DNA of 64,000 nucleotides. It comes from an uncultured Planctomycetaceae bacterium. GTDB taxonomy: Bacteria; Planctomycetota; Planctomycetia; Pirellulales; PALSA-1355. Both the position numbers and the translations under genes were made by a program. Each line of letters opens with the position of its first letter. Within the stretch, counting starts at the first letter, position 1. A model generated the notes under the pieces. That model saw only the letters and a list, made by a program, of their open reading frames with translations. It was not told the DNA's origin and made no database searches. This document shows, one piece after another, positions 1 through 64,000 of this stretch. The stretch spans positions 224,001 through 288,000 of the forward strand of contig CAWAUV010000005.1 in the NCBI GenBank assembly GCA_963785305.1. The letters run 5' to 3'.

Positions 1-159
1 TCGCTGACCATTGTGCAAGCATCCAATGAATCCGCGGGAATGCCTTGGCGACGGATCGCGCCTCGCCAGTTTTGATTTCACTTGAACGCCTTGCTTGTAG
101 CTGTATGCTGGAGGGGTTCGTCGGCAGCGACTTCTCCAATGGTCGGGTTACAAGGTTCC

Positions 160-816
160 ATGGACGACTATCAGCCGACTTCTCGCCGGCCCATAGCCAA
201 TGCTTTTCGCATGACGGCCAATGGGGCAGTTCGCTTTTGCGTTCGCCTCGGCATTCATCCCGACGCGGTGTCTTATGGTTCGTTGGTTGCCTCGGCCATC
301 GCGGCGGTCTGTTTTTGGTGGGCTGGGCATTGGCATGCGCTGCTCATTCCCGCGGTGCTGCTTTGCTACGTTCGCTTGTGGCTGAACATGCTCGATGGCA
401 TGGTGGCTCTGGCCTCGAACAAGGCGAGCCTGCGCGGCGAGCTGCTCAATGAGCTGCCCGATCGGATTTCCGACGTGATTGTTTTTGCCGGCGTTGCTCA
501 AAGCGGGCTTTGCAGCCCGGTAAGCGGCTATTGGGCTGCAATCTTCGCGGTGCTGACGGCTTATGTAGGAACATTTGGCCAAGCCTTGGGCGTAGGGCGG
601 CAGTTCGGCGGCGTCATGGCCAAGCCTTGGCGGATGGTCGTCTTGAATATCGGCGCCTGGCTCACGCTGGGGCTCCTTGGGACAGGTCGATCCATCGAAC
701 TGGGGTCACTCACCGTGCTAGATTGTAGCAATCTGGTCGTAGTTGTCGGCTGCATCGAAACGATTGCCGTCCGACTGGCCAATATTTTGCGCGGGCTGGC
801 CGCAAAACAAACGTAG
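160..816 (+). CDS. ynbA: CDP-alcohol phosphatidyltransferase family protein (YnbA-like)
   Basis: Family motif NMLDGMVA...GELLNELPDRISD; first gene of a ynbABCD-like operon. The ORF is open from 82; ATG 160 (MDDYQPTSRRPI) chosen as the likely start. Confidence 0.85.
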   Translation: MDDYQPTSRRPIANAFRMTANGAVRFCVRLGIHPDAVSYGSLVASAIAAVCFWWAGHWHALLIPAVLLCYVRLWLNMLDGMVALASNKASLRGELLNELPDRISDVIVFAGVAQSGLCSPVSGYWAAIFAVLTAYVGTFGQALGVGRQFGGVMAKPWRMVVLNIGAWLTLGLLGTGRSIELGSLTVLDCSNLVVVVGCIETIAVRLANILRGLAAKQT

Positions 817-930
817 CGGCATCTCCTGTCGCGGAATCGCATATCTAACGCTCTTACCGGCATCTCCGCATCGTCCACGGACCAACTCTCGCGGCGCGGC
901 GCTGGTCGGGAACAAATCGGAAAGCAGTTC

Positions 931-1878
931 ATGTCTCCGGGCGCGGCATTATCCAGCGATGTGTTTCGCATCTATGCGACGGTTTTGCTCGGGATGGTAA
1001 TTGGCGTCGGACTGTTGCTCGCCGTGCTTGGGTGGGGGCTGCGGCGCGATGTGAGCCACGCTTGGCAGTCGTACTCGTCCTGGTTGGTGATGATACCGCT
1101 AACGCTGCTCGGCATCTTCGCGGGTCGCGTTCCGTGGATCGTGCTTGTGTCGCTTCTGGCGGTCTTCGCCTTTAACGAATACGCTCGCGCGACCGGCTTG
1201 GGCCGGGATTGGTTTATGAGTGGCGTGGTCTATCTGGGCATCGGCGTTACGGGAGTGGTTTCCGCGGTGTACGACCCGGGCCTGCACGTTCCGGGGTGGT
1301 ATGGATTGTTCGCGATCTTGCCGGTCTATGTGATCGCCGCGATCTTGTTGGTCCCGATTCTACGGAACCGTAGCGAGGGTGCGCTTCAAGATATCGCCCT
1401 CGCGATCCTTGGGTTCCTCTACATCGGTTGGATGTTCATGCACTTGGCGTTTCTGGCCAATGCCAAGGACGCCTACGGCTACTTGCTCTACCTGATCTTC
1501 GCCGTCGAAATCAACGATATTGCCGCTTACACCTTCGGTAAACTCTTTGGCCGCCATCCGCTGCGCGGCAACATCAGCCCCAAGAAGACATGGGAAGGCG
1601 CGATCGGGGCCCTGGCGGTGTCGATCGCGTTGCCTTCGGCGCTTCAGTTTTCGTTTCCGCAGTTCGGCGCCGCGGAATTGGTTCTCACCGGGCTGATCGT
1701 GGGCGTCAGTGGTCAACTCGGCGACCTTTCGATGAGTGTGATCAAGCGCGACTTGGGCATCAAAGACATGGGATCGCTGATCCGTGGACATGGCGGCATC
1801 CTCGACCGCATCGACAGTCTAATCTACGTGACCCCGTTGTTCTTTCACATGGTTCGTTGGTTCCACGATCTTTATTAG
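931..1878 (+). CDS. ynbB: Phosphatidate cytidylyltransferase (YnbB/CdsA-like)
   Basis: Motifs ISPKKTWEG and IKRDLGIKDMGSLIRGHGGILDRIDS; multiple TM segments. Confidence 0.9.
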   Translation: MSPGAALSSDVFRIYATVLLGMVIGVGLLLAVLGWGLRRDVSHAWQSYSSWLVMIPLTLLGIFAGRVPWIVLVSLLAVFAFNEYARATGLGRDWFMSGVVYLGIGVTGVVSAVYDPGLHVPGWYGLFAILPVYVIAAILLVPILRNRSEGALQDIALAILGFLYIGWMFMHLAFLANAKDAYGYLLYLIFAVEINDIAAYTFGKLFGRHPLRGNISPKKTWEGAIGALAVSIALPSALQFSFPQFGAAELVLTGLIVGVSGQLGDLSMSVIKRDLGIKDMGSLIRGHGGILDRIDSLIYVTPLFFHMVRWFHDLY

Positions 1879-1920
1879 AACGGCCGGCCGCGTGGCCGAA
1901 TTGCTGGAAGGAATAGTCTC

Positions 1921-3984
1921 ATGAAAGAAGCGCAAGCCGCATCGCCCGATACTCGCGGCGAGTTCGTCGCGGCGGAGCATGCCATGAAGCTGCCCGATGG
2001 CGTCGAACTCTTCTATCGGGCTTGGTTGCCCGCGGCGCCGACCGACAAGGCATTAGTCATCTTTCACCGAGGTCATGAACACTCGGGGCGCGTCCAAGAC
2101 ATCGTCGAAGCGCTCGACCTCGGCGACGTAGCCGTATTCGCGTGGGATGCCCGAGGCCATGGTCGCACGCCAGGAGAGCGTGGCTACGCGCCAAGTTTCG
2201 CCGCGCTTGTGAGCGACATGGACTGCTTCGTCCGCCATGTTTGCGAAACATACGGCAAGCAGCGTGAGAACATCGTAGTGCTGGCGCAGAGCGTGGGCGC
2301 GGTGACCGCCGCCACTTGGGTTCACGACTACGCGCCGAGATTCGCGCGATGATCCTGGCCGCGCCGGCGTTTAAGATCAAACTCTATGTTCCGTTGGCGA
2401 CGTCTGGGCTGAGGCTCTTGCTCAAGTTGCGCAAGAATCGCAAGACATTCATCAAGAGCTACGTCAAATCCAAGATGTTGACTCACGACCCGGAGCAAGC
2501 CCGGCGTTATGACGAGGATTCCCTCATCGCCCGGGCGATTGCCGCGAATGTTCTCGTCGATCTCCGCGACACGTCGGCGCGGCTTATCGACGATGCGGGC
2601 GCCATTCGTACACCGACTCTGCTTTTGGCCGCCGGCGCAGGATTGGGTGGTCGGGCTCGGCCCGCAACGAGCGTTTTTCGAGCGTCTTGGCGCCTCCTTC
2701 AAGCGGATGAAGGTTTTTCCCGGGATGTACCATGATTTGCTGCATGAAAAAGAGGCTCTTCCGTTTGTAAGCGCGGGCGACGCCAAGGCGTATTGTGCTG
2801 GGCGGGATCGCGGAAGCCCTTGCCGACGTGTTCGGGTTAAGAGCCTATCCGACAACTCCCCCAGCTCCCTTTGGGTAGAGGGTAGGGCGAGGGCTCGCGG
2901 ACGTTCTCGGATAGGCCCTTAAGGCCAAACCCCATCCGATCACAACCCGAAGCGTCGGCGAGAGCATGCTCTGCCCAAAACGCGATTTTTCGTCGAACAA
3001 TGCCTTCGGTAACGGAAGAATCGAAAAAGATCGTCATTTGGTGGTCGACGAGGCGCGGCGTTTTATTGAGGAAGCGTTTGATCGGGATAAGAGCCGGCCG
3101 TCACTCCTCGATGCCGATCGCTATGGGTATACGCGTAACGAATATGATCGTCTCACCGAACCTCTGCCGTGGCATTCGCTTAAGGGGCTTGGCTTCCGCC
3201 TGCAAACGCTCGGCCTCAAGACGTTGGGCCGGTTGAGCCGCGGGGTTCGCCTTGGCTGGAGCTCCGGCTTCGATTCCGGCCGGACGCTCGACTATGTCTA
3301 CGAGAACCAGCCACATGGCGAACTCGGAATCGGCAAATTGATCGATCGTTCATATCTCAATAGCATTGGCTGGCGCGGCATTCGCCAGCGGCGGGTGAAT
3401 CTAGAAAAGCTGCTGCGCGAGGCGATTCGTTTGGTCCGGGCCGATGGTCAGCAAGCGCATGTGGTGGACATTGCCGCGGCGCAGGGCGCTACATTCTCGA
3501 AACGCTTCGTGCCTTGGGCGAAGAAGATCTATCGGCCCTGCTTCGCGACAATGTGGCGGCGAATCTTGAAGTCGGTCGGAGCCACGCCGGGAAGATGGGC
3601 CTCCGCAATGTCACTTTCCAACTCGGCGATGCTTTTGATGAAGCGTCTTTGGCTGCCATCCGGCCATCTCCGACCGTGGCCGTGGTCTCCGGACTCTATG
3701 AATTGTTCGGCGACAACGAGATGGTCGGGCGTTCGCTCCGAGGGCTGGCAGCGGCCGTGCCTCCTGGCGGTTGTCTCGTTTACACCGGTCAGCCTTGGCA
3801 CCCCCAGGTTGAGTTGATTGCCCGAGTGCTGATCAATCGCGTCGAACGCCCTTGGATCATGCGTCGTCGCACTCAGGAAGAAATGGACGATTTGGTGCGG
3901 GCCGCAGGGTTCCAGAAAATTGCGCAGGAGATCGACCAGTGGGGAATCTTCACGGTGTCCCTGGCCCGTCGCGTGGCCGATTGA
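1921..3984 (+). pseudogene. ynbC: Bifunctional alpha/beta hydrolase + class I SAM methyltransferase (YnbC-like), interrupted by a 269-bp MITE; additional frameshifts at about 2345, 2640 and 3485
   Basis: FHRGHEHSGR, AWDARGHG, AQSVGA (hydrolase); GFDSGRTLDYVY, YTGQPWHPQVELIARVL, WIMRRRTQEEMD (C-terminal half). HDLLHEK/DRHLVV is split by the insertion at 2754-3022. Confidence 0.85.
2754..3022. mobile_element. Non-autonomous MITE with ISL3-like ends and 8-bp target duplication
   Basis: Ends GGCTCTTCCGTT and (reverse complement) GATTCTTCCGTT match 10/12. Direct repeat GAAAAAGA at 2746-2753 and 3023-3030. Removing the element restores ynbC continuity. Confidence 0.85.
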
Positions 3985-5303
3985 TTTTCGAGGCGAGCGT
4001 TGCATCGATCCTGCTGTCCGGGCTGTTCCTGGTCGTCTACAGCGCCACGAATTGGTTCAGCTCGACGCGATCGCATGTCGGAACATGGTTCTACGATTGG
4101 GAACGCTACATTCCTTTCGTGCCGCTGATGGTCATTCCGTACATGTCGATCGACCTGTTCTTTGTCGCCGCGCCGTTCTTGTGCCGTGATCGCCGTGAGT
4201 TGGGGACCTTTTCACGCCGCATCACTTTGGCGATTCTCGCGGCTGGGTTTATTTTCCTGCTGATGCCGCTGAAGCTGGTTCGCGAACGCCCCGTGGTGGA
4301 CGGATGGATCGGCGCGACGTTTGGCTGGTTCTTCGCCGCGGATCTGCCTTACAACCTGTGCCCATCGCTTCATATTGCCTTGAGAACGATTTTGGCGGAG
4401 ACGTATGTGCGCCACACGCGAGGAATCTTCCATCTCGGGTCGCACTTGTGGTTCAGCCTGATCGGCGTTTCGACGCTGTTGACGTATCAACATCATGTGA
4501 TCGACGTCATGGGCGGCTTCGTGCTCGCGGCCATATGCTTCTATCTCGTGCCAGCAATGGTCCACCGACACGCCGTGACGCCGAATCCTAGAGTCGGTCT
4601 GTATTATCTCGCGACCTCGATGGTCGCGAGCGCCATCGCCATCGTCTTTTGGCCCCAAGGCGGCATTTGCATCTGGCCCGCCGCGGTCTGCCTGATGGTC
4701 GCCTGTGGCTATTTCGGCGTCGGTCCGGGAATCTACCGAAAAGTCGACGGCAAGTTGACCTTGAGCACTCGAATGCTAATGGCGCCGGCGCTACTCGGCC
4801 AGGAATTGTCGCTCATGGTTTACCGGCGGCAGTGTCGTGCCTGGGACGAAGCAGCGGCCGGCGTATGGATCGGTAGAAAACTCTCGAATCGCGAGGCGGC
4901 AGAGGCGGTCGGGCGGGGCGTGGCCGCGGTTTTGGACCTGACGGCCGAGTTCTCGGAAGCGACGCCCTTTTTATCGATACATTATCTGAATGTTCCCATC
5001 CTCGATCTTACAGCCCCCACGCCGGAGCAACTCCAGCAATGCGCGGAGTTCGTGTCCGAGCATGCGGCGCGCGGAGTGGTTTATGTTCACTGCAAGATCG
5101 GGTATTCACGCAGCGCGGCCGTGGTGGGGGCTTACCTCTTGGCGAGCGGGGCGGCTGCTACCGCTGGCGATGCGATGGCCCGGTTGCGAAGCGTTCGCCC
5201 CACGATCGTGATCCGTCCCGAGGCTGTCGGCGCGCTCGAGCGATTTGAAGTTACGATGTGCGAGGGCTCGAGCGTTCAAAGAGAACGGGTTACTATCGGA
5301 TAG
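3981..5303 (+). CDS. ynbD: PAP2-like membrane domain + dual-specificity phosphatase (YnbD-like)
   Basis: WERYIPFVPLMVIPYMSIDLFF, PSLHI, STLLTYQHHVIDV and the PTP loop HCKIGYSRS. Confidence 0.85.
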   Translation: MIFEASVASILLSGLFLVVYSATNWFSSTRSHVGTWFYDWERYIPFVPLMVIPYMSIDLFFVAAPFLCRDRRELGTFSRRITLAILAAGFIFLLMPLKLVRERPVVDGWIGATFGWFFAADLPYNLCPSLHIALRTILAETYVRHTRGIFHLGSHLWFSLIGVSTLLTYQHHVIDVMGGFVLAAICFYLVPAMVHRHAVTPNPRVGLYYLATSMVASAIAIVFWPQGGICIWPAAVCLMVACGYFGVGPGIYRKVDGKLTLSTRMLMAPALLGQELSLMVYRRQCRAWDEAAAGVWIGRKLSNREAAEAVGRGVAAVLDLTAEFSEATPFLSIHYLNVPILDLTAPTPEQLQQCAEFVSEHAARGVVYVHCKIGYSRSAAVVGAYLLASGAAATAGDAMARLRSVRPTIVIRPEAVGALERFEVTMCEGSSVQRERVTIG

Positions 5304-5315
5304 CCATGCCAAGCC

Positions 5316-5409
5316 GGGCGCGCCATGCCCACGCTCGCGTGGGCATGCGGCCTAATGGGCGCTGTTTCGATCGAAGCTCATGCCCACGACAAGCGTGGGC
5401 ATGGCGCCC
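5316..5409. repeat. Inverted pair of REP-like palindromes (REPIN-like doublet)
   Basis: GCCATGCCCACGCTCGCGTGGGCATG (5322-5347) and CATGCCCACGACAAGCGTGGGCATGGCGCCC (5379-5409) are each hairpins and are inverted copies of each other; intergenic. Confidence 0.7.
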
Positions 5410-5519
5410 AGCAAGTATCTCCCGTTCGAGAAGAGCCCCCGGCGGCGGACTGAGACGTTCATTCTGACGTCGGGTCGCTGGGTTCGCGGATCGATAATTT
5501 TCTCTCGTTGTGGCCGCGC

Positions 5520-5548
5520 TTGCTGGGGAGTGTGTTCGTATGTACACT
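5520..5548 (+). promoter_or_regulatory. Sigma70-type promoter of imuA overlapped by a putative LexA box
   Basis: TTGCTG (5520-5525), 17 bp, TACACT (5543-5548), then ATG at 5556. Palindrome TGTTC-GTAT-GTACA (5533-5546) is one mismatch from TGTTC-N4-GAACA. Confidence 0.6.
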
Positions 5549-5555
5549 TCACGGC

Positions 5556-6341
5556 ATGGAGCCCATGCGCCTCGAATTCGCGACTGTTCGTTCCGCGGTC
5601 TCGCTAGACGCGGAAAAGGCTGAAGCCGCGATCGCGGGCTTGGCGGCCGCGCGGGCGGATGTCCTCGTCGCGCTTGCCGAAAAAATCGGGCAGATCGAAG
5701 GACGGCGACCGCCCACGGCGCTCGAGCGGGTCTCCTCCGGTTCGGCGGCGCTCGATGCGATCTTGCCCGCCCGGGGACTGCGGCGGGGAACGCTTGTCGA
5801 GTGGCTGGCGGCTCGGGCCGGCGGCGGGGCGATCACTTGGGCCGTGGCCGCGGCGGCCCAGGCATGTCGGCAAGGCGGCGCCGTGGTGGTGGTCGATCGC
5901 TCGCAATCGTTTCATGCCCCGGCCGCCGCGGCGTGGGGAGTGAGGCTCGAGGCAATGATCGTGGTCCGGCCCGGCAGTCGAGCGGAAGAAACCTGGGCCT
6001 GCGATCAGATTTTGCGCTCGCCCGGCGTGGCGGCATTGCTGGCTTGGCCCGAGCGGCTCGACGACCGAACCTTTCGCCGCTTGCAACTAGCGGCTCAAGA
6101 GGGCGGCGTGTTGGGGCTTTTGGCGCGTCGGGCCGAAGTCCGCGCGACGCCTTCTTGGGCCGATCTGCGCTTGCTTGTCGAGCCGCTTGCCACGGCGCCG
6201 GGCAACGATTTAGCGAGCCCAGGCAAAGCTTTCACGAGCCCAGGCAAGGCGGCGGGGGGGCGGCGTTTTCGGATCGAAATCTTGCATGCTCGCGGAGGCG
6301 GCGCGGGACGCGCGGTCGAGGCGACGCTCCCCGATGGTTGA
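5556..6341 (+). CDS. imuA: ImuA, RecA-like translesion synthesis accessory protein
   Basis: SSGSAALDAILPARGLRRGTLVEW, and RRLQLAAQEG...PSWADLRLLV; directly upstream of imuB. Confidence 0.8.
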   Translation: MEPMRLEFATVRSAVSLDAEKAEAAIAGLAAARADVLVALAEKIGQIEGRRPPTALERVSSGSAALDAILPARGLRRGTLVEWLAARAGGGAITWAVAAAAQACRQGGAVVVVDRSQSFHAPAAAAWGVRLEAMIVVRPGSRAEETWACDQILRSPGVAALLAWPERLDDRTFRRLQLAAQEGGVLGLLARRAEVRATPSWADLRLLVEPLATAPGNDLASPGKAFTSPGKAAGGRRFRIEILHARGGGAGRAVEATLPDG

Positions 6342-6367
6342 GCAAACGAGTCAGGCATTGCGATCTC

Positions 6368-8264
6368 ATGCGTTCTCCGCGATCTCTTTGCGTGTGGCTG
6401 CCGCGTTGGCCGCTTGAGCGGTTGGCGGTTGCTCGCCCGGAACTCGAGGGCGCGGTGCTCTTGTATGAACAGGCCTCGCGCGGCGGACTGCGAGTCGTGG
6501 CGTACGCGCCCGCTTTAAGGCGCCCCGGGCAAGCGGTGTCCCCCGCGATGAAGGCGCCCGCGGCCAACGACGACAGCGCTTCGCTGCCCGACCCCGGCGG
6601 CGCCGGCATTTATCCTGGCATGCCGCTCGCCGAGGCCCTGGCACTGCATGAACACACTTGCTGGCGCCGGGCCGAAAGTCACCGCGCGCGTCGCGGCAAG
6701 CGAAGCCCTTCCGATTCGCGGGCAGCCGCGGAGCAGCCAGCCGCCGACTCCTTCGCGGCCTCGCCAACAATTTTGTCCGCCAAGCTGCATGTCGAAGCGC
6801 ATGATCCGGTGGCCGATCGGCTCGCGCTGCGGCGCTCGCCCAGCGGTTGCAGCAGTTCAGCCCGCGCGTGGGGTTCGAGGAATCGCCGGCGCCCGAAAGT
6901 TTGTTGCTCGATATCGGCGGCTTGGCCGAATTGTTCGATGGCGAAGCTTCCTTGGCCCACCAGCTTTCGCGCTACTTGGCCGAGGCCGGCTATAGCAGTC
7001 GGCTGGCGATCGCCGACACGGCCGGCGCGGCGTGGGCCATGGCCCATCGCCAATCGTCGCGCGCGGCCGCCGAGCGCGTGGTGATTGTGCCGCCGGGCGA
7101 CGAGCGACGAGCGCTGGCGCCGTTGCCACTCGCCGCCTTGCGATTGTCGGCCGAGGTGATCGAAATGCTGACCGAACTCGGCATTCGCTCGATCGGCGCT
7201 CTCGCCGGCTTGCCTCGCGACGCGCTGCATGGCCGCTTCGGGCCGGAGCCGCTACGGCAATTGGATCGGGCCTGGGATGCGCGGGCCGATGTCGTGACGG
7301 CCGAAAAGCCCTGGGAACCGCTCGAGGTCGAGTGGCCGTTTGAGTTTCCCACCGATCGCCGCGCCACGATCGAAGCCGCCGTGGAGCGGCTGCTCGCTCG
7401 ATTGACCGACTCGCTCGCGGCCCAAAGCAAGGGCATCTTGCCGCATAGTGCTCCGCTTGGGCCGCTTGGGGGCGTCGCCGCTCGAGTTTGAAATCACGCT
7501 GTTTCGTCCCACGGCCTCGTCGCGACATGTGCTCGAATTGGCGCGGCTGCGGCTCGATGCGAGCGATGTGCGCCGCTCGCTCGCCACGCCGATCGAGAGC
7601 GTGCGCATCATGGTGCTGGCGGCCGAGCCGCTGCGGGTCGAGCAGCGATCGCTCTTCGAACCCGACGAAGCTCGCGAAGATTCGCGTCAATTGGCGGCCC
7701 TGGTCGATCGGCTCGCCAATCGCTTGGGTAGACACGCGGTGCTGCGGCCGGTGGCGCTGGCCGATGCCCAACCGGAACACGCTTGCCAATATCCGCCGCT
7801 CGACCGAATCGCGCGCGCGCCAGAGTCGCGGCGTTCGACCAGCGCTTTCGCCGGGGCCACGGTCTCCGACCGAATCGCGCATGCGCCAGAGTCGCGGCGC
7901 CCTCGCGCCAACGTCTCGAGAACCAGAGCCTCGCGCGCGGCCCGCGGAGGGCGAGCCGGCGGCGGCGCCCGAAACTCGCGCGGCGGCGCGGCCGGGCGCT
8001 CGGCCGCTACGATTGTTCGCGATATCGCGGCCGCTGGCGGCGCCGACGATCGCGGCCGACGGGGCGCCTCTGGAATTTGTCTTTCGCGGCGAGCACGAGC
8101 GGGTGGTGCGCGCGTGGGGGCCCGAGCGGATCGAGACCGGCTGGTGGCGGGGCCGCTGCTCGCGGCGCGATTATTATCGGGTCGAGACCGCGCGGGGCAG
8201 CCGTTTTTGGCTGTTTCGCCGCCACATTGATGGCCGCTGGTTTTTACACGGCGAATTTGCCTGA
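6368..8264 (+). CDS. imuB: ImuB, inactive Y-family DNA polymerase (frameshifts at about 6835, 7440 and 7930)
   Basis: LCVWLPRWPLER, GIYPGMPLAEA, FSPRVG, LAPLPLAALRL, and C-terminal GPERIETGWW...RRDYYRVE...WFLHGEF. Confidence 0.85.
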
Positions 8265-8302
8265 AAGGAGCCCAGGCCTCAAAACGACGCCCGCTCTCTC
8301 GG

Positions 8303-8329
8303 CGCCCTGTTGGATATTTCAACCGGCTG
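8303..8329. repeat. 27-bp micro-MITE (two abutting terminal inverted repeats), copy 1
   Basis: CGCCCTGTTGGATATTTCAACCGGCTG shares a 23-bp identical core with the reverse complement of 24854-24880; flanks are TCGG/TCAG. Confidence 0.6.
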
Positions 8330-9812
8330 TCAGGGGTCGACCCAACATGCCGGGCCCGAAGAGTCGGCCTTGATATCGCCCGATGAGGACGCCGCACATT
8401 CCGCCGCGCTGGGCGACATTGACGACCTGCTTCTGGGAAGCGCGTCCCATGATGCTGAGCCCATATCGCGAGGGGGCAAACCCCAGCACGGTGTAAAACG
8501 GCTCGATCGCCACCCGGCCATCGGCGCCCACGATCGGAAACTCCGTGACCGGCAAGCTCGCCAGCCGCTGCACGACCCACGGCTCGGGATCGGCGAGCGC
8601 CGCTTCGACCGCCCGTTCCCAATCGGCTTGCGGCAGCCCATGGCCGATCACGATCCGGTCGCCGCCATAGGACCGATTCGGCTTGAGCACCAGCACTTCA
8701 TGCTGCCGCCGCACGAATCGCAACAGGTCGCCGGGCTCGCGGCCATCGGGCAGCGAGGTCTCGCGGTCGGACAGGATGCGCGTCCAGAGCACATGGCGTC
8801 GAAAAATCTGCCGCTCTTCGGCGGTGAAGTATTTTTGCGTAAAACGAAAATCGGTCAGCAGTTCCCAGCAGCTTTTGTGGTCGAAGTCGCCGGCCAGCGA
8901 CGACACGACGCGGTTGTCTTGAAACAATCGCTTGAGCGGCTCGATGTCGACGCCTTCCTCGGCCAGCCGCAAAAGATCGCGAACCTCATAATCGCGATAG
9001 GCGATGTCGATGCGGCAGCCTTCGTAGGTTACTTCGCCATCGACGAGGCTCAATTCCGAGGGATCGGCGTGCATCACATGCAGCCCATGCCGCTGGCGAT
9101 AGTAGTCGGCGAGCGTTTCTTGCTCCTCGGGGCCTTGGAATTCGTATTTCGGTTCGACAAAGCAGAGGTTCTGCCCCGAGCGGCCGATGGTTTGCAAGTG
9201 GTCGAGAATCTCTTGGAGCAGCACTTCGCGGAAGTCGAGCCCTAGTTCCATTTGCACCAGCGGGTCGGTCTCGACCAGCATTGGCAGCACCACTTCGGCC
9301 AGCATCTGATCGCACGCCGGACCGAGATGAATCCCGCCCACGCCGCACAAATTCGGCTCCATGAACTTGAGCGAGTCTTTCCACATCGGGCTCGTGAACT
9401 CAACCACGGCGTCGAGGCGCCCCAGCACCGGATTGGTTTCGCGATGGCTCGGCCCCCAGCAATCGCGGAGCCAGCGATCCTCGGCCTCGGCGAGCGGCAA
9501 AATCGCGCGCACCTCGGCGTCTTCGAGATACAGGTCCGGCAGCCGCTTGAGCGCGTTGAGAATCGTGAGCGAGACATGGTGCGCGTAGGAGAGTTGGTCG
9601 GGCATCACGCCCAGCGGACGGAGCATCACCCGCACCGTTTCCAGCTCGCCGTCGCGAAAGTAGAACAGCTTCCGCCGCTGGGCCGCTTCATCCATGCGGC
9701 GCTGCATGTCGGCCAGCACCGCGGGGGAGAGCGAATAGAATGCTTGGCGCAGCCGACTATCGAGGCCGAGCCCGCTCAGCCCCAATTCCTCGGCCGGTGT
9801 GAGCACGACCAT
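8319..9812 (-). CDS. Circularly permuted ATP-grasp / glutathionylspermidine-synthase-like ligase
   Basis: RLDAVV...LKFMEPN, DHKSCWELL, LVLKPNRSYGGDRIVIG, WVVQR, VVNVAQRGG. Confidence 0.65.
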   Translation of the reverse strand: MVVLTPAEELGLSGLGLDSRLRQAFYSLSPAVLADMQRRMDEAAQRRKLFYFRDGELETVRVMLRPLGVMPDQLSYAHHVSLTILNALKRLPDLYLEDAEVRAILPLAEAEDRWLRDCWGPSHRETNPVLGRLDAVVEFTSPMWKDSLKFMEPNLCGVGGIHLGPACDQMLAEVVLPMLVETDPLVQMELGLDFREVLLQEILDHLQTIGRSGQNLCFVEPKYEFQGPEEQETLADYYRQRHGLHVMHADPSELSLVDGEVTYEGCRIDIAYRDYEVRDLLRLAEEGVDIEPLKRLFQDNRVVSSLAGDFDHKSCWELLTDFRFTQKYFTAEERQIFRRHVLWTRILSDRETSLPDGREPGDLLRFVRRQHEVLVLKPNRSYGGDRIVIGHGLPQADWERAVEAALADPEPWVVQRLASLPVTEFPIVGADGRVAIEPFYTVLGFAPSRYGLSIMGRASQKQVVNVAQRGGMCGVLIGRYQGRLFGPGMLGRPLTAG

Positions 9813-9902
9813 GGCGTTTGCCTCCCTGCTCCCCGCGAGCCCCGCTCAAGGCGATGCATGCTGCTCGCCAGCGCGTTTTCCTGGCGAGTCTTGCCCGACC
9901 GA

Positions 9903-10763
9903 CTATTCCACGAATTCGGGCGTCACGAGCCGATCGATCACGCCGGCTTGGTAGCCGCGCGCGAGCAACTCGCCCACCGCTTGCCGCCCGCGCGGGCCGA
10001 AGTCGAGCGTCCAGTCGTTGACATACATGCCCACGAACTTATCGGCCTGAGACCGGTCGAGATCGCGACCGTAGCGCAGCGCGTGATCGAGCGCTTCGCC
10101 GCGATGCTCGAGGCCATAGCGAATGCTCTCGCCGAGCAGCCGATTCACGTCGCGAATCGTTTCGGGGCCCAAATCCTTGCGAACCGCGTTGGCGCCTAGC
10201 GGGAGCGGCAGGCCGGTTTCCTCGAGCCACCAGGCGCCGAGATCGACAATGAGCTTCAGATCGTGGTTGCCATAGGTGAGCTGGCCCTCGTGAATGATCA
10301 GGCCGGCGTCGACCGGAGTTCCGCGGTATTCGCCGGCCTCGACGATCGTGAGCAATTCGTCGAACGGCGCCACCACATGCTTGAAATCCCCGGCCAGCCA
10401 GAGCCGCAGCGCCAGAAACGCCGTCGTGAGCGTGCCCGGCACGGCGATCGTCTTGCCGCGCATCGACTCCCGGTCGCCAGCCTCGCGGGCCACGACCATC
10501 GGGCCATAGCCGTCGCCCATGCTCGCCCCGCAGGTGCAGAGAACGTATTTATCGGCCAAATAGGCGTAGGCGTGCAGACTCACGGCCGTGAGCTCCAGAT
10601 CGGCCGAAAACGCGCGGCGGTTGAGTGTCTCGATATCGACCAGTTCGTGCTCGAACCGGTAGCCGTGCGTGTCGATCGTGTGGTTGGCGAGCGCGTGAAA
10701 CATGAACGCATCGTCGGGATCGGGACTGTGTCCCACGCGGATCAATTGCTCGGTGACGACCAA
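9903..10763 (-). CDS. mqnD: 1,4-dihydroxy-6-naphthoate synthase-like protein (MqnD, futalosine pathway)
   Basis: GHSPDPDDAFMF, GASMGDGYGP, PGTLTTA, LIIHEGQLTY, LPLPLG, MYVN; AAGGAG RBS before TTG 10763. Confidence 0.8.
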   Translation of the reverse strand: MVVTEQLIRVGHSPDPDDAFMFHALANHTIDTHGYRFEHELVDIETLNRRAFSADLELTAVSLHAYAYLADKYVLCTCGASMGDGYGPMVVAREAGDRESMRGKTIAVPGTLTTAFLALRLWLAGDFKHVVAPFDELLTIVEAGEYRGTPVDAGLIIHEGQLTYGNHDLKLIVDLGAWWLEETGLPLPLGANAVRKDLGPETIRDVNRLLGESIRYGLEHRGEALDHALRYGRDLDRSQADKFVGMYVNDWTLDFGPRGRQAVGELLARGYQAGVIDRLVTPEFVE

Positions 10764-10886
10764 ACGCTGCTCCTTATGCGAAAACGGGCGAACTGGAAAC
10801 CGATGGGACCCGGCGGACGACGGAAATTGGTTCGTGGGGCACGGTCCATGGATTGACCCTATCATAAGATTTCGCCGCCCCAGACG

Positions 10887-11818
10887 TCAAACCACCGGCC
10901 GGGCGGAGCGCGAATGATCGAGCTCCTCGCGGGTCGGGAGCGAGGGCTGGGCGCCGAGGCGGGTCGTGGCGAGGGCCGCGGCGAAGCAGGCTTCGCGCAC
11001 CGCTTCAACCGGGGCCAGCCCGCGGGCTAGCGACACGGCGAGCGCCCGTTGAAGGCGTCGCCGGCGGCGGTCGTGTCGAGCGAGTTGACTTGCCGGCTCG
11101 CGATCAGGACATCGCCCTCGGTGGTTGAAAGCAGCGCGCCGCGAGCGCCGAGCGTGACAATCACATTCCGAGCGCCCGCTTCACGGAGCGCGGCGGCGGC
11201 GCGGCGGGCCGTTGCCTCATCGTGAACCGCAATGCCGGTCAGCGTCGCGGCTTCATGTTCATTGGGCGTGAGATAGGTCGATAGTCGAAGCAATTCGCTT
11301 TCCAGCGGCGCGGCCGGCGCGGGATCGAGAATCACGATTCGCCCCGCCTCGGACGCGATCCGCGCGGCCCGCAATACGGCGTCGCGCGGGATTTCAAGTT
11401 GCAGCAGCAGCGCGGCGGCTTCTCGAATCGCCGCCGCGGCCCGGTCGACATCGGCGGATCGCAAGTGGGCATTGGCGCCGGAACTGACGGCGATCGAGTT
11501 CTCGCCGGCGGCGTCGACCAGGATCATCGCCACTCCGGTCGCCAGCTCGGGCTCGCGCGTGACGTGAGCCGTGGCGATGCCTTCGCGGCGAAAGCCGTCG
11601 AGCGATTGATCGCCAAACGCGTCGGCGCCGACCTTGGCCACGAGCGACACGCGCGCCCCCAGCCGCGCCGCGGCCACGGCCTGATTGGCGCCCTTGCCGC
11701 CAGCGGCCATGGAAAATCGCCCGCCGAGCACCGTCTCGCCGGGCCTCGGCAAACGCGGACCTTGGAGAATCATGTCGACATTCACACTGCCGACCACGGC
11801 GATCAAGGGTGCTTGCAT
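10887..11818 (-). CDS. rbsK: Ribokinase (frameshift at about 11040)
   Basis: GGKGANQAVAAARLG, TPNEHEA, DTTAAGDAFNG; the C-terminal GAQPSLP lies in the shifted frame. Confidence 0.9.
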
Positions 11819-12024
11819 GATTCGATGCTTGCTTTCCGCGCCGGGGGCGCTGCGCAGGAACCCCGCGGCGACAGGAACCCTCCTGCCTAGATAACTCGCG
11901 CTGCCCAGATTGCACAACCGGCAAAATTATTTTAATCCCTACCCGTCGCCCGACCGAATGAATAGACCGACGACGGCGCGGGATCGTTTGCGCCGTCATT
12001 CGTTGTATGCGAGCACTGCAAGTC

Positions 12025-12888
12025 ATGGCAACCGACGCCAACGACAATTCGACTTCCGATACCCAGGGCGCCTCGGCCGGCGATATCATCGTCGACACCG
12101 GCAGCGTGGCGTTCGACGCGCTGGTGCTCCTGGGCGATATCGGTCAGTTCACCTTCAGCATGCTCTCCTGGCTTTTCGGCCGGCTTCCGCGCCGCGAGAC
12201 CTTGCTGCCGAACTTCTATCAGATCGGCGTATTGAGTTTTCCGGTGGTGGCGCTCACGGGCACCTTCATCGGCATGGTGCTTGCCGTGCAGAGTTATTCG
12301 CAATTCAAGGTCTACAAGCTCGACACCCGGCTCGGCGCGGTGATCAATATCGCGCTGGTGCGCGAGCTGGGCCCGGTGCTCGCCGCCACGATGCTCGCCG
12401 GACGCGTCGGCAGCTCGATGGCCGCGGAACTGGGCACGATGCGCGTCACCGAGCAAATCGACGCCCTGTCGAGCATGGGCGCCAACCCGATTCATTATCT
12501 CGTCGTGCCCCGGTTTCTGGCATGTCTGGTGTTGATACCCTCGTTGACGGTCATGGCCGACTTCATGGGCGTCGTGGGCGCGGCGTTTTACAGCATCTAT
12601 GTGCTGGGCATCGACTCGCATCACTACTGGGAAAATTCGCGCCGCTTCGTGGGCAACTACGATCTGTTTACCGGCATCTTCAAAAGCATGTTCTTCGGCG
12701 CGGCGATCGCCATCATCAGTTGCCACCGCGGGTTTCACTGTCAACCGGGCGCCGAGGGCGTGGGCCGCGCCGCGACCGCCGCGTTCGTGCATTCGTTCGT
12801 CGTGATTCTGATGCTCGATCTGATCCTGAGCATTTTCTTGAACGATCTCTACAACCTGCTCTGGCCCACGGCCGTGAACCTGTTTTGA
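12025..12888 (+). CDS. mlaE: MlaE-family ABC permease
   Basis: RELGPVLAATMLAGRVGSSMAAELGTMRVTEQIDAL. Confidence 0.9.
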   Translation: MATDANDNSTSDTQGASAGDIIVDTGSVAFDALVLLGDIGQFTFSMLSWLFGRLPRRETLLPNFYQIGVLSFPVVALTGTFIGMVLAVQSYSQFKVYKLDTRLGAVINIALVRELGPVLAATMLAGRVGSSMAAELGTMRVTEQIDALSSMGANPIHYLVVPRFLACLVLIPSLTVMADFMGVVGAAFYSIYVLGIDSHHYWENSRRFVGNYDLFTGIFKSMFFGAAIAIISCHRGFHCQPGAEGVGRAATAAFVHSFVVILMLDLILSIFLNDLYNLLWPTAVNLF

Positions 12889-12941
12889 ACCGCGCGAGTC
12901 GAATCCGGTTCCGTCCGCAATCCATTGTGTGAAATTTCAGC

Positions 12942-13784
12942 ATGTCCGGCGAACAACAATCTTCGGCTCCCCATGGCCCGCAGGTGTCGCTGCGCGGCGT
13001 GTCGGTGGGCTTTGGCTCGCAGCCAGTGCTGCGCTCGATCGATCTGGAAGTGCCCCGGGGCCAGACGCTCGTGATTATTGGCGAAAGCGGTTGCGGCAAG
13101 ACGGTGTTGCTCAAAACCATGATCGGCTTGGTGCGGCCCGCCGAAGGCACGGTGCTCTTCGACGCGATGAACCTCGCCGAACTGAGCGACCGCGATCTGA
13201 TGCGCGAGCGACAACGGATGGGTTTCTTGTTTCAAAGCGCGGCGCTCTTCGACAGCATGACCGTCGGCCAGAATGTCGGCTTTCCACTCCGAGAAAACAC
13301 CACGACGCCGGCCGCCAAGATCGACGAAATCGTGCTGGCCCGATTGGCCGAGGTGGGATTGCCGGAAAGCGTGATCGTGAAGAAGCCCGCCACGCTCTCG
13401 GGCGGCATGCGCAAACGCGTGGGCTTGGCTCGAGCCTTGGCGATGGACCCCGAATTGATGCTCTACGATGAACCGACCACCGGGCTCGACCCGATCATGA
13501 GCGATGTGATCAACGAGCTCGTGATCCGCACTCGCGAGCGGCTGAGCGTGACAAGCATCGTAGTCACCCATGACATGCACACCGTCGAGCGCGTGGCCGA
13601 CCGAGTGGTGATGCTCTTTCCCGTTGCCCGGCTCGACGGCGACGAATCGCAAATCATCTTCGATGGCACGCATGGCGAATTGATGAAGTGTCGCGATCCG
13701 CGGGTATCGCAGTTCGTGCGCGGCGAGGCCGGGGAGCGGCTGATGGAAATGCGAAAACTAAACGGTCCGAAAGCAGCGGTCTAA
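12942..13784 (+). CDS. mlaF: MlaF-family ABC ATPase
   Basis: Walker A GESGCGKT, LSGGMRKRVGLARA, LYDEPTTGLDP. Confidence 0.9.
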   Translation: MSGEQQSSAPHGPQVSLRGVSVGFGSQPVLRSIDLEVPRGQTLVIIGESGCGKTVLLKTMIGLVRPAEGTVLFDAMNLAELSDRDLMRERQRMGFLFQSAALFDSMTVGQNVGFPLRENTTTPAAKIDEIVLARLAEVGLPESVIVKKPATLSGGMRKRVGLARALAMDPELMLYDEPTTGLDPIMSDVINELVIRTRERLSVTSIVVTHDMHTVERVADRVVMLFPVARLDGDESQIIFDGTHGELMKCRDPRVSQFVRGEAGERLMEMRKLNGPKAAV

Positions 13785-13808
13785 GAGCACGGGAGCTAGG
13801 CGCGGCGC

Positions 13809-14882
13809 ATGGACGAGCGGATCATCAAATTTCGAGTCGGCGTCATGGTGCTTTCCACCATGCTGATCGTCGGCATTCTGGTGATCCTGTTTGGAGCGCT
13901 CCCCGCGTTTTTCAACGGCGCCTATACCGTCTATCTTTGGTTTCCGGAAACCCCCGGCGCCGCCGCGGGCACCCCGGTGCGCAAGGATGGCATTCTGATC
14001 GGCCGGGTGACGAATGTGAAACTGATCGACGCCGGCGTGGTCGTGACCACCACGATCGACGGGAAATACAAGCTCCGCCGAAGCGAAGTCTGCCGCTTCA
14101 CCAGCACTCTGCTGGGCGACGCCGTGTTGCAATTCGTGCGCGGCCCGGGCGGACGTGGCGATGAGTTCATTCAAAACGGCGATTACATCGAAGGCGTCAT
14201 GGCCGCCAACCCGCTCCAAATGCTCGATTCGATTCAGGGCGATTTCGTCCAAGCGGTCGGCTCGATCTCCGCGGCCGGTCGCAATGTGGCCGAGCTCAGC
14301 GATTCGGTCAACCACTTCTTCATTCGCAACGACGAGCAACTGAACCGCATCGTCGGCAAAACCGAGCTCGCGCTCGACAACTTCCAGAAAGCCGCGAGCG
14401 ACATCGATTCGCTTATCTCCGATCCGCAAATGCGCGAAGACCTGCGAAAGGGCCTCGCCGGCTTGCCGCAGTTGCTCAATGACACACGCGACGCCGTGGC
14501 CGCAGTGCGCCAAGCCACGGGCCTGGCGTCCGAAAATCTCGAAGCCTTGCAAGGGCTCACGAAACCGCTCGGCGAGCGCGGACCCGAGATTGCCCAAAGC
14601 GTCGACGAAAGCGTCAACCGGCTCAATCAACTTCTCTCCCAGTTCGTGCAGTTCAGCAAGGCAATCAACAGTCGCCAGGGCTCGTTAGGGAGGATCGTCA
14701 ACGATCCGGAGCTCTATCAGCGGCTCAATGCGGCGGCGAAACAAGTGGAATGCATTGCCAACGAAGTCCGCAAGGAATTGCGGCCGATTCTCCAGAATGT
14801 CGAAGTCATTACCGACAAGGCGGCGCGGCATCCCGGCGTGTTTATTCGCGACGCCGTGAAACCGGGGCCGGGGATGAAATAG
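13809..14882 (+). CDS. mlaD: MlaD/MCE-family protein
   Basis: N-terminal TM helix, GTPVRKDGILIGRV MCE motif, helical tail; in operon with mlaEF. Confidence 0.85.
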   Translation: MDERIIKFRVGVMVLSTMLIVGILVILFGALPAFFNGAYTVYLWFPETPGAAAGTPVRKDGILIGRVTNVKLIDAGVVVTTTIDGKYKLRRSEVCRFTSTLLGDAVLQFVRGPGGRGDEFIQNGDYIEGVMAANPLQMLDSIQGDFVQAVGSISAAGRNVAELSDSVNHFFIRNDEQLNRIVGKTELALDNFQKAASDIDSLISDPQMREDLRKGLAGLPQLLNDTRDAVAAVRQATGLASENLEALQGLTKPLGERGPEIAQSVDESVNRLNQLLSQFVQFSKAINSRQGSLGRIVNDPELYQRLNAAAKQVECIANEVRKELRPILQNVEVITDKAARHPGVFIRDAVKPGPGMK

Positions 14883-15023
14883 CGGATCCTCGGCGCGAGA
14901 AAAAACGCGCGAGCCGTGGATGCCGATCTTTCGCCCAGGCTACACTAGCCGGTGGCCGGAGCACCCCAGCGAGCCGAGGGGCAGCCCGCGAGCCATCCCC
15001 CTCACCCACGAAAGGCGAGCACC

Positions 15024-15713
15024 ATGGTGAACCTCCCGCGGCGACGCGTTGCACTGGCGAGTCTGGCGGCGGCCGGGCTCGCGCTCTTGGTTGCCCACGG
15101 CCTCCATGCGGCCGATGAGAAACAGAATCGCTTCGAAAACGAGATTCTCGCGTTTGAGAAGGCCGACGCCTCGAACCCGCCGCCGAAGGACGCGATTCTA
15201 TTCATCGGCTCTTCGGGCATTCGACTCTGGAAATCGCTCGCGTCGGATTTCCCGCGCCATCAGGTCATCAACCGCGGTTTCGGCGGCTCGCATATTTCCG
15301 ACTCCCTCCACTACGCCGATCGGATCGTGATTCCCTATCGGCCGCGGCTCATCGTTTTCCGGGCCGGAATCAACGATATCCACGCCGGCAAATCGCCCGA
15401 GCAAGTGGCCGCCGATTTCAAGGCGTTTGTCGACAAAGTTCGGGCCGCTTTGCCCGACACGCGCATTGCGTTCATGGCGATCAATCCCAGTCCCTCGCGG
15501 ATCAAGAATATCGACAGGGAACGCCGAGCCAACGAGTTGATCCAAGCCTATATCCAGTCGCAGGGCAATCTGGACTACATCGACATCTTCAATCCGATGC
15601 TCGGCGCCGATGGCCAGCCGCGGCCGGAATTGTATATCGCCGATCGGCTGCATCCGAGCGCCGAGGGCTACAAACTCTGGACCGAGCTTGTGACGCCGCA
15701 CTTGCCGAAGTGA
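15024..15713 (+). CDS. Secreted SGNH/GDSL hydrolase
   Basis: FIGSSG, NRGFGGS, AGINDI, DRLHP; signal peptide. Confidence 0.85.
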   Translation: MVNLPRRRVALASLAAAGLALLVAHGLHAADEKQNRFENEILAFEKADASNPPPKDAILFIGSSGIRLWKSLASDFPRHQVINRGFGGSHISDSLHYADRIVIPYRPRLIVFRAGINDIHAGKSPEQVAADFKAFVDKVRAALPDTRIAFMAINPSPSRIKNIDRERRANELIQAYIQSQGNLDYIDIFNPMLGADGQPRPELYIADRLHPSAEGYKLWTELVTPHLPK

Positions 15714-15813
15714 GCGGCGAACTTGCTCGCGCGGTCGCTTCTTGGCGTTTGAAACACGTTCAAAAACGCGAGGACTCGCTGCTGGCGGTCTATTGGATAC
15801 TTCAAAGAGCTGC

Positions 15814-16983
15814 TTAGAACTGGGGCCGGCTCGGCGGCAGGCCGGCTCGTATGCTGCTCACCTTGGGCGCGTCGAGCGGAACCGGCGCGTCTAGCGGCGA
15901 ATCGCTCGGCGCTTCGTGCGACTTCGCGCGAGCATACTGATTCACGAAGTCGGCGTCGTGGCCGCTGAGCCGCTCGAAGGGCACGGTCGTGTAGCGGCCG
16001 GTGTCTTTGAGCAGCCGCACCTTGCCATCGAGCAGCGCATCGATGCGTGCGAACACTCGGTATTGCCCGGTGTCGTCGGTCCACCAGCGCATTCCGCTCG
16101 CGTCGCTCTCGGCCACCTGGGGAGCGGCTTCGATCGCCGGCGATCGAGGCGATTCCGGCGACCCAGCGGCCACGCTCGGCGAAGCCGGTTCTTCGGGGCC
16201 CAGGCCAAACAGATCGTCGGCGCTTTCGGCCGGCTTCTTCGGCGCAGGCGCTTTCGTCGGCGCCGGCTTGGCGCCATTGTCTTCGTCGAACAGACTGTCG
16301 ATGTCGTCCTTCTTAAGAGGCGACGAGGCCGGGGCTGGTTTCTCGGTCGGCGTGCCGGCGTCGAACAGATTGTCTTCGGTCGGAGCGCTCGGTTTGGCGG
16401 GCATCGCCGGCTTGGCGGGGCCTGAGTCGAACAGATCGTCTTCGGCCGGGTTGGTCGGGGCCTTGGGCGCCGGCTTGGTCGAGTCGTTGAACAGATCGTC
16501 TTCGGCCGGCTTCGCGACCGGCTGAGTTTTGGGCGCCGGCATCGGCGGAGCCGCCGGCTCGGGCGGCGCTGGAATCACGGCGGGCGTCGGCGGTGCGGCT
16601 TGCACATTCGCCGGCGGAGGAAACTGGGCCGGCGGAGCCGAACGAGGAACTGTCGGCGGAGCCGCGGCCGGATCTGGAGTTATCGGCGGCGCGGCTGGCG
16701 CTGGAGTCGGCGCCATTTCATGGCTCGCTCCGGGCGCCGGGGTCGATGCGTCCATGCCGGCGTCGGGTGTCGGCCGCGGGCCTTCACCCGAATTGGTCGC
16801 GCCCGGAACCGCCGTATCGCAATTCACCACGGGCTCACAGGGCGTGCAGGCGGTGACACGTGGGGCACAAGAGCAGCGGCATGCCGAACGTCGGAACAGC
16901 CCCATGCGACATGCCGCCGCCGGCTCGACCACGAGCATCGTCACGACGGCCCAAATCACGAGCACCTTACCTTGACGCCGCAT
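15814..16983 (-). CDS. Secreted Pro-rich protein with C-terminal SHD1 (SLA1 homology) domain
   Basis: Signal peptide, short Cys-rich segment, Pro/Ala linker with repeated (E/D)DLF, then RWWTDDTGQYRVFARI...VPFERLSGHDADFV. Confidence 0.75.
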   Translation of the reverse strand: MRRQGKVLVIWAVVTMLVVEPAAACRMGLFRRSACRCSCAPRVTACTPCEPVVNCDTAVPGATNSGEGPRPTPDAGMDASTPAPGASHEMAPTPAPAAPPITPDPAAAPPTVPRSAPPAQFPPPANVQAAPPTPAVIPAPPEPAAPPMPAPKTQPVAKPAEDDLFNDSTKPAPKAPTNPAEDDLFDSGPAKPAMPAKPSAPTEDNLFDAGTPTEKPAPASSPLKKDDIDSLFDEDNGAKPAPTKAPAPKKPAESADDLFGLGPEEPASPSVAAGSPESPRSPAIEAAPQVAESDASGMRWWTDDTGQYRVFARIDALLDGKVRLLKDTGRYTTVPFERLSGHDADFVNQYARAKSHEAPSDSPLDAPVPLDAPKVSSIRAGLPPSRPQF

Positions 16984-17415
16984 ATCGACCTCCCACCTGC
17001 TTGCTCAACGGAATCGGGCCGCGAAGGGAAGCTCGCGACGCGAAAATTCAAAAACGAAAATTCTATCTAAGATTAGCTGACAATTTCGCGTTCGTGGCAA
17101 ATCGCGCTTTTCGAGAATGCGAATCGGAGAGGACTTCTCAAAGCGGCTCGCCGCCGCAGGCCATTCGGCAAGACGGAACCTTCGATTGAAAGCTGCCCAC
17201 TTATGCTATCTTCACATCGCGGAGCCCGCAATCGCCTGCCGCGTTCTTTCCCCCAAGTCGCCCGCCCGTGGGGGGAAAAGGGGCCAATTGTGCCGTATCA
17301 TGCCCGTTTTAGCGGATATTCTTCCCCCGCGAATCGTGGCGAATAGGCCGAAGATCGTGGTCCTCCCGATTGCTTCCGCCAACGCGACGCCTCCGTGGAC
17401 GGCTTCAGCAGGTTG

Positions 17416-18723
17416 TCAGCCCACGCGACAAATAAAGCATTTCAGATACTCGCCCTCGAGACAGGTACGCGCTCACCGGATGATCGGGCGACGCTCCTCG
17501 AGTTCGAGAATCTGAAAGGGCCGGCGGCATTGCTGGGCCACGCCCACGAGCATCAGCAAAAAGTCCTCGCGCGTCACCGAGCCCGAGCAACTGCACGTCA
17601 CCAGAATTCCGCCGGGCTCGAGCGCGTCGACCGCCAGCCGATTGAGTCGGTGGTAGGCGCGGAGCGCGTCGTCGACTTGTTTGCGACTCCGGGCAAACTT
17701 GGGCGGGTCGAGCACCACGGCGCCAAATCGCTCGCCATCGCCGACCAACTTATCCAACGCGTCGAAACAGTCGGACATCTCGAAACGCGCGCTCGTCACA
17801 TCGTTGGTCCGCGCGTTGGCTCGGGCGAGCGCGATCGCCTTGGCGCTCGAGTCGAACCCGATCACTTCGGCGGCGTGGCCATGTTTCACGGCGTTGAGGC
17901 TGAAGCCGCCGCTATAGCAAAACATGTCGAGCACTCTACGATCGCGAAAATAGCGAGCCGCCGCCACTCGGTTGTCGCGTTGATCGAGATAGAAGCCGGT
18001 CTTTTGCCCCTCGGCCAGATCGACGCCATAGCGCAAGCCGCCTTCTTCGATCAAGATCGGCCCGGAGGGCGTTTCGCCCCACACACAGCCATCGCGCAGT
18101 TCGAACCCCTCGGCCTTGGACACGCCTTTTTCGGTTCGCAGCATGATTCCCCGCGGCTGGCAGCGAGCGGCCAACTGCTCGACGATCGAGGTCAGCCGAA
18201 CGCCGATTGCCAGCGCCGTAACCTGCACGCAAAGCCAGTCGGCATAGCGGTCCACGACCAAACCACTCAGGCCATCGCCTTCGCTAAAGATCAGGCGACA
18301 GGCGCCGCGGGGATTGTCGTAGCCCAGGTCGCGGCGCGCGGCGAGCGCGGCGTCGATCTTGGCGCCGAAAAAAATGTTGTCGAGCGGCGCGAGCGGGTCC
18401 CACGAATACAATCGCACTCGAATGCGGCTGCGGCTGTTATAGAGTCCGCGGGCGACGAACTTGCCGTTCTCGGCCACCAGGTCCACCACATCGCCATCGG
18501 CGGCGGGGCCATCGAGCCCCGCGATCGCCGAATCGAGCACCCAGGGATGCCGACCATAAAACGGCCTCGCCTTGCGCGGCCGCAGTTTGGCCAAGGCGCG
18601 TCCGAAGCCGGCGGCCGTGAGCCGCTCGGCGGGGCTTTCGCTTGCCAGACCGGTAGACTCGGCGGCCGACTTGGCGCCAGCCTCGCCTTCGCTGTTTGCA
18701 TGCTCGCCTGAAGTTGGATTCAT
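17416..18723 (-). CDS. rlmI: RlmI/RlmK-like class I SAM rRNA methyltransferase (C-terminal frameshifts)
   Basis: PUA-like HPWV, SEGDGLSGLVVDRY, GQKTGFYLDQRDNR, LDPPKF, TCSCS, PDHPV...EYLKC. Confidence 0.8.
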
Positions 18724-19079
18724 CGAAGATCGCCGATCGTGAAATTCTAACAATAAGGCATGGCTGTCGCGTGGGCGCGTTTGCGCCGATCGCGACAGAT
18801 GCCCGGGTCGCGACGCTTGCCGGGGTCGGATCGGGCAATGTCGCAAATAGCCAGGGCTTATGCAACCGGGCGCCGCGGGGGCCAAGGCACTTTAACGCGG
18901 CGTCAAGTCGAGCGCCGAGTTTTCGGGTCGCGGGGTTTCAACTACACTTGAATGATCGGCGGGCGATCGCTGGTCGCCTCGCGCGATTGCTGGCGTCCGA
19001 TGGCCACGCATGCTCCCCGAGGATCCGTTTTTTGGACGCCGCTCTCAACAACGCATCGTCGCCCAGCGCCGAACCCGCG

Positions 19080-20532
19080 ATGCCTCCGGGCGCCGGTGTC
19101 GTGCCGCTGTTTGTCGATCTCGATGGCACCTTGATCGCCACCGACATGTTCAGCGAATCGCTGGTCCTGGCGTGTAAAGACATTCGCCACGCGGCGCGAA
19201 TGCCCGGTTGGCTACTGCAAGGCCGGCCGGCGCTCAAGCGAGCCGTGGCCCAGCGCGTGGGGCCGACCGCCGCGCTCTTGCCATTGCAAAACGAAGCGGT
19301 CGAATTCGTCGAATCGCAGCGGCGGCTTGGGCGGCCGGTGATTCTTGCCTCGGCCACCGATATACGATTTGCCCGGCAAGCGGCCGAGCGGCTGGGGCCC
19401 TTTGACGATGTGATCGCCACCGATGGCGGCCTGAATCTCAAGGGCGCCAACAAGCTCGTGGCGATCGAAAACTATTGCCGGGAGCATGGATTCGAAAAGT
19501 TCGCCTACATGGGCGACGCGCATGCCGACTTACCCATCTGGCGCCAAGCGGCCGAAGCCCATGTCGTGGCGCCGAATCGCCGGCTCATGGCGTCGGTCGA
19601 AGCGCTCGGGCGGCCTATTTGGGTTCATGGCCAACCGACCTCGCGGCTGCGCGGTGCTCCGTGTGATTCGACCGTATCAATGGGTCAAGAACATACTGCT
19701 CGCGGTTTCGCTGGTGCTGGCGCACAAGCTGACCGATCTCGCGGCGTGGCGGGGCGTGTTTTGGGCGATCGTCGCTTTTTCGGCCGTGGCGTCGAGCGTG
19801 TATGTGCTCAACGACTTGCTCGATATCGAAAACGACCGCCGCCACGCGCGAAAAAAGCGGCGGCCGTTTGCCGCCGGCCAGCTTCCGGTCTCGTGGGGAC
19901 CGCCGCTCACGGCGGGGCTCGCGCTGGGGGGATTCGCCGTTTCCTTGGCCACGCTGTCGTGGCGATTCACGGCGCTGCTCGCCGTGTATCTTGTCGCCAC
20001 GCTGCTCTATTCGTTTTGGCTGAAGCGCAAAAGCCTGATCGACGTGCTGCTTTTGGCCGGTCTGTATACCTTGCGAATCATTGCCGGCGGCGAGGCCGCC
20101 GCGGCGCCGATCTCGGAGTGGCTGATGGCCTTGAGCCTGTTTTTGTTCACCTCGCTCGCCTTCGCCAAGCGCTATGCCGAGCTCGTGTCGCTTACCGACT
20201 CCGAGGAAGGAGGGCCCCGCGGTCGGGGCTATCGGCTCGAGGATTTGCGATTTATTGAAATCATGGGTCCCACGAGCGGCTATATGGCGGTGCTCGTCTT
20301 GGCGCTTTACATCCATAGCCCCGAGGTGAGCCGCTTTTACTATCACCCGCGCGTGCTGTGGCTGGTGTGCCCGCTGTTGCTCTATTGGGTGGGGCGACTC
20401 TGGTTGCTGGCGATGCGGCGGCGGCTGGAAGATGACCCGATCGTGTTCGCGCTGACGGATAAGATCAGTCTCTCCGTGGGCGTGCTCGTGGCGATCGTCA
20501 GTGTCTTGGCCACGATTCCCTGGAGCTGGTGA
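19080..20532 (+). CDS. HAD-like domain + UbiA prenyltransferase (decaprenyl-phosphate phosphoribosyltransferase-like); frameshift at about 19655
   Basis: VDLDGTL; RPYQWVKN, NDLLDIENDRRH..KKRRPFAAG, LAFAKRYAE, DDPIVFA. Confidence 0.85.
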
Positions 20533-20548
20533 AAGCGCGAAACACCCC

Positions 20549-21975
20549 ATGGACATGCTCGGTTCGCGGCGACTCTCCGATGCCGGCGATTCAACGAAGC
20601 CGGGACGCTCGCTTTACGCGCCGCGCACTCTCGCCGGCTGGGGACTCTATCCGGTCGAGCGCTGCCAGACGGCGGCGCCGGTCGATCGAAGCCAACTCGC
20701 CGCCGCCGTGGCCGATCGCGGTCGAAGCGAACTGATTGCCCGCGGCTTGGGGCTGCGCCTACGGCGATTCATCGCTCAACAGCCAAGGCGGCGTGGTGCT
20801 GCAAACCGGGCTCGACGCCTTCATGGCCTTCGACCCGCGCGAGGGCGTGCTCGAATGCGAGGCCGGGGTATCGCTGGCCGACATGATCGAGCATCTGCAA
20901 CCGCGAGGCTGGTTTCTGCCCACCACGCCCGGCACCAAGTTCGTCACGCTCGGCGGAGCGATTGCCGCCGATGTGCATGGCAAGAACCATCATCGCGATG
21001 GCTCTTTCGGTCAGCATGTGCTCGATCTCAAGCTGATGCTGGCCGATGGATCGATCGAGCACTGTTCGCCCCAGCGGCGGAGCGAATTGTTTTGGGCCAC
21101 GGTGGGCGGCATGGGGCTGACCGGAGTGATTCTCAGTGCTCGCGTGCGGCTGATTCCGGTCGAGACCGCTTATTACAACGTAACCTACCGCCGCACGCGC
21201 GATCTCGACCAGACGCTCGCCGCGTTTGCCGACACCGATCGCGAGTTTCGCTATTCGGTCGCTTGGATCGACTGTTTGGCCGGCGGCGCGTCGCTCGGAC
21301 GCTCCGTGATTATGCTGGCCGACCATGCCCGCGCGGGCGATCTCCGCGGCCGAGCGGCCGACGATCCGCTGCGCGTGCCCGCGCGGAGCGACAAGACGGT
21401 TCCGTTTTATTTCCCCTCGCTCGCGCTCAACAGTCTCGGCGTGCGAATGTTCAACACGGTCTATTACGCCGCGCACTCCGATCGCCGGGCGACGGTCGAC
21501 TACGACACGTTCTTCTATCCGCTCGATCGCGTGCGGCATTGGAACCGAATCTATGGCCGCCGCGGGTTTGTGCAGTACCAGGCCCTGTTTCCCCCGCAAA
21601 CCTCGGCCCGCGGTTTGGTCGAGTTGCTCATGCGCGTGGCGGCCAGCCGGCGGGCATCGTTTCTGGCGGTGCTCAAGAGCAGCGGCGCGGCGAGCCCCGG
21701 CCTGCTCAGCTACTTGTATCCCGGCCACACGCTCGCGCTCGATCTGGCCATGAGCCCCGACATGCCGGCGCTGGTGGCCGAGCTCGACGCAATCCTGCTC
21801 AAACACGGCGGACGGCTCTATCTGGCCAAGGACGCGCTGATGACCGGGCCCGTGTTTCGCGAGATGTATCCGCGGCTCGGCGAGTTCTTGGCCATCAAGC
21901 TGCGCGGTCGATCCCCAGTGCCGCATGGTGTCGTCGCAAGCCCGACGGCTCGGAATCGTCGAACCGCGCGGATAG
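20549..21975 (+). CDS. FAD-binding oxidoreductase, DprE1-like (frameshifts at about 20755 and 21905)
   Basis: ARGLG..YGD, TPGTKFVTLGGAIAADVHGKNHH, GGMGLTG, FFYPLD, GRLYLAKD. Confidence 0.85.
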
Positions 21976-22140
21976 TCGACGAACCTCGCGATGCGGGAAA
22001 CTTGCGTAGCGCGAGGGTACAATGCCGGTACTTGTTGGGGCGGCCTTCCGGCCCGTCATTGCCTTCCTTGCGTTTTTTTCTCGCGAGCGTGCGCCATGCG
22101 AATTGTCGGTTTGGATTCTACTCGCCTTGACATTCGGCTC

Positions 22141-24853
22141 ATGCGAATTTCGCTGGCCCTGGCGATGCTCGTCGTTGTCGCGATCGAGCGCCTGCCGCTC
22201 GCCGCGGCCGACGATCGCGCGGGCGTTGTGCATCTCCATGTTGCGCCCGACGGCCACGATTATCATTCCGGGCGGCTTTCGACGAAAAACACCGCGGGCG
22301 ACGATGGTCCGCTCGCCTCGCTGGCCGGCGTGCGCGACGCGATTCGCGCGCGTGCGCCGCCGGAGCGCCGCGGCCGATCATCGTGCATCTTGCCTCGGGC
22401 GCCTATCGCGTCGCGGAGCCGGTGGTGTTCGACTCGCGCGACGGCGGCACGGCCGAGGCGCCGCTGCGATACGAAGGTCCCGCCGATGGTTCGGCCCTCA
22501 TCAGCGGCGGACGCGAGCTGCCGCCATTTCAACTTTCCGACGATGGGCTCTGGATGACCCATGTGCCCGAAGTTGCCGCCGGCCGATGGTATTTCGAGCA
22601 GCTTTGGGTCGGCGACCGACGGGCCACGCGAGCATGCGCTCCGAACGCGTTTTTCAGCTACATGCTCGATGTCGAAGAGCGGCCGGCCGATCCGCCGGCG
22701 CCGCCGGGCGCCTTCGAACAAACGATTTCCGTCGCGCCCGGCGATATCGCCTCGCTGGCCGGACTTGCGCCCGCCGAACTCGCCGATGTGCAACTCGTGG
22801 CGTTTCACAAATGGGACAACACGCGGCGCTTCCTCAAAGCCGCCGACCCGAGCGCGGGCGTCTTGCGCATCGTCGGCGCCAAGAGCAAGCCCTGGAACCC
22901 GCTCGGGCGCGACACCGGCTATCGCCTTGAAAATTATCGCGCCGCGCTCGACTCGCCCGGCGAATGGTTCTTGGCTCGCGATGGAAAACTGCTCTATAAG
23001 CCCCGCCCTGGCGAAGCGCTAGCCACGACTCGCGCCGTGGCGCCGGTGGCGGACAAATTGCTCGTGATCGCGGGCGATGCCTCGGCTGGGCATCGAGTCG
23101 AACATCTCACTGTCGCGAATCTCACCTTCGAACATGGCCAACTGCTGACGCCGCCCGGCGGATTCGACCCGGTGCAAGCCGCCGCGTTTGCCGAAGCACT
23201 GATCACGATCGATGGCGCCCGGCAGGTGAGATTCGAAAACTGCCGCATCGCGCACTTGGGAGGCTATGGCCTCTGGCTGCGGCGCGGCTGCCAGGAGTGC
23301 GCCGTCGAGCATTGCTACTTGCATGACCTTGGCGCCGGTGGAGTGCGCATTGGCGAAACCGCCATTCCGCGAAGCCGGCCGACGAGACCGGACACAATGC
23401 GGTGGAGAACAACATCGTTCGCTCGGCGGGCCGCGTGTTTCCTTGCGCGGTGGGGGTATGGATCGGTCAGAGCAGCGATAATCGCGTGACGCACAATGAA
23501 ATCGCGGATCTGTATTACACCGGAATTTCAGCCGGCTGGACCTGGGGCTACGCCGATAATCCCGCCCAGCGAAATACGATCGACTTCAATCACATCCATC
23601 ACCTCGGCTGGGGCCTCTTGAGCGACATGGGCGGAGTGTACACGCTCGGCAAGTCACCCGGCACGACGGTGAGCAACAATGTGATCCATGATATTTCGAG
23701 CTGGTCGTATGGCGGCTGGGGCCTCTACAACGACGAGGGGTCGACCGGCATCGTGATGGAAAACAACCTCGTCTATCGCACGAAAACCGGCGGCTACCAT
23801 CAGCACTACGGCCGCGACAATCTTATTCGCAACAATATCTTCGCCTATAGCCGCGAATCGCAATTGCAGCGCACTCGCGTCGAGAAGCATCGCTCGTTTA
23901 CCTTCGAGCGCAACATCGTTTATTTCGACGCCGGCTGGCTGCTGGCCGGCGCTTGGAAGGACGAAGGCGTCGTGCTGCGTGACAATTTGTATTTCGACTC
24001 GAGCGGCCGCCCCATCGAATTCCAGCACATGAGCTTTGCCGAGTGGCAGGCCGGCGGGCGCGATCAGGGCTCGATCATCGCCGATCCAAAGTTCGTCGAC
24101 CCGGCGGCGGGCGACTTTCACTTGCGACCTGATTCGCCGGCGCTGTCGATCGGCTTTAAGCCGTTTGATATGTCGCGGGCCGGCGTCGAGGGCGACGACG
24201 CTTGGCGCCGCTTGGCAAACGACATGACATTTCCCGAATTCACGCCGCCGCCACCGACTCCGCCGCTCGCGCTCGACGATGGCTTCGAAAAAACCGCTCC
24301 GGGCAGCGCTCCGCGGTTTGCCCATGTGCATGTGAGCGGCAAAGGCGACGCGATCGTGGTGAGCAACGAACAGGCGGCCAGCGGCAGTCAGTGTCTAAAG
24401 ATTCTCGACGCCGCCGGCCCGCCGCAAGCTTTCTATCCGTTCATGGACTACGCGCCGGCCTATAAACGGGGCGTCGCCCGGGCGGGATTCGACATTCGCC
24501 TGGAGCCTGGCGCTTTCTTCAGCCACGAATGGCGCGATCAGAAAAGCCCCTACCGCGTGGGGCCATCGATCCTGTTCAAAGATGGCGAATTGCACGTGGC
24601 CGGCAAGCCGCTCGCGGCCGCGCCGCCCGGCAAATGGCTGCATGTGGCGATCGAATGCCCGCTGGGCGACGCGGCCCGAGGCCGCTGGACATTGCAAGTG
24701 ACCGAGCCCGGCGCGGCGCCGCGAACATTTGCCGATTTGCCGGTCGGATCGGCCGATTGGCGCGAGCTCGACTGGTTTGGCTTTTCGAGCCCGGCAAACG
24801 CTCCGGTGGCGGTGTGGCTCGACAATCTCACGCTAGATGCCTCCGAGCGTTAA
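22141..24853 (+). CDS. Secreted right-handed parallel beta-helix protein (GH141-like), frameshifts at about 22370 and 23375
   Basis: HVAPDG.D...[48 protein letters not shown]. Confidence 0.75.
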
Positions 24854-24880
24854 TAGCCGGTTGAAATATCCAACAGGCTG
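24854..24880. repeat. 27-bp micro-MITE copy 2 with TTAA target duplication
   Basis: TTAA (24850-24853), TAGCCGGTTGAAATATCCAACAGGCTG, TTAA (24881-24884); sits on the stop codon of the beta-helix gene. Confidence 0.7.
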
Positions 24881-25006
24881 TTAAGACGTTTTGATCGCCG
24901 GCCGGCCGAACGACGCCTTGCGGCCTCGCGGGCTCGTGGTGTTTAATCGCGGCATTGCTTCATCGCGTTTAGGATGACTCGCGTCGAAAGGAATGAGGTG
25001 ACGTTC

Positions 25007-27134
25007 ATGCAACCAAGCCCGCTCGTGTCGCCGGGGTTTTTCGGCCAGTGGACCGCTTGTTGGCAGTTGGGTTCCGTGGTCGCGGCGCTGCTTGCTCCGC
25101 TGGCCCTGGCCGCTTGGGCACAGGCCGACGAAGGGATGTGGCTGTTTAGCGCGCCGCCCACGCGGCAGCTCAAGGAGCGCTACGGCTTCGAGCCGACCGC
25201 CCAGTGGCTCGACCATTTGCAACACGCCGCCGTGCGATTCAACAGCGGCGGCTCCGGTTCATTTGTCTCGGCCGATGGGCTTGTCATCACGAACCACCAT
25301 GTCGGCGCCGACGCGCTCCAAAAGCTTTCCGACGAAAAGCACGACTATGTGAAACAAGGCTTTCACGCCGCGCGGCGCGAAGATGAAGTTCGCTGCGTGG
25401 ATCTCGAGCTCAATATGCTGGAAAGCACCGAGGATGTCACCGCGCAGCGTCGAAGCGGCGATCACTCCCGGCCTCGACGCCGCGGCGGCCCAGCTCGCCC
25501 GCCGGGCGGTGATGAACACGATCGAACAGGAGTCGCTCTCCTCCACCGGCCTGCGCAGCGACGTGGTGACGCTCTACCATGGCGGTGAATATCATCTCTA
25601 TCGCTACAAGAAATACACCGATGTGCGACTCGTGTTCGCTCCCGAGATCGGCATCGCGTTTTTTGGCGGCGATCCCGACAACTTCGAGTATCCTCGCTAC
25701 GACCTGGATATCTGTTTCTTTCGGGTCTATGAACATGGCGAGCCGGCCAAGATCAAGCATTTCTTGAAGTGGAGCGTCGAGGGGCCGAAGCAAGACGAGC
25801 TGGTGTTCGTGGCGGGAAATCCCGGCCACACCGATCGATTGAACACGGTCGATCATTTGGAATTCTTGCGCGACACGGCGTTTCCGTCGACGCTCAATCG
25901 TCTGCGGCGCGAGGAAGTGCTGCTCAAGACATTCGCCGACCGGAGCAAGGAATGCGCGCGCCGCGCGCAGGACGAGCTTTTCGGCGTGCAAAACAGCCGC
26001 AAAGCGCGTTTGGGCGGCCTCGATGGTTTGCAAGATCCGCGGCTCATGGCCACGAAGCGAGCCGCCGAACGGACACTGCGCGAGCAGGTGGCCCGGGATC
26101 CGAAGCTCGCGTTCGCCAAGGGGGCCTGGGACGATGTGGCGACCTCGATTCACGCCTGGGGCGAGGTCTATGTCGACAATGTATATCTCGAGCAAGGCGC
26201 GGCGTTTCGCAGCCAACTCTACGCGATCGCGCACGCGCTGGTGCGCATGGCCGAGGAGACACCCAAGCCCAATTCGGAGCGGCTCCGCGAATTTCGCGAG
26301 TCGAATCGCGAATCGCTCGAGCAATCGCTCTTCTCGACCGCCCCGATTTATGATGACCTGGAAATTCTCACGCTCGGCGATTCGCTCGCCATGTTCATGG
26401 AGCGGTTCGGCGCCAATCATCCGCTGGTCGTGAAAGTGCTCGATGGCAAGTCGCCTCGCGAGCGCGCCGCCGAGCTCGTGCATGGCACCCGGCTTGCCGA
26501 TGTGGCGGTTCGCAAGCAACTCGCCGCCGGCGGTGAAACGGCGATCGCGAGCTCAAGCGATGCGATGATCGAGCTCGCCCGACTGGTCGATGGCCCGGCC
26601 CGGCAAGTGCGAAAGCAGTATGAACAACGCGTCGACGAGCCGCTCCGCCAGGCCTACAACAAGATCGCGCGGGCCAAGTTCCTGATCGGCGGGCGCAATG
26701 AATATCCCGACGCCACATTCACCCTGCGACTGGCTTTCGGCACGGTGCGCGGCTACGAGCAAGGCGGCCGGCGGATTCCGGCCTGGACGACGATCGGCGG
26801 CGCCTTCGAACACGCGGCCGAGCACGACAATCAACCGCCCTTTCAGTTGCCCGCGCGTTGGCTCGAGCGCCGCGATCAGCTTGATATGGCCACGCCGCTC
26901 AATTTTGTGTCGACCGCCGACATTATCGGCGGCAATAGCGGCAGCCCGGTGGTAAATCGGGCGAATGAATTCGTGGGCATTATTTTCGATGGCAATATCG
27001 AATCGCTGGTGCTCGATTTCATGTACACCGACAAACAAGCCCGCGCCACCTCGGTGCATTCCGCGGCGATTCTCGAAGCGCTGCGAAAAGTCTACGACGC
27101 CCAGAAGCTGGTCGATGAGCTCACGGCTCCTTGA
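25007..27134 (+). CDS. S46 family dipeptidyl peptidase (frameshift at about 25445)
   Basis: ADEGMW, SGSFVSADGLVITNHHV, FGGDPDNFEYPR, PDATFTLRL, DIIGGNSGSPV, FDGN. Confidence 0.9.
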
Positions 27135-27195
27135 CAGGGTGTTGAAAAGCGCCGTCTGTTGAAATATGCCCTCGTGGTATTTTTCGACCTCGCTG
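27135..27195. repeat. Degenerate MITE with CAGxxxGTTGAAAA-type ends
   Basis: CAGGGTGTTGAAAA directly after the TGA stop; right end TTTTTCGACCTCGCTG; ends resemble the 27-bp elements. Confidence 0.45.
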
Positions 27196-27383
27196 GGCGC
27201 TGAACAAGGTTCGTCGAATATCGCGAGAGGGGGAGTTGTCGGATCGGCTCTTGCGAGGTCATGCATCCACCACGAATGCTTAAGACGGCGCCCAAATCGC
27301 GTCGTAGGCTTGTGAACGGCCCGATTTACGGCCTAAAATAGAACTGACGGACTTCCGTTCGTTCGTTTTCATGGGGCTTTCCG

Positions 27384-28675
27384 ATGCTTTGTTGGTTTCG
27401 ATGGTTGGCCTGGAGCGCCGCGCTGGTGATGATCGCCGGTTGCGGCGCCGCGACGCATGCGCCGCGCGAACCGGTCGCCGAAGCCGCCGCGTCGCAAGAC
27501 GAGGCGGTGGCGATTGCAACCGAGGCCATCATTTCCCGTTCGCATGGCAAGCTCGAACTGCTGAGCCCGGTCTATGAGATCGACAAGCTCTACCCATCGA
27601 TGACCGGCCCCTGGAGCCGAGCGCGGGTCTGTTTGCTCGAAACTCCCCAGCCCGAATTGCTCTGGATCACTGGTTGCCGAGTCGAGATGGTCGACGCCGA
27701 GGCCGAGGAGCCGATGTCGCCGCGGTTCATGTGCCATGTGAATCTCGATCTCGATATCGAGCAACACAAAGAGCGATTCGGCGTGAAGAGCTTTCGCGAC
27801 GAGCGTCTGTTCACGCTCTCGCAGGGGCAACTGGAAACCCATTTACCGCCGGGCTTCGGAGTGCCGATCTTTTCCGATGAGACCATCGATATTTCCACCC
27901 AAGCGCTGAATCTGAATTGGCCCGACGAAAAATTCCGCGTCCGGCATCATGTGACGGTCGAGTACACGCGGCAGTGCGATCTGGCGTCGCCCATGCGGCC
28001 GCTCTATGAAACGGGCGTCGTGGGTCTCGTGTCGCTCGAAGGGCATGAGGTGGCGTTCGACGCCAATGAGCTCACGGCCGGGCCGAAGTGTCCCTCGTGT
28101 TGCGCGCCGGCAAAAAAGCCGTGGAATGGGCCGAAGGGCTCGATCGCTACGCCCGCCGATTCAGCAACCACTGGATCGTGAAGCCGGGCCGCCATGAATA
28201 TCGCACCCGGGCCACGTCGACGCTCAATCTCACGGCCGACACCACGATTCACCATATCGCCGTGCATTTGCATCCTTGGGCCGAAAGCATTTCACTCACC
28301 GACCTCACCTCTGGGCAGGTTGTGTTCGAGAGCCACGCCAAGAACCTCGACGACTCGATTGGACTCTCCGAGGTCGACTCGCTGTCGAGCCCCACCGGCG
28401 TTCCGGTCTACCAGAACCACGAATACGAACTGCTCACGATCTACAACAACACGACCGACGTGGATCAAGACGCGATGGCCGTCATGTACGCGTATCTGCT
28501 CGATAAGGACTATCATCGACCCCATGTGGCCGGCGATCCGGTCGCGCCGGGCGGCGCCGTGGCGGCGCGTCTCGGGGTCATGGAGCCCTCGGCGGTTGGA
28601 GTTTTGCCCGGAAATAGCCCACAGGCGGCGGTTCAAACGGATCGGCCGGCCGCGCTTTCGACGCCGGTGAAGTAG
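27384..28675 (+). CDS. Hypothetical lipoprotein, possibly copper type II monooxygenase-like fold (frameshift at about 28100)
   Basis: Lipobox-like MIAGC; LPPGFG; HHIAVHLHP and DAMAVMY near the C-terminus. Confidence 0.5.
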
Positions 28676-28694
28676 CCGGGGAATCTGAGCCGCG

Positions 28695-30148
28695 ATGGAT
28701 TCCGATGGGCTGGAAACTCGCGTCGTGGTTCTGCGGCGTTTCGCGGCGGCGTTTTTCTTGATCCTCATGGCGGCGACCTGGCCCCTGTGGACGCCGGAGC
28801 ACGGTTTTCCGCAAGTTCCCTTCGCCCGCTGGCTGGGGCGACTGCCCGATAGCGTCCAGTGGCTGTCGCTGGCCGCGGTGGTGGCCGCTTGGCTGGCGGC
28901 GCTCGGCGCCGCGAATTCCACGCGCCTGGCTTGGCCGAGCGCCCTCGCCGCGATTGTGTTCACCCTGGTGGCCTTGGGCTTCGATCAACATCGGGCGCAG
29001 GCGTGGGCCTATCAGATCACGTTGTCGCTCATGGCGCTTGCGTCTTGCCGGCGCCTTCGGCATTGCGCTGGCTTCGCTGGCTCACGATCAGCATCTATCT
29101 CTATTCGGCGTGGTCGAAATGCGATTGCACTTTCCTCACCTCGCTGGGACCGATGTTCGTCGCGGCGCTCGCGAAAGCGGTCGGATTTTCGCCCGACGCC
29201 GATTGGCTCTCGCGTTCGTCGCGGGCATTGGCCTTTCTGTTCCCGCTGGGTGAAATGCTCGTCGCACTCCTGTTGGCTTGGCCCACGACCCGACGAGCGG
29301 GCATCGTGCTGGCGATTCTTTCCCATGGTCTGCTGCTCGGGATTCTTGGTCCCTGGGGGCTCGATCATCGCCTTGGAGTGCTCGTTTGGAACATGTATTT
29401 CATGGTGCAAACTCCGCTAGTGATGCTTCCCGCGACCGGTCCCAGGCCCCGAAGCGCGGGGAAACCAGCGCCGATCGTGAAAACGCCGGACATGCTTCCA
29501 GCCGCCGCCCCCATTTCCACAATGCCGCGTCCCGCGCTGTGCGCCGATGCGGCCCGAGCGACTTTAGTCGCGGCGATGGTTCTTCCGCTTGGCGAATCGT
29601 GGGGGTTTTGCGATCCGTGGATGGCGTGGAGTCTTTATGCTCCGCGCGTGGCCAAGACGGAAATCTATCTCCACGACGACTACGCCCCACGGGCCGACGA
29701 AGACGCCGCCACGGGCGAAAGCGAGAGCCGAGATGCTTTTGTCGGGTTCGCCCCGCCGGAGGTCGCGCGGCCGTTTTTGACGAACCATTCGCGACAGGGC
29801 TGGCGACTTCTGCGGGCCGATCTTTGGTCGCTCAGCGCGACGCATTCGCCGATCGCGCCGCAAAGCCGCTTTCAACTAGCGGTGGCGTCGTGGCTGGCCG
29901 ATGAAATGGCCACCGCGAGCAAGGCTGAGCCGTTGTCAACGAACGGGAATGTGAAAGTCGAGCGCTGGGGGCCGGCCGATCGCTGGACCGGCGCCCGCGA
30001 GCGGCTGCCGGAGCTTATTGGTCGCGATGCGATTCGCGAGGCGACCGGCCGCCATTGGCTCCATGCGCAACCGCGCGAAACCGCTCGACCCGCGGCAAGC
30101 GCCGATGTTCACCAGCGGACGAACCGTTCGTCAAGCGACGGCGAATGA
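28695..30148 (+). CDS. Hypothetical multi-pass membrane protein (HTTM/DoxX-like); frameshift at about 29040
   Basis: Hydrophobic segments; DQHRAQAWAYQ, SIYLYSAWSK, VLVWN, AWSLY. Confidence 0.55.
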
Positions 30149-30176
30149 GGCATTTGCGATTCGGCGGGGAGCGTCG

Positions 30177-31622
30177 TCAGAGAAACAGCCAATTGTGCAA
30201 CGCGAGGATCGGCGCGAGCACGGCGAAGCTGTACACACAGTAGCCAAAGAAGCTCGGCATCCGCACTCCGGCTTTCTCGGCGATGCTCTTGACCATGAAA
30301 TTCGGCCCATTGCCGATATAGGTCATGGCGCCCATGCACACGGCTCCGAGGCTAATGCCGGTGAGCAGCCGCGCCGCCACGGGCAGGGCGCCGGCGCGGT
30401 CGTTGGGCAGTTCCTTGGCGGCTTCGAAGAAGACCAGATACGTCGGCGCATTGTCGAGCACGCTCGAGAGCGAGCCGGTGGCCCAAAAGAATTTTTGCGG
30501 TGTGTCGATGCCGAGATTCGCACCTTCGAGCCCCAGAATATGGAGGGCTGGCTGCATGCAAATAAAAATTCCGATGAAGAGCGCTCCCACTTCGACGATC
30601 GCGAGGTAATCGAAGCTGTTGGCGTCGCGCACCCTGTGCGAGCCGAGCGAAAGCGAGAGCGCCACGAAGACAAGCTGCGTCACCTCCCGCAAATACGGCC
30701 ACGGATGCCAGCCGGAGCCCGGCAACGGTTGGCTCGAGTCGAGCAGGGCCACCGACAGAATCACACCGAGCAGCAAGATCACGTTGGGCCAGAGACCGCC
30801 GATCCGAATCGCATGGCGCCGCGTATCGTCGCGAAGCCGATCGGCCTGGGCTTCGCGCGGATAGGCATACAGGCGGTCCCAAAGAAAATAGACCGCCAGC
30901 AGCAGGCCATTGATAAATAGCCAGCTTTTCCAGAGCGAAAGGGTCCACAAAAACGGCACGCCGGCGAGATAGCCCAAAAACAGCGGCGGATCGCCGAGCG
31001 GCAGCAACAAACCGCCGCAATTGCAAACCACGAAGATAAAGAACACGGCCGTATGAGCGACATGTTTCCGCTCGCGATTCGTTTCCAAGAGCGGCCGCAC
31101 CAGCAACATCGCGGCCCCGGTGGTGCCGATCAGACTGGCCAAGAGCGCGCCCAGCGCGAGAAACGTCATGTTGACCAGCGGATGAGCCGGCAGATCGCCG
31201 GCAATTCGAATACCGCCGCTAATGGTGTACAGGCTGAACAAGAGCACCATGAACGGGATATAGTCTTCGAGCACGACATGGGCCAAAGTGTGCGCCGCGC
31301 GGCCAATGCTCGCCTCGGGCTGAAGGAACGCCAGATAGGCGAGCGTCACCAGGGCCAGGGTCATCGCCACCAGCAATTTGTTCAGATTGCGCTCCCACCA
31401 ATGGGCAGCCTGCGCGAGAAGCGGCAACACCGCGATCGCCCCCAAGAGCATGGCGAACGGCAGCACCGACCAGAAATGCGGCGCTACGTCGGCGCGGGGC
31501 GGATGCGGCAAATGCCCGACGCCGCCGACGCCGACCGCCGCGAAATACGCGAGCGCTAGGACGCCGATTCCCACCACGACCGGGCGGTGTTTATTGAGCG
31601 GCGGCGATTCATTTTCGGGCAT
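30177..31622 (-). CDS. Putative sodium:proton antiporter (ion-transporter superfamily)
   Basis: IGTTGAAMLL, NCGGLLLPLGDPPLFLGYL, LSSVLDNAPTY, GAMTYIGNGPNFMVK. Confidence 0.85.
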   Translation of the reverse strand: MPENESPPLNKHRPVVVGIGVLALAYFAAVGVGGVGHLPHPPRADVAPHFWSVLPFAMLLGAIAVLPLLAQAAHWWERNLNKLLVAMTLALVTLAYLAFLQPEASIGRAAHTLAHVVLEDYIPFMVLLFSLYTISGGIRIAGDLPAHPLVNMTFLALGALLASLIGTTGAAMLLVRPLLETNRERKHVAHTAVFFIFVVCNCGGLLLPLGDPPLFLGYLAGVPFLWTLSLWKSWLFINGLLLAVYFLWDRLYAYPREAQADRLRDDTRRHAIRIGGLWPNVILLLGVILSVALLDSSQPLPGSGWHPWPYLREVTQLVFVALSLSLGSHRVRDANSFDYLAIVEVGALFIGIFICMQPALHILGLEGANLGIDTPQKFFWATGSLSSVLDNAPTYLVFFEAAKELPNDRAGALPVAARLLTGISLGAVCMGAMTYIGNGPNFMVKSIAEKAGVRMPSFFGYCVYSFAVLAPILALHNWLFL

Positions 31623-31694
31623 TGTCACCAAGCATTGTCACCAAGCATTGTCACCAAGCATTGTCACCAAGCATTGTCACCAAGCATTGTCACC
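31619..31694. repeat. Perfect 13-bp tandem repeat (GCATTGTCACCAA) x5.8 over the antiporter start codon
   Basis: Five full units and one partial unit read directly; the CAT of the first unit (31620-31622) is the antiporter ATG. Confidence 0.95.
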
Positions 31695-32042
31695 GCGAAC
31701 AAAACCTTCCGCTGGCCGCTTCACCCGTTAAATTCGAAATTCACGATGCGGCCGTAATTCGATGGGCAGTATTGAACAATCGTCGCCGGCGCGAGTTCGC
31801 GGCCAGGACGACCCGCTTTCACGCCTTGGGCTCCCGTCGATCAACATAGCCCAGAAGGCGATGGATGAAAACACCCCGACTTGGGCGGGCCAGGCGAGTG
31901 ACCCGCCCAAGCCGTAGGGCGCACCACTGGCTAGGCGGAAGCCAGAGTACGTAAGGTTTGCGTTGGTGTGTCGTTCCGAGAAAACCAAGCAGTCACGGGC
32001 TTGGACGACTTCGCGATCGGATGAACACGGAGCGCGAAGGCG

Positions 32043-32096
32043 AATTCAAGAAGCCCCCCATCCCCGGCAGCCTTCCTGGCGCCGAGGATGGAGGGC
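32043..32096 (-). terminator. Probable intrinsic terminator after amtB
   Basis: Stem 32053-32068 with 32081-32096, followed on the minus strand by TTCTTGAATT. Confidence 0.55.
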
Positions 32097-32114
32097 CACC
32101 CCATACGTTTAATC

Positions 32115-33893
32115 TCACGCGTCGAGCGCCGTGCCCTTGAGCTCGAAATCCGGATAGCCGAGGGCGCCCATTTCGGGGCCATCGAGTCCTTCCAATTCGA
32201 CCTCGCGGCTGACGCGCAGCGGCGTGATGAAACTGCTGAGTTTGAACAACACCCCCGAGATCACGACGCCCGTGACGATCACCGTCACGCCGCTAATGAG
32301 CTGGGCCCAGAGCTGCGACATATCGCCATAGAAGGCTCCGCGAACGCCGTCATAGGCATAACCGACCGTCTTGGTCCATTGCTCTTTTTCCGCGTCGGAG
32401 AGCGAGGCGAACCGATCGACGCCATTCCAGCCGGCGCCATATTCGCCGGTGGCGAACAGGCCGAGGGAGATCACTCCCCACAAACCGTTGACGCCGTGGA
32501 CCGAAACCGCGCCCACCACATCGTCGACGCCCATCTTGTCGAAGAAGAACACCGACTCCACGACGAGCACTCCGGCGATCGCGCCGATGATGGCGGCTCC
32601 GTTCGTGTCGACAAACGCACAAGGCGCCGTGATCGCCACCAAGCCGGCCAGCATGCCGTTGCACATCATGGTCGGGTCCGGCTTCATCCGGCGAGCCAAC
32701 ATCATGTAGAACATGCAGGCCAGCGTGGCGGTGGTGCCGGCGAGCATCGTGTTGACCACGATAAACGAGATTCGCAAGTCGGTGCCGGCGAGGCTCGAAC
32801 CCGGATTAAACCCAAACCAGCCGAACGCGAGGATAAAGGTGCCGACGCAAACCATCGGCACATTGTGCCCCGGAATCGCGCGGGCCTTGCCATTGACGTA
32901 TTTGCCGATGCGGGGCCCGATCATCAGGCCACCAACGAGCGCGATGACGCCACCCATGCAATGCACGACGCCCGAGCCGGCGAAGTCGACCGCGCCGTGG
33001 CCCAGGTTTTTGAGCGTTCCGAGTTGAGCGAGCCAGCCGCCACCCCAGAGCCAGTTCGCATAGAGGCAATAGGGAAACGCGATCCAGAGACCATACAGAC
33101 AGAAGTTCTTCCAGGCCCAGCGTTCGGCCATGGTGCCGGTGGGGATCGTGGCCGTGGTGTCCATGAACACCATCATGAAGAAAAACAGCGTCATGCAGCT
33201 CACGTCTTGCACGCCGTGCAAGAAGAAGCCTTTCGTTCCCATGAGGCCCCAAGCAGCGACATTGTTCGCCGGGTCGCCGCCGAATGTGATGCCTTCGTTG
33301 AGACACGCCAAACCGGGGCCCAGAGCGGCGGTGAAGCCGGGCGGCACCGGGCCGGCAAACCAATTGCCCCAGCCAACCGCGAAGCCGTACATCCAGAAGC
33401 CCAAGCAGCCAAGCGGATAGATCATCATATTCATCGCAATTGTGTGCGACGAGTTCTTCGCGCGGCAGAGGCCGGTTTCCACGCAGGCAAAGCCCGCCTG
33501 CATGAACATCACCAAAAAGCCGGTGATCAGCGTCCACACGAAATTGATCGAAAACCAGTTGTGCGCCACGCGATCCCAAATATCGGGAATCGTCATTTTC
33601 GAGGGAATATCGCCCTTGCCATCGTTCGCCGGCGCGATGCCGACACCGATCTTGGCGCCGGTCGGATCGGGCAACGCCGTGCCGTCTTTTTCCTTGTCCA
33701 TGCCCGTGACCCAGAGCGGCGGCTTATCCTCGGCCGGCGCATCGGCCGGGGCCGCGGCTTCCGCCGGTTTATCCGCGGCGGCCGGCGCCTCGGCGGCCGG
33801 GGTTTCTTGGGCCAGCGCCAGGGTTGCCTGACTTATAGCGCCCGCGAATAACAGCGACACAATCCACCCACACTTCCACAGCATCACTCTCAT
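32115..33893 (-). CDS. amtB: Ammonium transporter with N-terminal signal peptide and linker
   Basis: FMQAGFACVETG, DFAGSGVVH, GWFGFNPGS, NGMLAGLVAITAPC, DDVVGAVSVHG. Confidence 0.95.
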   Translation of the reverse strand: MRVMLWKCGWIVSLLFAGAISQATLALAQETPAAEAPAAADKPAEAAAPADAPAEDKPPLWVTGMDKEKDGTALPDPTGAKIGVGIAPANDGKGDIPSKMTIPDIWDRVAHNWFSINFVWTLITGFLVMFMQAGFACVETGLCRAKNSSHTIAMNMMIYPLGCLGFWMYGFAVGWGNWFAGPVPPGFTAALGPGLACLNEGITFGGDPANNVAAWGLMGTKGFFLHGVQDVSCMTLFFFMMVFMDTTATIPTGTMAERWAWKNFCLYGLWIAFPYCLYANWLWGGGWLAQLGTLKNLGHGAVDFAGSGVVHCMGGVIALVGGLMIGPRIGKYVNGKARAIPGHNVPMVCVGTFILAFGWFGFNPGSSLAGTDLRISFIVVNTMLAGTTATLACMFYMMLARRMKPDPTMMCNGMLAGLVAITAPCAFVDTNGAAIIGAIAGVLVVESVFFFDKMGVDDVVGAVSVHGVNGLWGVISLGLFATGEYGAGWNGVDRFASLSDAEKEQWTKTVGYAYDGVRGAFYGDMSQLWAQLISGVTVIVTGVVISGVLFKLSSFITPLRVSREVELEGLDGPEMGALGYPDFELKGTALDA

Positions 33894-34034
33894 CAGATGA
33901 CTCCGCTTTGCAGTAAGGAAACTGGAAGCACCGCCTTTGGGACATCTCGAGCGCGAACACGAAGACACTAAGGGACTCGCCTCGCATCGTAATCGCGCAA
34001 TGAGGGCGCCAGCAGCACGATGGGCCGGCCAGCT

Positions 34035-34050
34035 AGCAAGTGGCGTGCCG
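34035..34050 (-). promoter_or_regulatory. Sigma54 (-24/-12) promoter of amtB
   Basis: Minus strand CGGCACGCCACTTGCT matches YGGCAC-N5-TTGCW, about 140 nt upstream of the start codon. Confidence 0.7.
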
Positions 34051-34270
34051 AAAAGAGATTCGGCTTGGGGGACAGCGCATGTCCGCCCCTCTGGCGCGGG
34101 CCGAAAGCATGAGAAACACGAGGGCGGACCACCCGCGAGTCAACGTGGCAGCGAGGGCCGCTCGATCGCAAAACTCCCAGGAAAACCCGAGTGTTTCGTG
34201 ATTTCCCCCCGCGTCTTCCAGCTCGCGCCGGCTCGCATGCGCCCGAGAATTGCCATCATCTAATAAAGGC

Positions 34271-34317
34271 AAAAAAAAGACACCAGGGCGGCGAGGCGCG
34301 AAGCGACGAACGCCCGG
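34271..34317 (-). terminator. Possible terminator after the EF-G paralogue
   Basis: Short GC stem followed by T8 on the minus strand. Confidence 0.35.
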
Positions 34318-34387
34318 CCGCCAAGCCCCTTCGCCCAAGTTCGTGGCAACCGATGGCCGAGAACAGGGCAGCGGCGCCCTGCCCAGG

Positions 34388-36487
34388 TCATTCGTCTTCT
34401 TCTTCCTTGAGCGACGTCTTGTCGACCACTTCCTTCTGCACATGACCCGGCGCGAGTTCGTAGCGGCTGAACTCCATCGTGAAGCTTCCCTGCCCAGCCG
34501 TTAGACTCGACAAACTCCGCGCATAGTTGGCCACTTCCGATAGCGGCGCCTCGGCCACCACGGTTTGCATGTCTCCGCCCGCCGCGTTCATGCCCAGCAC
34601 GCGACCGCGGCGGCCCGACATGTCGCTGTTGATATCGCCGAGCTTGCTGTTGGGCGCGGTCACTTCCAGAGTGACGATCGGTTCGAGCAGCCCCGGCTTT
34701 GCCAACTGAAACACGTTGCGGAAAGCCATCGAGCCGGCGGTCTTGAACGCGGCTTCGGAACTGTCGACCGGGTGATGCTTGCCGAAATAAACTTCCACGC
34801 CCACATTCCGCACCCGATAGCCCGCGATCACGCCGCGTTCGACGCGTTCCTTGAATCCCTTTTCGATCGCCGGCAAGAAGTTGTTGGGAATCGTGCCGCC
34901 GACGATCGAATCGACCCAAAGGAAATTGTCCTGAGGATCGTGATGAAAACTTCTCAGATGGGGAAAGCGCTCCTTGGTGCAAAAAGTCTCTGGGTTCATG
35001 CCATCGGGTAGCGGAAACATGCGAATATGCACCTCGCCGAACTGCCCGCGGCCGCCCGACTGCTTTTTATGTCGGTAGCTGCCCTCGGCCGGCGTTTGAA
35101 TCGTCTCGAGGTAGGGAATCTTGGGCTCGTGCACGTCGATCTCGACCTTGTCGCGCCGCTTGAGCTTTTCACGCGTGATCTGCAAATGCAGTTCGCTCAT
35201 GCCGTTGATCACGAGCTCCTTGGTCCGCGGATCGCGGTTGAGGGCGATTGTGTTGTCTTCTTCGAGAATCTTGTGCAGCGCGGTCGAGAGCCGCCCTTCA
35301 TCGCCGCGACTCTTGGGAATCGCCGCCAGGCCCACCATCGGCGAGGGATACTTGAATGCCGGCAAGGTCAACTCGCCGAGCGATAGGCCGGTGTGCAATT
35401 CCTCGACCTTGGCCACGGCGATCATCTGGCCGGCGGCGGCGGCGTCGATCGATTGCGTTTCGGAACCTTGAATCTCGAACAGTTGATGCAATTTCACCGG
35501 TTTCCGCTGGCCGGAGAGATGCACGGTGTCGTCTTTTTTGATGGCGCCCGAAAAAATTCGCAGAAAGCTCAACTTATGGACAAACGGATCGATGCGCGTC
35601 TTGAATACCTGGGCCACGAGCGGGCCATCGGCCGATTGCGGCGCGAGTTCCAACTCGCCCGCCTCGGTGAGCCCGCGCCGCGCGACACGGTCGGGCGGCA
35701 GCGCCGCGAGCACGAGCGCGTCGAGCAGTTCTTCGACCCCGGCGCCGGTTTTCCCCGAGACACATAGCACCGGAATCAAGGCGCCCGTGGCCACGGCCTC
35801 GACCGTGAGCCGCGCGAGCTCCTCACTCGTGGGCGGCATGCCCTCGAAATATCGGGCCGTGACTTCTTCGTCCAATTCGATGATCGTGTCGACCAGTGTC
35901 ATGCCGAGCGCCACCGGATCGAGCAGGGCGCCCTCGTGCTTCGCCGGCACCTTGAGCGTGCTGCACACTCCGGAAAATTTCGGGCCCAGCCCGATCGGCA
36001 CATTCATGGGAATGCACATCTTGCCGAACATTTCGTGGATCGTGTCCAGGAGTTTCGCGAAGTCGATGTTGTCGCTATCGAGCTTCGAGATGACGATCAC
36101 CCGGCCCAAGCCGAGCTTGCCGGCCTCTTGAAACATGCGCCGGGTATTGACTCCGGGCCCGGCGTGGGCGTCGATCACGATCACCGCGGTTTCCACCACA
36201 TGCAAGGGGCCGATCGCTTGACCGAGAAAATCGGGATAGCCCGGCGTGTCGACCACGGTGAAGAGCTTCCCCTCATGGCGAAAATGCACGAGGCTCGCTT
36301 CGATCGAATGCTTGTGTCGCTTCTCTTCCTCGTCGAAATCCGCGACGCTCGTGCCATCGTCGACGCTGGCCGGGCGCTTCACGGCGCCGGTCGCGGTAAG
36401 AATCCGGTCGACCAGCATCGTCTTGCCCGCCGAACCATTGCCACAAAACACGAGATTGCGAATATCGCCGATCGCCGGATGCGACAT
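34388..36487 (-). CDS. fusA: Elongation factor G paralogue (EF-G2-like)
   Basis: GNGSAGKT, DTPGYPDF, GMSELHL, KKQSGGRGQFGEV, HPVDSSEAAF, LLEPI; the divergent G-motifs point to a secondary copy. Confidence 0.85.
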   Translation of the reverse strand: MSHPAIGDIRNLVFCGNGSAGKTMLVDRILTATGAVKRPASVDDGTSVADFDEEEKRHKHSIEASLVHFRHEGKLFTVVDTPGYPDFLGQAIGPLHVVETAVIVIDAHAGPGVNTRRMFQEAGKLGLGRVIVISKLDSDNIDFAKLLDTIHEMFGKMCIPMNVPIGLGPKFSGVCSTLKVPAKHEGALLDPVALGMTLVDTIIELDEEVTARYFEGMPPTSEELARLTVEAVATGALIPVLCVSGKTGAGVEELLDALVLAALPPDRVARRGLTEAGELELAPQSADGPLVAQVFKTRIDPFVHKLSFLRIFSGAIKKDDTVHLSGQRKPVKLHQLFEIQGSETQSIDAAAAGQMIAVAKVEELHTGLSLGELTLPAFKYPSPMVGLAAIPKSRGDEGRLSTALHKILEEDNTIALNRDPRTKELVINGMSELHLQITREKLKRRDKVEIDVHEPKIPYLETIQTPAEGSYRHKKQSGGRGQFGEVHIRMFPLPDGMNPETFCTKERFPHLRSFHHDPQDNFLWVDSIVGGTIPNNFLPAIEKGFKERVERGVIAGYRVRNVGVEVYFGKHHPVDSSEAAFKTAGSMAFRNVFQLAKPGLLEPIVTLEVTAPNSKLGDINSDMSGRRGRVLGMNAAGGDMQTVVAEAPLSEVANYARSLSSLTAGQGSFTMEFSRYELAPGHVQKEVVDKTSLKEEEDE

Positions 36488-36562
36488 GCCTCGATCTCCT
36501 TATGTTTGGAATGGGAAGGCGCGAACGCGCCCGGGCGCCGAGAATACGAAAAGCGCCTGTTA

Positions 36563-37289
36563 TTATGCCGCGCCCGAACCGGCTCTCGCCAGTGCTTCGC
36601 CCAGCGAGAGCGAACCTTCGTAGAGCGCGCGGCCGATAATCGCGCCATCGACCCCAAGTTCGGCCACGCGGGCCACGTCGTCGGTCGTGGTCACGCCGCC
36701 CGAGGCGATCACGGGCGTGGCCACCGCGCGGCGCATGGCGGCGAGCGCGTCGAGATTCGGGCCGGCCATCATGCCGTCCTTGGCGATATCGGTGTAAATG
36801 ATCGATGCCAGCGGCTCCTCGGCAAAGGCTTGGGCCAGTTCCACCGCGTCGGCGCCGCTGGTCTCGAGCCAGCCGTGGGTGGCGACCCGCCCATCGCGAG
36901 CATCGATGCCGAGCGCCATGCGGCCGGGAAACCGGCGGCACATATCGCGAAACCAAGCTTGCTCTCGAATCGCCAGCGTGCCGATAACCAGGCGCTCGAG
37001 CCCCAGGCCGAGCAAACGCTCGATCGTGGCTTGGTCGCGAATGCCGCCGCCCAGTTCGCACGCCAAGGGCGCCGCGGCGACGATCTGTTCAATCGCCTGC
37101 CAATTGGTCACCGCGCCGGCCCGCGCACCGTCGAGATCGACAATATGCAGAAAGCGAGCCGCCCTCGCCATGAAACCGCCGCGCCACGGCGGCCGGGTCA
37201 TCGTCGAACACCGTTTCACGGCCGTAGTCCCCTTGGCGCAGCCGCACGCATTTGCCGCCCCGGAGGTCGATCGCCGGCCAAATTTGCAT
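36563..37289 (-). CDS. hisA: HisA, ProFAR isomerase (frameshift at about 37175)
   Basis: [55 protein letters not shown]. Confidence 0.95.
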
Positions 37290-37455
37290 GAAAATCGCTC
37301 GCGGGAAAAAAGGAATGGGTTCGGCGGGAATCGCGATCTCGCGCGAAGTGACTACCTGTAAACGGCTCGCGGACGTTCGCGTCCGAAATATCGCACGACG
37401 ATCTTCGCCACGCAAGCGCCACCGTGTTTTTGGCGTTCCTGGCCGGCCGGGGTCG

Positions 37456-38577
37456 CTATCGCACCATGTAGCCGAGCGCGAACCGCACCATGTTGAACAT
37501 CGCCAAGCTCATCGCGCCAACCATGATGGTGTTGTGCAGCCACGCCCGCCGCTCGGTGACAAGGGCCATCGCCAAGAACACGGGAAACAGCACCAGCGCA
37601 AATCGCGGCACGGCGTCCATGCGAGCCGAGACGACCCAAATCGCAAGCTGCGCGAGTCCGTAGATTGCGTAGCCCTTGCGCAGCCGCAGGCCCGCGAAAA
37701 CGACCAGCCCGGTCACCGGAATCAGATAACACAACCGCTGAAACGAGCCGATGCCGCCGAAGCTGTTGAAGATGCTCGCGATCGGCCAACCATATTGCGC
37801 GTGAACAAAAGCCAGCGGCGTGCCAAACCAGACCCATTGCACCGCCAGCCATGCGGCCGTCGCCAGCGGGGTAAGCGCGAGCCATAGCACATTCCAACGC
37901 ACCTCGCCCAGGCGCCATTGGCGCTGCTCGAGATACTCGGCCGCCAGTCCAATCGCGAGCACGAACCCATCGGGCCGGGCCAAGCCGTTCAACGCGGCGA
38001 CCAATCCCGCAATTGCCCACATTCCGCGGCGAGCAAAGTAATACAACACCACGATAATCGCCAGCGTGATCGACATGCTATACACGGCCGAAAGGAAGAG
38101 CGTGGTCGGAAAGACCATGAGATACCACAAGGCGCGATCGGCCCCCTCTTTGGCCAGGTCCAGCCGCGCCAGTGCCCAAAGCCCCATCGCGGCCACCACC
38201 AGCGAGATGTTGGACACGATCACGCCTCCCAGGGCCATCGCCCAATCGCCTCCGCCGAAACATTGGCCGATCCAGCGCATCAGATAAGGATACAGCGGAA
38301 AGAAGGCGACGTTGCATTCTTCGCCGGGCGTGTATTGATAACCCTGGCCCGCGATATTCAAATACCATCCAGAGTCCCAATGGTTCCAAATGTTGATCCA
38401 GGGATAAGGAGTGAGTTGGCTGTTGGGCAGCGTGGGCATCTGCCGAATCGCCACAAGCCCCGCCACGATGAAAGCGAAGCGAGTCACGACGAGCGGAGTT
38501 AGCGAGCCAAAAAACATCGCCCAGGGCGTATCGACGCGCGGGGGATTGGTCGCCGGGGCGTTTTGATTGTCGTTCAT
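37456..38577 (-). CDS. GT-C mannosyltransferase (PIG-V-like)
   Basis: [28 protein letters not shown]; multi-TM. Confidence 0.75.
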
Positions 38578-38773
38578 AAGAGCGTGACCGCCGCTTGGAT
38601 AATAGAAAAGAACTTCGCCCATCGGCGCCGATCCGAGACGAACGCCCAACGCAACGCACCCGATCTGATGAACCGACCGGCGCCCAAGAACTTCGTCCGA
38701 TTCATAACCAATCGCCAGCCCACGATAATCGCCGCTCTCGAAGCTGCCAAGCCACGAAATCAAAGGAACCCGC

Positions 38774-39674
38774 ATGCCGAGCCAATCGCCACTCCGAGGC
38801 GTTTTCACTCCCAATATCGTGCCGCTCGACGCCCGTGGCGACATCCACGAAGCCGAACTGCGACGTTATGTAAGCTGGCTCATCGACCACGGCGCCCAGG
38901 GCCTGTACCCCAACGGATCGACCGGCGAATTCACCAAGTTCACGCCCGAAGAGCGACGCCGCGTGATCGAAATCATCGTCGACGAGGCCCAGGGCCGAGT
39001 TCCGATTCTGGCCGGCGCCGCCGAAGCCAATGTCCGCGAAACGCTCAGGGCCTGCGAATGTTACCACAAGCTCGGCGCGCGCCGTGGCGATCGTGGCCCC
39101 TTTTTACTACAAGCACGGGCCCGAGAGCGTGTTTGCCTATTACAAGGAAATCGCCGATCATTCGCCGATCGATGTCACGCTCTACAATATCCCGATGTTC
39201 GCCTCGCCGATCGATGTCGACACCGTGCTCCGGCTGAGTGAGGAATGCCCGCGCGTGGTGGCGATCAAGGACTCGTCGGGCGATCTGCCGCACATGATGC
39301 GCATGATCGCCGCAGTGCGGCCCCGGCGGCCCGACTTCGTGTTTCTCACCGGCTGGGACGCCTCGCTCACGCCGATGCTTCTGGCCGGCTGCAACGGAGC
39401 GACCCTCGCCACGGCGGGCGTGGCGCCGGAACTGACTCGCGGAATTTTCGATCTCTGCGAAGCCGGCAAGTGGACCGAGGCCATGGCGCTCCAGCGACGG
39501 ATGCTGCCGCTTTTCGACGCGATGATCGGCGTGGGCGAGTTTCCGGAAGGTTTTCGCGAAGGCGTGCGTTTGCGCGGCTTCGACACCGGCCGCGGCCGCT
39601 CGCCGCTTGGGCCCCATTTTCACGAAAAGCTCGCGGCTATCGAACCCGCGCTCTGCGCCGCACTCTCCGGCTAA
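38774..39674 (+). CDS. Dihydrodipicolinate synthase (DapA)-family aldolase (frameshift at about 39078)
   Basis: [20 protein letters not shown]. Confidence 0.85.
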
Positions 39675-40309
39675 ATAGGCTTGCGCATATGGGAGGAAAG
39701 TAAAAAGAAGAACTCCGAGCACTTACGTAGTGTTCCAAGCACTCGGGCACAAGGAGTTCCTCATGAGTATTCAGCAGCGGGTCGTACGGGGTTGGCAAGC
39801 GCTTTCGAAACGGGAGCGGCGGATCATGCGGATGCACAGCAGGCACGCGCCTTCGGCAGTGCTGCGATGCCGTTGCAAGGTGATTGTTGGTTTGATTCAA
39901 GGCAAAACGCCGACCCAACTCGCCTCGGGCGGCTTGTGTTCCGGGTCGCAAGTTTACCGCGTGGCTCAGCGGTTCGTCGAGCAAGGACCTGCTGGCATGG
40001 CGGATGCACGCGAGGACAACGGCCAGGGCAAGATCGACGAGTCGTACGAATGAGAATTGCTGGTCGCCGTCGCCACGTCCCCACGTGATTATGGTCACTT
40101 GCGGACCACCTGGACGCAAGAATTGCTCGCGCGTGTGGTGGTCAGCGCACGGGCATCGTGGTCAGCGTGACGACGATCTGTCGGCTGCTCAAGCGACACC
40201 GCGTGCGTCTGGGTCGGCCCAAGCCGATCGTGGGCTGTCCTTGGCCCAGGGCCAAGCGGATGCGGCGTTTGCGGGAGATTCGGCGCAATCTTCGCAACCT
40301 TGCGCGGTG
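39675..40309 (+). mobile_element. IS630-family element remnant; transposase from 39763 has an internal stop and is truncated by IS66
   Basis: HTH region followed by SPRDYG..RTTWTQELLA...RLGRPKPIVGCPW, which is typical of IS630; the DDE domain is absent. Left boundary is approximate. Confidence 0.75.
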
Positions 40310-41462
40310 GTAACTGTTAAGCCGTGGCGTGGCCTGGGCGCGGGGGGGCGGTGGCGATATTGGCGGGGATCGCGGGCGAGGGGTTTCCGGGGATGGGTCG
40401 CGTGGCGGATGGTTTAACTGCTATTGGTGATCGGCAGCGGCAGGGTCTTGCCTTGCAATTTAGGCGCACGACTTCGATTCCATACCTTGCGAAGCTCAAA
40501 CCGTTTTTCGCGCCGGTCGCGATCACGCTCTTGATTCGGGCGAACGCCGCCGCGCTCCATTCGGTCCGATGCGTGCCGCCATCATTCCTCGCCGCCGCCA
40601 GGCTTCGGATGTCGCGTTCGGTTCCGTTGTTGTCGGCCGGAACATTCGCATCGTCGAGGAAGGTGAACAATTCGTCCGAGTGCTTGAACAGCCGGCGCCA
40701 GATTCGCAAACATTCGCGATGCCGCACGCGCGTCTCGAGCATCAACGTGTCGAAACGGTTTTGAATCTCGTGTCGGGCCGCGTTGAAAGCTTTTTTGCCG
40801 AGCGACTTGCGCTCGTGGCCCAACCGGATCGCGTCTTGAAACAGCGTGATCAACGGCTGGATGAAGGCCCGCACGCTCGCCGCCGGCAACGTCTCGCGCA
40901 GCTTGTGCAACTCGCGAAGCAAATGGACCAAGCAGCGCTGTTTGCGGCAGTCGAGCCCGTTGTAGACCGCATAAAAATCGCTGACCAGCGTGCCCGCGAA
41001 CGATGTGCCCAACGCTCGCTCGAGCACGGCCCGATTGCGATGACCATTCGAGCTTGGGCTCTGGAATCTCCGCCATCTCATGCTCTTCAAACTCGCCGGT
41101 GGCGGTCAGATCGCGGCCCCCACAGTGCGGACACTCTCGCGGATGCACGTCGTGTTCGATGAATACCGTGCCCGGCGGCGGCTCTGGACGAAAGCTGCCC
41201 GGATGTTTGCGAAACTGCTTGCGGCGGCGACCCTGTTCGCCACGCCGCGCATCGCTGGCCGAGCGGGTTTTCTTGCGCCGCTGAAGAAACTTTTGCAACT
41301 GCTGCTCGAGCTGCTCGACTCGCTTGCGCAGCGTGATATTCTCCGCCTGCAACCGGGCGATTTCCGCTTCCAACTCGGCGATCCGTCGATCTCGATCATC
41401 CATGATCCAATCAATGTGACCGAAAACCCAATTTCGGGAAAGAGGAAATGCTTAACAGTTAC
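40310..41462 (-). mobile_element. IS66-family element (single-ORF type), internally deleted copy
   Basis: TIR GTAACTGTTAAGC at both ends; nearly identical to 56328-57864 except for a 383-bp deletion equivalent to 56747-57129. Confidence 0.9.
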
Positions 41463-41587
41463 GCACCGAGCACGTGCTCGAAGGCTTCGTAATGCGCGTC
41501 GTTGCGGAATATCTTGGCCCGGGAAGTCGCTCGATTCAGGGCATGGTAGACGCCGCCAGCTTCGTCGGCTCGTGGTGGTTGTGGCAT
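41463..41587 (-). pseudogene. N-terminus of a RAYT/Y1 HUH transposase, truncated by IS66 (absent from the ORF track)
   Basis: My translation: MPQPPRADEAGGVYHALNRATSRAKIFRNDAHYEAFEHVLG, matching the MPRxxR..GxxYHxxNRG..IF..DYxxF start of REP-associated tyrosine transposases. Confidence 0.8.
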
Positions 41588-41594
41588 GGCCGCC

Positions 41595-41623
41595 AGCCTA
41601 CCAACAACCGCCAGCAAAATCAA
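41595..41623 (-). promoter_or_regulatory. Probable promoter of the RAYT-like gene; its -35 lies inside the 28-bp site
   Basis: TTGATT (41623-41618), 17 bp, TAGGCT (41600-41595) preceded by TGG, then 7 nt to the ATG (leaderless). Confidence 0.55.
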
Positions 41624-41628
41624 TGATT

Positions 41629-43564
41629 ATCGCGGTAGGGATGGCCCTTTCGGGCCACCCCCCGCACAGATCCGTACGTGCGGAACTACCGCATACGGCT
41701 CCTACCTTGGATACAAACGACCAAACCGCACTTCGGGATAAGGATGCAGGATTTTCGGGGTGGGAAGCCATCGTTTGCAAAGCTGCGAGAACTTCCGCCA
41801 GGTCATCCGGCGTCCGCGTTGGCTGCGTCGCCGCAGCATGCGGAGCCAGAGTTTCTGGAAGCGCCGTGCGGAATTGTTGCAATCGCACCGAGTTGCCGGG
41901 AATCGCATGGTAATTGAGCCATCCCCGGTAAACGCTCGATAGCCATGGCCCGACTTGCGCCAAGTCCATGTGCATTTTCCCGCGCAGCGCTTCTTTCAGT
42001 TCGCGCAGTTTGCCACGAAACTTCTTGGCCGATGAGATGCGGCGAATGGTGAATTCGCCCTTCCGGGTCACGCCACTGATGTGGGTGAAGCCCAGGAAGT
42101 CGAATGTCTCCGGTGGGCCATCGCCACGCTTCGATCGTCGTTCGGCCGCATAGCGTCCGAACTCGATCAGCCGCGTCTTCTCCGGGTGCGGTTCCAAACC
42201 GAATTTGGTGAAGCGTTCCCGGAGCGCCGCCAGGCAGCGTCGCGCGTCGGACTCCTCGCGGAATCCGACTACGAAATCGTCCGCATAGCGCACGATGATG
42301 ACCTCGCCCACGGCATGGCGTTTCCGCCACGCCACCAGCCACAGGTCCAGAACATAGTGCAAGAACACGTTCGAATAGAGCGGCGAAATCACCGCTCCTT
42401 GAGGTGTTCCCACGGTGCTCGGGGACCATTCGCCATCTTCCGACACTCCGGCTCGAAGCCATTTCTTCAGCAGCCGAAGCAGTCGTCGGTCGGCGATCCG
42501 ATGCTCCAGGAACTTCATCAACCATGCGTGGTCGATGTTGTCGAAGAAGCCGCGGATGTCCGCATCCAAAATCCAGTTCACTTTCCGCTTCTTGATGCCC
42601 ACGTAGAGCGCGTCCAAGGCTCGGTGACAGCTTCGTCCAGGACGAAAGCCGTAACTGAAACCCAGAAAGTCCTCTTCGTAGATGCACTCCAGGATCGTCC
42701 GTACGGCTTGCTGGACGATCTTGTCCTCCAGCGCCGCGATCCCGAGGGGCCGCGGCTTGCCGTCGAGCTTGGGAATCCAAGTTCGCTTGGACGGCCTGGC
42801 TCGATAGGCTCCCCGATGGATTCGACTGTGCGGATCGTCGATCCGCGTTTCGAAATCGGTGGCGTATTGAGCCCATGTCAGGCCATCGACGCCGGGCGCG
42901 GCTTGCTTCTTCAGGTCGAAGAAACTCGCCACCAGCAGTTCGGGCGTGACATGGTTCAGCAGATTGTTGAACCGCATCTTCTTGTCGCGTTGTGCCGCTT
43001 CTCGCACGCCCAGCAGTCCGCGCGGACCTGGGAGCCCGGCGTGTGTCCGGTCCAGTAGCGACTGCTCGGCGTTCTCCTCGGTCAGCTCCCTTCCCTCCAC
43101 GGGCTCCGCCGACAGCGGCACGCTGTCGTTGTTCGCCTGCTTCTTTGGTACTATGGAACTGTCTGACTCCCCGGGAACGTGCATGTCGGACTTGTGGCCT
43201 CGCGCCTTCTCCGACCGATCCGCTTCAAGCGAAGCGGATGTTCCCGGGATCTCCCGGCTTCCGCGAGAAAAGTTTCCGGCCGTGCGGGTGGTCCCGGACT
43301 CCGTGGGGGAGACGTCGGACTCGCCATGATCGTTCGACATCACTGTTGCCTTCCCGCATGAATCGAGCGACGGGGTCAGGACAAGGTCGGCCGCCACAAA
43401 AGAATGTTTTCGGAGCTCGATACACCGCCCGGCCGTGCCTCTGTGAACGCTTCGCCCTGCCAGTTGCCCGACACGACGCATCACTCGAGGCCGAGGTGGC
43501 TGGCTAGGCCTTGCCTCGTGCGACTCTTTCATTCGCGACTCTCCTCCGGCTTGTGCCGGCGCAC
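41629..43564 (-). mobile_element. Group II intron copy 1 (bacterial class E-like, IEP without endonuclease domain)
   Basis: 5' GTGCG; domain V/VI GGAGCCGTATGCGGTAGTTCCGCACGTACGGATCTGTGCGGGGGG...CCCTACCGCGAT; RT ORF inside. Confidence 0.95.
41702..43184 (-). CDS. ltrA: Group II intron reverse transcriptase/maturase (frameshift at about 41860)
   Basis: RPLGI, SYGFRPGR, DIRGFFD, GTPQG, RYADDF, FDFLGF; ends ILHPYP with no HNH domain. Confidence 0.9.
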
Positions 43565-43581
43565 CCTGACCCCTTTGAATT

Positions 43582-43705
43582 CGCCCGGTCTTGCCGGTGA
43601 TTTGCTTTTGCCGATTGTAGGTTTGCATGACTTGGTCGGAGCCGCTGACGCTGTCGGGATAGATCGTGGCGCTGAGCAAGCCGTTGCTGGCGATCGACGA
43701 TTGCG
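43582..43705 (-). pseudogene. Short Rhs core stub cut at site A
   Basis: SSIASNGLLSATIYPDSVSGSDQVMQTYNRQKQITGKT is homologous to about 60300-60420 of the large Rhs. Confidence 0.8.
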
Positions 43706-43723
43706 CTACTCCATGGCCACCGA

Positions 43724-44296
43724 TTAGTATCCAGGTTCCGTCGAAAGAAAGAGTCGAATTAGTCCAACTATCATCCAAAAACACACAGATAGATAAGTTA
43801 TGACATATAGTACGTCTGCGATGCTCAATCGGTATCCGTTATGAGTTTTGAAAGCGATTGCCAGACGCCGCCAAATCAAAGCAATCCAGACGCCGGATAC
43901 GATAAGCGAATACGACACGCAATCCGCTATGCATTCCTCACGATTAAACAAAATCCGTCGACCGGTGTTAAGGTCGAAGTTTATCGAGGCATAATGGCCG
44001 TGATAATGGCCAGAAAGTGTAATATGAAACGCCCAAACTATAATGAACCAAACGACAACAAGAACGAGCTTGTAAAAAAAACGAGATATCGAAACCGGCA
44101 CCGGCAGGAGGAGCAGCGAGATTCCAATCCCTGCATAAATTGGCCATGCGGCCAGCAGGTACCAGGGAGAATGCTTTACTCCGTTAACTACGTAGCTATT
44201 CGAATCAAATTGCCGCCATAGCTCTACCGGAATGAACGAAAGCGCAAAGACAAATGCCGATCGCACAACATCGTTGATAACGCGCTTGATCGACAT
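43724..44296 (-). CDS. Putative membrane immunity protein
   Basis: AT-rich, about five TM segments, directly downstream of an Rhs tip. Confidence 0.65.
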   Translation of the reverse strand: MSIKRVINDVVRSAFVFALSFIPVELWRQFDSNSYVVNGVKHSPWYLLAAWPIYAGIGISLLLLPVPVSISRFFYKLVLVVVWFIIVWAFHITLSGHYHGHYASINFDLNTGRRILFNREECIADCVSYSLIVSGVWIALIWRRLAIAFKTHNGYRLSIADVLYVITYLSVCFWMIVGLIRLFLSTEPGY

Positions 44297-44351
44297 TTCG
44301 TGACTCTGAATAGAACACGTTGGCGTTATCGAAGTCGACAGGAACATACGC

Positions 44352-46360
44352 TCATGGTTTATTGCAAACGACGCTGCAGACGTCTCGGCAGACCTGCCCT
44401 CCCGCAGCAAAAGCGACTTCGCAGGATTTTGCCCATGCCTTGTTCTTTAGTTTTCCGCAGATTTTTGCGGCCTGGCCCCCTTTATTGCATGCCGACAAGC
44501 ATGCCATAATTGAACAATTTCCGTAGAGCGCGCCGCCGTCTTCCACGGAAGTAAATCCAATTCCCATCGGTGGGAGCATTGGCGGGCATGGCGGGTTGTT
44601 TTTATACGATGGGCAGCGAGGGATAAATCCCAGCAACCAGTCAAGCGCCTGACAGCTCCGATCTGAGACCTCTTGATATGTATAAACTACGAGCTGACCC
44701 ATTGGTATGGATCTTAATGCGTCACACGTGATTACCTGCCTGACGGCCGATGCGTCATTTGTGCGCTTTATATCAGTGCACTTATAGACACAGTCAGTAC
44801 TACAGTTTCCGGACGGCTTCGATGAAGCCAGTGTAGTACAAGCGAAATCAACAAAACAGCCGAGCCCGCGACCATCGATGAGCGTTATTGGGTTATTGTT
44901 CACATAACGCGATACATTTGAATCGCCCGCAGCGAACATTAACGGGTCTCTCGTGATCCAGAGACCGAGCAGCGGATTCAAATACCGGTTCCGAACCTGA
45001 TACAGCCCCGATTCGCCGTCCCAGCGGTAGCCGCAGTAGAGGGTTTCCCAGGCGTAGTCGCTTCCGCCTGAGCGAACGGTGAAATCGGGGTTCAGGAATG
45101 TCGGCAGGCCATAAACCGTGTAGCTGTAGCGTTCCTGCACCATGCCCGATGTATTGACGATCGCCGTGACGTTCCAATTCGCGTCTTGCAGGGCGTAGAG
45201 GCGTTCGGTCGAGCGGTCCCGAAGGACCAGATCGTCGATGTAGCGTTGGCCCCAGACGAATTGGCGGTCGGCGGTCGTGGCGCCGCCGACGCGTTCTTCG
45301 TGGACTTGCCAATCGTTCGAGTAGTACAAGTCGCGAAGAACGCCGGAAATCGTCTTCGTCGCGCGACGGTTGAGGCCGTCGTAGCTGTATGTTGCCACGC
45401 CAATCAGTTGAGTCAAGCGGTTCCAAGCGTCGTAGACGCCGGTGAACGCCGACGAAGGAGATGCGGGCTGCGGGATCGCGGTCATCGCGCCGGTCGGGCT
45501 GTAGGCGGGCTGCGCCACGCGGCGCCGTAGCGCTGGGTGATGCCCATGATTTCGTTCACCGGATTACTCGACCGTTGCTGGTCGAGATTGTTCGCGGCGG
45601 TCACGACATCCGTGTTGACGAAGTTGGACCAATTGCCCGTGGCGTCGAGGCCCCATTGCTGGGCGAGGGTCATGTTCGCGATCGATTGGTTGCCACTATT
45701 GAGGTTGCCGCGGCTCATGTCGGTGAGGCGCTGCAGGCCGTCGTACGAATACAACTCATCGTTGCCGGCGGCGACGGCTTGATGGCGCCTGACACGGTTG
45801 CCGGCTTGGTCGTAGCCGTATTGGATTTGATCGAGCGTGGCGCTGGGCGTCGTCCAGGGGTTGTTGATCACTCGGCCGAACTGGTCGAGGCCGAGATACG
45901 GATTCGCGCCGGAGCCGCCGGCGAGCGACCAGGTGACGTTCGGCTGAGGATACGTCAGATCGACGAATGTCGAGAGGCCCAGATAGGTGTATTCAACCAG
46001 CGTCGTGCCGTCGGAATCGACGTAGCTCGTGACGCGGCTGAGGGCGTCGTCATTGCCGCTCGCATAGTTGTACGATACGACGCGGGGCGTCGTGCCGCTG
46101 ACGGCGCCGGGGTAGGTGATCGCCGTCAGGCGCGTTCGTGTTGGCGCTGCCGTCGGCGAAGGCGTACTGCACGTTGGGAGACGTGGCGGTGTTCACGGCG
46201 GCGCCATGCTGCTGATACTGCTTGACGAGTTGCTGGAAACCATTGTAGGCGTTTTGGATCTGATTTACCACTGTCGTACCGGCGGTGTCGGCGTAACTCG
46301 TAATTTGATTCACGAGCCCGCGAATTTCGTAGTTCGTGGTGATTCGCCGCACCCGCGTGG
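44352..46360 (-). pseudogene. Orphan Rhs (family A) core fragment with Cys-rich C-terminal tip (44352-44861)
   Basis: YD repeats; LYQVRNRYLNP..GLWITRDP...YVNNNPITLIDGRGL; homologous to 58398-60210; frameshifts at about 45515 and 46135. Confidence 0.9.
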
Positions 46361-46444
46361 CGGGGCTGCCGGCACTCGGACAGCTGAACGTCAGCAAAAA
46401 CTGCCCGCCGGGTCGAAAAACCGCCGCCAGCGAAATCAATGAGC

Positions 46445-48379
46445 ATCGCGGTAGGGATGGCCCTTTCGGGCCACCCCCCGCACAGATCCGTACGTGCGGA
46501 ACTACCGCATACGGCTCCTACCTTGGATACAAACGATCAAACCGCACTTCGGGATAAGGATGCAGGATTTTCGGGGTGGGAAGCCATCGTTTGCAAAGCT
46601 GCGAGAACTTCCGCCAGGTCATCCGGCGTCCGCGTTGGCTGCGTCGCCGCAGCATGCGGAGCCAGAGTTTCTGGAGCGCCGTGCGGAATTGTTGCAATCG
46701 CACCGAGTTGCCGGGAATCGCATGGTAATTGAGCCATCCCCGGTAAACGCTCGATAGCCATGGCCCGACTTGCGCCAAGTCCATGTGCATTTTCCCGCGC
46801 AGCGCTTCTTTCAGTTCGCGCAGTTTGCCACGAAACTTCTTGGCCGATGAGATGCGGCGAATGGTGAATTCGCCCTTCCGGGTCACGCCACTGATGTGGG
46901 TGAAGCCCAGGAAGTCGAATGTCTCCGGTGGGCCATCGCCACGCTTCGATCGTCGTTCGGCCGCATAGCGTCCGAACTCGATCAGCCGCGTCTTCTCCGG
47001 GTGCAGTTCCAAACCGAATTTGGTGAAGCGTTCCCGGAGCGCCGCCAGGCAGCGTCGCGCGTCGGACTCCTCGCGGAATCCGACTACGAAATCGTCCGCA
47101 TAGCGCACGATGATGACCTCGCCCACGGCATGGCGTTTCCGCCACGCCACCAGCCACAGGTCCAGAACATAGTGCAAGAACACGTTCGAATAGAGCGGCG
47201 AAATCACCGCTCCTTGAGGTGTTCCCATGGTGCTCGGGGACCATTCGCCATCTTCCGACACTCCGGCTCGAAGCCATTTCTTCAGCAGCCGAAGCAGTCG
47301 TCGGTCGGCGATCCGATGCTCCAGGAACTTCATCAACCATGCGTGGTCGATGTTGTCGAAGAAGCCGCGGATGTCCGCATCCAAAATCCAGTTCACTTTC
47401 CGCTTCTTGATGCCCACGTAGAGCGCGTCCAAGGCTCGGTGACAGCTTCGTCCAGGACGAAAGCCGTAACTGAAACCCAGAAAGTCCTCTTCGTAGATGC
47501 ACTCCAGGATCGTCCGTACGGCTTGCTGGACGATCTTGTCCTCCAGCGCCGCGATCCCGAGGGGCCGCGGCTTGCCGTCGAGCTTGGGAATCCAAGTTCG
47601 CTTGGACGGCCTGGCTCGATAAGCTCCCCGATGGATTCGACTGTGCAGATCGTCGATCCGCGTTTCGAAATCGGTGGCGTATTGAGCCCATGTCAGGCCA
47701 TCGACGCCGGGCGCGGCTTGCTTCTTCAGGTCGAAGAAACTCGCCACCAGCAGTTCGGGCGTGACATGGTTCAGCAGATTGTTGAACCGCATCTTCTTGT
47801 CGCGTTGTGCCGCTTCTCGCACGCCCAGCAGTCCGCGCGACCTGGGAGCCCGGCGCTGTGTCCGGTCCAGTAGCGACTGCTCGGCGTTCTCCTCGGTCAG
47901 CTCCCTTCCCTCCACGGGCTCCGCCGACAGCGGCACGCTGTCGTTGTTCGCCTGCTTCTTTGGTACTATGGAACTGTCTGACTCCCCGGGAACGTGCATG
48001 TCGGACTTGTGGCCTCGCGCCTTCTCCGACCGATCCGCTTCCGGTGAAACGGATGTTCCCGGGATCTCCCGGCTTCCGCGAGAAAAGTTTCCGGCCGTGC
48101 GGGTGGTCTCAGACTCCGTGGGGGAGACGTCGGACTCGCCATGATCGTTCGACATCACTGTTGCCTTCCCGCATGAATCGAGCGACGGGGTCAGGACAAG
48201 GTCGGCCGCCACAAAAGAATGTTTTCGGAGCTCGATACACCGCCCGGCCGTGCCTCTGTGAACGCTTCGCCCTGCCAGTTGCCCGACACGACGCATCACT
48301 CGAGGCCGAGGTGGCTGGCTAGGCCTTGCCTCGTGCGACTCTTTCATTCGCGACTCTCCTCCGGCTTCGCGCCGGCGAC
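46445..48379 (-). mobile_element. Group II intron copy 2
   Basis: Nearly identical to copy 1. The 5' end reads GTCG, with one G missing (possible sequencing error). Confidence 0.95.
46518..47999 (-). CDS. ltrA: Group II intron RT/maturase, intact
   Basis: Uninterrupted ORF MHVPGESD...RYADDF...ILHPYPEVRFDRLYPR; start codon is inferred. Confidence 0.9.
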   Translation of the reverse strand: MHVPGESDSSIVPKKQANNDSVPLSAEPVEGRELTEENAEQSLLDRTQRRAPRSRGLLGVREAAQRDKKMRFNNLLNHVTPELLVASFFDLKKQAAPGVDGLTWAQYATDFETRIDDLHSRIHRGAYRARPSKRTWIPKLDGKPRPLGIAALEDKIVQQAVRTILECIYEEDFLGFSYGFRPGRSCHRALDALYVGIKKRKVNWILDADIRGFFDNIDHAWLMKFLEHRIADRRLLRLLKKWLRAGVSEDGEWSPSTMGTPQGAVISPLYSNVFLHYVLDLWLVAWRKRHAVGEVIIVRYADDFVVGFREESDARRCLAALRERFTKFGLELHPEKTRLIEFGRYAAERRSKRGDGPPETFDFLGFTHISGVTRKGEFTIRRISSAKKFRGKLRELKEALRGKMHMDLAQVGPWLSSVYRGWLNYHAIPGNSVRLQQFRTALQKLWLRMLRRRSQRGRRMTWRKFSQLCKRWLPTPKILHPYPEVRFDRLYPR

Positions 48380-48468
48380 CCTGACCCCTTTGGATTGTCA
48401 GGAGCAGTCGGTGCGGCGAGCAATATGACGATGATGCTGACGCTTGGCTGACGCAATCGCACATTATT

Positions 48469-48987
48469 TCATTGTTGCCAGACAACTTCTTCATGCAGCG
48501 GCACGATCGCGGCATATTCACTACGGAAGATTGGAAGTTGCTCATTCAAAAACCAAACAAGGCCACCATAGGAGGACGCGTCCAGGCCGATCGATCCGCC
48601 GGTAGAAAAGTCAATTAGAAGCCCGCCGAGTTTCTTAGTATTGCCTTGCTCAAAGGTAGTCACTTTCGTAACCCTGGGGGGCGCGTCATCCAAATTCTTG
48701 CGATAGCAAACGTTCTCAAAAATTCGCATTAGTCCAGTGCGACAATCTGGATATTCCTTTCTGGCCCAAGCGGACCACTCGCTCAGTAACAATCGCTCAC
48801 ATGAAATATCTTCACTGCCAATAGGTTGGCGCAATACTACACAACTGTCATCGAAGCAGAAAATGACAGGGCCGCCTTCAAGCTTTGCCCATCGCTCCGT
48901 GGGATCATCGGACAATGCTTCAATTGCCATGTACACGTCGGTAATCGGTTGCTCTTTCAATGTCTCGATAAAAGTATTTATGCTCAT
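48469..48987 (-). CDS. Putative immunity protein for Rhs-B tip 1
   Basis: AT-rich; ATGA overlap with the toxin stop codon. Confidence 0.7.
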   Translation of the reverse strand: MSINTFIETLKEQPITDVYMAIEALSDDPTERWAKLEGGPVIFCFDDSCVVLRQPIGSEDISCERLLLSEWSAWARKEYPDCRTGLMRIFENVCYRKNLDDAPPRVTKVTTFEQGNTKKLGGLLIDFSTGGSIGLDASSYGGLVWFLNEQLPIFRSEYAAIVPLHEEVVWQQ

Positions 48988-50537
48988 GTTTTTGGCCTCA
49001 AACGCTGAATCATGTCGAACGTGCTACGTTGCACTGATATTAATGCGCCATCAGTGCCTCGGAGTAGAGTAAATCCGCCCCCTTCGAACACCTCAAAGAC
49101 TTGCCCTGGCCTAGCAGGGTCGAGATAGAGTCCTTTTGCCTTGAGCGTTCCATTCTGGATCTGTTGTTCCCAACCACGGAGCACAGCCGCCGTTCCTTCG
49201 GGCGTCTTAAGTTTGGTGTCAATCTTAGTTCCCGTGAGTTCTTCAAGAAACTGCTTCGCTCGTCCACCATGCGACTGCTGGTCAAAATTCTTGCTGGCTT
49301 TTAGGGTAACAGTGTTTGCCACATTACTTGGAGCATTCCCCTCCGCCGCGTTTACACCTGGGCTGGCGAGTTTATTTGGTGTCTCCGGACCGACGAGCGG
49401 ATCAAAGGCGGGGATCGTCCCTTTCGCGAAGCCCGATGCCATTATCAGCGCGTCGTCAAGGTTGCCGCGGCCTGATCGGGTGGGGTCGAGCATCAACGCC
49501 ATCGTGCCGACAACCGCGCCTTGCGATGCCAACACGTTCGCGTCGCGACGCATCCCCATCCGCGCGATCGATTTTCCATACTCCGCCGCAGCATTCCCGC
49601 CTTTAACATACACCGTATTCGGATTGTTTTCATAGGCCCGAACGAAACCGGCGCCGGCCTCATCGGGCGAAACCGCGACGATCGAGGGCTGAGTGCTCAA
49701 AAACGCCTTGTAATCCGCCGCCTTCTTCATCGCGCCTTGCAAAAACGCCGGCGCGGTCGGCGCCAAGCTAAGCACGCTCGGTGACGGATCAGTGCTGTAT
49801 CGTTCCGCGGGCGGCAGCGAATTGAACCAAGTGGTGAATTTTTCCTCGAAATCAAGCGATTGATTAATGTAGTCGGTCAGTTCCTTCGCTTGCTGCTCGC
49901 CGAATTCGCCCGGCGTGAGGATCGATAAATACTCGCGCCCGATTCGTTCCCATTCCGCGTTGAACCGCTCCTCGCGACTCGGAGCGTTCGCGTAGGGTTC
50001 CAACCCTTCGGGATCGACCTCGTTCGTCGGGCTGTTGCCGAACGCGCGGTAGGTGTTGACATCCGCTTGCGCCGGATCCGGCGTGTTCCAGGTTCCGCTC
50101 GACGGATCGTATACCCGGTTCACGGCGAAGTCGTCGCCGGTGGTGGCGTCGGTGAACAGGCCGTCGTAGCCGAAGGCGACGTCGACCGCCGCGGGATCGA
50201 GGGCCGTGTGGCTAACCGGCTGGCCGGCTGGCCGAAGGCGTTGTAGGTGATGTGGTCTTCGATCGCGCCGCTCGAATCGATCGTGTCGCGCACCGTGTTT
50301 TGGCCGTCGTCGAGCGTCCACAAGATGTTGCCGGGCGTGCTCGGGTCGGTGACTTGCTCGTCGGCCAAAAGCTGATCGACCGCGGGTCCCCACAAATAAC
50401 GATCGGTGAGATTCGCCGCGCTGGGCGCGGAGCGCTCGCGCCATCGCCGGTGGTCTGGAACTGGAACACGGCTTGGCGTCCGCCAGCGGAGCCGCTATCC
50501 GGCGGGTCGTCGAAGATAAAACGCTGTCTGCTCGCGA
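48984..50537 (-). pseudogene. Orphan Rhs (family B) fragment + conserved post-cleavage domain + variable tip 1 (48984-49327)
   Basis: RYLWGPAVDQLLADEQ, NRVYDPSSGTWNTPDP, GNSPTNEVDPEGL; duplicated at 61531-62732. Confidence 0.9.
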
Positions 50538-50559
50538 GTCAAACACCGGTTATCAGTTA

Positions 50560-50587
50560 AATCAATGACTCCTGACCCCTTTGGATT
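50560..50587 (-). repeat. 28-bp site C (intron-free)
   Basis: AATCCAAAGGGGTCAGGAGTCATTGATT, at the junction of the Rhs-B module and truncated hypD. Confidence 0.95.
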
Positions 50588-51440
50588 GTTTCAAGGCAGC
50601 CCGCTCGAGAGCAAGGCCCGCGGGGCCGATGTGCGCATCGTGTATTCGCCGCTCGACGCGCTGCGCATCGCCAAGCAAAACCCGGAGCGTGAGGTCGTGT
50701 TCTTCGCCATCGGCTTCGAGACCACCGCGCCGAGCACCGCGATCACGTTGCTGCAAGCGCGGGCCGAGGGCGTCATGAACTTCAAGGTCTTCTCGAACCA
50801 TGTCACGATTCTGCCGGCGATTCGCGCGATTCTCGATTCGCCCGACATGCGGCTCGATGGCTTCGTGGGGCCGGGCCATGTGTCGACGGTCATCGGTTGC
50901 CGTCCCTATGAGTTCATTGCCCGCGACTATGGCTGCCCGATCGTGGTGTCGGGGTTCGAGCCGGCCGATATCCTGCAGTCGCTGGTGATGATCTTGCGGC
51001 AGCTTCGCGCGGGCCAAGCGCGGGTCGAGAATCAATATGCCCGCGTCGTTCCCTGGGATGGCAATCGCGCGGCGCTCGAGGCGCTGGCCGAAGTGTTCGA
51101 AGTCCGCCCGCATTTCGAGTGGCGCGGGCTGGGATTCATTTCGCAATCGGCGCTGCGAGTGCGACCGGCGCTCGCCGCCTGGGACGCGGAACAAACGATG
51201 CCGATCCGGGGCGTGGCGGTGGCCGATCCCAAGGCGGCCCAGTGCGGCGAAGTGCTCAAGGGCGTGCTCAAGCCACATCAATGCAAACTGTTTGGCAAGG
51301 AATGCACGCCGTCCAACCCGATCGGGGCGCTGATGGTGTCGTCCGAAGGGGCGTGCGCCGCGCATTTCAAATACGGCGCGACGCCACTCTCCCGGCCGCA
51401 CGGCCCGCCCACGCTGCTGACAGCCGAAACGACACCCTAG
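50588..51440 (+). pseudogene. hypD: HypD, 5'-truncated at site C
   Basis: ARGADVRIVYSPLDA, GFETTAP, GPGHVS, CGEVLKG...C..FG..CTP..PIGALMVSSEGAC; the N-terminal CGxH and GPGCPVC motifs are missing. Confidence 0.9.
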
Positions 51441-51456
51441 AAGAGCCTTCCATCCT

Positions 51457-52515
51457 GTGACTTCACCTACGGCCATGCAACTCCACCGCGAAGCGACGCC
51501 ATTTTACGACAAGCAAATCGACATGGCCCACGGCGCCGGCGGCGAGGCGACGCGCCGCCTGGTCGAAGGGCTCTTCTTGCCGCTGTTGGCCAACCCGGCG
51601 CTCGATCCGCTGGCCGACGCCGCGGTGCTGACCGCGCCGCCGGGCCGGTTGGCGATGACGGTCGATAGCTTCGTGGTGCGGCCGTTGCAGTTTCCCGGCG
51701 GCTCGATCGGCGAGCTAGCGATTCATGGCACGGTAAACGATCTCGCGGTCTCGGGAGCCAAGCCGCTGGCGATTGCCGTGGCCTTTATCTTGGAAGCCGG
51801 GTTGCGCACCGAAGTGCTGCGCCGCGAGGTCACGCTCCTGGCTGCCGCGGCTCGGCGATGCGGGGTGGTCGTGGCGACGGGCGACACGAAAGTGGTCGAA
51901 CACGGCAAGGCCGACGGAATGTATATCTCGACCACCGGCATCGGCTCCGTGGCAAGCCAGGCCGATCTGCGGCCGGGGCGAGTCGTGCCCGGAGATCGGG
52001 TGTTGGTTTCCGGGCCGATTGGGAATCACGGCATGGCGATCATGCTCGCGCGGGCCGAGCTCGAGATCGAGTCGGACATTCGCTCCGACACGCGCTCGAT
52101 TCTGCCGCTCACCGAAGCGCTGCTCGCCGCCTGCGGAACTGAACTGAAATGGATGCGCGACGCCACGCGCGGCGGCGTCGCCACGGTGCTCAACGAACTG
52201 GCCAGCGACTCGGGCCAGCGGCTCATGATCGAGGAAGAAGCCGTGCCGGTCGACGACGATGTGCGTGGCGCCTGCGAACTGCTGGGCCTCGATCCGCTGC
52301 AGGTAGCCAACGAAGGCCAGTTTGTCGCCGTGGTGTCGGCCTCGGCGGCCGAGCGGGCGCTCGAGGCGCTGCGGAGTGTCGCGGGCGGTGAGCGGGCTTG
52401 TTGCTTGGGCGAAATCGTCGGCGGCGCGGGGCCGCGCGTGGTAGCCAGGGCCTCCTATGGCGGGATGCGCGTCGTGGATGTGCTGCTCGGCGATCCGCTG
52501 CCCCGTATTTGCTGA
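51457..52515 (+). CDS. hypE: HypE
   Basis: MAHGAGG, DSFVV.P..FPGG.IG, GDTKVV, MRDATRGG, ANEG, C-terminal LPRIC. Confidence 0.95.
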   Translation: MTSPTAMQLHREATPFYDKQIDMAHGAGGEATRRLVEGLFLPLLANPALDPLADAAVLTAPPGRLAMTVDSFVVRPLQFPGGSIGELAIHGTVNDLAVSGAKPLAIAVAFILEAGLRTEVLRREVTLLAAAARRCGVVVATGDTKVVEHGKADGMYISTTGIGSVASQADLRPGRVVPGDRVLVSGPIGNHGMAIMLARAELEIESDIRSDTRSILPLTEALLAACGTELKWMRDATRGGVATVLNELASDSGQRLMIEEEAVPVDDDVRGACELLGLDPLQVANEGQFVAVVSASAAERALEALRSVAGGERACCLGEIVGGAGPRVVARASYGGMRVVDVLLGDPLPRIC

Positions 52516-52532
52516 CGAAAGCGGCGTGTGCC

Positions 52533-53728
52533 ATGACCGCTCGCGACCAAATCATCCGACTTCTCGCAGAGCAGTTCGCGCTGCGGAACTCGATTTCGGC
52601 CGACTATTTCCCGCGCAATTGCGAGACCTTGGCCGCGGCATGCCAGCAGATGGCCGAGCGATTTCGTCGCGGCGGACGCTTGCTCGCCGCGGGCCGCGGG
52701 CGCCATGCGACCGATGCTCAGCATGTTTCGGTCGAGTTCGTGCATCCGGTGATCGTGGGCAAGCGAGCGCTGCCGGCGCTCGACGTATCGGCCGATCCGG
52801 AGCGAATGCTCGAATCGCTCGCCCGTCCAGAAGATATCGTAATGGGCTTTGCCCCACCCGAGGGCGACGCTCGCTTTGCCGAACTTTTTGCCCGCTTGGC
52901 CCGGCGAGGCGCGTTCACCTGTTTATGGTCGAGCCATTTGGGCGACGCGCCGCTTCCGGCGCCCAGCGACGATGCGTGGGTGCATCAAGAGCTCGTCGAA
53001 GTGATGTATCACACGCTCTGGGAAAGCGTGCATGTATTTCTCGAACTTGAAGGCGCCTGCCGTCCCTGTGGCGAGGACCTTGGCGCCGCGAGCTTTCTTT
53101 ATCCTTTTCTCGGCGCGAAGACCGAAGCCGCGGACTCTGCGCGCGGGTCGACGTGGCTCGATCGATTTGCCAGAAAGCGCGCGATGATGAACGTCTTCGC
53201 TCGCGATTCGCCGCCGAGCAATCCGGCCCGTTCGCCGACGCCGCGATCGCCATGGCCCGGCGCGTCGACGCGGGCGGCGCGCTGTTGGTATTTGGCAATG
53301 GCGGCTCGGCGACCGACGCCAACGATTTCGTGCTCGATTGCGTTGCCAGTTCCGAGGGTTCGCGGCCGATTCCCGCGATTTCATTTTCGGCGGAGCCGGC
53401 CGTGTTGAGCGCCATCGGCAACGATGTGGGCGTCGAGCTGATGTTCTCGCGGCAATTGATCGCCAACAGCCGGCCGGGCGACGTGGTGGTGGCGATCTCG
53501 ACCAGCGGCGCCTCGCGCAATATCGCCGCCGCGCTCGTGGAAGCGCGCAAGCGCGGCCTGCTTACCGTGGGGCTGGCCGGCTACGAGGGTGGAGACTTTG
53601 TTCGCGAAAAGCTCGTCGACCATGCGCTCGTCGTGCATTGCGATTACATTCCGCGGATTCAAGAAGTGCAGGCCTCGATTTACCATGTGCTGCGGCGGGC
53701 GATCGATTTGGCGCGACGTGGGCCTTGA
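52533..53728 (+). CDS. Tandem SIS-domain (GmhA-like) protein of the hyp cluster (frameshift at about 53145)
   Basis: TDAQHVSVEFVHPVIVGKRALPA; FGNGGSATDA, AIGNDVG, ISTSG, IPRIQE. Confidence 0.8.
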
Positions 53729-53745
53729 GGGCGAAAGGGGCGCGG

Positions 53746-56148
53746 ATGCGAGTATCGGCATCGGTCGACGATTCCTTCGCCCGCGATGCGCCCATCGCCC
53801 GGCGCGTTTCGATTCGCGGCGTGGTCCAGGGCGTGGGCTTTCGGCCTTTTGTCCATCGCGCGGCATGCGAGCATCGGATCGTGGGATGGGTCATCAACGA
53901 CCGCCGCGGTGTCGAGATTCATGCCGAAGGGTCACCCCACGCGGTCGCGGCCTTTATCGAAATCTTGAAGCAAAGCCCGCCGCCCGCCGCGCGCATTGCC
54001 TCGCTTGCCTGCGACGCCGCGCCGCTCGAGGGGTTCGTCGACTTCACGATTCGGGCGAGCGACGATCGTGGCCAGCCCACGGCTCGCGTGTCGCCCGATC
54101 TGGCCGTGTGCGAGGACTGCTTGCGGGAACTGTTCGATCCCAAGGATCGGCGGCAAGGCTACCCCTATTCGAATTGCACGCATTGCGGCCCGCGCTATTC
54201 GATCGTGTGCCGCTTGCCTTATGATCGGGCGAACACGACGCTTGCATCGTGGCCGCTGTGCGACGCCTGTCGCGCGGAATACGAAAATCCACTCGACCGC
54301 CGGTTTCATGCCCAACCCACGGCCTGCGCGGCTTGCGGCCCGGGATATGAACTGGTCGATTTCCAGAACCGGCCCTGGAAGAGCGGGGGTGATGAAACCG
54401 CCGTCGGGCGGATCGAACGGGCCAGTCTCGCGAGCAGCCGCGCGATCGCTCGCGCCGCCGAGCTTTTGCGCGGGGCGCCATCTTGGCGATCAAAGGCGTT
54501 GGTGGTTATCACTTGGCTTGCGACGCCGCCAATCGCGCCGCGATCATCGCGCTGCGAGAGCGCAAATTTCGCAAGGAAAAGCCGTTTGCGCTCATGGCCC
54601 GCGATCTCGCGGCGGCGCGAAGGATCGCGGCGCTCACGGCCGAGCACGAGCGCTTGCTGGTCGATCGGGCCAAGCCGATCGTGCTTGCTCCCTCCCGCGC
54701 AACCGCGGGCCGCGAGATCGTGTTCGACGCGATCTCGCCCGAGACCGACGACCTTGGCGTGATGCTACCCTACGCGCCGCTGCACTATTTGCTCTTCGCG
54801 GCCGGCGCTCCATCCGTGCTGGTGATGACCAGTGGCAATCGCTCCAGCGAACCGATCGCTTTCGACGATCTCGACGCGCGGGAGCGGCTTTCGGGCATCG
54901 CCGACGCCCTGCTTCGTGGCCAGCGACCCATCGCGCGGCGAGTTGAAGATTCGGTCGTCATGGTGCGCGACGGGCAAATGACCCTGGTTCGCCGCGCCCG
55001 GGGCTATGCGCCGGCGGCCGTTTGCCGGCTGGAGTCGGATCGACCCGTCCTCGCGCTCGGCGCCGATTTGAAAAGCGCCGTGGCGCTGGTGATCGATGGC
55101 GAGGCGCTCGTCGGTCCCCACTTGGGCGATTTGGATGATGCCGGCGCCTTCGCGGCCTTCGAACGCTCGGTGGCGGATTTGCTGGCAATGGCCGAACTGC
55201 GGCCCCAGGATTTGGTCGTGGCTCATGACATGCACCCGCAGTATCGCTCGAGTCGCCATGCCCGGGGACTCGCGGCGGCGCGGCTTGTGGCGGTGCAGCA
55301 CCATGAAGCGCATGTGGCGAGTGTGATGGCGGAGCATGGCCTGCTTGATGAGCGAGTGGTGGGGGTGGTATTCGATGGCGCGGGCTATGGCCGCGATGGC
55401 GCGATCTGGGGCGGCGAGTTCTTCGTCGGCAGCGTGAGCCGCGGCCTGGAACGCGTCGCATGGCTGCGGCCGACTCCGATGCCCGGCGGCGACGCCGCGG
55501 CTCGCTTTCCGGCTCAAGCCGCCGCCGGCTTCGTGGCCGATGCGGCCGCGTGCGCCGAATCGTGGCCGAGCGATTTACCATTGGCCGAAGCGATCGCCGG
55601 TCCGCCATTTGGCCTGCCGCGGCGCTTCGCCGACGCGCTGGCGATCGCCCGCAAACGAGTGCGATGTTTCCCCACAAGCTCCGTCGGCCGGCTATTCGAT
55701 GCCGTGGCGGCGCTGTTGGGGTTCACGCGGCCGATCAGTTTCGAAGGGCAAGCCGCGATCTGGCTCGAGCAGCGAGCCCGCGGCATCGGACCACAGTCTT
55801 CGTATCCCTTCTCGGAGCTCGACCCGCGACGGCTCGTGGCGGCCGTGGTTCGCGATCGGATCGCCGGGCGCGACGTCGGCGAAATCGCCGCGGCGTTTCA
55901 TCAAACACTTGCCCGCGGCGCGGCGAATCGCGCGGGATCTTTGTCGAAGCCATGGGACCCGAGTGGTGGCGGTCTCGGGCGGCGTGTGGCAAAACGAGTT
56001 GCTGTGGAGGGCGTTTATGGAGTACTTCGCCGACGATCGAGAGATTTCCATTATTGCGAACCAGAGTGTCCCCTTGGGCGATGGCGGCATCGCCTTGGGT
56101 CAGGCCGCCCTGGCGGCCGCCAGCCTCCGCGCGACCGACACGACATGA
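53746..56148 (+). CDS. hypF: HypF carbamoyltransferase (frameshifts at about 54475 and 55915)
   Basis: GVVQGVGFRPFV, CxxC zinc fingers, RRFHAQP, KGVGGYHL, QHHEAH, SGGVWQN, DGGIALGQ. Confidence 0.95.
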
Positions 56149-56327
56149 TTGCGCTTACACATGTCGAGAAGTGCGAAATGCGTTTGAAAGAGCCAACGTG
56201 AACGACGACGGAGCAAGAGAGGTCGGCTCGACGATCCGCGGCAGAGGCTCGAAATCACCTTTGGTGGTGGTTTTTAACGTGCTCGCGAAGAGGCGGGAGC
56301 ATTCGGCTCGGGTTTTGCAAAACGTGG

Positions 56328-57864
56328 GTAACTGTTAAGCATTTCCTCTTTCCCGAAATTGGGTTTTCGGTCACATTGATTGGATCATGGATGATCGAGA
56401 TCGACGGATCGCCGAGTTGGAAGCGGAAATCGCCCGGTTGCAGGCGGAGAACGGAACGCTGCGCAAGCGCGTCGAGCAACTCGAACAGCAAGTCCAAAAG
56501 TTTTTGCAGCGGCGCAAGAAAACCCGCTCGGCCAGCGATGCGCGGCGTGGCGAACAGGATCGCCGCCGCAAGCAGTTTCGCAAACATCCGGGCAGCTTTC
56601 GTCCAGGGCCGCCGCCCGGCACGGTATTCATCGAACACGATGTGCATCCGCGAGAGTGTCCGCACTGTGGCGGCCGCGATCTGACCGCCACCGGCGAGTT
56701 CGAAGACCATGAGATGGCGGAGATTCCAGAGCCCAAGCTCGAATGGCATCGGTATCGCCGTCATACCTATCGTTGTGAACATTGCCAAGCCACCTGCCAA
56801 GGACGCGGCGACTTGGAACTGCCCGGCGCCCACATCGGGCCACGCGCGCGCTTGTTGGTCTGCTACGCGCGGGTTCACCTGGGCATCTCGCTCGGCAAAA
56901 CGCAACACTTGCTGAAAGACTTCTTTGGTCTTTCGGCCAGCCGGGCCGGATTGCTCGGCCATTTGCGTTGGGGCGGCGCTTTGTTCGAGCCGGTGGTCGA
57001 CAAACTCTGGGAACTCTTGCGCAATTCGCCGGTCGTGCAAGGCGATGAGACCGGCTGGCGGATCGATGGCCAGCCCGTTTGGGCCTGGTGTTTTCGAGAC
57101 ACGCGCTTGGCATTGTTCCTGATCGATCGTCATCGCAATCGGGCCGTGCTCGAGCGAGCGTTGGGCACATCGTTCGCGGGCACGCTGGTCAGCGATTTTT
57201 ATGCGGTCTACAACCGGCTCGACTGCCGCAAACAGCGCTGCTTGGTCCATTTGCTTCGCGAGTTGCACAAGCTGCGCGAGACGTTGCCGGCGGCGAGCGT
57301 GCGGGCCTTCATCCAGCCGTTGATCACGCTGTTTCAAGACGCGATCCGGTTGGGCCACGAGCGCAAGTCGCTCGGCAAAAAAGCTTTCAACGCGGCCCGA
57401 CACGAGATTCAAAACCGTTTCGACACGTTGATGCTCGAGACGCGCGTGCGGCATCGCGAATGTTTGCGAATCTGGCGGCGGCTGTTCAAGCACTCGGACG
57501 AATTGTTCACCTTCCTCGACGATGCGAATGTTCCGGCCGACAACAACGGAACCGAACGCGACATCCGAAGCCTGGCGGCGGCGAGGAATGATGGCGGCAC
57601 GCATCGGACCGAATGGAGCGCGGCGGCGTTCGCCCGAATCAAGAGCGTGATCGCGACCGGCGCGAAAAACGGTTTGAGCTTCGCAAGGTATGGAATCGAA
57701 GTCGTGCGCGCTAAATTGCAAGGCAAGACCCTGCCGCTGCCGATCACCAATAGCAGTTAAAACATCCGCCACGCGACCCATCCCCGGAAACCCCTCGCCC
57801 GCGATCCCCGCCAATATCGCCACCGCCCCCCCGCGCCCAGGCCACGCCACGGCTTAACAGTTAC
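56328..57864 (+). mobile_element. IS66-family element, single-ORF type, full length (1537 bp)
   Basis: 13-bp TIR GTAACTGTTAAGC; no target duplication visible. Confidence 0.9.
56387..57760 (+). CDS. IS66 transposase (TnpC-like)
   Basis: Coiled-coil N-terminus, CPHCG zinc finger, DETGW, LVSDFY, QRCLVHLLR, NNGTERDIR. Confidence 0.95.
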   Translation: MDDRDRRIAELEAEIARLQAENGTLRKRVEQLEQQVQKFLQRRKKTRSASDARRGEQDRRRKQFRKHPGSFRPGPPPGTVFIEHDVHPRECPHCGGRDLTATGEFEDHEMAEIPEPKLEWHRYRRHTYRCEHCQATCQGRGDLELPGAHIGPRARLLVCYARVHLGISLGKTQHLLKDFFGLSASRAGLLGHLRWGGALFEPVVDKLWELLRNSPVVQGDETGWRIDGQPVWAWCFRDTRLALFLIDRHRNRAVLERALGTSFAGTLVSDFYAVYNRLDCRKQRCLVHLLRELHKLRETLPAASVRAFIQPLITLFQDAIRLGHERKSLGKKAFNAARHEIQNRFDTLMLETRVRHRECLRIWRRLFKHSDELFTFLDDANVPADNNGTERDIRSLAAARNDGGTHRTEWSAAAFARIKSVIATGAKNGLSFARYGIEVVRAKLQGKTLPLPITNSS

Positions 57865-58160
57865 ATTTCAACGATCTCATCGAATCCATGCGGCTTTATA
57901 GTTTCGGAAACTAGACATGACAAATACGTAACACAAAGCATCACCACAAATAAACGATAAACGATTGAACCGACCCCCAATACGCCCCAGCATCCTATCA
58001 ATGCGATCTGTGCGTAGGTTATCCCATCTGCGACAAAGTCTTCGTCGCTGCCGGTGCAATCGGCGATCCGAACAACCACAAGACTTCCCAGGACGTGGAT
58101 TGTCGCAAGGCCGGCCATGACCACACAAGGCTTGGAGCACGAATGTAAAAACGACGTATT
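57865..58160 (-). pseudogene. Putative membrane immunity gene truncated by IS66
   Basis: AT-rich hydrophobic frame (AQIALIGCWGVLG) running into the IS end; start uncertain. Confidence 0.5.
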
Positions 58161-58397
58161 GCGTCGCTGCGTTTCATATGATTCGTCTGATTGTCGACTT
58201 TCGCCGACTACGATTCGCCGATGCATTGTACGTACGCCGCTTTCTACAAAACGACCAAGTTGTACGCGTCTGCAATGCATACAACATGTACTAGCATCGA
58301 TTGTTGTTGCATCTCAAACCGCACGTGTGAGGATGCCGTAAAGTGTTACGAATAAGCAATGCGCAAGCTGCTGATGGGCTACATCGAAGTGGCCTGA

Positions 58398-61300
58398 TTA
58401 TGCGCACGTGCCTTTGCATGTGCAATCGACGAGGTACCACAATGAAATATATAGCGAGTGTTCTCTGCACATATATGTGCATTCGCATGGGTCGCAATGA
58501 CCGGAGCGGGCCTCATCGTAGTAATGTTCCCAAATAGAATAGCCGCACCAATACCACACTACTTGCTTGACGTAATACGTGCATGAGCATGGCCTTTCCC
58601 ATACATATGTGTTGCCTCTATCGGCGCGCTTGCAATATGGCATTCCGTCCACCGTGTGTGGGGGATTGTCGTTCGGTGGCGAAACCTTAGATGTCGTGCC
58701 GTTCGGGTCGGTGTTTTTGGCGATAGCGTTTCCTAGGTATCGATACAGATTCCGGTCTCCACCATCATACCCGATCGGATCTCGCGTGATCCAAACGCCG
58801 TGCGCCGGATTCAAATATCGATTCCGCGCCAGATACAGCCCCGTTTCGACGTCCCAGCGGTAGCCGCAGTAGAGGGTTTCCCAGGCGTACGCGGAGCCGC
58901 TAGCGCGAACCGTGAAGTCGGGATTCAGGAATGTCGGCAAGCCATAGGCGGTGTACTGGTAGCGTTCTTCGACGGCGCCGGATGTATTGACGATCGCCGT
59001 GACGTTCCAGTTCGCGTCTTGCAGAGCGTAAAGCCTTTCCGTCGAGCGGTCGCGCAAGACCAGATCGTCGATGTAGCGTTGGCCCCACACGAATTGACGA
59101 TCGGCGGTCGTCGCGCCGCCGACGCGTTCTTCGAGGACTTGCCACATGTTCGAGTAGTACAAGTCGCGCACGATGCCGGCGACCAGTTTGGTTGTGCGGC
59201 GATTGAGGCCGTCATAGCTGTAGGCGGCCACGCCGGCGAGCGAGATCAAGCGGTTCCAGGCGTCATAGGTTGCGGCGAAAGAGCTTGCGGGCGATGCCGG
59301 TTGTGGAATTGCGGTCATGGCGCCGGTCGGACTGTAACTCGGCTGCGCCCATGCGGCGCCGTAGCGCTGGGCAATGCCCATGATCTCGTTGACTGGATTC
59401 GACACGCGCTGCTGGTCGAGGTTATTCGCGGAAGTCACGACATCCGTGTTGACGAAATTCGACCAGTTGCCCGTTGCGTCCAGGCCCCATTGCTGGGCAA
59501 GAGTCATGTTCGCGATGGACTGGTTATTATTCGTGAGGGCGCCGCGGCTCATGTCGGTGAGGCGCTGCATGCCGTCGTAGCTATACAGCTCATCGAACTT
59601 GGCGCCAAGCGAATCAGCCACGACGTTTTGCCGCCAGACGCGGTTGCTCGATTGGTCGTAGCCGTATTGGATTTGATCGAGCGTGGCGGTGGGCGTGGTC
59701 CAGGGGTTATTAATAACACGGCCAAACTGGTCGAGGCCGAGATAGGGATTCGTGCCGAAGCCGGAGCCGCCGGCTAGCGACCAGGTGACGTCCGGCTGCG
59801 GATACGTTAGATCGACGAATGTCGAGAGGCCGAGGTAGGTGTACTCGACGAGCGTCGTGCTGTCGGAATCGCGGTAGTTGGTGATGCGGGATAACGCATC
59901 GTCGTTGCCGCTCGCGTAATTGTACGAAACGACGCGAGGCGTCGAGCCGCTGATCGCGCCGGGATAGGTGATCGCCGTGAGGCGCGTCGTGTTGGCGCTG
60001 CCGTCGGCGAAGGCGTATTGCACATTGGCCGACGTGGCGGTGTTCACGGCGGCGCCATGCTGCTGGTACTGCGTGACGAGTTGCTGAAAGCCATTGTAGG
60101 CGTTTTGGACTTGATTGACCACCGTCGTCGCGCCGATGTCGGCGTAGCTCGTGATTTGGAAGACCAATCCGCGGATTTCGTAGGCGGTGCTGATCCGCTG
60201 CACGCTCGAATCGACGCTCGCGCCGAGCGTCGTAATGATGTCGTCCGTGGGGCGGCCGAGCAGGTCGAACAGGTACTCATGCACCGTGCCGTTTTGGTCC
60301 GTCTTGCCGGTGACTTGCTTTTGTCGATTGAAGGTTTGCGTGACTTGGTCGGAGCCGGACAAGCTATCGGGATAGATCGTGGCGCTAAGCAATTCGTTAC
60401 TGGCGATCGAGGAATCGGTCAAGGTCGTGCCGTAAACGAACTGCGTCGTTTGGTTGCCGGTGGTTGGATTCACCGCCGTCAAGGCGATCATGTTGCCGTC
60501 GGCGTTGTAGGCGAACTGGACCGTGACGTCGGTGGCGTTGCCGGGGCAGCCGCCGGTGTAGTTGCTCACCGTGCTGAGCGGCTTGTGCAAGGCGTTGAAT
60601 GTTTGCAGCGTGATGATGCCGGCGGGATCGGTGGTTTGATTGAGATTGCCGGCGTTGTCGTAGGCGAAGCTCCTGACCAAGACGGTTGGCGAGGAAGCTG
60701 GCGGCGTGGCGGGGGCGGTGAAGGCGGCGTTGCCATTCGTGCCGTAGTTGGCCGAGGCCGCCATGCGGCCAATGCCGTCGGGGAAGTTCGCGACATAACT
60801 TACGCGGGCCAAGGGCTGCGTTCCGCTATACGGTGGATTCAAGACGCCCGAGCTGGTGGCGCTGTCGAACTGCTGGTACGAATCGACTTCGATCACGTTG
60901 TTCGCGTCGTCGTACGTGGTCAGCGTCTGCTCGAAGATGATGTTTTGGCTCGTGACTTGGCCGACGTCGCTGTAAGGCTCCGTTCCCGAGCCGGTGTAAT
61001 AACCTTGATACGACGCCGTGACTCGGGCTTGGCTATCGTATACCTGCTTGGTGAATGTCTGGGCTCCTGCCGGCAAAGTCTTGATGATGTTGCTCGCCAG
61101 ATCGTACCAAGTATTGTCGACGAGCGAGTTGCCCAAGGCGCCGGTGTTCGGGTCCACCGAATAGACTTGCGTTTGATAGACCCGATTGCGGTCGTCCCAG
61201 AAGGTGAGCGTTCGCGCGAGAAGCTGACCGTTCGCGGTGGTGTTGAGGCGGTCGACTTGGATGATCCGATCGAGATTGTCGTAGGTCGTCTCCAGATAGT

Positions 61301-61480
61301 ATTCGAGCTCGCCGTCGATGCCGATTTGCCTATCTCGGAAGTCGTAGATGTAGCTGGTCACGCGGTCGTTCTCGCCGGTGGCGTCGACGAACGCGGTCTT
61401 TTCGGTGAGGTTGCCGTCGCCGCCCGACGAACCGCCGTCGTATACGTTGCCGGTGACTTGGACCATGTTGTTCCCCGAAC
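58398..61480 (-). pseudogene. Large Rhs (family A) protein, 5'-truncated at site D, with Cys-rich tip (58398-58694)
   Basis: About 1030 codons of YD repeats; LYLARNRYLNP..GVWITRDPIG...NTDPNGT; the frame begins abruptly at the site. Confidence 0.9.
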
Positions 61481-61508
61481 AATCCAAAGGGGTCAGGAGT
61501 CATTGATT
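61481..61508 (+). repeat. 28-bp site D (intron-free)
   Basis: GAAC|AATCCAAAGGGGTCAGGAGTCATTGATT. Confidence 0.95.
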
Positions 61509-61530
61509 TAACTGATAACCGGTGTTTGAC

Positions 61531-63058
61531 TCGCGAGCAGACAGCGTTTTATCTTCGACGACCCGGCGGACAGCGGCTCCGCTGGCGGTGGCCAGGCCGT
61601 CTTGCAGTTCCAAACCACCGGCGATGGCGCGAGCGCTCCCACGCCGACCGCGGCGAACCTCACCGATCGTTATTTGTGGGGACCCGCGGTCGATCAGCTT
61701 TTGGCCGACGAGCAAGTCACCGACCCGAGCACGCCCGGCAACATCTTGTGGACACTCGACGACGGCCAAAACACGGTCCGCGACACGGTCGATTCAAGCG
61801 GCGCGATTCAAGACCACATCACTACAACGCCTTCGGCCAACCGGTCAGCCACACGGCCCTCGATCCCGCGGCGGTCGACGTCGCCTTCGGCTACGACGGC
61901 CTGTTCACCGACGCCACCACCGGCGACGACTTCGCCGTGAATCGGGTGTACGATCCATCGAGCGGGACCTGGAACACGCCGGATCCGGCGCAAGCGGATG
62001 TCAACACCTACCGCGCGTTCGGCAACAGCCCGACGAACGAGGTCGATCCCGAAGGGCTGGAACCCTACGCGAACGCTCCGAGTCGCGAGGAGCGGTTCAA
62101 CGCGGAATGGGAACGAATCGGGCGCGAGTATTTATCGATCCTCACGCCGGGCGAATTCGGCGAGCAGCAAGCGAAGGAACTGACCGACTACATTAATCAA
62201 TCGCTTGATTTCGAGGCAAAATTCACCACTTGGTTCAATTCGCTGCCGCCCGCGGAACGATACAGCACTGATCCGTCACCGAGCGTGCTTAGCTTGGCGC
62301 CGACCGCGCCGGCGTTTTTGCAAGGCGCGATGAAGAAGGCGGCGGATTACAAGGCGTTTTTGAGCACTCAGCCCTCGATCGTCGCGGTTTCGCCCGATGA
62401 GGCCGACGCCGGCTTCGTTCGGGCCTATGAAAACAATCCGAATACGGTGTATGTTAAAGGCGGGAATGCTGCGGCGGAGTATGGAAAATCGATCGCGCGG
62501 ATGGGGATGCGTCGCGACGCGAACGTGTTGGCATCGCAAGGCGCGGTTGTCGGCACGATGGCGTTGATGCTCGACCCCACCCGATCAGGCCGCGGCAACC
62601 TTGACGACGCGCTGATAATGGCATCGGGCTTCGCGAAAGGGACGATCCCCGCCTTTGATCCGCTCGTCGGTCCGGAGACACCAAATAAACTCGCCAGCCC
62701 AGGTGTAAACGCGGCGGAGGGGAATGCTCCAAAGAGTGGACCTGTCGCAGGTGGCGGCGCGAGCCTTGAACGTGGCCTTGGAAACATGTCGGCAGCGGAA
62801 ATTTCGCGAATTCAAAACGCAGCGAATCGCATTGATAAGCCCATAAGCGTCGTTGGAAGCCGCTCGGGCGGTGCGAAACTTCCACGGCCGGACTCCGACT
62901 GGGATTTCGTGATCGAAGCGAATAACAAAGTGAGAGCTAGCGCGTCTCGGTCGCTTCCGGGAGCAAAATCTGTAACAAATAACCTTGACTGGAACCAAGA
63001 CGTTTTCAAGGGGCCGCTCGATCCCGCCCACCCACACATAACGTTCTTCCCGGAGTAG
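61531..63058 (+). pseudogene. Orphan Rhs (family B) fragment + conserved domain + variable tip 2 (62733-63058, nucleotidyltransferase-like)
   Basis: Near-identical to 49328-50537 up to ...GVNAAEGNAP; the tip contains VVGSR...PDSDWDFVI. Confidence 0.9.
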
Positions 63059-63061
63059 ACG

Positions 63062-63337
63062 ATGCGAGAAACGACAGTCGAATTATTGAACGACGAGGGT
63101 AATGGTGCGGTCCTTAAATTGCCGGGTCGCGCATTTCCTGGGATACTGATTCAAGGCGACACGCTTCAGATTCTGATCGACGACTTAGAGGAACTGCTCG
63201 ATTTGCTTGGCGCTGAGGCACTAGAGGAACCGCGTGAATCACTTGATGGCATTATTGAGCGTCTCAAAGGATATCGAACTCGCTACGTTGAGGCGCTGAA
63301 AAACCACGGGATTTCTGTGCCGTTTTCGAGCCGTTAG
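63062..63337 (+). CDS. Putative immunity protein (resembles DUF6959)
   Basis: 91 aa, 3 nt after the toxin stop; AVLKLPGRAFPGILIQGDTL. Family assigned from memory, not by search. Confidence 0.65.
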   Translation: MRETTVELLNDEGNGAVLKLPGRAFPGILIQGDTLQILIDDLEELLDLLGAEALEEPRESLDGIIERLKGYRTRYVEALKNHGISVPFSSR

Positions 63338-63616
63338 CTTTTAACTCCAAAACCTGCAAGACGCTGGGCTCTGGCGCGCCCGGCGCGAGTGGTGAATTGC
63401 GAGATTGTGGTGGGTCTTGCGATGACACGTGGGATCCCAGACATCCACGTTGTCGCTGGCCGCGTTCTGCTCAGCAACGCGGGGGCCTACGATCGGCGGG
63501 GCGCTCACCGACGCAGGCATCTACGCTAAATGAAGCGTTCAGCGGGCGTTACATCGCCGCCAAGCGTCGCTAGCGGAATTTCGTCGCCACTCGAATTTCT
63601 GGATGTCTGGGATCGG

Positions 63617-63775
63617 CTCCTGACACGGACGTCGGCTGGGTCGACAATGAAGTCACCGGCGAGGAACTGAGCGCCAACTCGTACTCGGAGGTCAGCGTCT
63701 CGTCGCAGGACGGCACGGTCACGACGGCGCCGGATTCCGGCTCCTATTCGGCGGAAATCGACGTCTCGAACGAAC
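63617..63775 (+). pseudogene. Coding-like fragment (Ser/Thr/acidic) cut at site E
   Basis: Frame APDTDVGWVDNEVTGEELSANSYSEVSVSSQDGTVTTAPDSGSYSAEIDVSNE, with host-like codon usage, ends at GAAC|site. Confidence 0.4.
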
Positions 63776-63792
63776 AATCCAAAGGGGTCAGG
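63776..63792 (+). repeat. 28-bp site E, 5' half (intron 3 inserted)
   Basis: GAAC|AATCCAAAGGGGTCAGG^GTGCG. Confidence 0.9.
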
Positions 63793-64000
63793 GTGCGCCG
63801 GCGCGAAGCCGGAGGAGAGTCGCGAATGAAAGAGTCGCACGAGGCAAGGCCTAGCCAGCCACCTCGGCCTCGATTGATGCGTCGTGTCGGGCAACTGGCA
63901 GGGCGAAGCGTTCACAGAGGCACGGCCGGGCGGTGTATCGAGCTCCGAAAACATTCTTTTGTGGCGGCCGACCTTGTCCTGACCCCGTCGCTCGATTCAT
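63793..64000 (+). mobile_element. Group II intron copy 3 (5' end; runs off the window)
   Basis: GTGCGCCGGCGCGAAGCCGGAGGAGAG..., near-identical to the 5' ends of copies 1 and 2. Confidence 0.95.

Follow-up and report, generated by a model that had tools for sequence, protein, structure and literature searches.

Does a run of Rhs toxin genes punctuated by a short repeated site, in an uncultured planctomycete, represent an integron-like system for toxin/immunity cassettes? An earlier note had proposed this for the stretch of 64,000 nucleotides analysed here (the window). In that reading a Y1 HUH (RAYT) enzyme nicks the 28-bp site (S) and transfers strands, and so excises, captures and re-inserts the cassettes in the manner of an integron. 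We consider it improbable. Its link of S to RAYT genes and its annotation of orphan Rhs-CT/immunity pairs stood, and the capture system did not.

The 12-nt core of S, AAAGGGGTCAGG, occurs five times in the window (43565-, 48380-, 50571-, 61486+ and 63781+, signs giving the strand) against an expectation of 0.16; the five sites are real, and chance is ruled out. The full 28-bp pattern is unbroken only at sites C and D (2 matches in the window, 0.00 expected). In A, B and E a group II intron (GTGCG...; 1.94 kb) directly abuts the 5' half, and the other half, NNTCATTGATTT, resumes past the intron 3' end, within the window for A and B and beyond it for E. When the introns were removed in silico the pattern fitted 5/5 sites. 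Orientation, spacing and cargo direction agree with the original description: A, B and C are direct repeats on the minus strand, D and E direct repeats on the plus strand, and the site-to-site distances without introns are 2.2, 2.9 and 2.3 kb. The features are as follows.

40310..41466, minus strand: IS66-family copy with an internal deletion of ~379 nt and the transposase split into two ORFs; cuts the RAYT stub
41459..41587, minus strand: N-terminal stub of RAYT (Y1 HUH), 42 codons, the last codons supplied by the IS66 end
41617..41628, minus strand: 3' half of site A, AATCATTGATTT, followed by a RAYT-type leader
41629..43564, minus strand: group II intron A, 1936 nt (RF02005 at 43289-43527, RF00029 at 41629-41703; RVT_1)
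43565..43584, minus strand: 5' half of site A, A-subtype GCGAATTCAAAGGGGTCAGG, equal to IBS2+IBS1
43587..43727, minus strand: Rhs stub in frame with site A, corresponding to residues 350-396 in the 1029-aa Rhs
43724..44410, minus strand: hydrophobic ORF of 228 aa, putative immunity partner of the Cys-rich tip (by position only)
44352..46343, minus strand: Rhs-A orphan fragment (TIGR03696) that starts at core residue ~429 and carries a C-terminal tip rich in Cys
46344..46444, minus strand: 3' half of site B with A-type leader, in frame with the Rhs-A fragment
46445..48379, minus strand: group II intron B of 1935 nt, encoding an intact reverse transcriptase/maturase of 675 aa
48380..48398, minus strand: 5' half of site B, B-subtype ACAATCCAAAGGGGTCAGG
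48469..48987, minus strand: 172-aa ORF, putative immunity protein for tip 1, from its position
48984..50546, minus strand: Rhs-B orphan, core end (motif PTNEVDPEGL) and C-terminal toxin tip 1 (TIGR03696)
50560..50591, minus strand: site C (28-bp pattern 50560-50587), intact, unoccupied, B-subtype; left edge adjoins truncated hypD
50592..56323, plus strand: hypD' (from profile position 95), hypE and hypF, 99.8% identical to C5:75051-69312
56324..57864, plus strand: full IS66 copy, its flanks matching two different donor loci
57861..58280, minus strand: ORF of 139 aa, putative immunity protein, lying downstream of the Rhs of 1029 aa
58398..61477, minus strand: N-terminally truncated Rhs (1029 aa) with a Cys-rich tip, cut exactly at the left edge of site D
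61478..61508, plus strand: site D (28-bp pattern 61481-61508), intact, unoccupied, B-subtype
61526..63058, plus strand: Rhs-B orphan with tip 2 (TIGR03696)
63062..63337, plus strand: DUF6959 ORF, putative immunity protein for tip 2 (PF22281, E 1.2e-24)
63773..63792, plus strand: 5' half of site E, B-subtype
63793..64000, plus strand: 5' part of group II intron E, which runs past the window end

The description of S as a hairpin did not hold for these copies. The intact sites in the window do not fold (-1.0 kcal/mol, z +1.4; 192 of 200 shuffles equal or better), and the sole folder is the RAYT-linked variant found elsewhere in the genome (-6.7 kcal/mol, z -2.4, 5/200 shuffles). The hairpin has been lost from the window's sites, including the B-type sites that bound its cassettes, a point against capture by a RAYT enzyme.

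In this genome S forms an inverted repeat on both sides of RAYT-like genes. At C7:1444000-1442300 lies a full element that scores above the PF01797 cut-off; one copy of S precedes its ATG and a second, inverted, falls at its stop codon. Of the 80 loci fetched from genomes of other Planctomycetota, 26 contain an intact homologue of 221-225 aa with the same S flanks, the pairs lying ~740 nt apart. The proposed tie between the site and Y1 HUH genes was therefore correct, and S as cognate flank of RAYT genes is a point in favour of capture. Judged by this sequence context, S is a REP-like repeat that flanks, as inverted copies, a planctomycete element of RAYT type (Y1 HUH); a complete unit runs S, a leader of ~45 nt, the RAYT gene, and inverted S overlapping the stop codon.

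The family has decayed in this organism into solo left ends, solo right ends and MITE-like derivatives of ~425 nt. A genome census gave 79 copies of S in total, with RAYT-end 5' subtypes in 53 (26 left, 27 right) and an intron in 19. Searches of the assembly with tblastn recovered two frameshifted near-full copies and about 16 stubs of the site-linked RAYT family and no intact member; at 84.7% completeness, the assembly may lack a cognate RAYT that is intact. An intact paralogue, 59% identical, lies at C9:330559-329885. The array had been said to end in a RAYT-like HUH transposase, and what stands there is the 42-codon stub, which aligns to RAYT-family residues 1-41 (88% identity, tblastn) and has no HUH and no Tyr motif. 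It stops short of the HUH, where IS66 begins; the motif itself (SHWHLVL), read in a full RAYT copy, sits beyond the stub's endpoint. The composite of intron, stub and IS66 is found at four loci in the genome. That the local RAYT is a stub, with no intact site-linked relative in the assembly, argues against capture.

The introns were identified with Rfam RF02005 and RF00029 and with TIGR04416. Genome-wide there are 21 full and 4 partial copies, 98-99.7% identical; the S 5' half precedes 17/21 full copies, and the remaining 4 are preceded only by a (G)GTCAGG-like end. The intron carries CCUGACCCC, complementary to exon positions -9 to -1, and its CUUUUG pairs with exon CAAAGG. Because the S 5' half is complementary to the exon-binding sequences, S is also, as predicted from this pairing, the homing site of a very active 1.94-kb group II intron: the 13 nt that end the S 5' half would base-pair with EBS1 and EBS2, and the insertion point would fall between ...GGTCAGG and NNTCATTG. 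The protein of intron B scores 354 bits against TIGR04416 (cut-off 300), and the 5' end of this copy is GTCGCC, that is, GTGCG minus one base. The reverse transcriptase ORF of intron A is frameshifted near residue 624 (tblastn), and past intron E the genome continues with a RAYT-type 3' half, the same RAYT stub, and IS66.

The two halves of a site can be assigned to subtypes separately. Among classifiable empty sites genome-wide, 39 were concordant and 0 discordant, while intron-occupied sites were concordant in 5 cases and discordant in 7, including all 3 in the window (Fisher p = 7e-6, with copies that are not independent). A mismatch confined to occupied sites suggests that exchange ran across the 1.9-kb introns rather than at the 28-bp site, and it counts against capture. 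The Rhs stub at site A is in frame and belongs natively with the A-type 5' half, so that whole flanks are more likely to have been exchanged than the half-site alone converted. No reciprocal products of intron-intron exchange were found. The mismatched halves fit recombination between intron copies, which would have joined a B-type array, an A-type cassette and the composite of intron, RAYT stub and IS66 at A, B and E.

The cargo was described correctly: the Rhs_assc_core model TIGR03696 matched both Rhs-B fragments, the Rhs-A fragment and the 1029-aa Rhs, and DUF6959 lies at 63062-63337. By domain content and arrangement the cassettes are genuine orphan toxin modules. Neither the 228-aa nor the 172-aa ORF has a match in Pfam or NCBIfam. 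Several frameshifts interrupt the core part of the Rhs-A fragment, and one the 5' core part of the Rhs-B orphan at 48984..50546; the orphan with tip 2 is 95-99% identical to the site C cassette as far as 62732.

The position of S relative to Rhs is fixed. The leader-to-Rhs junction is identical across 7/7 B-type copies in the genome, all A-type copies share one common junction, an S-like sequence lies 103-111 nt ahead of core residue 429-432 in 5/5 such orphans on C7, and full-length Rhs genes are without S. One fixed position in each family (A and B) argues for two ancestral fusions, the only independent S-Rhs junctions, and against repeated capture. The sites had also been taken to delimit the cassettes. 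In the Rhs-A family, however, the Rhs-homologous fragment begins ~140 nt upstream of the site, which places S inside the conserved core fragment and off its boundary; there the site B 3' half and A-type leader supply ~38 residues in place of ~34 core residues. For each of the 3 cassettes in the window, the variable part occurs only once in the genome; no cassette therefore turns up at a second location. The inactive local RAYT, the lost hairpin, these two fixed junctions, the single-copy variable parts and the concordance of 39/39 empty sites together weigh against integron-like capture. Instead, each orphan family would hold a single solo left end, made up of S and leader, always at the same spot of its conserved 5' core fragment; the fusion would have arisen once per family and spread with the cassette via Rhs orphan-array dynamics, meaning homologous recombination and duplication in the conserved 5' region.

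Separately, a second toxin family, PT-HINT, has orphan cassettes at C8:316-370 kb that are also headed by S or its left end. The association of S with toxin arrays exceeds what we can show to be chance, and this counts against our explanation. S-led units at the head of orphan cassettes of two families, Rhs and PT-HINT, and sites that run as direct repeats in the direction of the cargo favour capture; in other genomes, however, Rhs was found within 1.5 kb at only 3/80 S loci.

The left edge of S is another point on which the integron-like reading gains. At 18 junctions genome-wide, this edge is joined to DNA copied from some other locus and cut short (178 nt to 7.3 kb), and at these junctions the continuation of the joined locus is absent downstream of S, making the joint one-sided. 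The joined DNA terminates in G at 16/18 (binomial 6e-7) and in CG at 10/18 (3e-5), stands in either orientation relative to its own genes, and is 99.5-100% identical to its source in three of the 18. The position of the edge varies by +/-2 nt, and filler bases are occasionally present; three places recur as breakpoints, about -21, -1/-2 (where the intron inserts) and +8 to +10. RAYT element ends, in this genome and in others, carry partial sites in tandem whose breaks fall at the left edge and within the loop (L045, L069). Homologous recombination offers no explanation for one-sided junctions with G/CG bias. The joining of unrelated DNA looks enzymatic. Both the sharp, recurrent, biased edge and the tandem partial sites support capture, the biased one-sided joints also count against our explanation, and a site-specific nick could account for these joints. 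What was recently joined to S, however, is pieces of hypDEF and an Rhs core, not cassettes. Our best guess is a nick or break, possibly made by RAYT in trans, followed by microhomology-primed copying.

The one-sided joints and tandem half-sites might also be by-products of the intron reverse transcriptase, if cDNA synthesis on S RNA reached a 5' end near -21 and then switched template with ~1 nt of overlap. Group II reverse transcriptases carry out end-to-end template switching, the breakpoints mirror the anatomy of a group II homing site, ragged edges and filler bases would be in keeping, and the retroelement is very active (21 copies). Even so, we regard this as very unlikely: the same left edge and tandem half-sites recur at RAYT elements of other genomes, the upstream DNA differs at every copy, so that no promoter could set the RNA 5' end at -21, and the joined DNA lies in either orientation.

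The centre of the window is made up of copies. Positions 50592-57864 are a 99.5% copy of C5:67779-75051, with hypD complete at C5:75051-69312 and truncated in the window, and positions 56324-61477 (the truncated Rhs and IS66) are a 99.96% copy of C7:1640773-1645921. The window is best read as a recent mosaic, in which near-identical copies of two distant loci meet in one IS66 (56324..57864), an element without an 8-bp target duplication; IS66-IS66 recombination is the presumed cause. IS66 is present in 27 copies genome-wide, and inverted repeats I2, I3 and I8 match the copy at 40310..41466 (Pfam DDE_Tnp_IS66, zf-IS66) to 56324-57864. That IS66 (27), introns (21) and Rhs paralogues misled the assembler is scarcely credible even at a locus so extremely repeat-dense, with 5-7-kb segments 99.5-100% identical to other loci, and although none of the public sequencing runs contains the junction. 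The sequence around the hypD'/site C and Rhs'/site D junctions is unique, with <=1 nt overlap, so that an overlap-based assembler could not create them; both obey the same left-edge G rule as 16 others elsewhere; and 21 introns and 27 IS66 copies are resolved in an assembly whose contigs reach 2.2 Mb.

How does the locus compare with known systems? REP/RAYT systems (Nunvar; Ton-Hoang; Bertels & Rainey) reportedly consist of REP-associated tyrosine transposases with inverted REP flanks, the repeats also forming REPIN doublets. Likewise, a Y1 HUH gene here stands between inverted copies of a short, partly palindromic repeat that is also scattered through the genome as singlets and inverted doublets. 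Unlike the single domesticated copy of REP/RAYT, the gene is multi-copy, decaying and insertion-sequence-like; its best NCBIfam match, NF047646 (REP-associated tyrosine transposase), stays below the cut-off (62.8 and 49.2 against 80 bits), solo left ends lie in toxin-gene arrays, and 19/79 repeats hold an intron. Mobile elements that target REPs have been described: a table in Tobes & Pareja 2006 (PMC1525189) lists REP-specific insertion sequences, and for a group II intron of P. putida KT2440 it gives REP association in 2/9 copies, whereas 17/21 full introns here occupy the repeat, always at exactly the same position. This choice of target is explained by EBS-IBS complementarity. Group IIC-attC introns home into integron attC sites, short structured recombination-type repeats that separate gene cassettes. 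By analogy, as group II introns homing into a repeat between cassettes, they are the nearest real link of introns to integron-like arrays; unlike them, the present intron has EBS1 and EBS2 and matches Rfam D1D4-6, and there is neither IntI nor attC. Integrons share with this locus a short site in direct repeat between co-oriented cassettes. They differ in that the window has no tyrosine or serine recombinase, as the earlier note had stated (PF00589, 13 genome-wide, and PF00239, 4 genome-wide, none inside), and the local sites have no hairpin; integron cassettes each bring their own site beside unrelated cargo, whereas the cargo beside S is always the same conserved Rhs core, no cassette occurs in two contexts, and the S-Rhs fusions would be inherited with the cassettes.

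The cargo resembles Rhs orphan toxin/immunity arrays as outlined in Koskiniemi 2014 (PMC3967940) and Poole 2011 (PMC3150448), which share the tandem core fragment, variable C-terminal tip, small downstream ORF and missing N-terminal part. Relative to the arrays outlined there, what differs is a transposon end (S plus leader) fixed in the core fragment of each family, and introns that interrupt it. Overall, we conclude that S is probably the end-repeat of a decayed transposon family that also became the target of an intron, and that the array is probably a patchwork assembled by recombination among repeats, not a new integron-like system.

A pattern search of the window with the site core AAAGGGGTCAGG returned five matches against 0.16 expected. 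The complete 28-bp pattern was uninterrupted only at sites C and D; the positions of these sites and of the Rfam matches at the other three are as follows.

Sites and intron domains in the window
50560-50587, minus strand: site C, intact
61481-61508, plus strand: site D, intact
43289-43527, at minus-strand site A: RF02005, intron A
41629-41703, at minus-strand site A: RF00029, intron A
48104-48342, at minus-strand site B: RF02005, intron B
46445-46519, at minus-strand site B: RF00029, intron B
63831-64000, at plus-strand site E: RF02005, intron E

Alignment of the five places, together with the Rfam matches, showed that the common 5' half of the site at A, B, and E is followed directly by GTGCG (GT-CG at B) and the domains of a group II intron, and that the intron 3' end, ...CCGCGAT, is followed by NNTCATTGATTT, the missing half of the site. 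All five sites reported in the earlier note therefore exist, although only C and D are intact, the other three being split by a 1.94-kb group II intron. Orientation, spacing, and the Rhs/immunity cargo were also as that note had described, whereas the hairpin that it had assigned to the site was not seen at the intact window sites. The B variant present at C and D folded at -1.0 kcal/mol (z +1.4; 192 of 200 shuffles as good or better), and only the RAYT-linked variant folded (-6.7 kcal/mol, z -2.4; 5/200 shuffles as good); on the imperfect palindrome of REP/RAYT repeats, the RAYT-linked and Rhs-linked variants thus point in different directions. One RAYT-type site (L008:320-342, equal to C8:344819-344841 of this assembly, G000) was flagged as terminator-like, with a 5-bp GC-rich stem followed by ATTGATTTTG; it resembles the terminator targets of some group II introns, in a weak match of which 0.7 are expected in shuffles. 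A coding role for the site, as codons of the Rhs DPxGL motif, was rejected: the reverse strand reads MTPDPFGL but is oriented against the cassettes, and at site C it does no more than continue into hypD', the truncated hypD abutting that site.

The intron has the group II ribozyme domains D1-D4 and D5/D6, a reverse transcriptase/maturase, and EBS1/EBS2 complementarity to the 5' exon. Introns A and B scored 145-150 bits for RF02005 and 42.3 bits for RF00029, and intron E, cut by the window end, scored 92.9 bits for RF02005. For the intron ORF, the TIGR04416 model of group II reverse transcriptase/maturase scored 354 bits, above its cut-off of 300, and RVT_1 matched too. Genome-wide, 21 full and 4 partial copies were found at 98-99.7% identity, values that imply recent mobility. 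The 5' half of the site precedes 17 of the 21 full copies, joined at the same nucleotide each time, while the remaining four are ectopic and preceded by a GGTCAGG-like (IBS1-like) end only. Within domain I, CCUGACCCC perfectly complements the 9 nt at exon positions -9 to -1, and CUUUUG pairs with exon CAAAGG over 6 nt with one G-U; by this complementarity, targeting of the site would be ordinary EBS/IBS recognition. The insertion point coincides with the 3' edge of the loop in the RAYT-linked site variant. Group II introns near REPs have been reported earlier, for 2 of 9 copies in P. putida KT2440, in a table of PMC1525189. Two further observations concern intron copies. Intron B begins (window 48375-48379, minus strand) with GTCGCC where GTGCGCC is expected, one base short of the 5' splice consensus, and may fail to splice despite its intact reverse transcriptase ORF. 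At C5:295270-295470, the 3' flank of one intron enters a GGGGTCAGG|GCGCCGCGGCCGAAGCCGG junction with a reverse transcriptase match at 73% identity, which looks like a second, diverged intron family with a similar target.

To place the site beyond the window, copies were counted across the 6.4-Mb, nine-contig assembly. The census gave 79 copies: 49 intact and empty, 19 followed by the intron, and 11 half-only or in tandem. Two copies of the associated RAYT gene serve as reference points.

RAYT copies compared
C7:1444000-1442300: best-preserved element; site, leader of ~45 nt, ATG of a Y1_Tnp gene with SHWHLVL, and an inverted site overlapping the stop codon
Window 41587-41459, minus strand: stub of 42 codons, after intron A and the RAYT leader

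The fuller copies in the genome scored 52.2 and 50.3 bits for PF01797 (cut-off 23) and carry the SHWHLVL HUH motif; their top NCBIfam model was the REP-associated tyrosine transposase (NF047646), under its cut-off. At least 117 stretches of public genomes contained the site core, and almost all of them belong to Planctomycetota. RAYT homologues in other Planctomycetota were often flanked by the site on both sides, ~740 nt apart, and an intact homologue of 221-225 aa directly flanked by a left-end and/or right-end site was present at 26/80 fetched loci of other genomes. At 53/80 the RAYT was absent, leaving solo sites or inverted doublets; doublets in relatives have a spacing of 54-97 nt. Only 4 of 40 related genomes carried the site, in 1-2 copies each, compared with 49 exact-type matches in this genome. 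Inverted flanking copies and dispersed repeats with doublets are both features of REP/RAYT systems, and from this arrangement the site is the REP-like flank of a RAYT family, and the site has expanded strongly in this genome. The pairing of the site with a Y1 HUH enzyme proposed earlier was thus borne out by the C7 element and the other genomes, and only a Y1_Tnp family adjoins the site.

The same proposal placed a RAYT-like HUH transposase at the end of the array, and this part failed. The local RAYT is dead: the window stub matches family residues 1-41 and ends before the HUH motif, where an IS66 copy begins, so the HUH domain typical of REP/RAYT systems is shared only by the fuller copies elsewhere in the genome. 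The composite of intron, RAYT stub, and IS66 recurs at four loci, and the site-linked family comprises 2 frameshifted near-full copies and ~16 stubs genome-wide. The sole intact relative in the assembly, on C9 and 59% identical, has no flanking copy of the site. This 225-aa paralogue (C9:329885-330559, locus L007) is followed after its stop codon by two tandem copies of another short repeat, GTCCCCTTTATTGCTCC, and may therefore have its own REP family. A sigma-70 scan found no promoter in the RAYT left end, and the Rhs-B leader held one weak 9-of-12 match.

We then considered the relation of the site to the Rhs cassettes. All four window Rhs genes have the build of ordinary orphan toxin modules, a core end with a variable C-terminal domain: each matched Rhs_assc_core TIGR03696 (42-50 bits, cut-off 32.5), and the DPxGL-type motif PTNEVDPEGL is present. 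The small ORFs 3' of them (172 aa, 228 aa and hydrophobic, DUF6959, and 139 aa) are putative immunity genes by position. Sorted by their two halves, empty sites fell into four concordant classes: the left and the right RAYT end, Rhs-A, and Rhs-B. The leader-to-Rhs junction was identical in 7/7 Rhs-B copies, and another single junction was common to all A-type copies. In the A family, ~34 core residues are replaced in frame by ~38 from site and leader, and an Rhs stub (residues ~350-396; window 43587-43727) lies upstream of the site. These fixed junctions, the in-frame insertion, and the upstream stub place the site, in both orphan families, inside the conserved 5' fragment of the core. Site-like sequence occurred 103-111 nt upstream of 5/5 orphans starting at core residue 429-432 in the main Rhs cluster (C7:1637-1680 kb), and none was found upstream of the full-length Rhs genes. 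The pattern reflects two ancestral site-Rhs fusions carried along by normal orphan-array evolution rather than a fresh boundary at every cassette. The genome holds a single copy of each variable tip and immunity ORF of the three window cassettes, and therefore no cassette was seen in two contexts. The idea that the tail at site E is a conserved Rhs-B stub, like the stub of the A type, was rejected because this tail proved unique in the genome. Among the 80 fetched loci, three from other Planctomycetota MAGs (L017, L051, L082) carry a site or doublet within 1.5 kb of Rhs sequence, too few for an enrichment test; in L017 it precedes, by ~540 nt and in the same orientation, a C-terminal core fragment of Rhs.

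Comparison of 5' and 3' site halves was then used to assess how the window was assembled. Of 77 sites considered, 26 were unclassifiable. The two halves agreed in subtype at 39/39 classifiable empty sites, while intron-occupied sites were concordant in 5 cases and discordant in 7, including 3/3 in the window (Fisher p = 7e-6, for copies that are not independent).

Discordant sites in the window (5' half/3' half)
Site A, minus strand: A-type/RAYT
Site B, minus strand: B-type/A-type
Site E, plus strand: B-type/RAYT

At site A the stub and the A-type half belong together natively, which makes whole-flank exchange across the introns (1.9 kb, ~99% identical) the simplest cause. The centre of the window, too, consists of copies of distant loci. 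Positions 50592-57864 are a 99.5% copy of C5:67779-75051 (IS66 and hypF-E-D, with hypD complete there), and positions 56324-61477 duplicate C7:1640773-1645921 at 99.96% identity (IS66, a small ORF, and an Rhs whose sequence runs on at C7); these segments overlap in one IS66 without target duplication. The genome contains 27 IS66 copies, and no target duplication accompanies the window's central copy or its outer pair, as would fit frequent exchange between IS copies. The outer pair is inverted and encloses a block of 26.8 kb, but a composite transposon of this extent was not supported, as no matching 8-bp target duplication was present. The hypD'/site C junction was found in no public sequencing run (best share of sampled words, 0.07). 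Two ORFs in the window may be disrupted: hypF (53338-56201) is split into an ORF at 53338-54762 and another, overlapping it, at 54483-56201, so that a frameshift is suggested; the donor copy (C5:69312-75051) is 99.8% identical. The DHDPS-family ORF at 39030-39674, just left of the array-ending IS66, covers from its first start codon no more than positions 95-285 of the profile and may be frameshifted or mis-started.

These results do not support the integron-like capture system put forward in the earlier note. No working enzyme and no local hairpin were found, site-Rhs fusions number only two, no cassette occurs in two places, and half mismatches are tied to introns. Its observation that the window lacks a tyrosine or serine recombinase was correct (0/13 PF00589 and 0/4 PF00239 genome matches fall in C5:224001-288000), and in having no IntI next to the array the locus is unlike an integron. 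It also differs in lacking an attC-like folding hairpin at each cassette boundary, and in cargo: integrons carry unrelated genes, each with its own site and in varying contexts, whereas here the same Rhs core fragment recurs with one junction per family. IS200/IS605 elements have Y1 enzymes with different subterminal hairpins and no terminal inverted repeats, unlike the RAYT element, whose ends are inverted copies of one repeat; IS91/ISCR elements, with Y2 HUH enzymes and ori/ter ends, are unlike it as well. Together, these data indicate that the site is a RAYT repeat doubling as a group II intron homing site and that the array is a recombinational patchwork.

One class of junctions gives a smaller version of the capture idea a slim chance of survival. 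The segments copied from C5 and C7 stop exactly at the left edges of sites C and D. Genome-wide, the upstream flank of 18 sites is a copy, cut short at 178 nt to 7.3 kb, of a locus whose full extent lies elsewhere; the truncated flanks include introns and RAYT left ends, and three recent cases join an IS copy plus adjacent donor DNA to the site. Simple insertion of a site-led element was rejected as a general explanation, since at 16 junctions searched within 40 kb downstream the continuation of the interrupted locus was not found and only other paralogues appeared, in 3. The joined flank ends in G at 16/18 sites (binomial 6e-7; 11/18 without 1-nt ambiguity, 9e-3) and in CG at 10/18 (3e-5), and the left edge is ragged by ~2 nt. 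The genome has many partial sites in tandem, broken at the left edge and in the loop, and such sites also flank RAYT elements in other genomes. Nested arrangements at C7:1629202-1631841 (intron cut at nt 649, then a new site half and full intron) and C5:705808-706993 (intron cut at nt 943, then a RAYT left end) fit the one-sided pattern.

Left ends also occur in a toxin array outside the window. This second polymorphic-toxin array, at C8:316000-370000, consists of ORFs that differ at their C-termini and share a Pretoxin HINT domain (PF07591). In front of several of its orphan PT-HINT fragments lies a RAYT left end (site, leader, and first ~10 codons) or a MITE-like derivative of 425 nt, and the MITE at C8:350655-351081 has flanks from two different toxin genes. 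A functional fusion of the RAYT start to PT-HINT fragments gained no support at C8:332k, where a TGA stands in frame after the RAYT ATG.

From the joints we infer that a break or nick would arise at the left edge, possibly started by a RAYT acting in trans, and would be repaired by microhomology-primed copying. A stronger version, which we consider improbable, makes the left edge an active strand-transfer point: a RAYT in trans would nick it and join site-led DNA to single-stranded 3' ends in G or CG, creating new Rhs and PT-HINT cassette boundaries and copying distant segments in. If so, a REP/RAYT system would drive recombination in toxin arrays, and its site would carry a group II intron as a passenger.

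Overall, the claimed new system resolves into a RAYT/REP family, a group II intron, IS66, and ordinary Rhs orphan modules. Among the papers listed in narrow literature searches, nothing in print was found on RAYT with a group II intron, or on orphan Rhs with a REP-associated tyrosine transposase. The locus is among the clearest cases of a group II intron using a REP-like transposon end as its natural homing site, in 17/21 copies and with base pairing as the explanation. It also illustrates how polymorphic-toxin arrays can be rearranged by a small set of multi-copy elements, which can bring in copies of housekeeping DNA (hypDEF) as well. The left-edge joints, with their G/CG bias, are a tangible record, in sequence, of possible RAYT activity in vivo; if they are RAYT-made, the original idea would be partly vindicated.

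Follow-up and report, generated by a model that had tools for sequence, protein, structure and literature searches.

Class C group II introns insert after terminator hairpins, and the IIC-attC introns insert into integron attC sites. According to the cited portion of PMC7923331, IIC introns have an IBS1 of 3-4 bp and no EBS2, and they require an upstream hairpin. The class D introns RmInt1 and RmInt2 of S. meliloti are likewise endonuclease-less; in the excerpts of PMC1802570, PMC4615759 and PMC3552965 used here, RmInt1 is described as homing into ISRm2011-2, and RmInt2 is listed in the inverted repeat of ISRm17. For enterobacterial introns, the part of Leclercq and Cordaux (2012; PMC3522654) drawn on here gives a homing-site occupancy in IS elements of 2-100%. 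Additionally, Tobes and Pareja (2006; PMC1525189) reported that IS elements target REPs, and that two of the nine copies of a group II intron in P. putida KT2440 are REP-associated.

Here we analyze a group II intron found in a stretch of 64,000 nt (hereafter, the window) of an uncultured Planctomycetaceae bacterium, namely positions 224,001-288,000 of the forward strand of contig CAWAUV010000005.1 (GCA_963785305.1). The assembly is a draft of nine contigs, 84.7% complete, in which many genes, several housekeeping genes among them, are frameshifted, so that single-base details such as the 5' end of copy B and the frameshifts of the intron-encoded protein (IEP) described below may be sequencing errors.

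Compared with RmInt1 and RmInt2 as described in those excerpts, this intron has in common an RT/maturase-only protein, an IIB-like ribozyme, many copies and a target in a multicopy IS that is found by EBS/IBS pairing. Whereas their target is a DDE-type IS gene or its inverted repeat, the present intron targets the end repeat of a RAYT (Y1 HUH) element, and the EBS1 loop of most copies is enlarged, with a complementarity of 9 nt. With the class C and IIC-attC introns it shares the lack of an endonuclease, a constant insertion position with respect to a stem-loop, and the use of a repeated recombination site that may fold and that borders gene cassettes. In contrast to them, its EBS1 is of 6-9 nt, it matches RF02005, and about half of its occupied sites do not fold; the combination of a short IBS1, no EBS2 and an obligatory hairpin that marks those introns does not apply here. 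As with the REP-targeting IS elements and the KT2440 intron, a mobile element is inserted into repeats of the REP type, but whereas two of nine copies are so placed in KT2440, the full site holds 16 of 21 copies here, all at a single nucleotide and with a matching guide sequence. Like the enterobacterial introns, the intron fills only part of the many sites into which it could home; those introns belong to other lineages, and their targets, in the cited part of PMC3522654, are IS genes, intergenic sites and terminators rather than RAYT ends.

Intron copies and empty sites

Three intron copies are present in the window. Copy A (41629..43564, minus strand, 1936 nt) is a long-EBS1-loop variant whose IEP reading frame is shifted near the C-terminus; copy B (46445..48379, minus strand, 1935 nt) has an intact IEP frame; and copy E (63793..64000, plus strand) is cut by the window end and is full length in the assembly (C5:287793-289727). 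Copies A and B match RF02005 (group II domain I-IV) over the whole model length with 145-150 bits (gathering score, 49), and the clipped copy E matches it with 92.9 bits. The two complete copies also match RF00029 (domain V/VI; 42.3 bits, against 40).

The intron 5' end directly follows ...GGTCAGG and reads GTGCGCC in copies A and E, and GTCGCC, one base short, in copy B. The 3' end, ...CGCGAT, is followed by AATCATTGATTT in copy A and by GCTCATTGATTT in copy B, which rebuilds, as the initial annotation had it, the empty sites C and D, where ...AAAGGGGTCAGG is joined to AGTCATTGATTT. The sequence AAAGGGGTCAGG occurs five times in the window (43565-43576, 48380-48391 and 50571-50582, minus strand; 61486-61497 and 63781-63792, plus strand), compared with 0.16 expected by chance, and none of 100 shuffles reached five. 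Three of these five sites are thus occupied, all at the same nucleotide, in agreement with the earlier reading. Moreover, CCTGACCCC is found eight times (0.32 expected), three times within introns and five times as the complement of the sites. The 5' half-sites are at 43565..43581 for copy A (AATTCAAAGGGGTCAGG, minus strand, 3' half at 41617-41628), at 48380..48396 for copy B (AATCCAAAGGGGTCAGG, minus strand, 3' half at 46433-46444) and at 63776..63792 for copy E (plus strand). A 7.3-kb segmental duplication has its junction at the empty site C (AACAATCCAAAGGGGTCAGG joined to AGTCATTGATTT; 50559..50590, minus strand), and a 5.1-kb duplicated block has its junction at the empty site D (61478..61509, plus strand). 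A truncation of hypD at site C was considered as an insertion into a live gene and rejected, because the truncation coincides with the edge of a duplicated, inverted segment and an intact hypD exists elsewhere.

The IEP gene of copy B (46518..47792, minus strand) encodes 424 aa from MRFNN, with matches to RVT_1 (RT; E 1.6e-41), to NCBIfam group_II_RT_mat TIGR04416 (354 bits, cutoff 300) and, weakly, to GIIM (maturase; 17 bits, under the 23-bit cutoff). No HNH family was matched at E up to 1, and the protein ends about 30 residues past the GIIM match, so that the annotated lack of an endonuclease domain stands, as in the endonuclease-less classes A, C, D, E and F. For the class E-like placement tentatively given in the initial annotation, the identities at hand are as follows: the IEP is 59.5% identical to that of a Burkholderia plasmid intron, 52.8% to that of a Klebsiella IncL/M plasmid intron, 41% to that of an S. 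meliloti plasmid intron, and 34% to E.c.I9, a class D intron according to Table S1 of PMC3552965. A term search of the Toro 2013 supplements (PMC3552965), of which Table S1 lists class D introns only, gave no Planctomycetes or Klebsiella entry, and the cited part of PMC3522654 names no class for Kl.pn.I5. RF02005 does not discriminate between classes, because the S. meliloti, Klebsiella and Burkholderia introns match the same Rfam model. Taken together, the profile matches predict an IIB-like, RF02005-type ribozyme with an RT/maturase protein that lacks an endonuclease.

The whole assembly contains 21 full-length copies with 98.3-100% identity, on five contigs, and four fragments that retain the 5' end. 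All 21 full-length copies end in CGCGAT, 20 start with GTGCG (copy B, with GTCGC, being the exception), and in 15 the IEP frame reaches its normal C-terminus. So many near-identical copies suggest that the intron is active, or was so recently. The 5' exon is exactly GGGGTCAGG in 17 copies, matches eight of its nine bases in three and seven in one. A question set beforehand was whether other copies sit in unrelated targets, and they mainly do not: both half-sites are present at 16 of the 21 copies, and the other five are still preceded by an IBS1-like 5' exon, even at C1:127728 and C8:244608, where neither repeat half is found. Both in the window and across the genome, the introns lie at a single nucleotide of a repeated site. 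A common insertion point that is unreal, produced by mis-joined repeats, could be suspected in a draft long-contig assembly with several frameshifted housekeeping genes, but is highly improbable in view of 21 copies on five contigs with 20 distinct upstream flanks, the precise reconstruction of the empty site, and the same junction type in related introns from other genomes.

The target repeat

The target site is the terminal inverted repeat, of about 30 nt, of a RAYT-type (Y1 HUH) transposase element, and the RAYT/REP-type end proposed initially was thereby borne out. The transposase matches Pfam Y1_Tnp (E 8e-14), and its best and sole NCBIfam match is NF047646 REP_Tyr_transpos, at 49 bits against a cutoff of 80 bits. 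Between the site and the start of the transposase gene lie 42 nt, and an inverted copy of the site is found downstream; a full RAYT gene, which has the HUH and Tyr motifs, lies between inverted sites. At RAYT or remnant loci with an empty upstream site, the site precedes the start by about 42 nt (range, 33-51 nt); where it is occupied, the spacing is the same plus the intron length, and at most loci an inverted site is also found 150-230 nt past the truncated end of the remnant. In the window, a RAYT gene remnant (41465..41587, minus strand) starts 42 nt after site A and retains the first ~41 codons (MPQPPRADEAGGVYHALNRA...), after which an IS66-family fragment breaks the gene.

Roughly 70 copies of the repeat are present in the genome. 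The exact repeat has 49 matches, compared with none for the control and 0-2 in each of 40 relatives; it is amplified only in this genome. As many copies are associated with RAYT remnants, the elements resemble an IS or MITE family more than classical single-RAYT REPs. When the RAYT of this genome was used in tblastn searches, a homologue beside a related intron was found at one of the loci searched (L059), and in two other genomes (G022 and G043) no Y1_Tnp match adjoined the known intron copies, among the matches listed.

The repeat also borders units without a RAYT, such as Rhs toxin-tip modules. An ORF of 520 aa (48984..50546, minus strand) with an Rhs core-tip and C-terminal domain (NCBIfam TIGR03696) follows site C, and an Rhs paralogue of 510 aa (61526-63058, plus strand) follows site D. 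The cassettes of the initial annotation are Rhs core-tip/toxin modules rather than integron-like cassettes; its suggestion that an insertion may lock or fuse neighbouring cassettes would apply to these modules. The possibility that the site codes, on the opposite strand, for the Rhs DPxGL motif was rejected, since at D this frame does not match the register of the Rhs ORF and is flanked by stops.

Guide pairing and site folding

The initial annotation placed CCUGACCCC in the EBS1 loop, and two lines of evidence agree with this. In the Rfam model alignment, the 9-mer (48187..48195 in copy B and 43372-43380 in copy A, minus strand; 63978-63986 in copy E, plus strand) lies within the terminal loop of the GCCGAC...GGAAGGC hairpin. 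Moreover, the loop and the exon covary: among non-redundant relatives with other targets, the EBS1 loop pairs 6/6 with its own last six exon bases in 19 of 24 cases, compared with 2.15 on average and at most 7 when the pairings were shuffled 2000 times. The single-sequence fold of domain I was uninformative (z 0.36), and the EBS1 position rests on the Rfam model and the covariation. A 16-nt loop insertion in 18 of the 21 copies raises the complementarity from 6 to 9 nt; the other three have the short EBS1 loop seen in the relatives.

Of 54 REP-type sites with G at -9, 20 are occupied, compared with none of 13 REP-type sites with C or A at this position (Fisher p 0.007) and none of 11 non-REP GGGGTCAGG 9-mers (Fisher p 0.014), the sites in these tests being not fully independent. 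The effect at -9 could reflect the repeat subfamily instead of pairing. A candidate EBS2, CUUUUG, is located in a single-stranded stretch 5' of the EBS1 hairpin (48212..48217 in copy B and 43397-43402 in copy A, minus strand; 63956-63961 in copy E, plus strand) and could perhaps pair with CAAAGG at -13 to -8; the search of the intron for a strong complement to -10 to -20 gave no convincing match, and the relatives L007 and L013 misfit the proposed pairing. In our reading, some 13 nt of RNA-DNA pairing is enough for target specificity.

It can be asked whether the intron instead reads the folded repeat hairpin as ssDNA, as in the class C and IIC-attC systems, possibly after exposure or nicking by the RAYT HUH enzyme. 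The RAYT-proximal site variants do fold (about -6.5 kcal/mol, z about -4), a compensatory change being seen in one, and insertion falls at the loop's 3' edge. In at least 12 sites, the 5' half is duplicated in tandem; these duplications end in GGGGTCA(G), next to the insertion point, and may mark a cleavage site by their ends; the lack of an endonuclease in the protein would also fit. However, the empty sites C and D fold no better than shuffles (z above 0), and 9 of the 20 occupied sites of the GGGGTCAGG type (17 full-length copies and three fragments) belong to the non-folding AACAATCC subtype (0 to -1.3 kcal/mol). The annotated splitting of a hairpin by the insertion consequently holds for the RAYT-proximal subtype only. 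An EBS1 of 6-9 nt instead of the 3-4 nt given for IIC introns in the cited portion of PMC7923331, the RF02005 match shared with the other IIB-like introns tested, and ectopic copies without any repeat also speak against recognition of structure, which we regard as unlikely.

Spread of the intron copies

The initial annotation took the flanks to be different and the insertions to be independent. The 5' flanks of copies A, B and E do all differ, but the 3' flank of copy E, which lies outside the window, is 96% identical to that of copy A over 418 nt; the independence of these two insertions is doubtful, and they may be one event. Carried further, one or a few entries into the repeat would have been followed by duplication or transposition of RAYT elements, Rhs cassettes and larger segments together with the intron. 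Several flanks agree with this. A RAYT-remnant::IS66 3' flank is common to copies A, E, C7:227062 and C7:29202 (at least 408 nt at 96-100%), every copy of this composite bearing an intron; C9:266664 and C9:493480 have 600 nt in common at 99.8%; and C5:293347 and C9:489925 have a common 5' flank. Additionally, segmental duplications terminate exactly at sites, and the chimeric flanks of C7:31136 and C7:232323, inverted on one contig, look like recombination between intron copies. From these flanks, not every intron copy appears to be an independent event. Passive carriage as the main route nevertheless seems improbable, given that the 21 copies fall into 20 clusters by 5' flank (beyond -20) and 12 by 3' flank, that the introns, themselves 98-100% identical, occupy sites of four different 5' subtypes and of several 3' families unrelated to one another, that C1:127728 and C8:244608 have an IBS1 match without either repeat half, and that the REP sites mismatched at -9 are never occupied.

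We therefore favor, with high confidence, sequence-guided retrohoming of an endonuclease-less group II intron into the multicopy end repeats of RAYT elements, with splicing and homing deduced from the copies and their junctions. The excised intron RNA would base-pair with the top strand of the ~30-nt repeat, EBS1 (CCUGAC, extended in most copies to CCUGACCCC) pairing with the last 6-9 exon bases and EBS2 probably with CAAAGG immediately upstream, and would reverse-splice exactly after ...GGTCAGG. Priming of cDNA synthesis would take place at replication forks, a route that is established for endonuclease-less introns such as RmInt1; the GC skew of all contigs is flat and noisy, and allows no call of leading and lagging strands. 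The intron would in this way exploit the ends of another mobile element as a target that is plentiful, mostly non-coding and self-spreading.

A more far-reaching combination of these ideas would have the lineage live as an obligate hyper-parasite on a single RAYT family throughout Planctomycetota, with EBS1 changes that track the end motif AAAGG[G/T]GTC[A/G]G[G/A], reverse splicing into a single strand exposed or nicked by the HUH transposase next to GGTCAG|G, and control of RAYT and Rhs cassette movement by the split end; we consider it unlikely.

Bacterial group II introns are already known to hide within other mobile DNA; in the literature searched, no report was found of an intron lineage tuned to RAYT/HUH end repeats. 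The genome offers a natural experiment, with about 70 near-identical targets, one-base variants that are never used, and two guide-loop variants (6 nt, n=3; 9 nt, n=18) side by side, in which the way the intron chooses its targets, and what it costs or gives the RAYT element, can be tested directly. Since the repeat borders Rhs toxin-tip modules and also marks where segmental duplications are joined, its copies and those of the intron are together likely to drive rearrangement of the genome.

Intron copies and their insertion point

The window, positions 224001-288000 of contig C5, carries three intron copies, A (41629-43564, minus strand), B (46445-48379, minus strand) and E (63793 onward, plus strand), together with two empty copies of the target site, C (50559-50590, minus strand) and D (61478-61509, plus strand). 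All three introns are matched by the Rfam model RF02005 (group II domain I-IV), and both complete ones by RF00029 (domain V/VI). The sequence AAAGGGGTCAGG occurs five times in the window (0.16 expected by chance), each time where the initial annotation had located it, and CCTGACCCC occurs eight times (0.32 expected), three of them inside introns and five as complements of the sites. The intron junctions read GGTCAGG/GTGCGCC at the 5' end and CGCGAT/NNTCATTGATTT at the 3' end, and excision in silico restores the sequence of C and D, AAAGGGGTCAGG/AGTCATTGATTT. Copy B begins with GTCGCC, one base fewer, and the reading frame of the intron protein (IEP) of copy A is shifted close to its end; both defects may be sequencing errors, since many housekeeping genes are split in this assembly (6.42 Mb, nine contigs, completeness 84.7%). 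In the window, hypF (53338-56201), a peptidase S46 gene (24974-27134) and a methyltransferase gene (2966-3984) are each broken into two overlapping frames, and are either pseudogenes or assembly indel errors.

A BLAST search of the whole assembly with copy B identified 21 full-length copies (98.3-100% identity) and four fragments that retain the 5' end. Both half-sites flank 16 of the 21 full copies, the 5' half-site alone one, the 3' half-site alone two, and neither half-site two. The 5' exon matches GGGGTCAGG at 9/9 bases in 17 copies, at 8/9 in three and at 7/9 in one, so that the genome-wide search for copies in unrelated targets returned an exon match of at least 7/9 for every copy. This is the normal pattern of a retrohoming intron plus rare ectopic insertions, and the proposed insertion at a single nucleotide of a repeated site agrees with the junctions and rebuilt empty sites, both in the window and genome-wide.

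The proposed independence of the insertions is doubtful for A and E. The 21 copies fall into 20 upstream flank clusters (beyond -20) and 12 downstream clusters, and A and E share a composite 3' flank. These two copies, and those at 227062 and 29202 of contig C7, adjoin a common remnant of a RAYT (a Y1 HUH transposase type) broken by IS66, their flanks being 96-100% identical across 408 nt or more. Every version of this composite in the assembly carries the intron, and the four copies may derive from a single homing event followed by duplication or recombination. With shared-flank groups collapsed, at least a dozen separate insertions into the site are left. Over 25 copies of the IS66-family element were counted in the assembly, including those at window positions 40310-41051 and 56328-57865; one of them interrupts the RAYT remnant that follows A.

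Two inverted introns, C7:29202-31136 (minus strand) and C7:232323-234257 (plus strand), have swapped flanks and form complementary chimeras, one keeping only the 3' half of the repeat and the other only the 5' half, which suggests intron-intron recombination and an inversion of about 200 kb. At C7:1629234-1631836, a new 5' half-site and then a full intron come after 649 nt of an intron 5' fragment. In some relatives (loci L007, L010 and L057 are listed), the 3' end of one intron directly abuts the 5' end of the next. In the stretch C5:295266-295330, GGAGGGGTCAGG and then GCGCCGCGGCCGAAGCCGGG lie 37 nt past the intron copy C5:293347-295265, and look like the degenerate 5' end of a second intron.

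Guide sequences and affiliation of the intron

The Rfam model places the guide 9-mer in the apical loop of the GCCGAC...GGAAGGC hairpin. This loop and the intron 5' boundaries were mapped in 80 loci encoding IEP relatives and in additional loci of related genomes. Of 24 non-redundant introns, most of them with unrelated targets, 19 have a loop that forms 6/6 pairs (counting G-U) with the final six bases of their own 5' exon, whereas 2000 trials of exon shuffling among introns gave a mean of 2.15 and a maximum of seven full pairings. Because of this difference, the loop is EBS1 as judged by covariation, and its assignment in the initial annotation is upheld by both the alignment and the covariation. 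The loop has 9 nt in relatives; 18 of the 21 copies carry a 16-nt insertion in it, by which the complementarity grows from CCUGAC to CCUGACCCC, and two of the three copies that retain the short form occupy the same site. Additionally, CUUUUG, within the unpaired stretch immediately 5' of the hairpin, could pair with CAAAGG (-13 to -8) and is a probable EBS2 candidate. This scheme agrees with relatives L091 (CCUUUU/AAAAGG) and L037 (CCUUC/GAAGG), but fails in L007 and L013.

Close IEP relatives (74-85% identity) were found in other Planctomycetaceae. In several relatives the intron follows a motif resembling the present one, and EBS1 matches that motif: L007 and L013 (GTCAGG), L037 (GGAGTCAGG), L088 (GGGTCAGA) and L091 (GGTGTCAGG), and, through G-U pairs, L063 and L086 (GGGGTCGGG). 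Both target and EBS1 differ in other relatives, among them the Schlesneria copy L009. AARGGKGTCRGR is enriched in two related genomes, G020 (73 versus 9 in the control) and G043 (57 versus 17), where several Y1_Tnp genes have it upstream at a distance of up to about 100 nt. At locus L059, some 100 nt separate the end of a related intron (55% protein identity) from a RAYT homologue downstream. The association of this intron group with the RAYT-end motif seems to predate the genus, the relatives' sites being tied to RAYT only in L059. The L059 homologue (2943-3947) carries a fused DnaA C-terminal-like domain.

As proposed, the IEP has no detectable endonuclease domain, only reverse transcriptase and maturase domains. 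It is 59.5%, 52.8% and 41% identical to the IEPs of plasmid-borne introns of Burkholderia, Klebsiella (IncL/M) and S. meliloti, respectively, and 34% identical to that of E.c.I9, labelled class D in the consulted part of Table S1 of PMC3552965; all four introns match RF02005. The ribozyme without its ORF measures about 660 nt, inside the 450-700 nt given for IIE and IIF introns in the consulted part of PMC3753933, and class E is possible.

The target site and its variants

Transposase genes were detected in the genome with the Pfam Y1_Tnp profile. HUH and tyrosine motifs are present in one full copy, which has a same-strand site upstream and inverted sites downstream; its protein matches Y1_Tnp with an E value of 8e-14, and its top NCBIfam match is the REP-associated tyrosine transposase (49 bits, under the 80-bit cutoff). 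At loci found by tblastn, an empty upstream site lies about 42 nt (33-51) from the start of the RAYT or remnant, a filled one at this distance plus the intron length, and in most loci an inverted site lies 150-230 nt past the truncated end of the remnant. On the basis of this spacing, the inverted downstream copies and the Y1_Tnp match, the target is, as the initial annotation had supposed, a RAYT-type end: the repeat that terminates the members of an element family, most of them internally deleted. Empty sites abound: with up to one mismatch allowed, AAGGGGTCAGGNNTCATTG has 49 matches in this genome, against 0 in the control and 0-2 in each of 40 related genomes.

Repeat-type sites with G at -9 are occupied in 20 of 54 cases, those with C or A at -9 in none of 13, and GGGGTCAGG 9-mers outside the repeat in none of 11. 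Fisher tests gave p = 0.007 and 0.014, respectively, or 0.027 and 0.051 with shared-flank copies collapsed, values that overstate the effect, the sites being related to one another. From these differences, position -9 and bases beyond the 9-mer affect occupancy, and the pattern is consistent with RNA-DNA pairing over about 13 nt.

The claim that insertion splits a hairpin holds for the RAYT-proximal variants, whose hairpin is imperfect (about -6.5 kcal/mol, z about -4); one variant shows a compensatory change, and the insertion point falls on the loop's 3' edge. It does not hold for the AACAATCC subtype, for which no fold was found (0 to -1.3 kcal/mol, z above 0). This subtype accounts for 9 of the 20 occupied sites, as well as for C and D in the window, so that what the occupied sites have in common is sequence rather than structure. 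At least 12 sites have a tandem-duplicated 5' half-site ending in GGGGTCA(G) (e.g. C7:1443708, C7:1387405, C8:348198, C7:1881659 and C7:1442902-1442958), and one RAYT right end contains three tandem 28-nt units. These duplications may be a footprint of transposase cleavage and joining.

The repeat unit also precedes Rhs fragments. What had been described as cassettes downstream of the site are Rhs toxin-tip modules: the ORFs past D (510 aa) and C (520 aa) encode an Rhs-associated core domain and, after it, some 330 further residues. Core-tip ORFs whose C-terminal domains vary lie at 48984-50546 (minus), 61526-63058 (plus), 58398-61487 (minus) and 43724-45518 (minus), and small ORFs downstream of such ORFs at 48469-48987 and 63062-63337; together they have the look of orphan toxin/immunity modules. 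The repeat stands ahead of each, in the same orientation. Window 50592-57865 (hypD', hypE, hypF, IS66) is an inverted duplicate of C5:67779-75051 (99.5% identity), and 56328-61477 (IS66 and an Rhs gene) corresponds to C7:1640773-1645921 (99.96%). The duplicated blocks end exactly at C and D; the truncated hypD at C is part of the duplicate, an intact hypD being present elsewhere in the genome. The repeat appears to be a junction of recombination or capture.

Probable homing into mobile DNA

In the literature searched, mostly outside subscription journals, no intron dedicated to REP or RAYT ends was found to be described, and the consulted part of bioRxiv 10.64898/2026.09.22.753630 mentions nothing relevant. 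In the portions consulted, Tobes and Pareja (PMC1525189) list two of nine P. putida intron copies at REPs, and Toro's Table S1 (PMC3552965) gives IS elements as homing targets, for RmInt2 the inverted repeat of an IS. The present case is real and well defined, and very probably one of retrohoming, guided by sequence, into a repeat at the ends of another mobile element. Exploitation of HUH-generated single strands and a locking of cassettes, both suggested in the initial annotation, are conceivable. Homing into other mobile DNA, namely IS elements, is already known; the new part is the RAYT-type end repeat as the target.

Follow-up and report, generated by a model that had tools for sequence, protein, structure and literature searches.

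Apparent one-ended joining of terminal inverted repeats of a TIRYT (Y1/HUH) element to copied gene fragments in a planctomycete genome

The repeat at 50560..50591 is one of the terminal inverted repeats (TIR) of a TIRYT (Y1/HUH) element. An end is joined by itself to unrelated DNA, with the junction 16–19 nt outside TGAC and a C common to both sides. Many ends are linked to a C or the T of their own core, which re-iterates the tail. The window is the whole stretch of 64,000 nucleotides (G000:C5:224001-288000); G000 is the genome analysed, and C2, C5, C7, C8 and C9 are contigs of it. The assembly is 6.4 Mb in size and 84.7% complete.

Terminal inverted repeats

Ends found in the genome-wide scan number 70 and have the form CAATGAGTCC-TGACCC(C/G)-TT followed by a variable tail. 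The motif GGGGTCAG is present in most of them, and the variants GGTGTCAG or CGGGTCAG in many others. An exact 19-nt degenerate pattern gives 43 matches in this genome, against 0 for the reversed control, and the site is far more frequent than chance would allow. It matches just 2 of 40 relatives, being too strict because variant cores are common there.

Five sites, A to E, lie in the window. The 28-mer at 50560-50587 and the outward tetranucleotides GTTT (C), GTTC (D and E), GTCA (B) and CGCC (A, a GAATT variant) read as an earlier note on this DNA gave them, and the five junctions it described are real. The whole site is present only at C and D; A, B and E are split by a group II intron. End C (50560..50591, plus strand) consists of an inner arm, a TGACCCC core with its T at 50573 and a tail, and is joined at 50591|50592 to the C opening hypD codon 101. 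End D (61478..61508, minus strand) faces C and is joined at 61478|61477 to a C within an Rhs gene. The outer half of A (43565..43585, plus strand), with a GAATT tail, is parted by the intron from the inner half and joined to an Rhs fragment at offset ~19 (donor 88% identical). The inner half of A and the first 41 TIRYT codons occupy 41465..41628 (minus strand) and are ended by an IS66 fragment. The outer halves of B (48380..48399, plus strand) and E (63773..63792, minus strand) are likewise intron-split, and a search of the genome finds no donor for the outer flank of either.

The imperfect hairpin proposed for site C is unstable (-0.4 kcal/mol; 186 of 200 shuffles fold at least as well). Dyad symmetry is present at the level of the family, with C-G/A-T covariation at -10/+10 over 96 distinct ends from other genomes. 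Pairing of own arms is 0.60 versus 0.51±0.013 for shuffled arms and 0.59 for left and right arms swapped within the element; own and swapped arms being alike, relatedness or a double-strand dyad accounts for it equally well. Sigma-70 promoters found in the left TIR number 0.

Transposase gene

A Y1 transposase gene is enclosed by two ends in opposite orientation. Its ATG comes ~42 nt after the left core, and its stop codon is supplied by the TGA of the right core. The element is ~750 bp long and has two full-length copies (C7:1442956-1443710 and C2:75136-75883), each with one frameshift in the assembly at a different place; five internal-deletion derivatives measure ~405 bp. At L001 and C2:75136-75883 the gene is flanked by inverted repeats, not by REPs. 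Comparison loci comprise 80 from GTDB and 80 from metagenomes; 78 GTDB loci entered the two-end count, and both ends are found by strict pattern in 36 of these.

The Y1-type HUH enzyme postulated from the sequence alone is borne out. The transposase matches PF01797, and H60-W-H62 (HUH) and Y122 are invariant in 14/14 aligned proteins. The predicted structure (pLDDT 82) has the REP transposase 4ER8 as its best fold match, followed by ISDra2. The Y motif is YVERNA in most proteins and YVERNP or YVEANP in 3/14. The NF047646 score is 54–63 bits, under the 80-bit cutoff. A sister TIRYT family has GCGTCCCC ends and an open 225-aa gene in L002 (L002:1201-1878; G000:C8:339728-368223); the L002 protein has no Pfam match to Bac_DnaA_C, HTH_23 or HTH_28, and its predicted structure has three C-terminal helices of low confidence. 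At C8:368223/368192 a sister-family end adjoins a TGACCCC-type end.

Position of the junction and target base

Intact donors at other places in the genome are present for 26 of 67 terminal units and lacking for the remaining 41. Junctions with identity of at least 97% and offset of at most 21 were kept (n=17). Nine of the 26 were dropped, site A (88%) among them; in four of these nine, one of the first two shared bases is a C, at offsets 17–19.

Donor sharing starts at offset 16–19 from the T of TGAC in all 17 junctions. The crossover lies 1–4 nt beyond GGATT and not directly after it. Alignment of the truncated hypD and Rhs to intact copies, a check named in the earlier note, fixes the crossover at these same offsets. 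The view that the site is a mobile end, with its junction at the outer edge and not at the centre, thus stands: crossovers map to the outer tip in 17/17, and none to the central GTCAGG, where a crossover would have counted against it.

Sharing opens with C in 12/17 junctions (null mean 6.6, P=0.008), and when the second shared base is allowed as well, C is found in 17/17 (null mean 10.4, simulation P=0.0002); C-rich tails raise such counts, which the null model takes into account. Donor bases 5' of the C have no consensus over the 17 junctions, and homology past the shared C is 0–1 nt. Over 308 ends, C occurs at offset 17 in 53%, against a background of 27%. Replication of the C rule in other genomes is weak: among the fetched loci C is found in 5/9 junctions under the preset filter, which is about chance, and in 7/9 of a post-hoc set at offsets 15–17.

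The tetranucleotide-directed target put forward for these ends is not recovered. The four bases after GGATT are unlike the intact donor in every junction (0/17 match), so that one C alone is shared. GTT follows the TTTGGATT tail in 11/15 ends and other tails in 0/55 (Fisher P=6e-10), and 9/15 TTTGGATT ends read GTTC. GTT being confined to one tail class and the four bases being unmatched in the donors, GTTC is the element's own GTT plus the shared C.

Copies of hypD and Rhs segments

The donor of the segment at end C is intact. A whole hypD is present at C5:74266-75315, 200 kb from the copy in the window. By a hand count from the probable start, the copy in the window opens at codon 101; it is without the CGGHT and GPGCPVC motifs. 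The site had been thought to have entered hypD and cut it; this does not hold, since an intact hypD remains and its 5' half is joined to nothing else. The copied region, hypD(3')-hypE-...-hypF, lies at 50592..56326 (plus strand), with its donor running from C5:75051 downward. Including IS66, window 50592-57865 equals C5:75051-67779 over 7276 bp at 99.5%, a figure that gives no date for the duplication and does not prove that the two copies share one chromosome, since nearly all differences between the hyp copies (50592-56326 versus C5:75051-69320) lie beside GCGC, which suggests motif-linked sequencing error. Given the GCGC-linked differences, frameshifts across this assembly call for caution. 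Read from an in-frame ATG within the TIR, the truncated hypD forms a 291-aa fusion ORF (window 50565-51440) without the N-terminal Cys motifs; a single T of a run may decide its frame, which could be due to chance.

The segment at end D copies the 3' portion of an Rhs gene and the DNA downstream of it (57865..61477, minus strand; donor C7:1645921-1640773). Including IS66, window 61477-56328 equals this donor over 5150 bp at 99.96%. The 7.3-kb hyp copy and the 5.2-kb Rhs copy meet in one IS66 (56327..57864, plus strand), whose 8-bp flanks differ in origin, hyp donor on the left and Rhs donor on the right. In each donor the segment ends in an IS66 whose two 8-bp repeats match; those of the window IS66 are mismatched. 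Judged from these flanks, the window IS66 holds a crossover, either a recombinant copy or an assembly join. A third duplicated segment (C5:705818) ends at a repeat, as the hyp and Rhs segments do.

Ends acting singly

No target duplication accompanies the ends, as the earlier note held: a repeat of at least 4 bp is found in 0/31 two-ended loci, against a shuffled mean of 2.55. Reciprocal junctions number 0/17. Every donor 35-mer upstream of a junction continues only into its own gene (17/17), and the missing 5' halves, sought at cassette cargo, do not appear there. One-ended behaviour, also suggested earlier, is upheld by these two absences together with the re-iterated tails. Two ends at C8:350665/351071 have different donors, 10 kb apart.

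At L056 the left end is joined at offset ~18 to a target that is uninterrupted in G067 and G070. The element and its right flank are collinear in G073, where the left neighbour is different. Compared with G067 and G070, L056 has a 2.45-kb block in place of ~30 bp (a single case). A gene for a 504-aa membrane protein (L056:3760-5388) accompanies the right end of the element; G067 and G070 lack it at this position. Around L053 no empty site is found among 19 genomes, and no clean two-ended insertion is seen in this material.

Re-iterated tails occur at 17/70 ends of the genome, with 10 units beginning at C and 5 at T; the five own tandem units of 17 that begin at T have no shared C. Elsewhere such tails are found at 30/100 GTDB ends, against 0/70 in the control, and at 22/117 metagenome ends. 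The starts of the repeat units are variable. A 14-nt tail unit has ~19 extra copies at a GCGTCCCC-type sister-family end (C9:331997-332283, which starts in L002). The end at C2:75883 duplicates 181 bp of its own element. A similar tail stutter is seen at C2:50078.

Group II introns in the repeat

The introns are inserted at GGGGTCAGG|GTGCG and so divide the TIR at A, B and E. In the genome, 20/25 intron 5' ends lie within a TIR, with the inner half-site following the intron 3' end. In the window, TIR A holds an intron with RT/maturase at 41629..43564 (minus strand), TIR B one with RT/maturase (TIGR04416) at 46445..48379 (minus strand), and TIR E an intron 5' end at 63793..64000 (plus strand) that runs past the window edge. 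Related introns are found at TIRs of other genomes too (L048, L052 and L093). From these positions, the group II intron would home into the TIR core and use the transposon end as its homing site. Continued activity of intron-split half-sites, considered for C7:1629899, is not established: the 651-bp fragment there resembles other copies of the intron (99.5%) more closely than it does its neighbour (98.9%).

Proposed mechanism

The junctions are probably products of core binding, a nick at a C 16–19 nt outward, one-ended strand transfer and rescue by recombination at a repeat, with attack on a sister end giving stutter. The TIRYT enzyme would bind the conserved AGTCCTGAC(C/A)CCTTT core. At a roughly constant spacing from that core it would nick one strand at a C, in the manner of the C|T, C|A and C|C cleavages made by REP transposases. 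The nicked strand would then be exchanged with a C site where single-stranded DNA lies exposed. Replication, together with homologous recombination at a repeat close by, such as IS66, an intron or the Rhs core, would rescue the one-armed product. The outcome would be a 3'-truncated copy beside the TIR, with the donor left whole. In the window, such events would have occurred at C (hypD) and D (Rhs) and been resolved in one IS66. Attack on a sister end would produce the tail stutter. In the available text of PMC8266576, REP transposases cut C|T, one of them also C|A and, with its guide changed, C|C; they are able to transfer strands or leave a priming 3'-OH. The literature searched holds no biochemistry of any TIRYT.

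Nick-primed template switching, by which the TIRYT enzyme only nicks the tail, is unlikely. The freed 3'-OH, ending in C, would prime synthesis and either slip back on its own template or jump to other single-stranded DNA by 1-nt microhomology, much as happens when rolling-circle initiation is left unterminated; the available text of PMC8266576 mentions priming from an HUH 3'-OH. Such a course would suit the 14-nt unit repeated ~19 extra times at C9:331997, the variable repeat starts, the intact donors and the lack of reciprocal products. Against it stands homology of only 0–1 nt beyond the C, and polymerase switching usually occurs with longer microhomology than this. Long tail runs can also arise by slippage from one duplication.

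Decidedly unlikely is that the same end chemistry yields ordinary adjacent deletions or inversions, the apparent duplications coming from earlier IS66 or intron recombination or from assembly of a mixed population. The assembly is incomplete (84.7%), the duplicated segments end at repeats, where assemblers also jump, and many targets are multi-copy. Deletions or inversions of this kind are opposed by the absence of reciprocal junctions (0/17), by the lack of any further IS66 in the 20 kb upstream of the hyp donor, and by L056, where the one-ended join is fixed relative to other species.

An IS91-like insertion beside a GTTC/CTTG target, the reading of the earlier note, is very improbable. It is favoured by the 9/15 TTTGGATT ends reading GTTC and by the lack of target duplication, and is refuted by the donor alignments: 0/17 donors share the four bases, GTT is specific to one tail class (11/15 versus 0/55), no consensus lies 5' of the C, and the ends are inverted repeats round a Y1 gene. 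That the site is of tyrosine-recombinase or integron type, crossing over within the central GTCAGG, can practically be dismissed and is refuted for the resolved junctions. Although the site has an imperfect dyad with covariation at -10/+10 and flanks that switch at the centre in A, B and E, these central changes are group II introns, the crossovers lie at the outer tip in 17/17, and the sites flank HUH genes.

Relation to known elements

Elements of the IS200/IS605 group (IS608, ISDra2) share the Y1 fold and the lack of target duplication. They move as a two-ended single-strand circle into a guided target of 4–5 nt. The present element fits the TIRtron/TIRYT class. In the available text of PMC3733652 (Di Nocera et al. 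2013), TIRtrons/TIRYTs have a RAYT-like Y1 gene and TIRs with GGGGWSAS. The likeness to the published class comprises the GGGGWSAS-type TIR, its overlap with the gene 3' end, families of solo TIRs and a protein of ~230 aa. The element is probably of subclass 2.1 of Quentin et al. 2018 (PMC6006769); it differs from the available description of that subclass in having no Pfam HTH match and a Y motif that is mostly YVERNA, not Y---NP. In the literature searched, TIRYTs are found only in PMC3733652 and PMC6006769, whose available text holds nothing on junctions and whose supplements may list close relatives. Compared with that text, which contains no junction rule, target, mobility or chemistry, the new features here are the 16–19-nt offset, the shared C, independent ends, re-iterated tails, truncated gene copies and intron homing.

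With RAYT/TnpA-REP (E. coli 4ER8; groups 2 and 3, available text of PMC8266576) the element shares the HUH/Y1 fold and a putative cleavage beside C, away from the recognised end. It differs from RAYT/REPtrons in having no GTAG guide or foot in its ends and no stable hairpin at site C. The IS91 family (IS91, IS801, IS1294) has the targets GTTC/CTTG given in the earlier note, according to the available text of PMC13181058. GTCC also counts among the tetranucleotides that lie beside ori in this family. It resembles the element in HUH chemistry, in the lack of target duplication, which is not specific to IS91, and in one-ended events that move adjacent DNA. As described there, it has a Y2 enzyme, dissimilar ori and ter and a 4-nt target; here there are a Y1 enzyme, two like inverted ends, a 1-nt shared base and copied DNA outside the end. 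PF04986 and NF033538 (IS91 transposase) have no match in the genome, but none in control genomes either.

Significance

A tentative wider reading is that TIRYTs are one-ended DNA-joining devices and not two-ended transposons. The TIR would cut by a ruler and fuse to almost any C, and repeats would resolve the product to give duplication of gene fragments; concentrated in polymorphic-toxin loci, TIRYTs would generate orphan toxin cassettes and telomere-like stutters across Planctomycetota and beyond. In the available text of PMC6006769, the second-largest Y1 subclass is present in 14.9% of strains, and TIRYTs probably correspond to it. The element class is already known; the junction rule, the one-ended products and the intron homing were not found in the literature searched, nor was a mechanism for TIRYTs. 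Because intact donors are kept for many junctions, the cut position (16–19 nt from TGAC), the target rule (C) and the product type (one-ended, donor kept) are testable. If correct, the mechanism would mean that HUH enzymes can give rise to truncated gene duplicates and orphan Rhs modules, and it would add an end-joining enzyme that asks very little of its target.

Rhs context and minor features

Of the 70 TIR ends, 33 lie at most 10 kb from an Rhs core, a zone that makes up 6.5% of the genome. The ends may drive Rhs shuffling or may merely accumulate there. Inward of TIR C, 48469..50559 (minus strand) holds an Rhs stub, a toxin tip and a putative immunity gene. Inward of TIR D, 61509..63337 (plus strand) likewise holds an Rhs stub, here with another toxin tip and with a DUF6959 gene. 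The stub, ~540 bp long, is fused to the inner side of a C/D-type TIR in 7 genomic copies with differing tips.

At C8:330000-390000 a cluster of TIR ends lies among repeated toxin-like modules that are not Rhs and carry a VLVHN-type motif, which may mark a Hint domain. A 13-bp tandem repeat with 6 copies is present at window 31606-31707. A 34-nt AT-rich inverted repeat occupies window 8306-8339 and 24844-24877, its arms 16.5 kb apart and 85% complementary.
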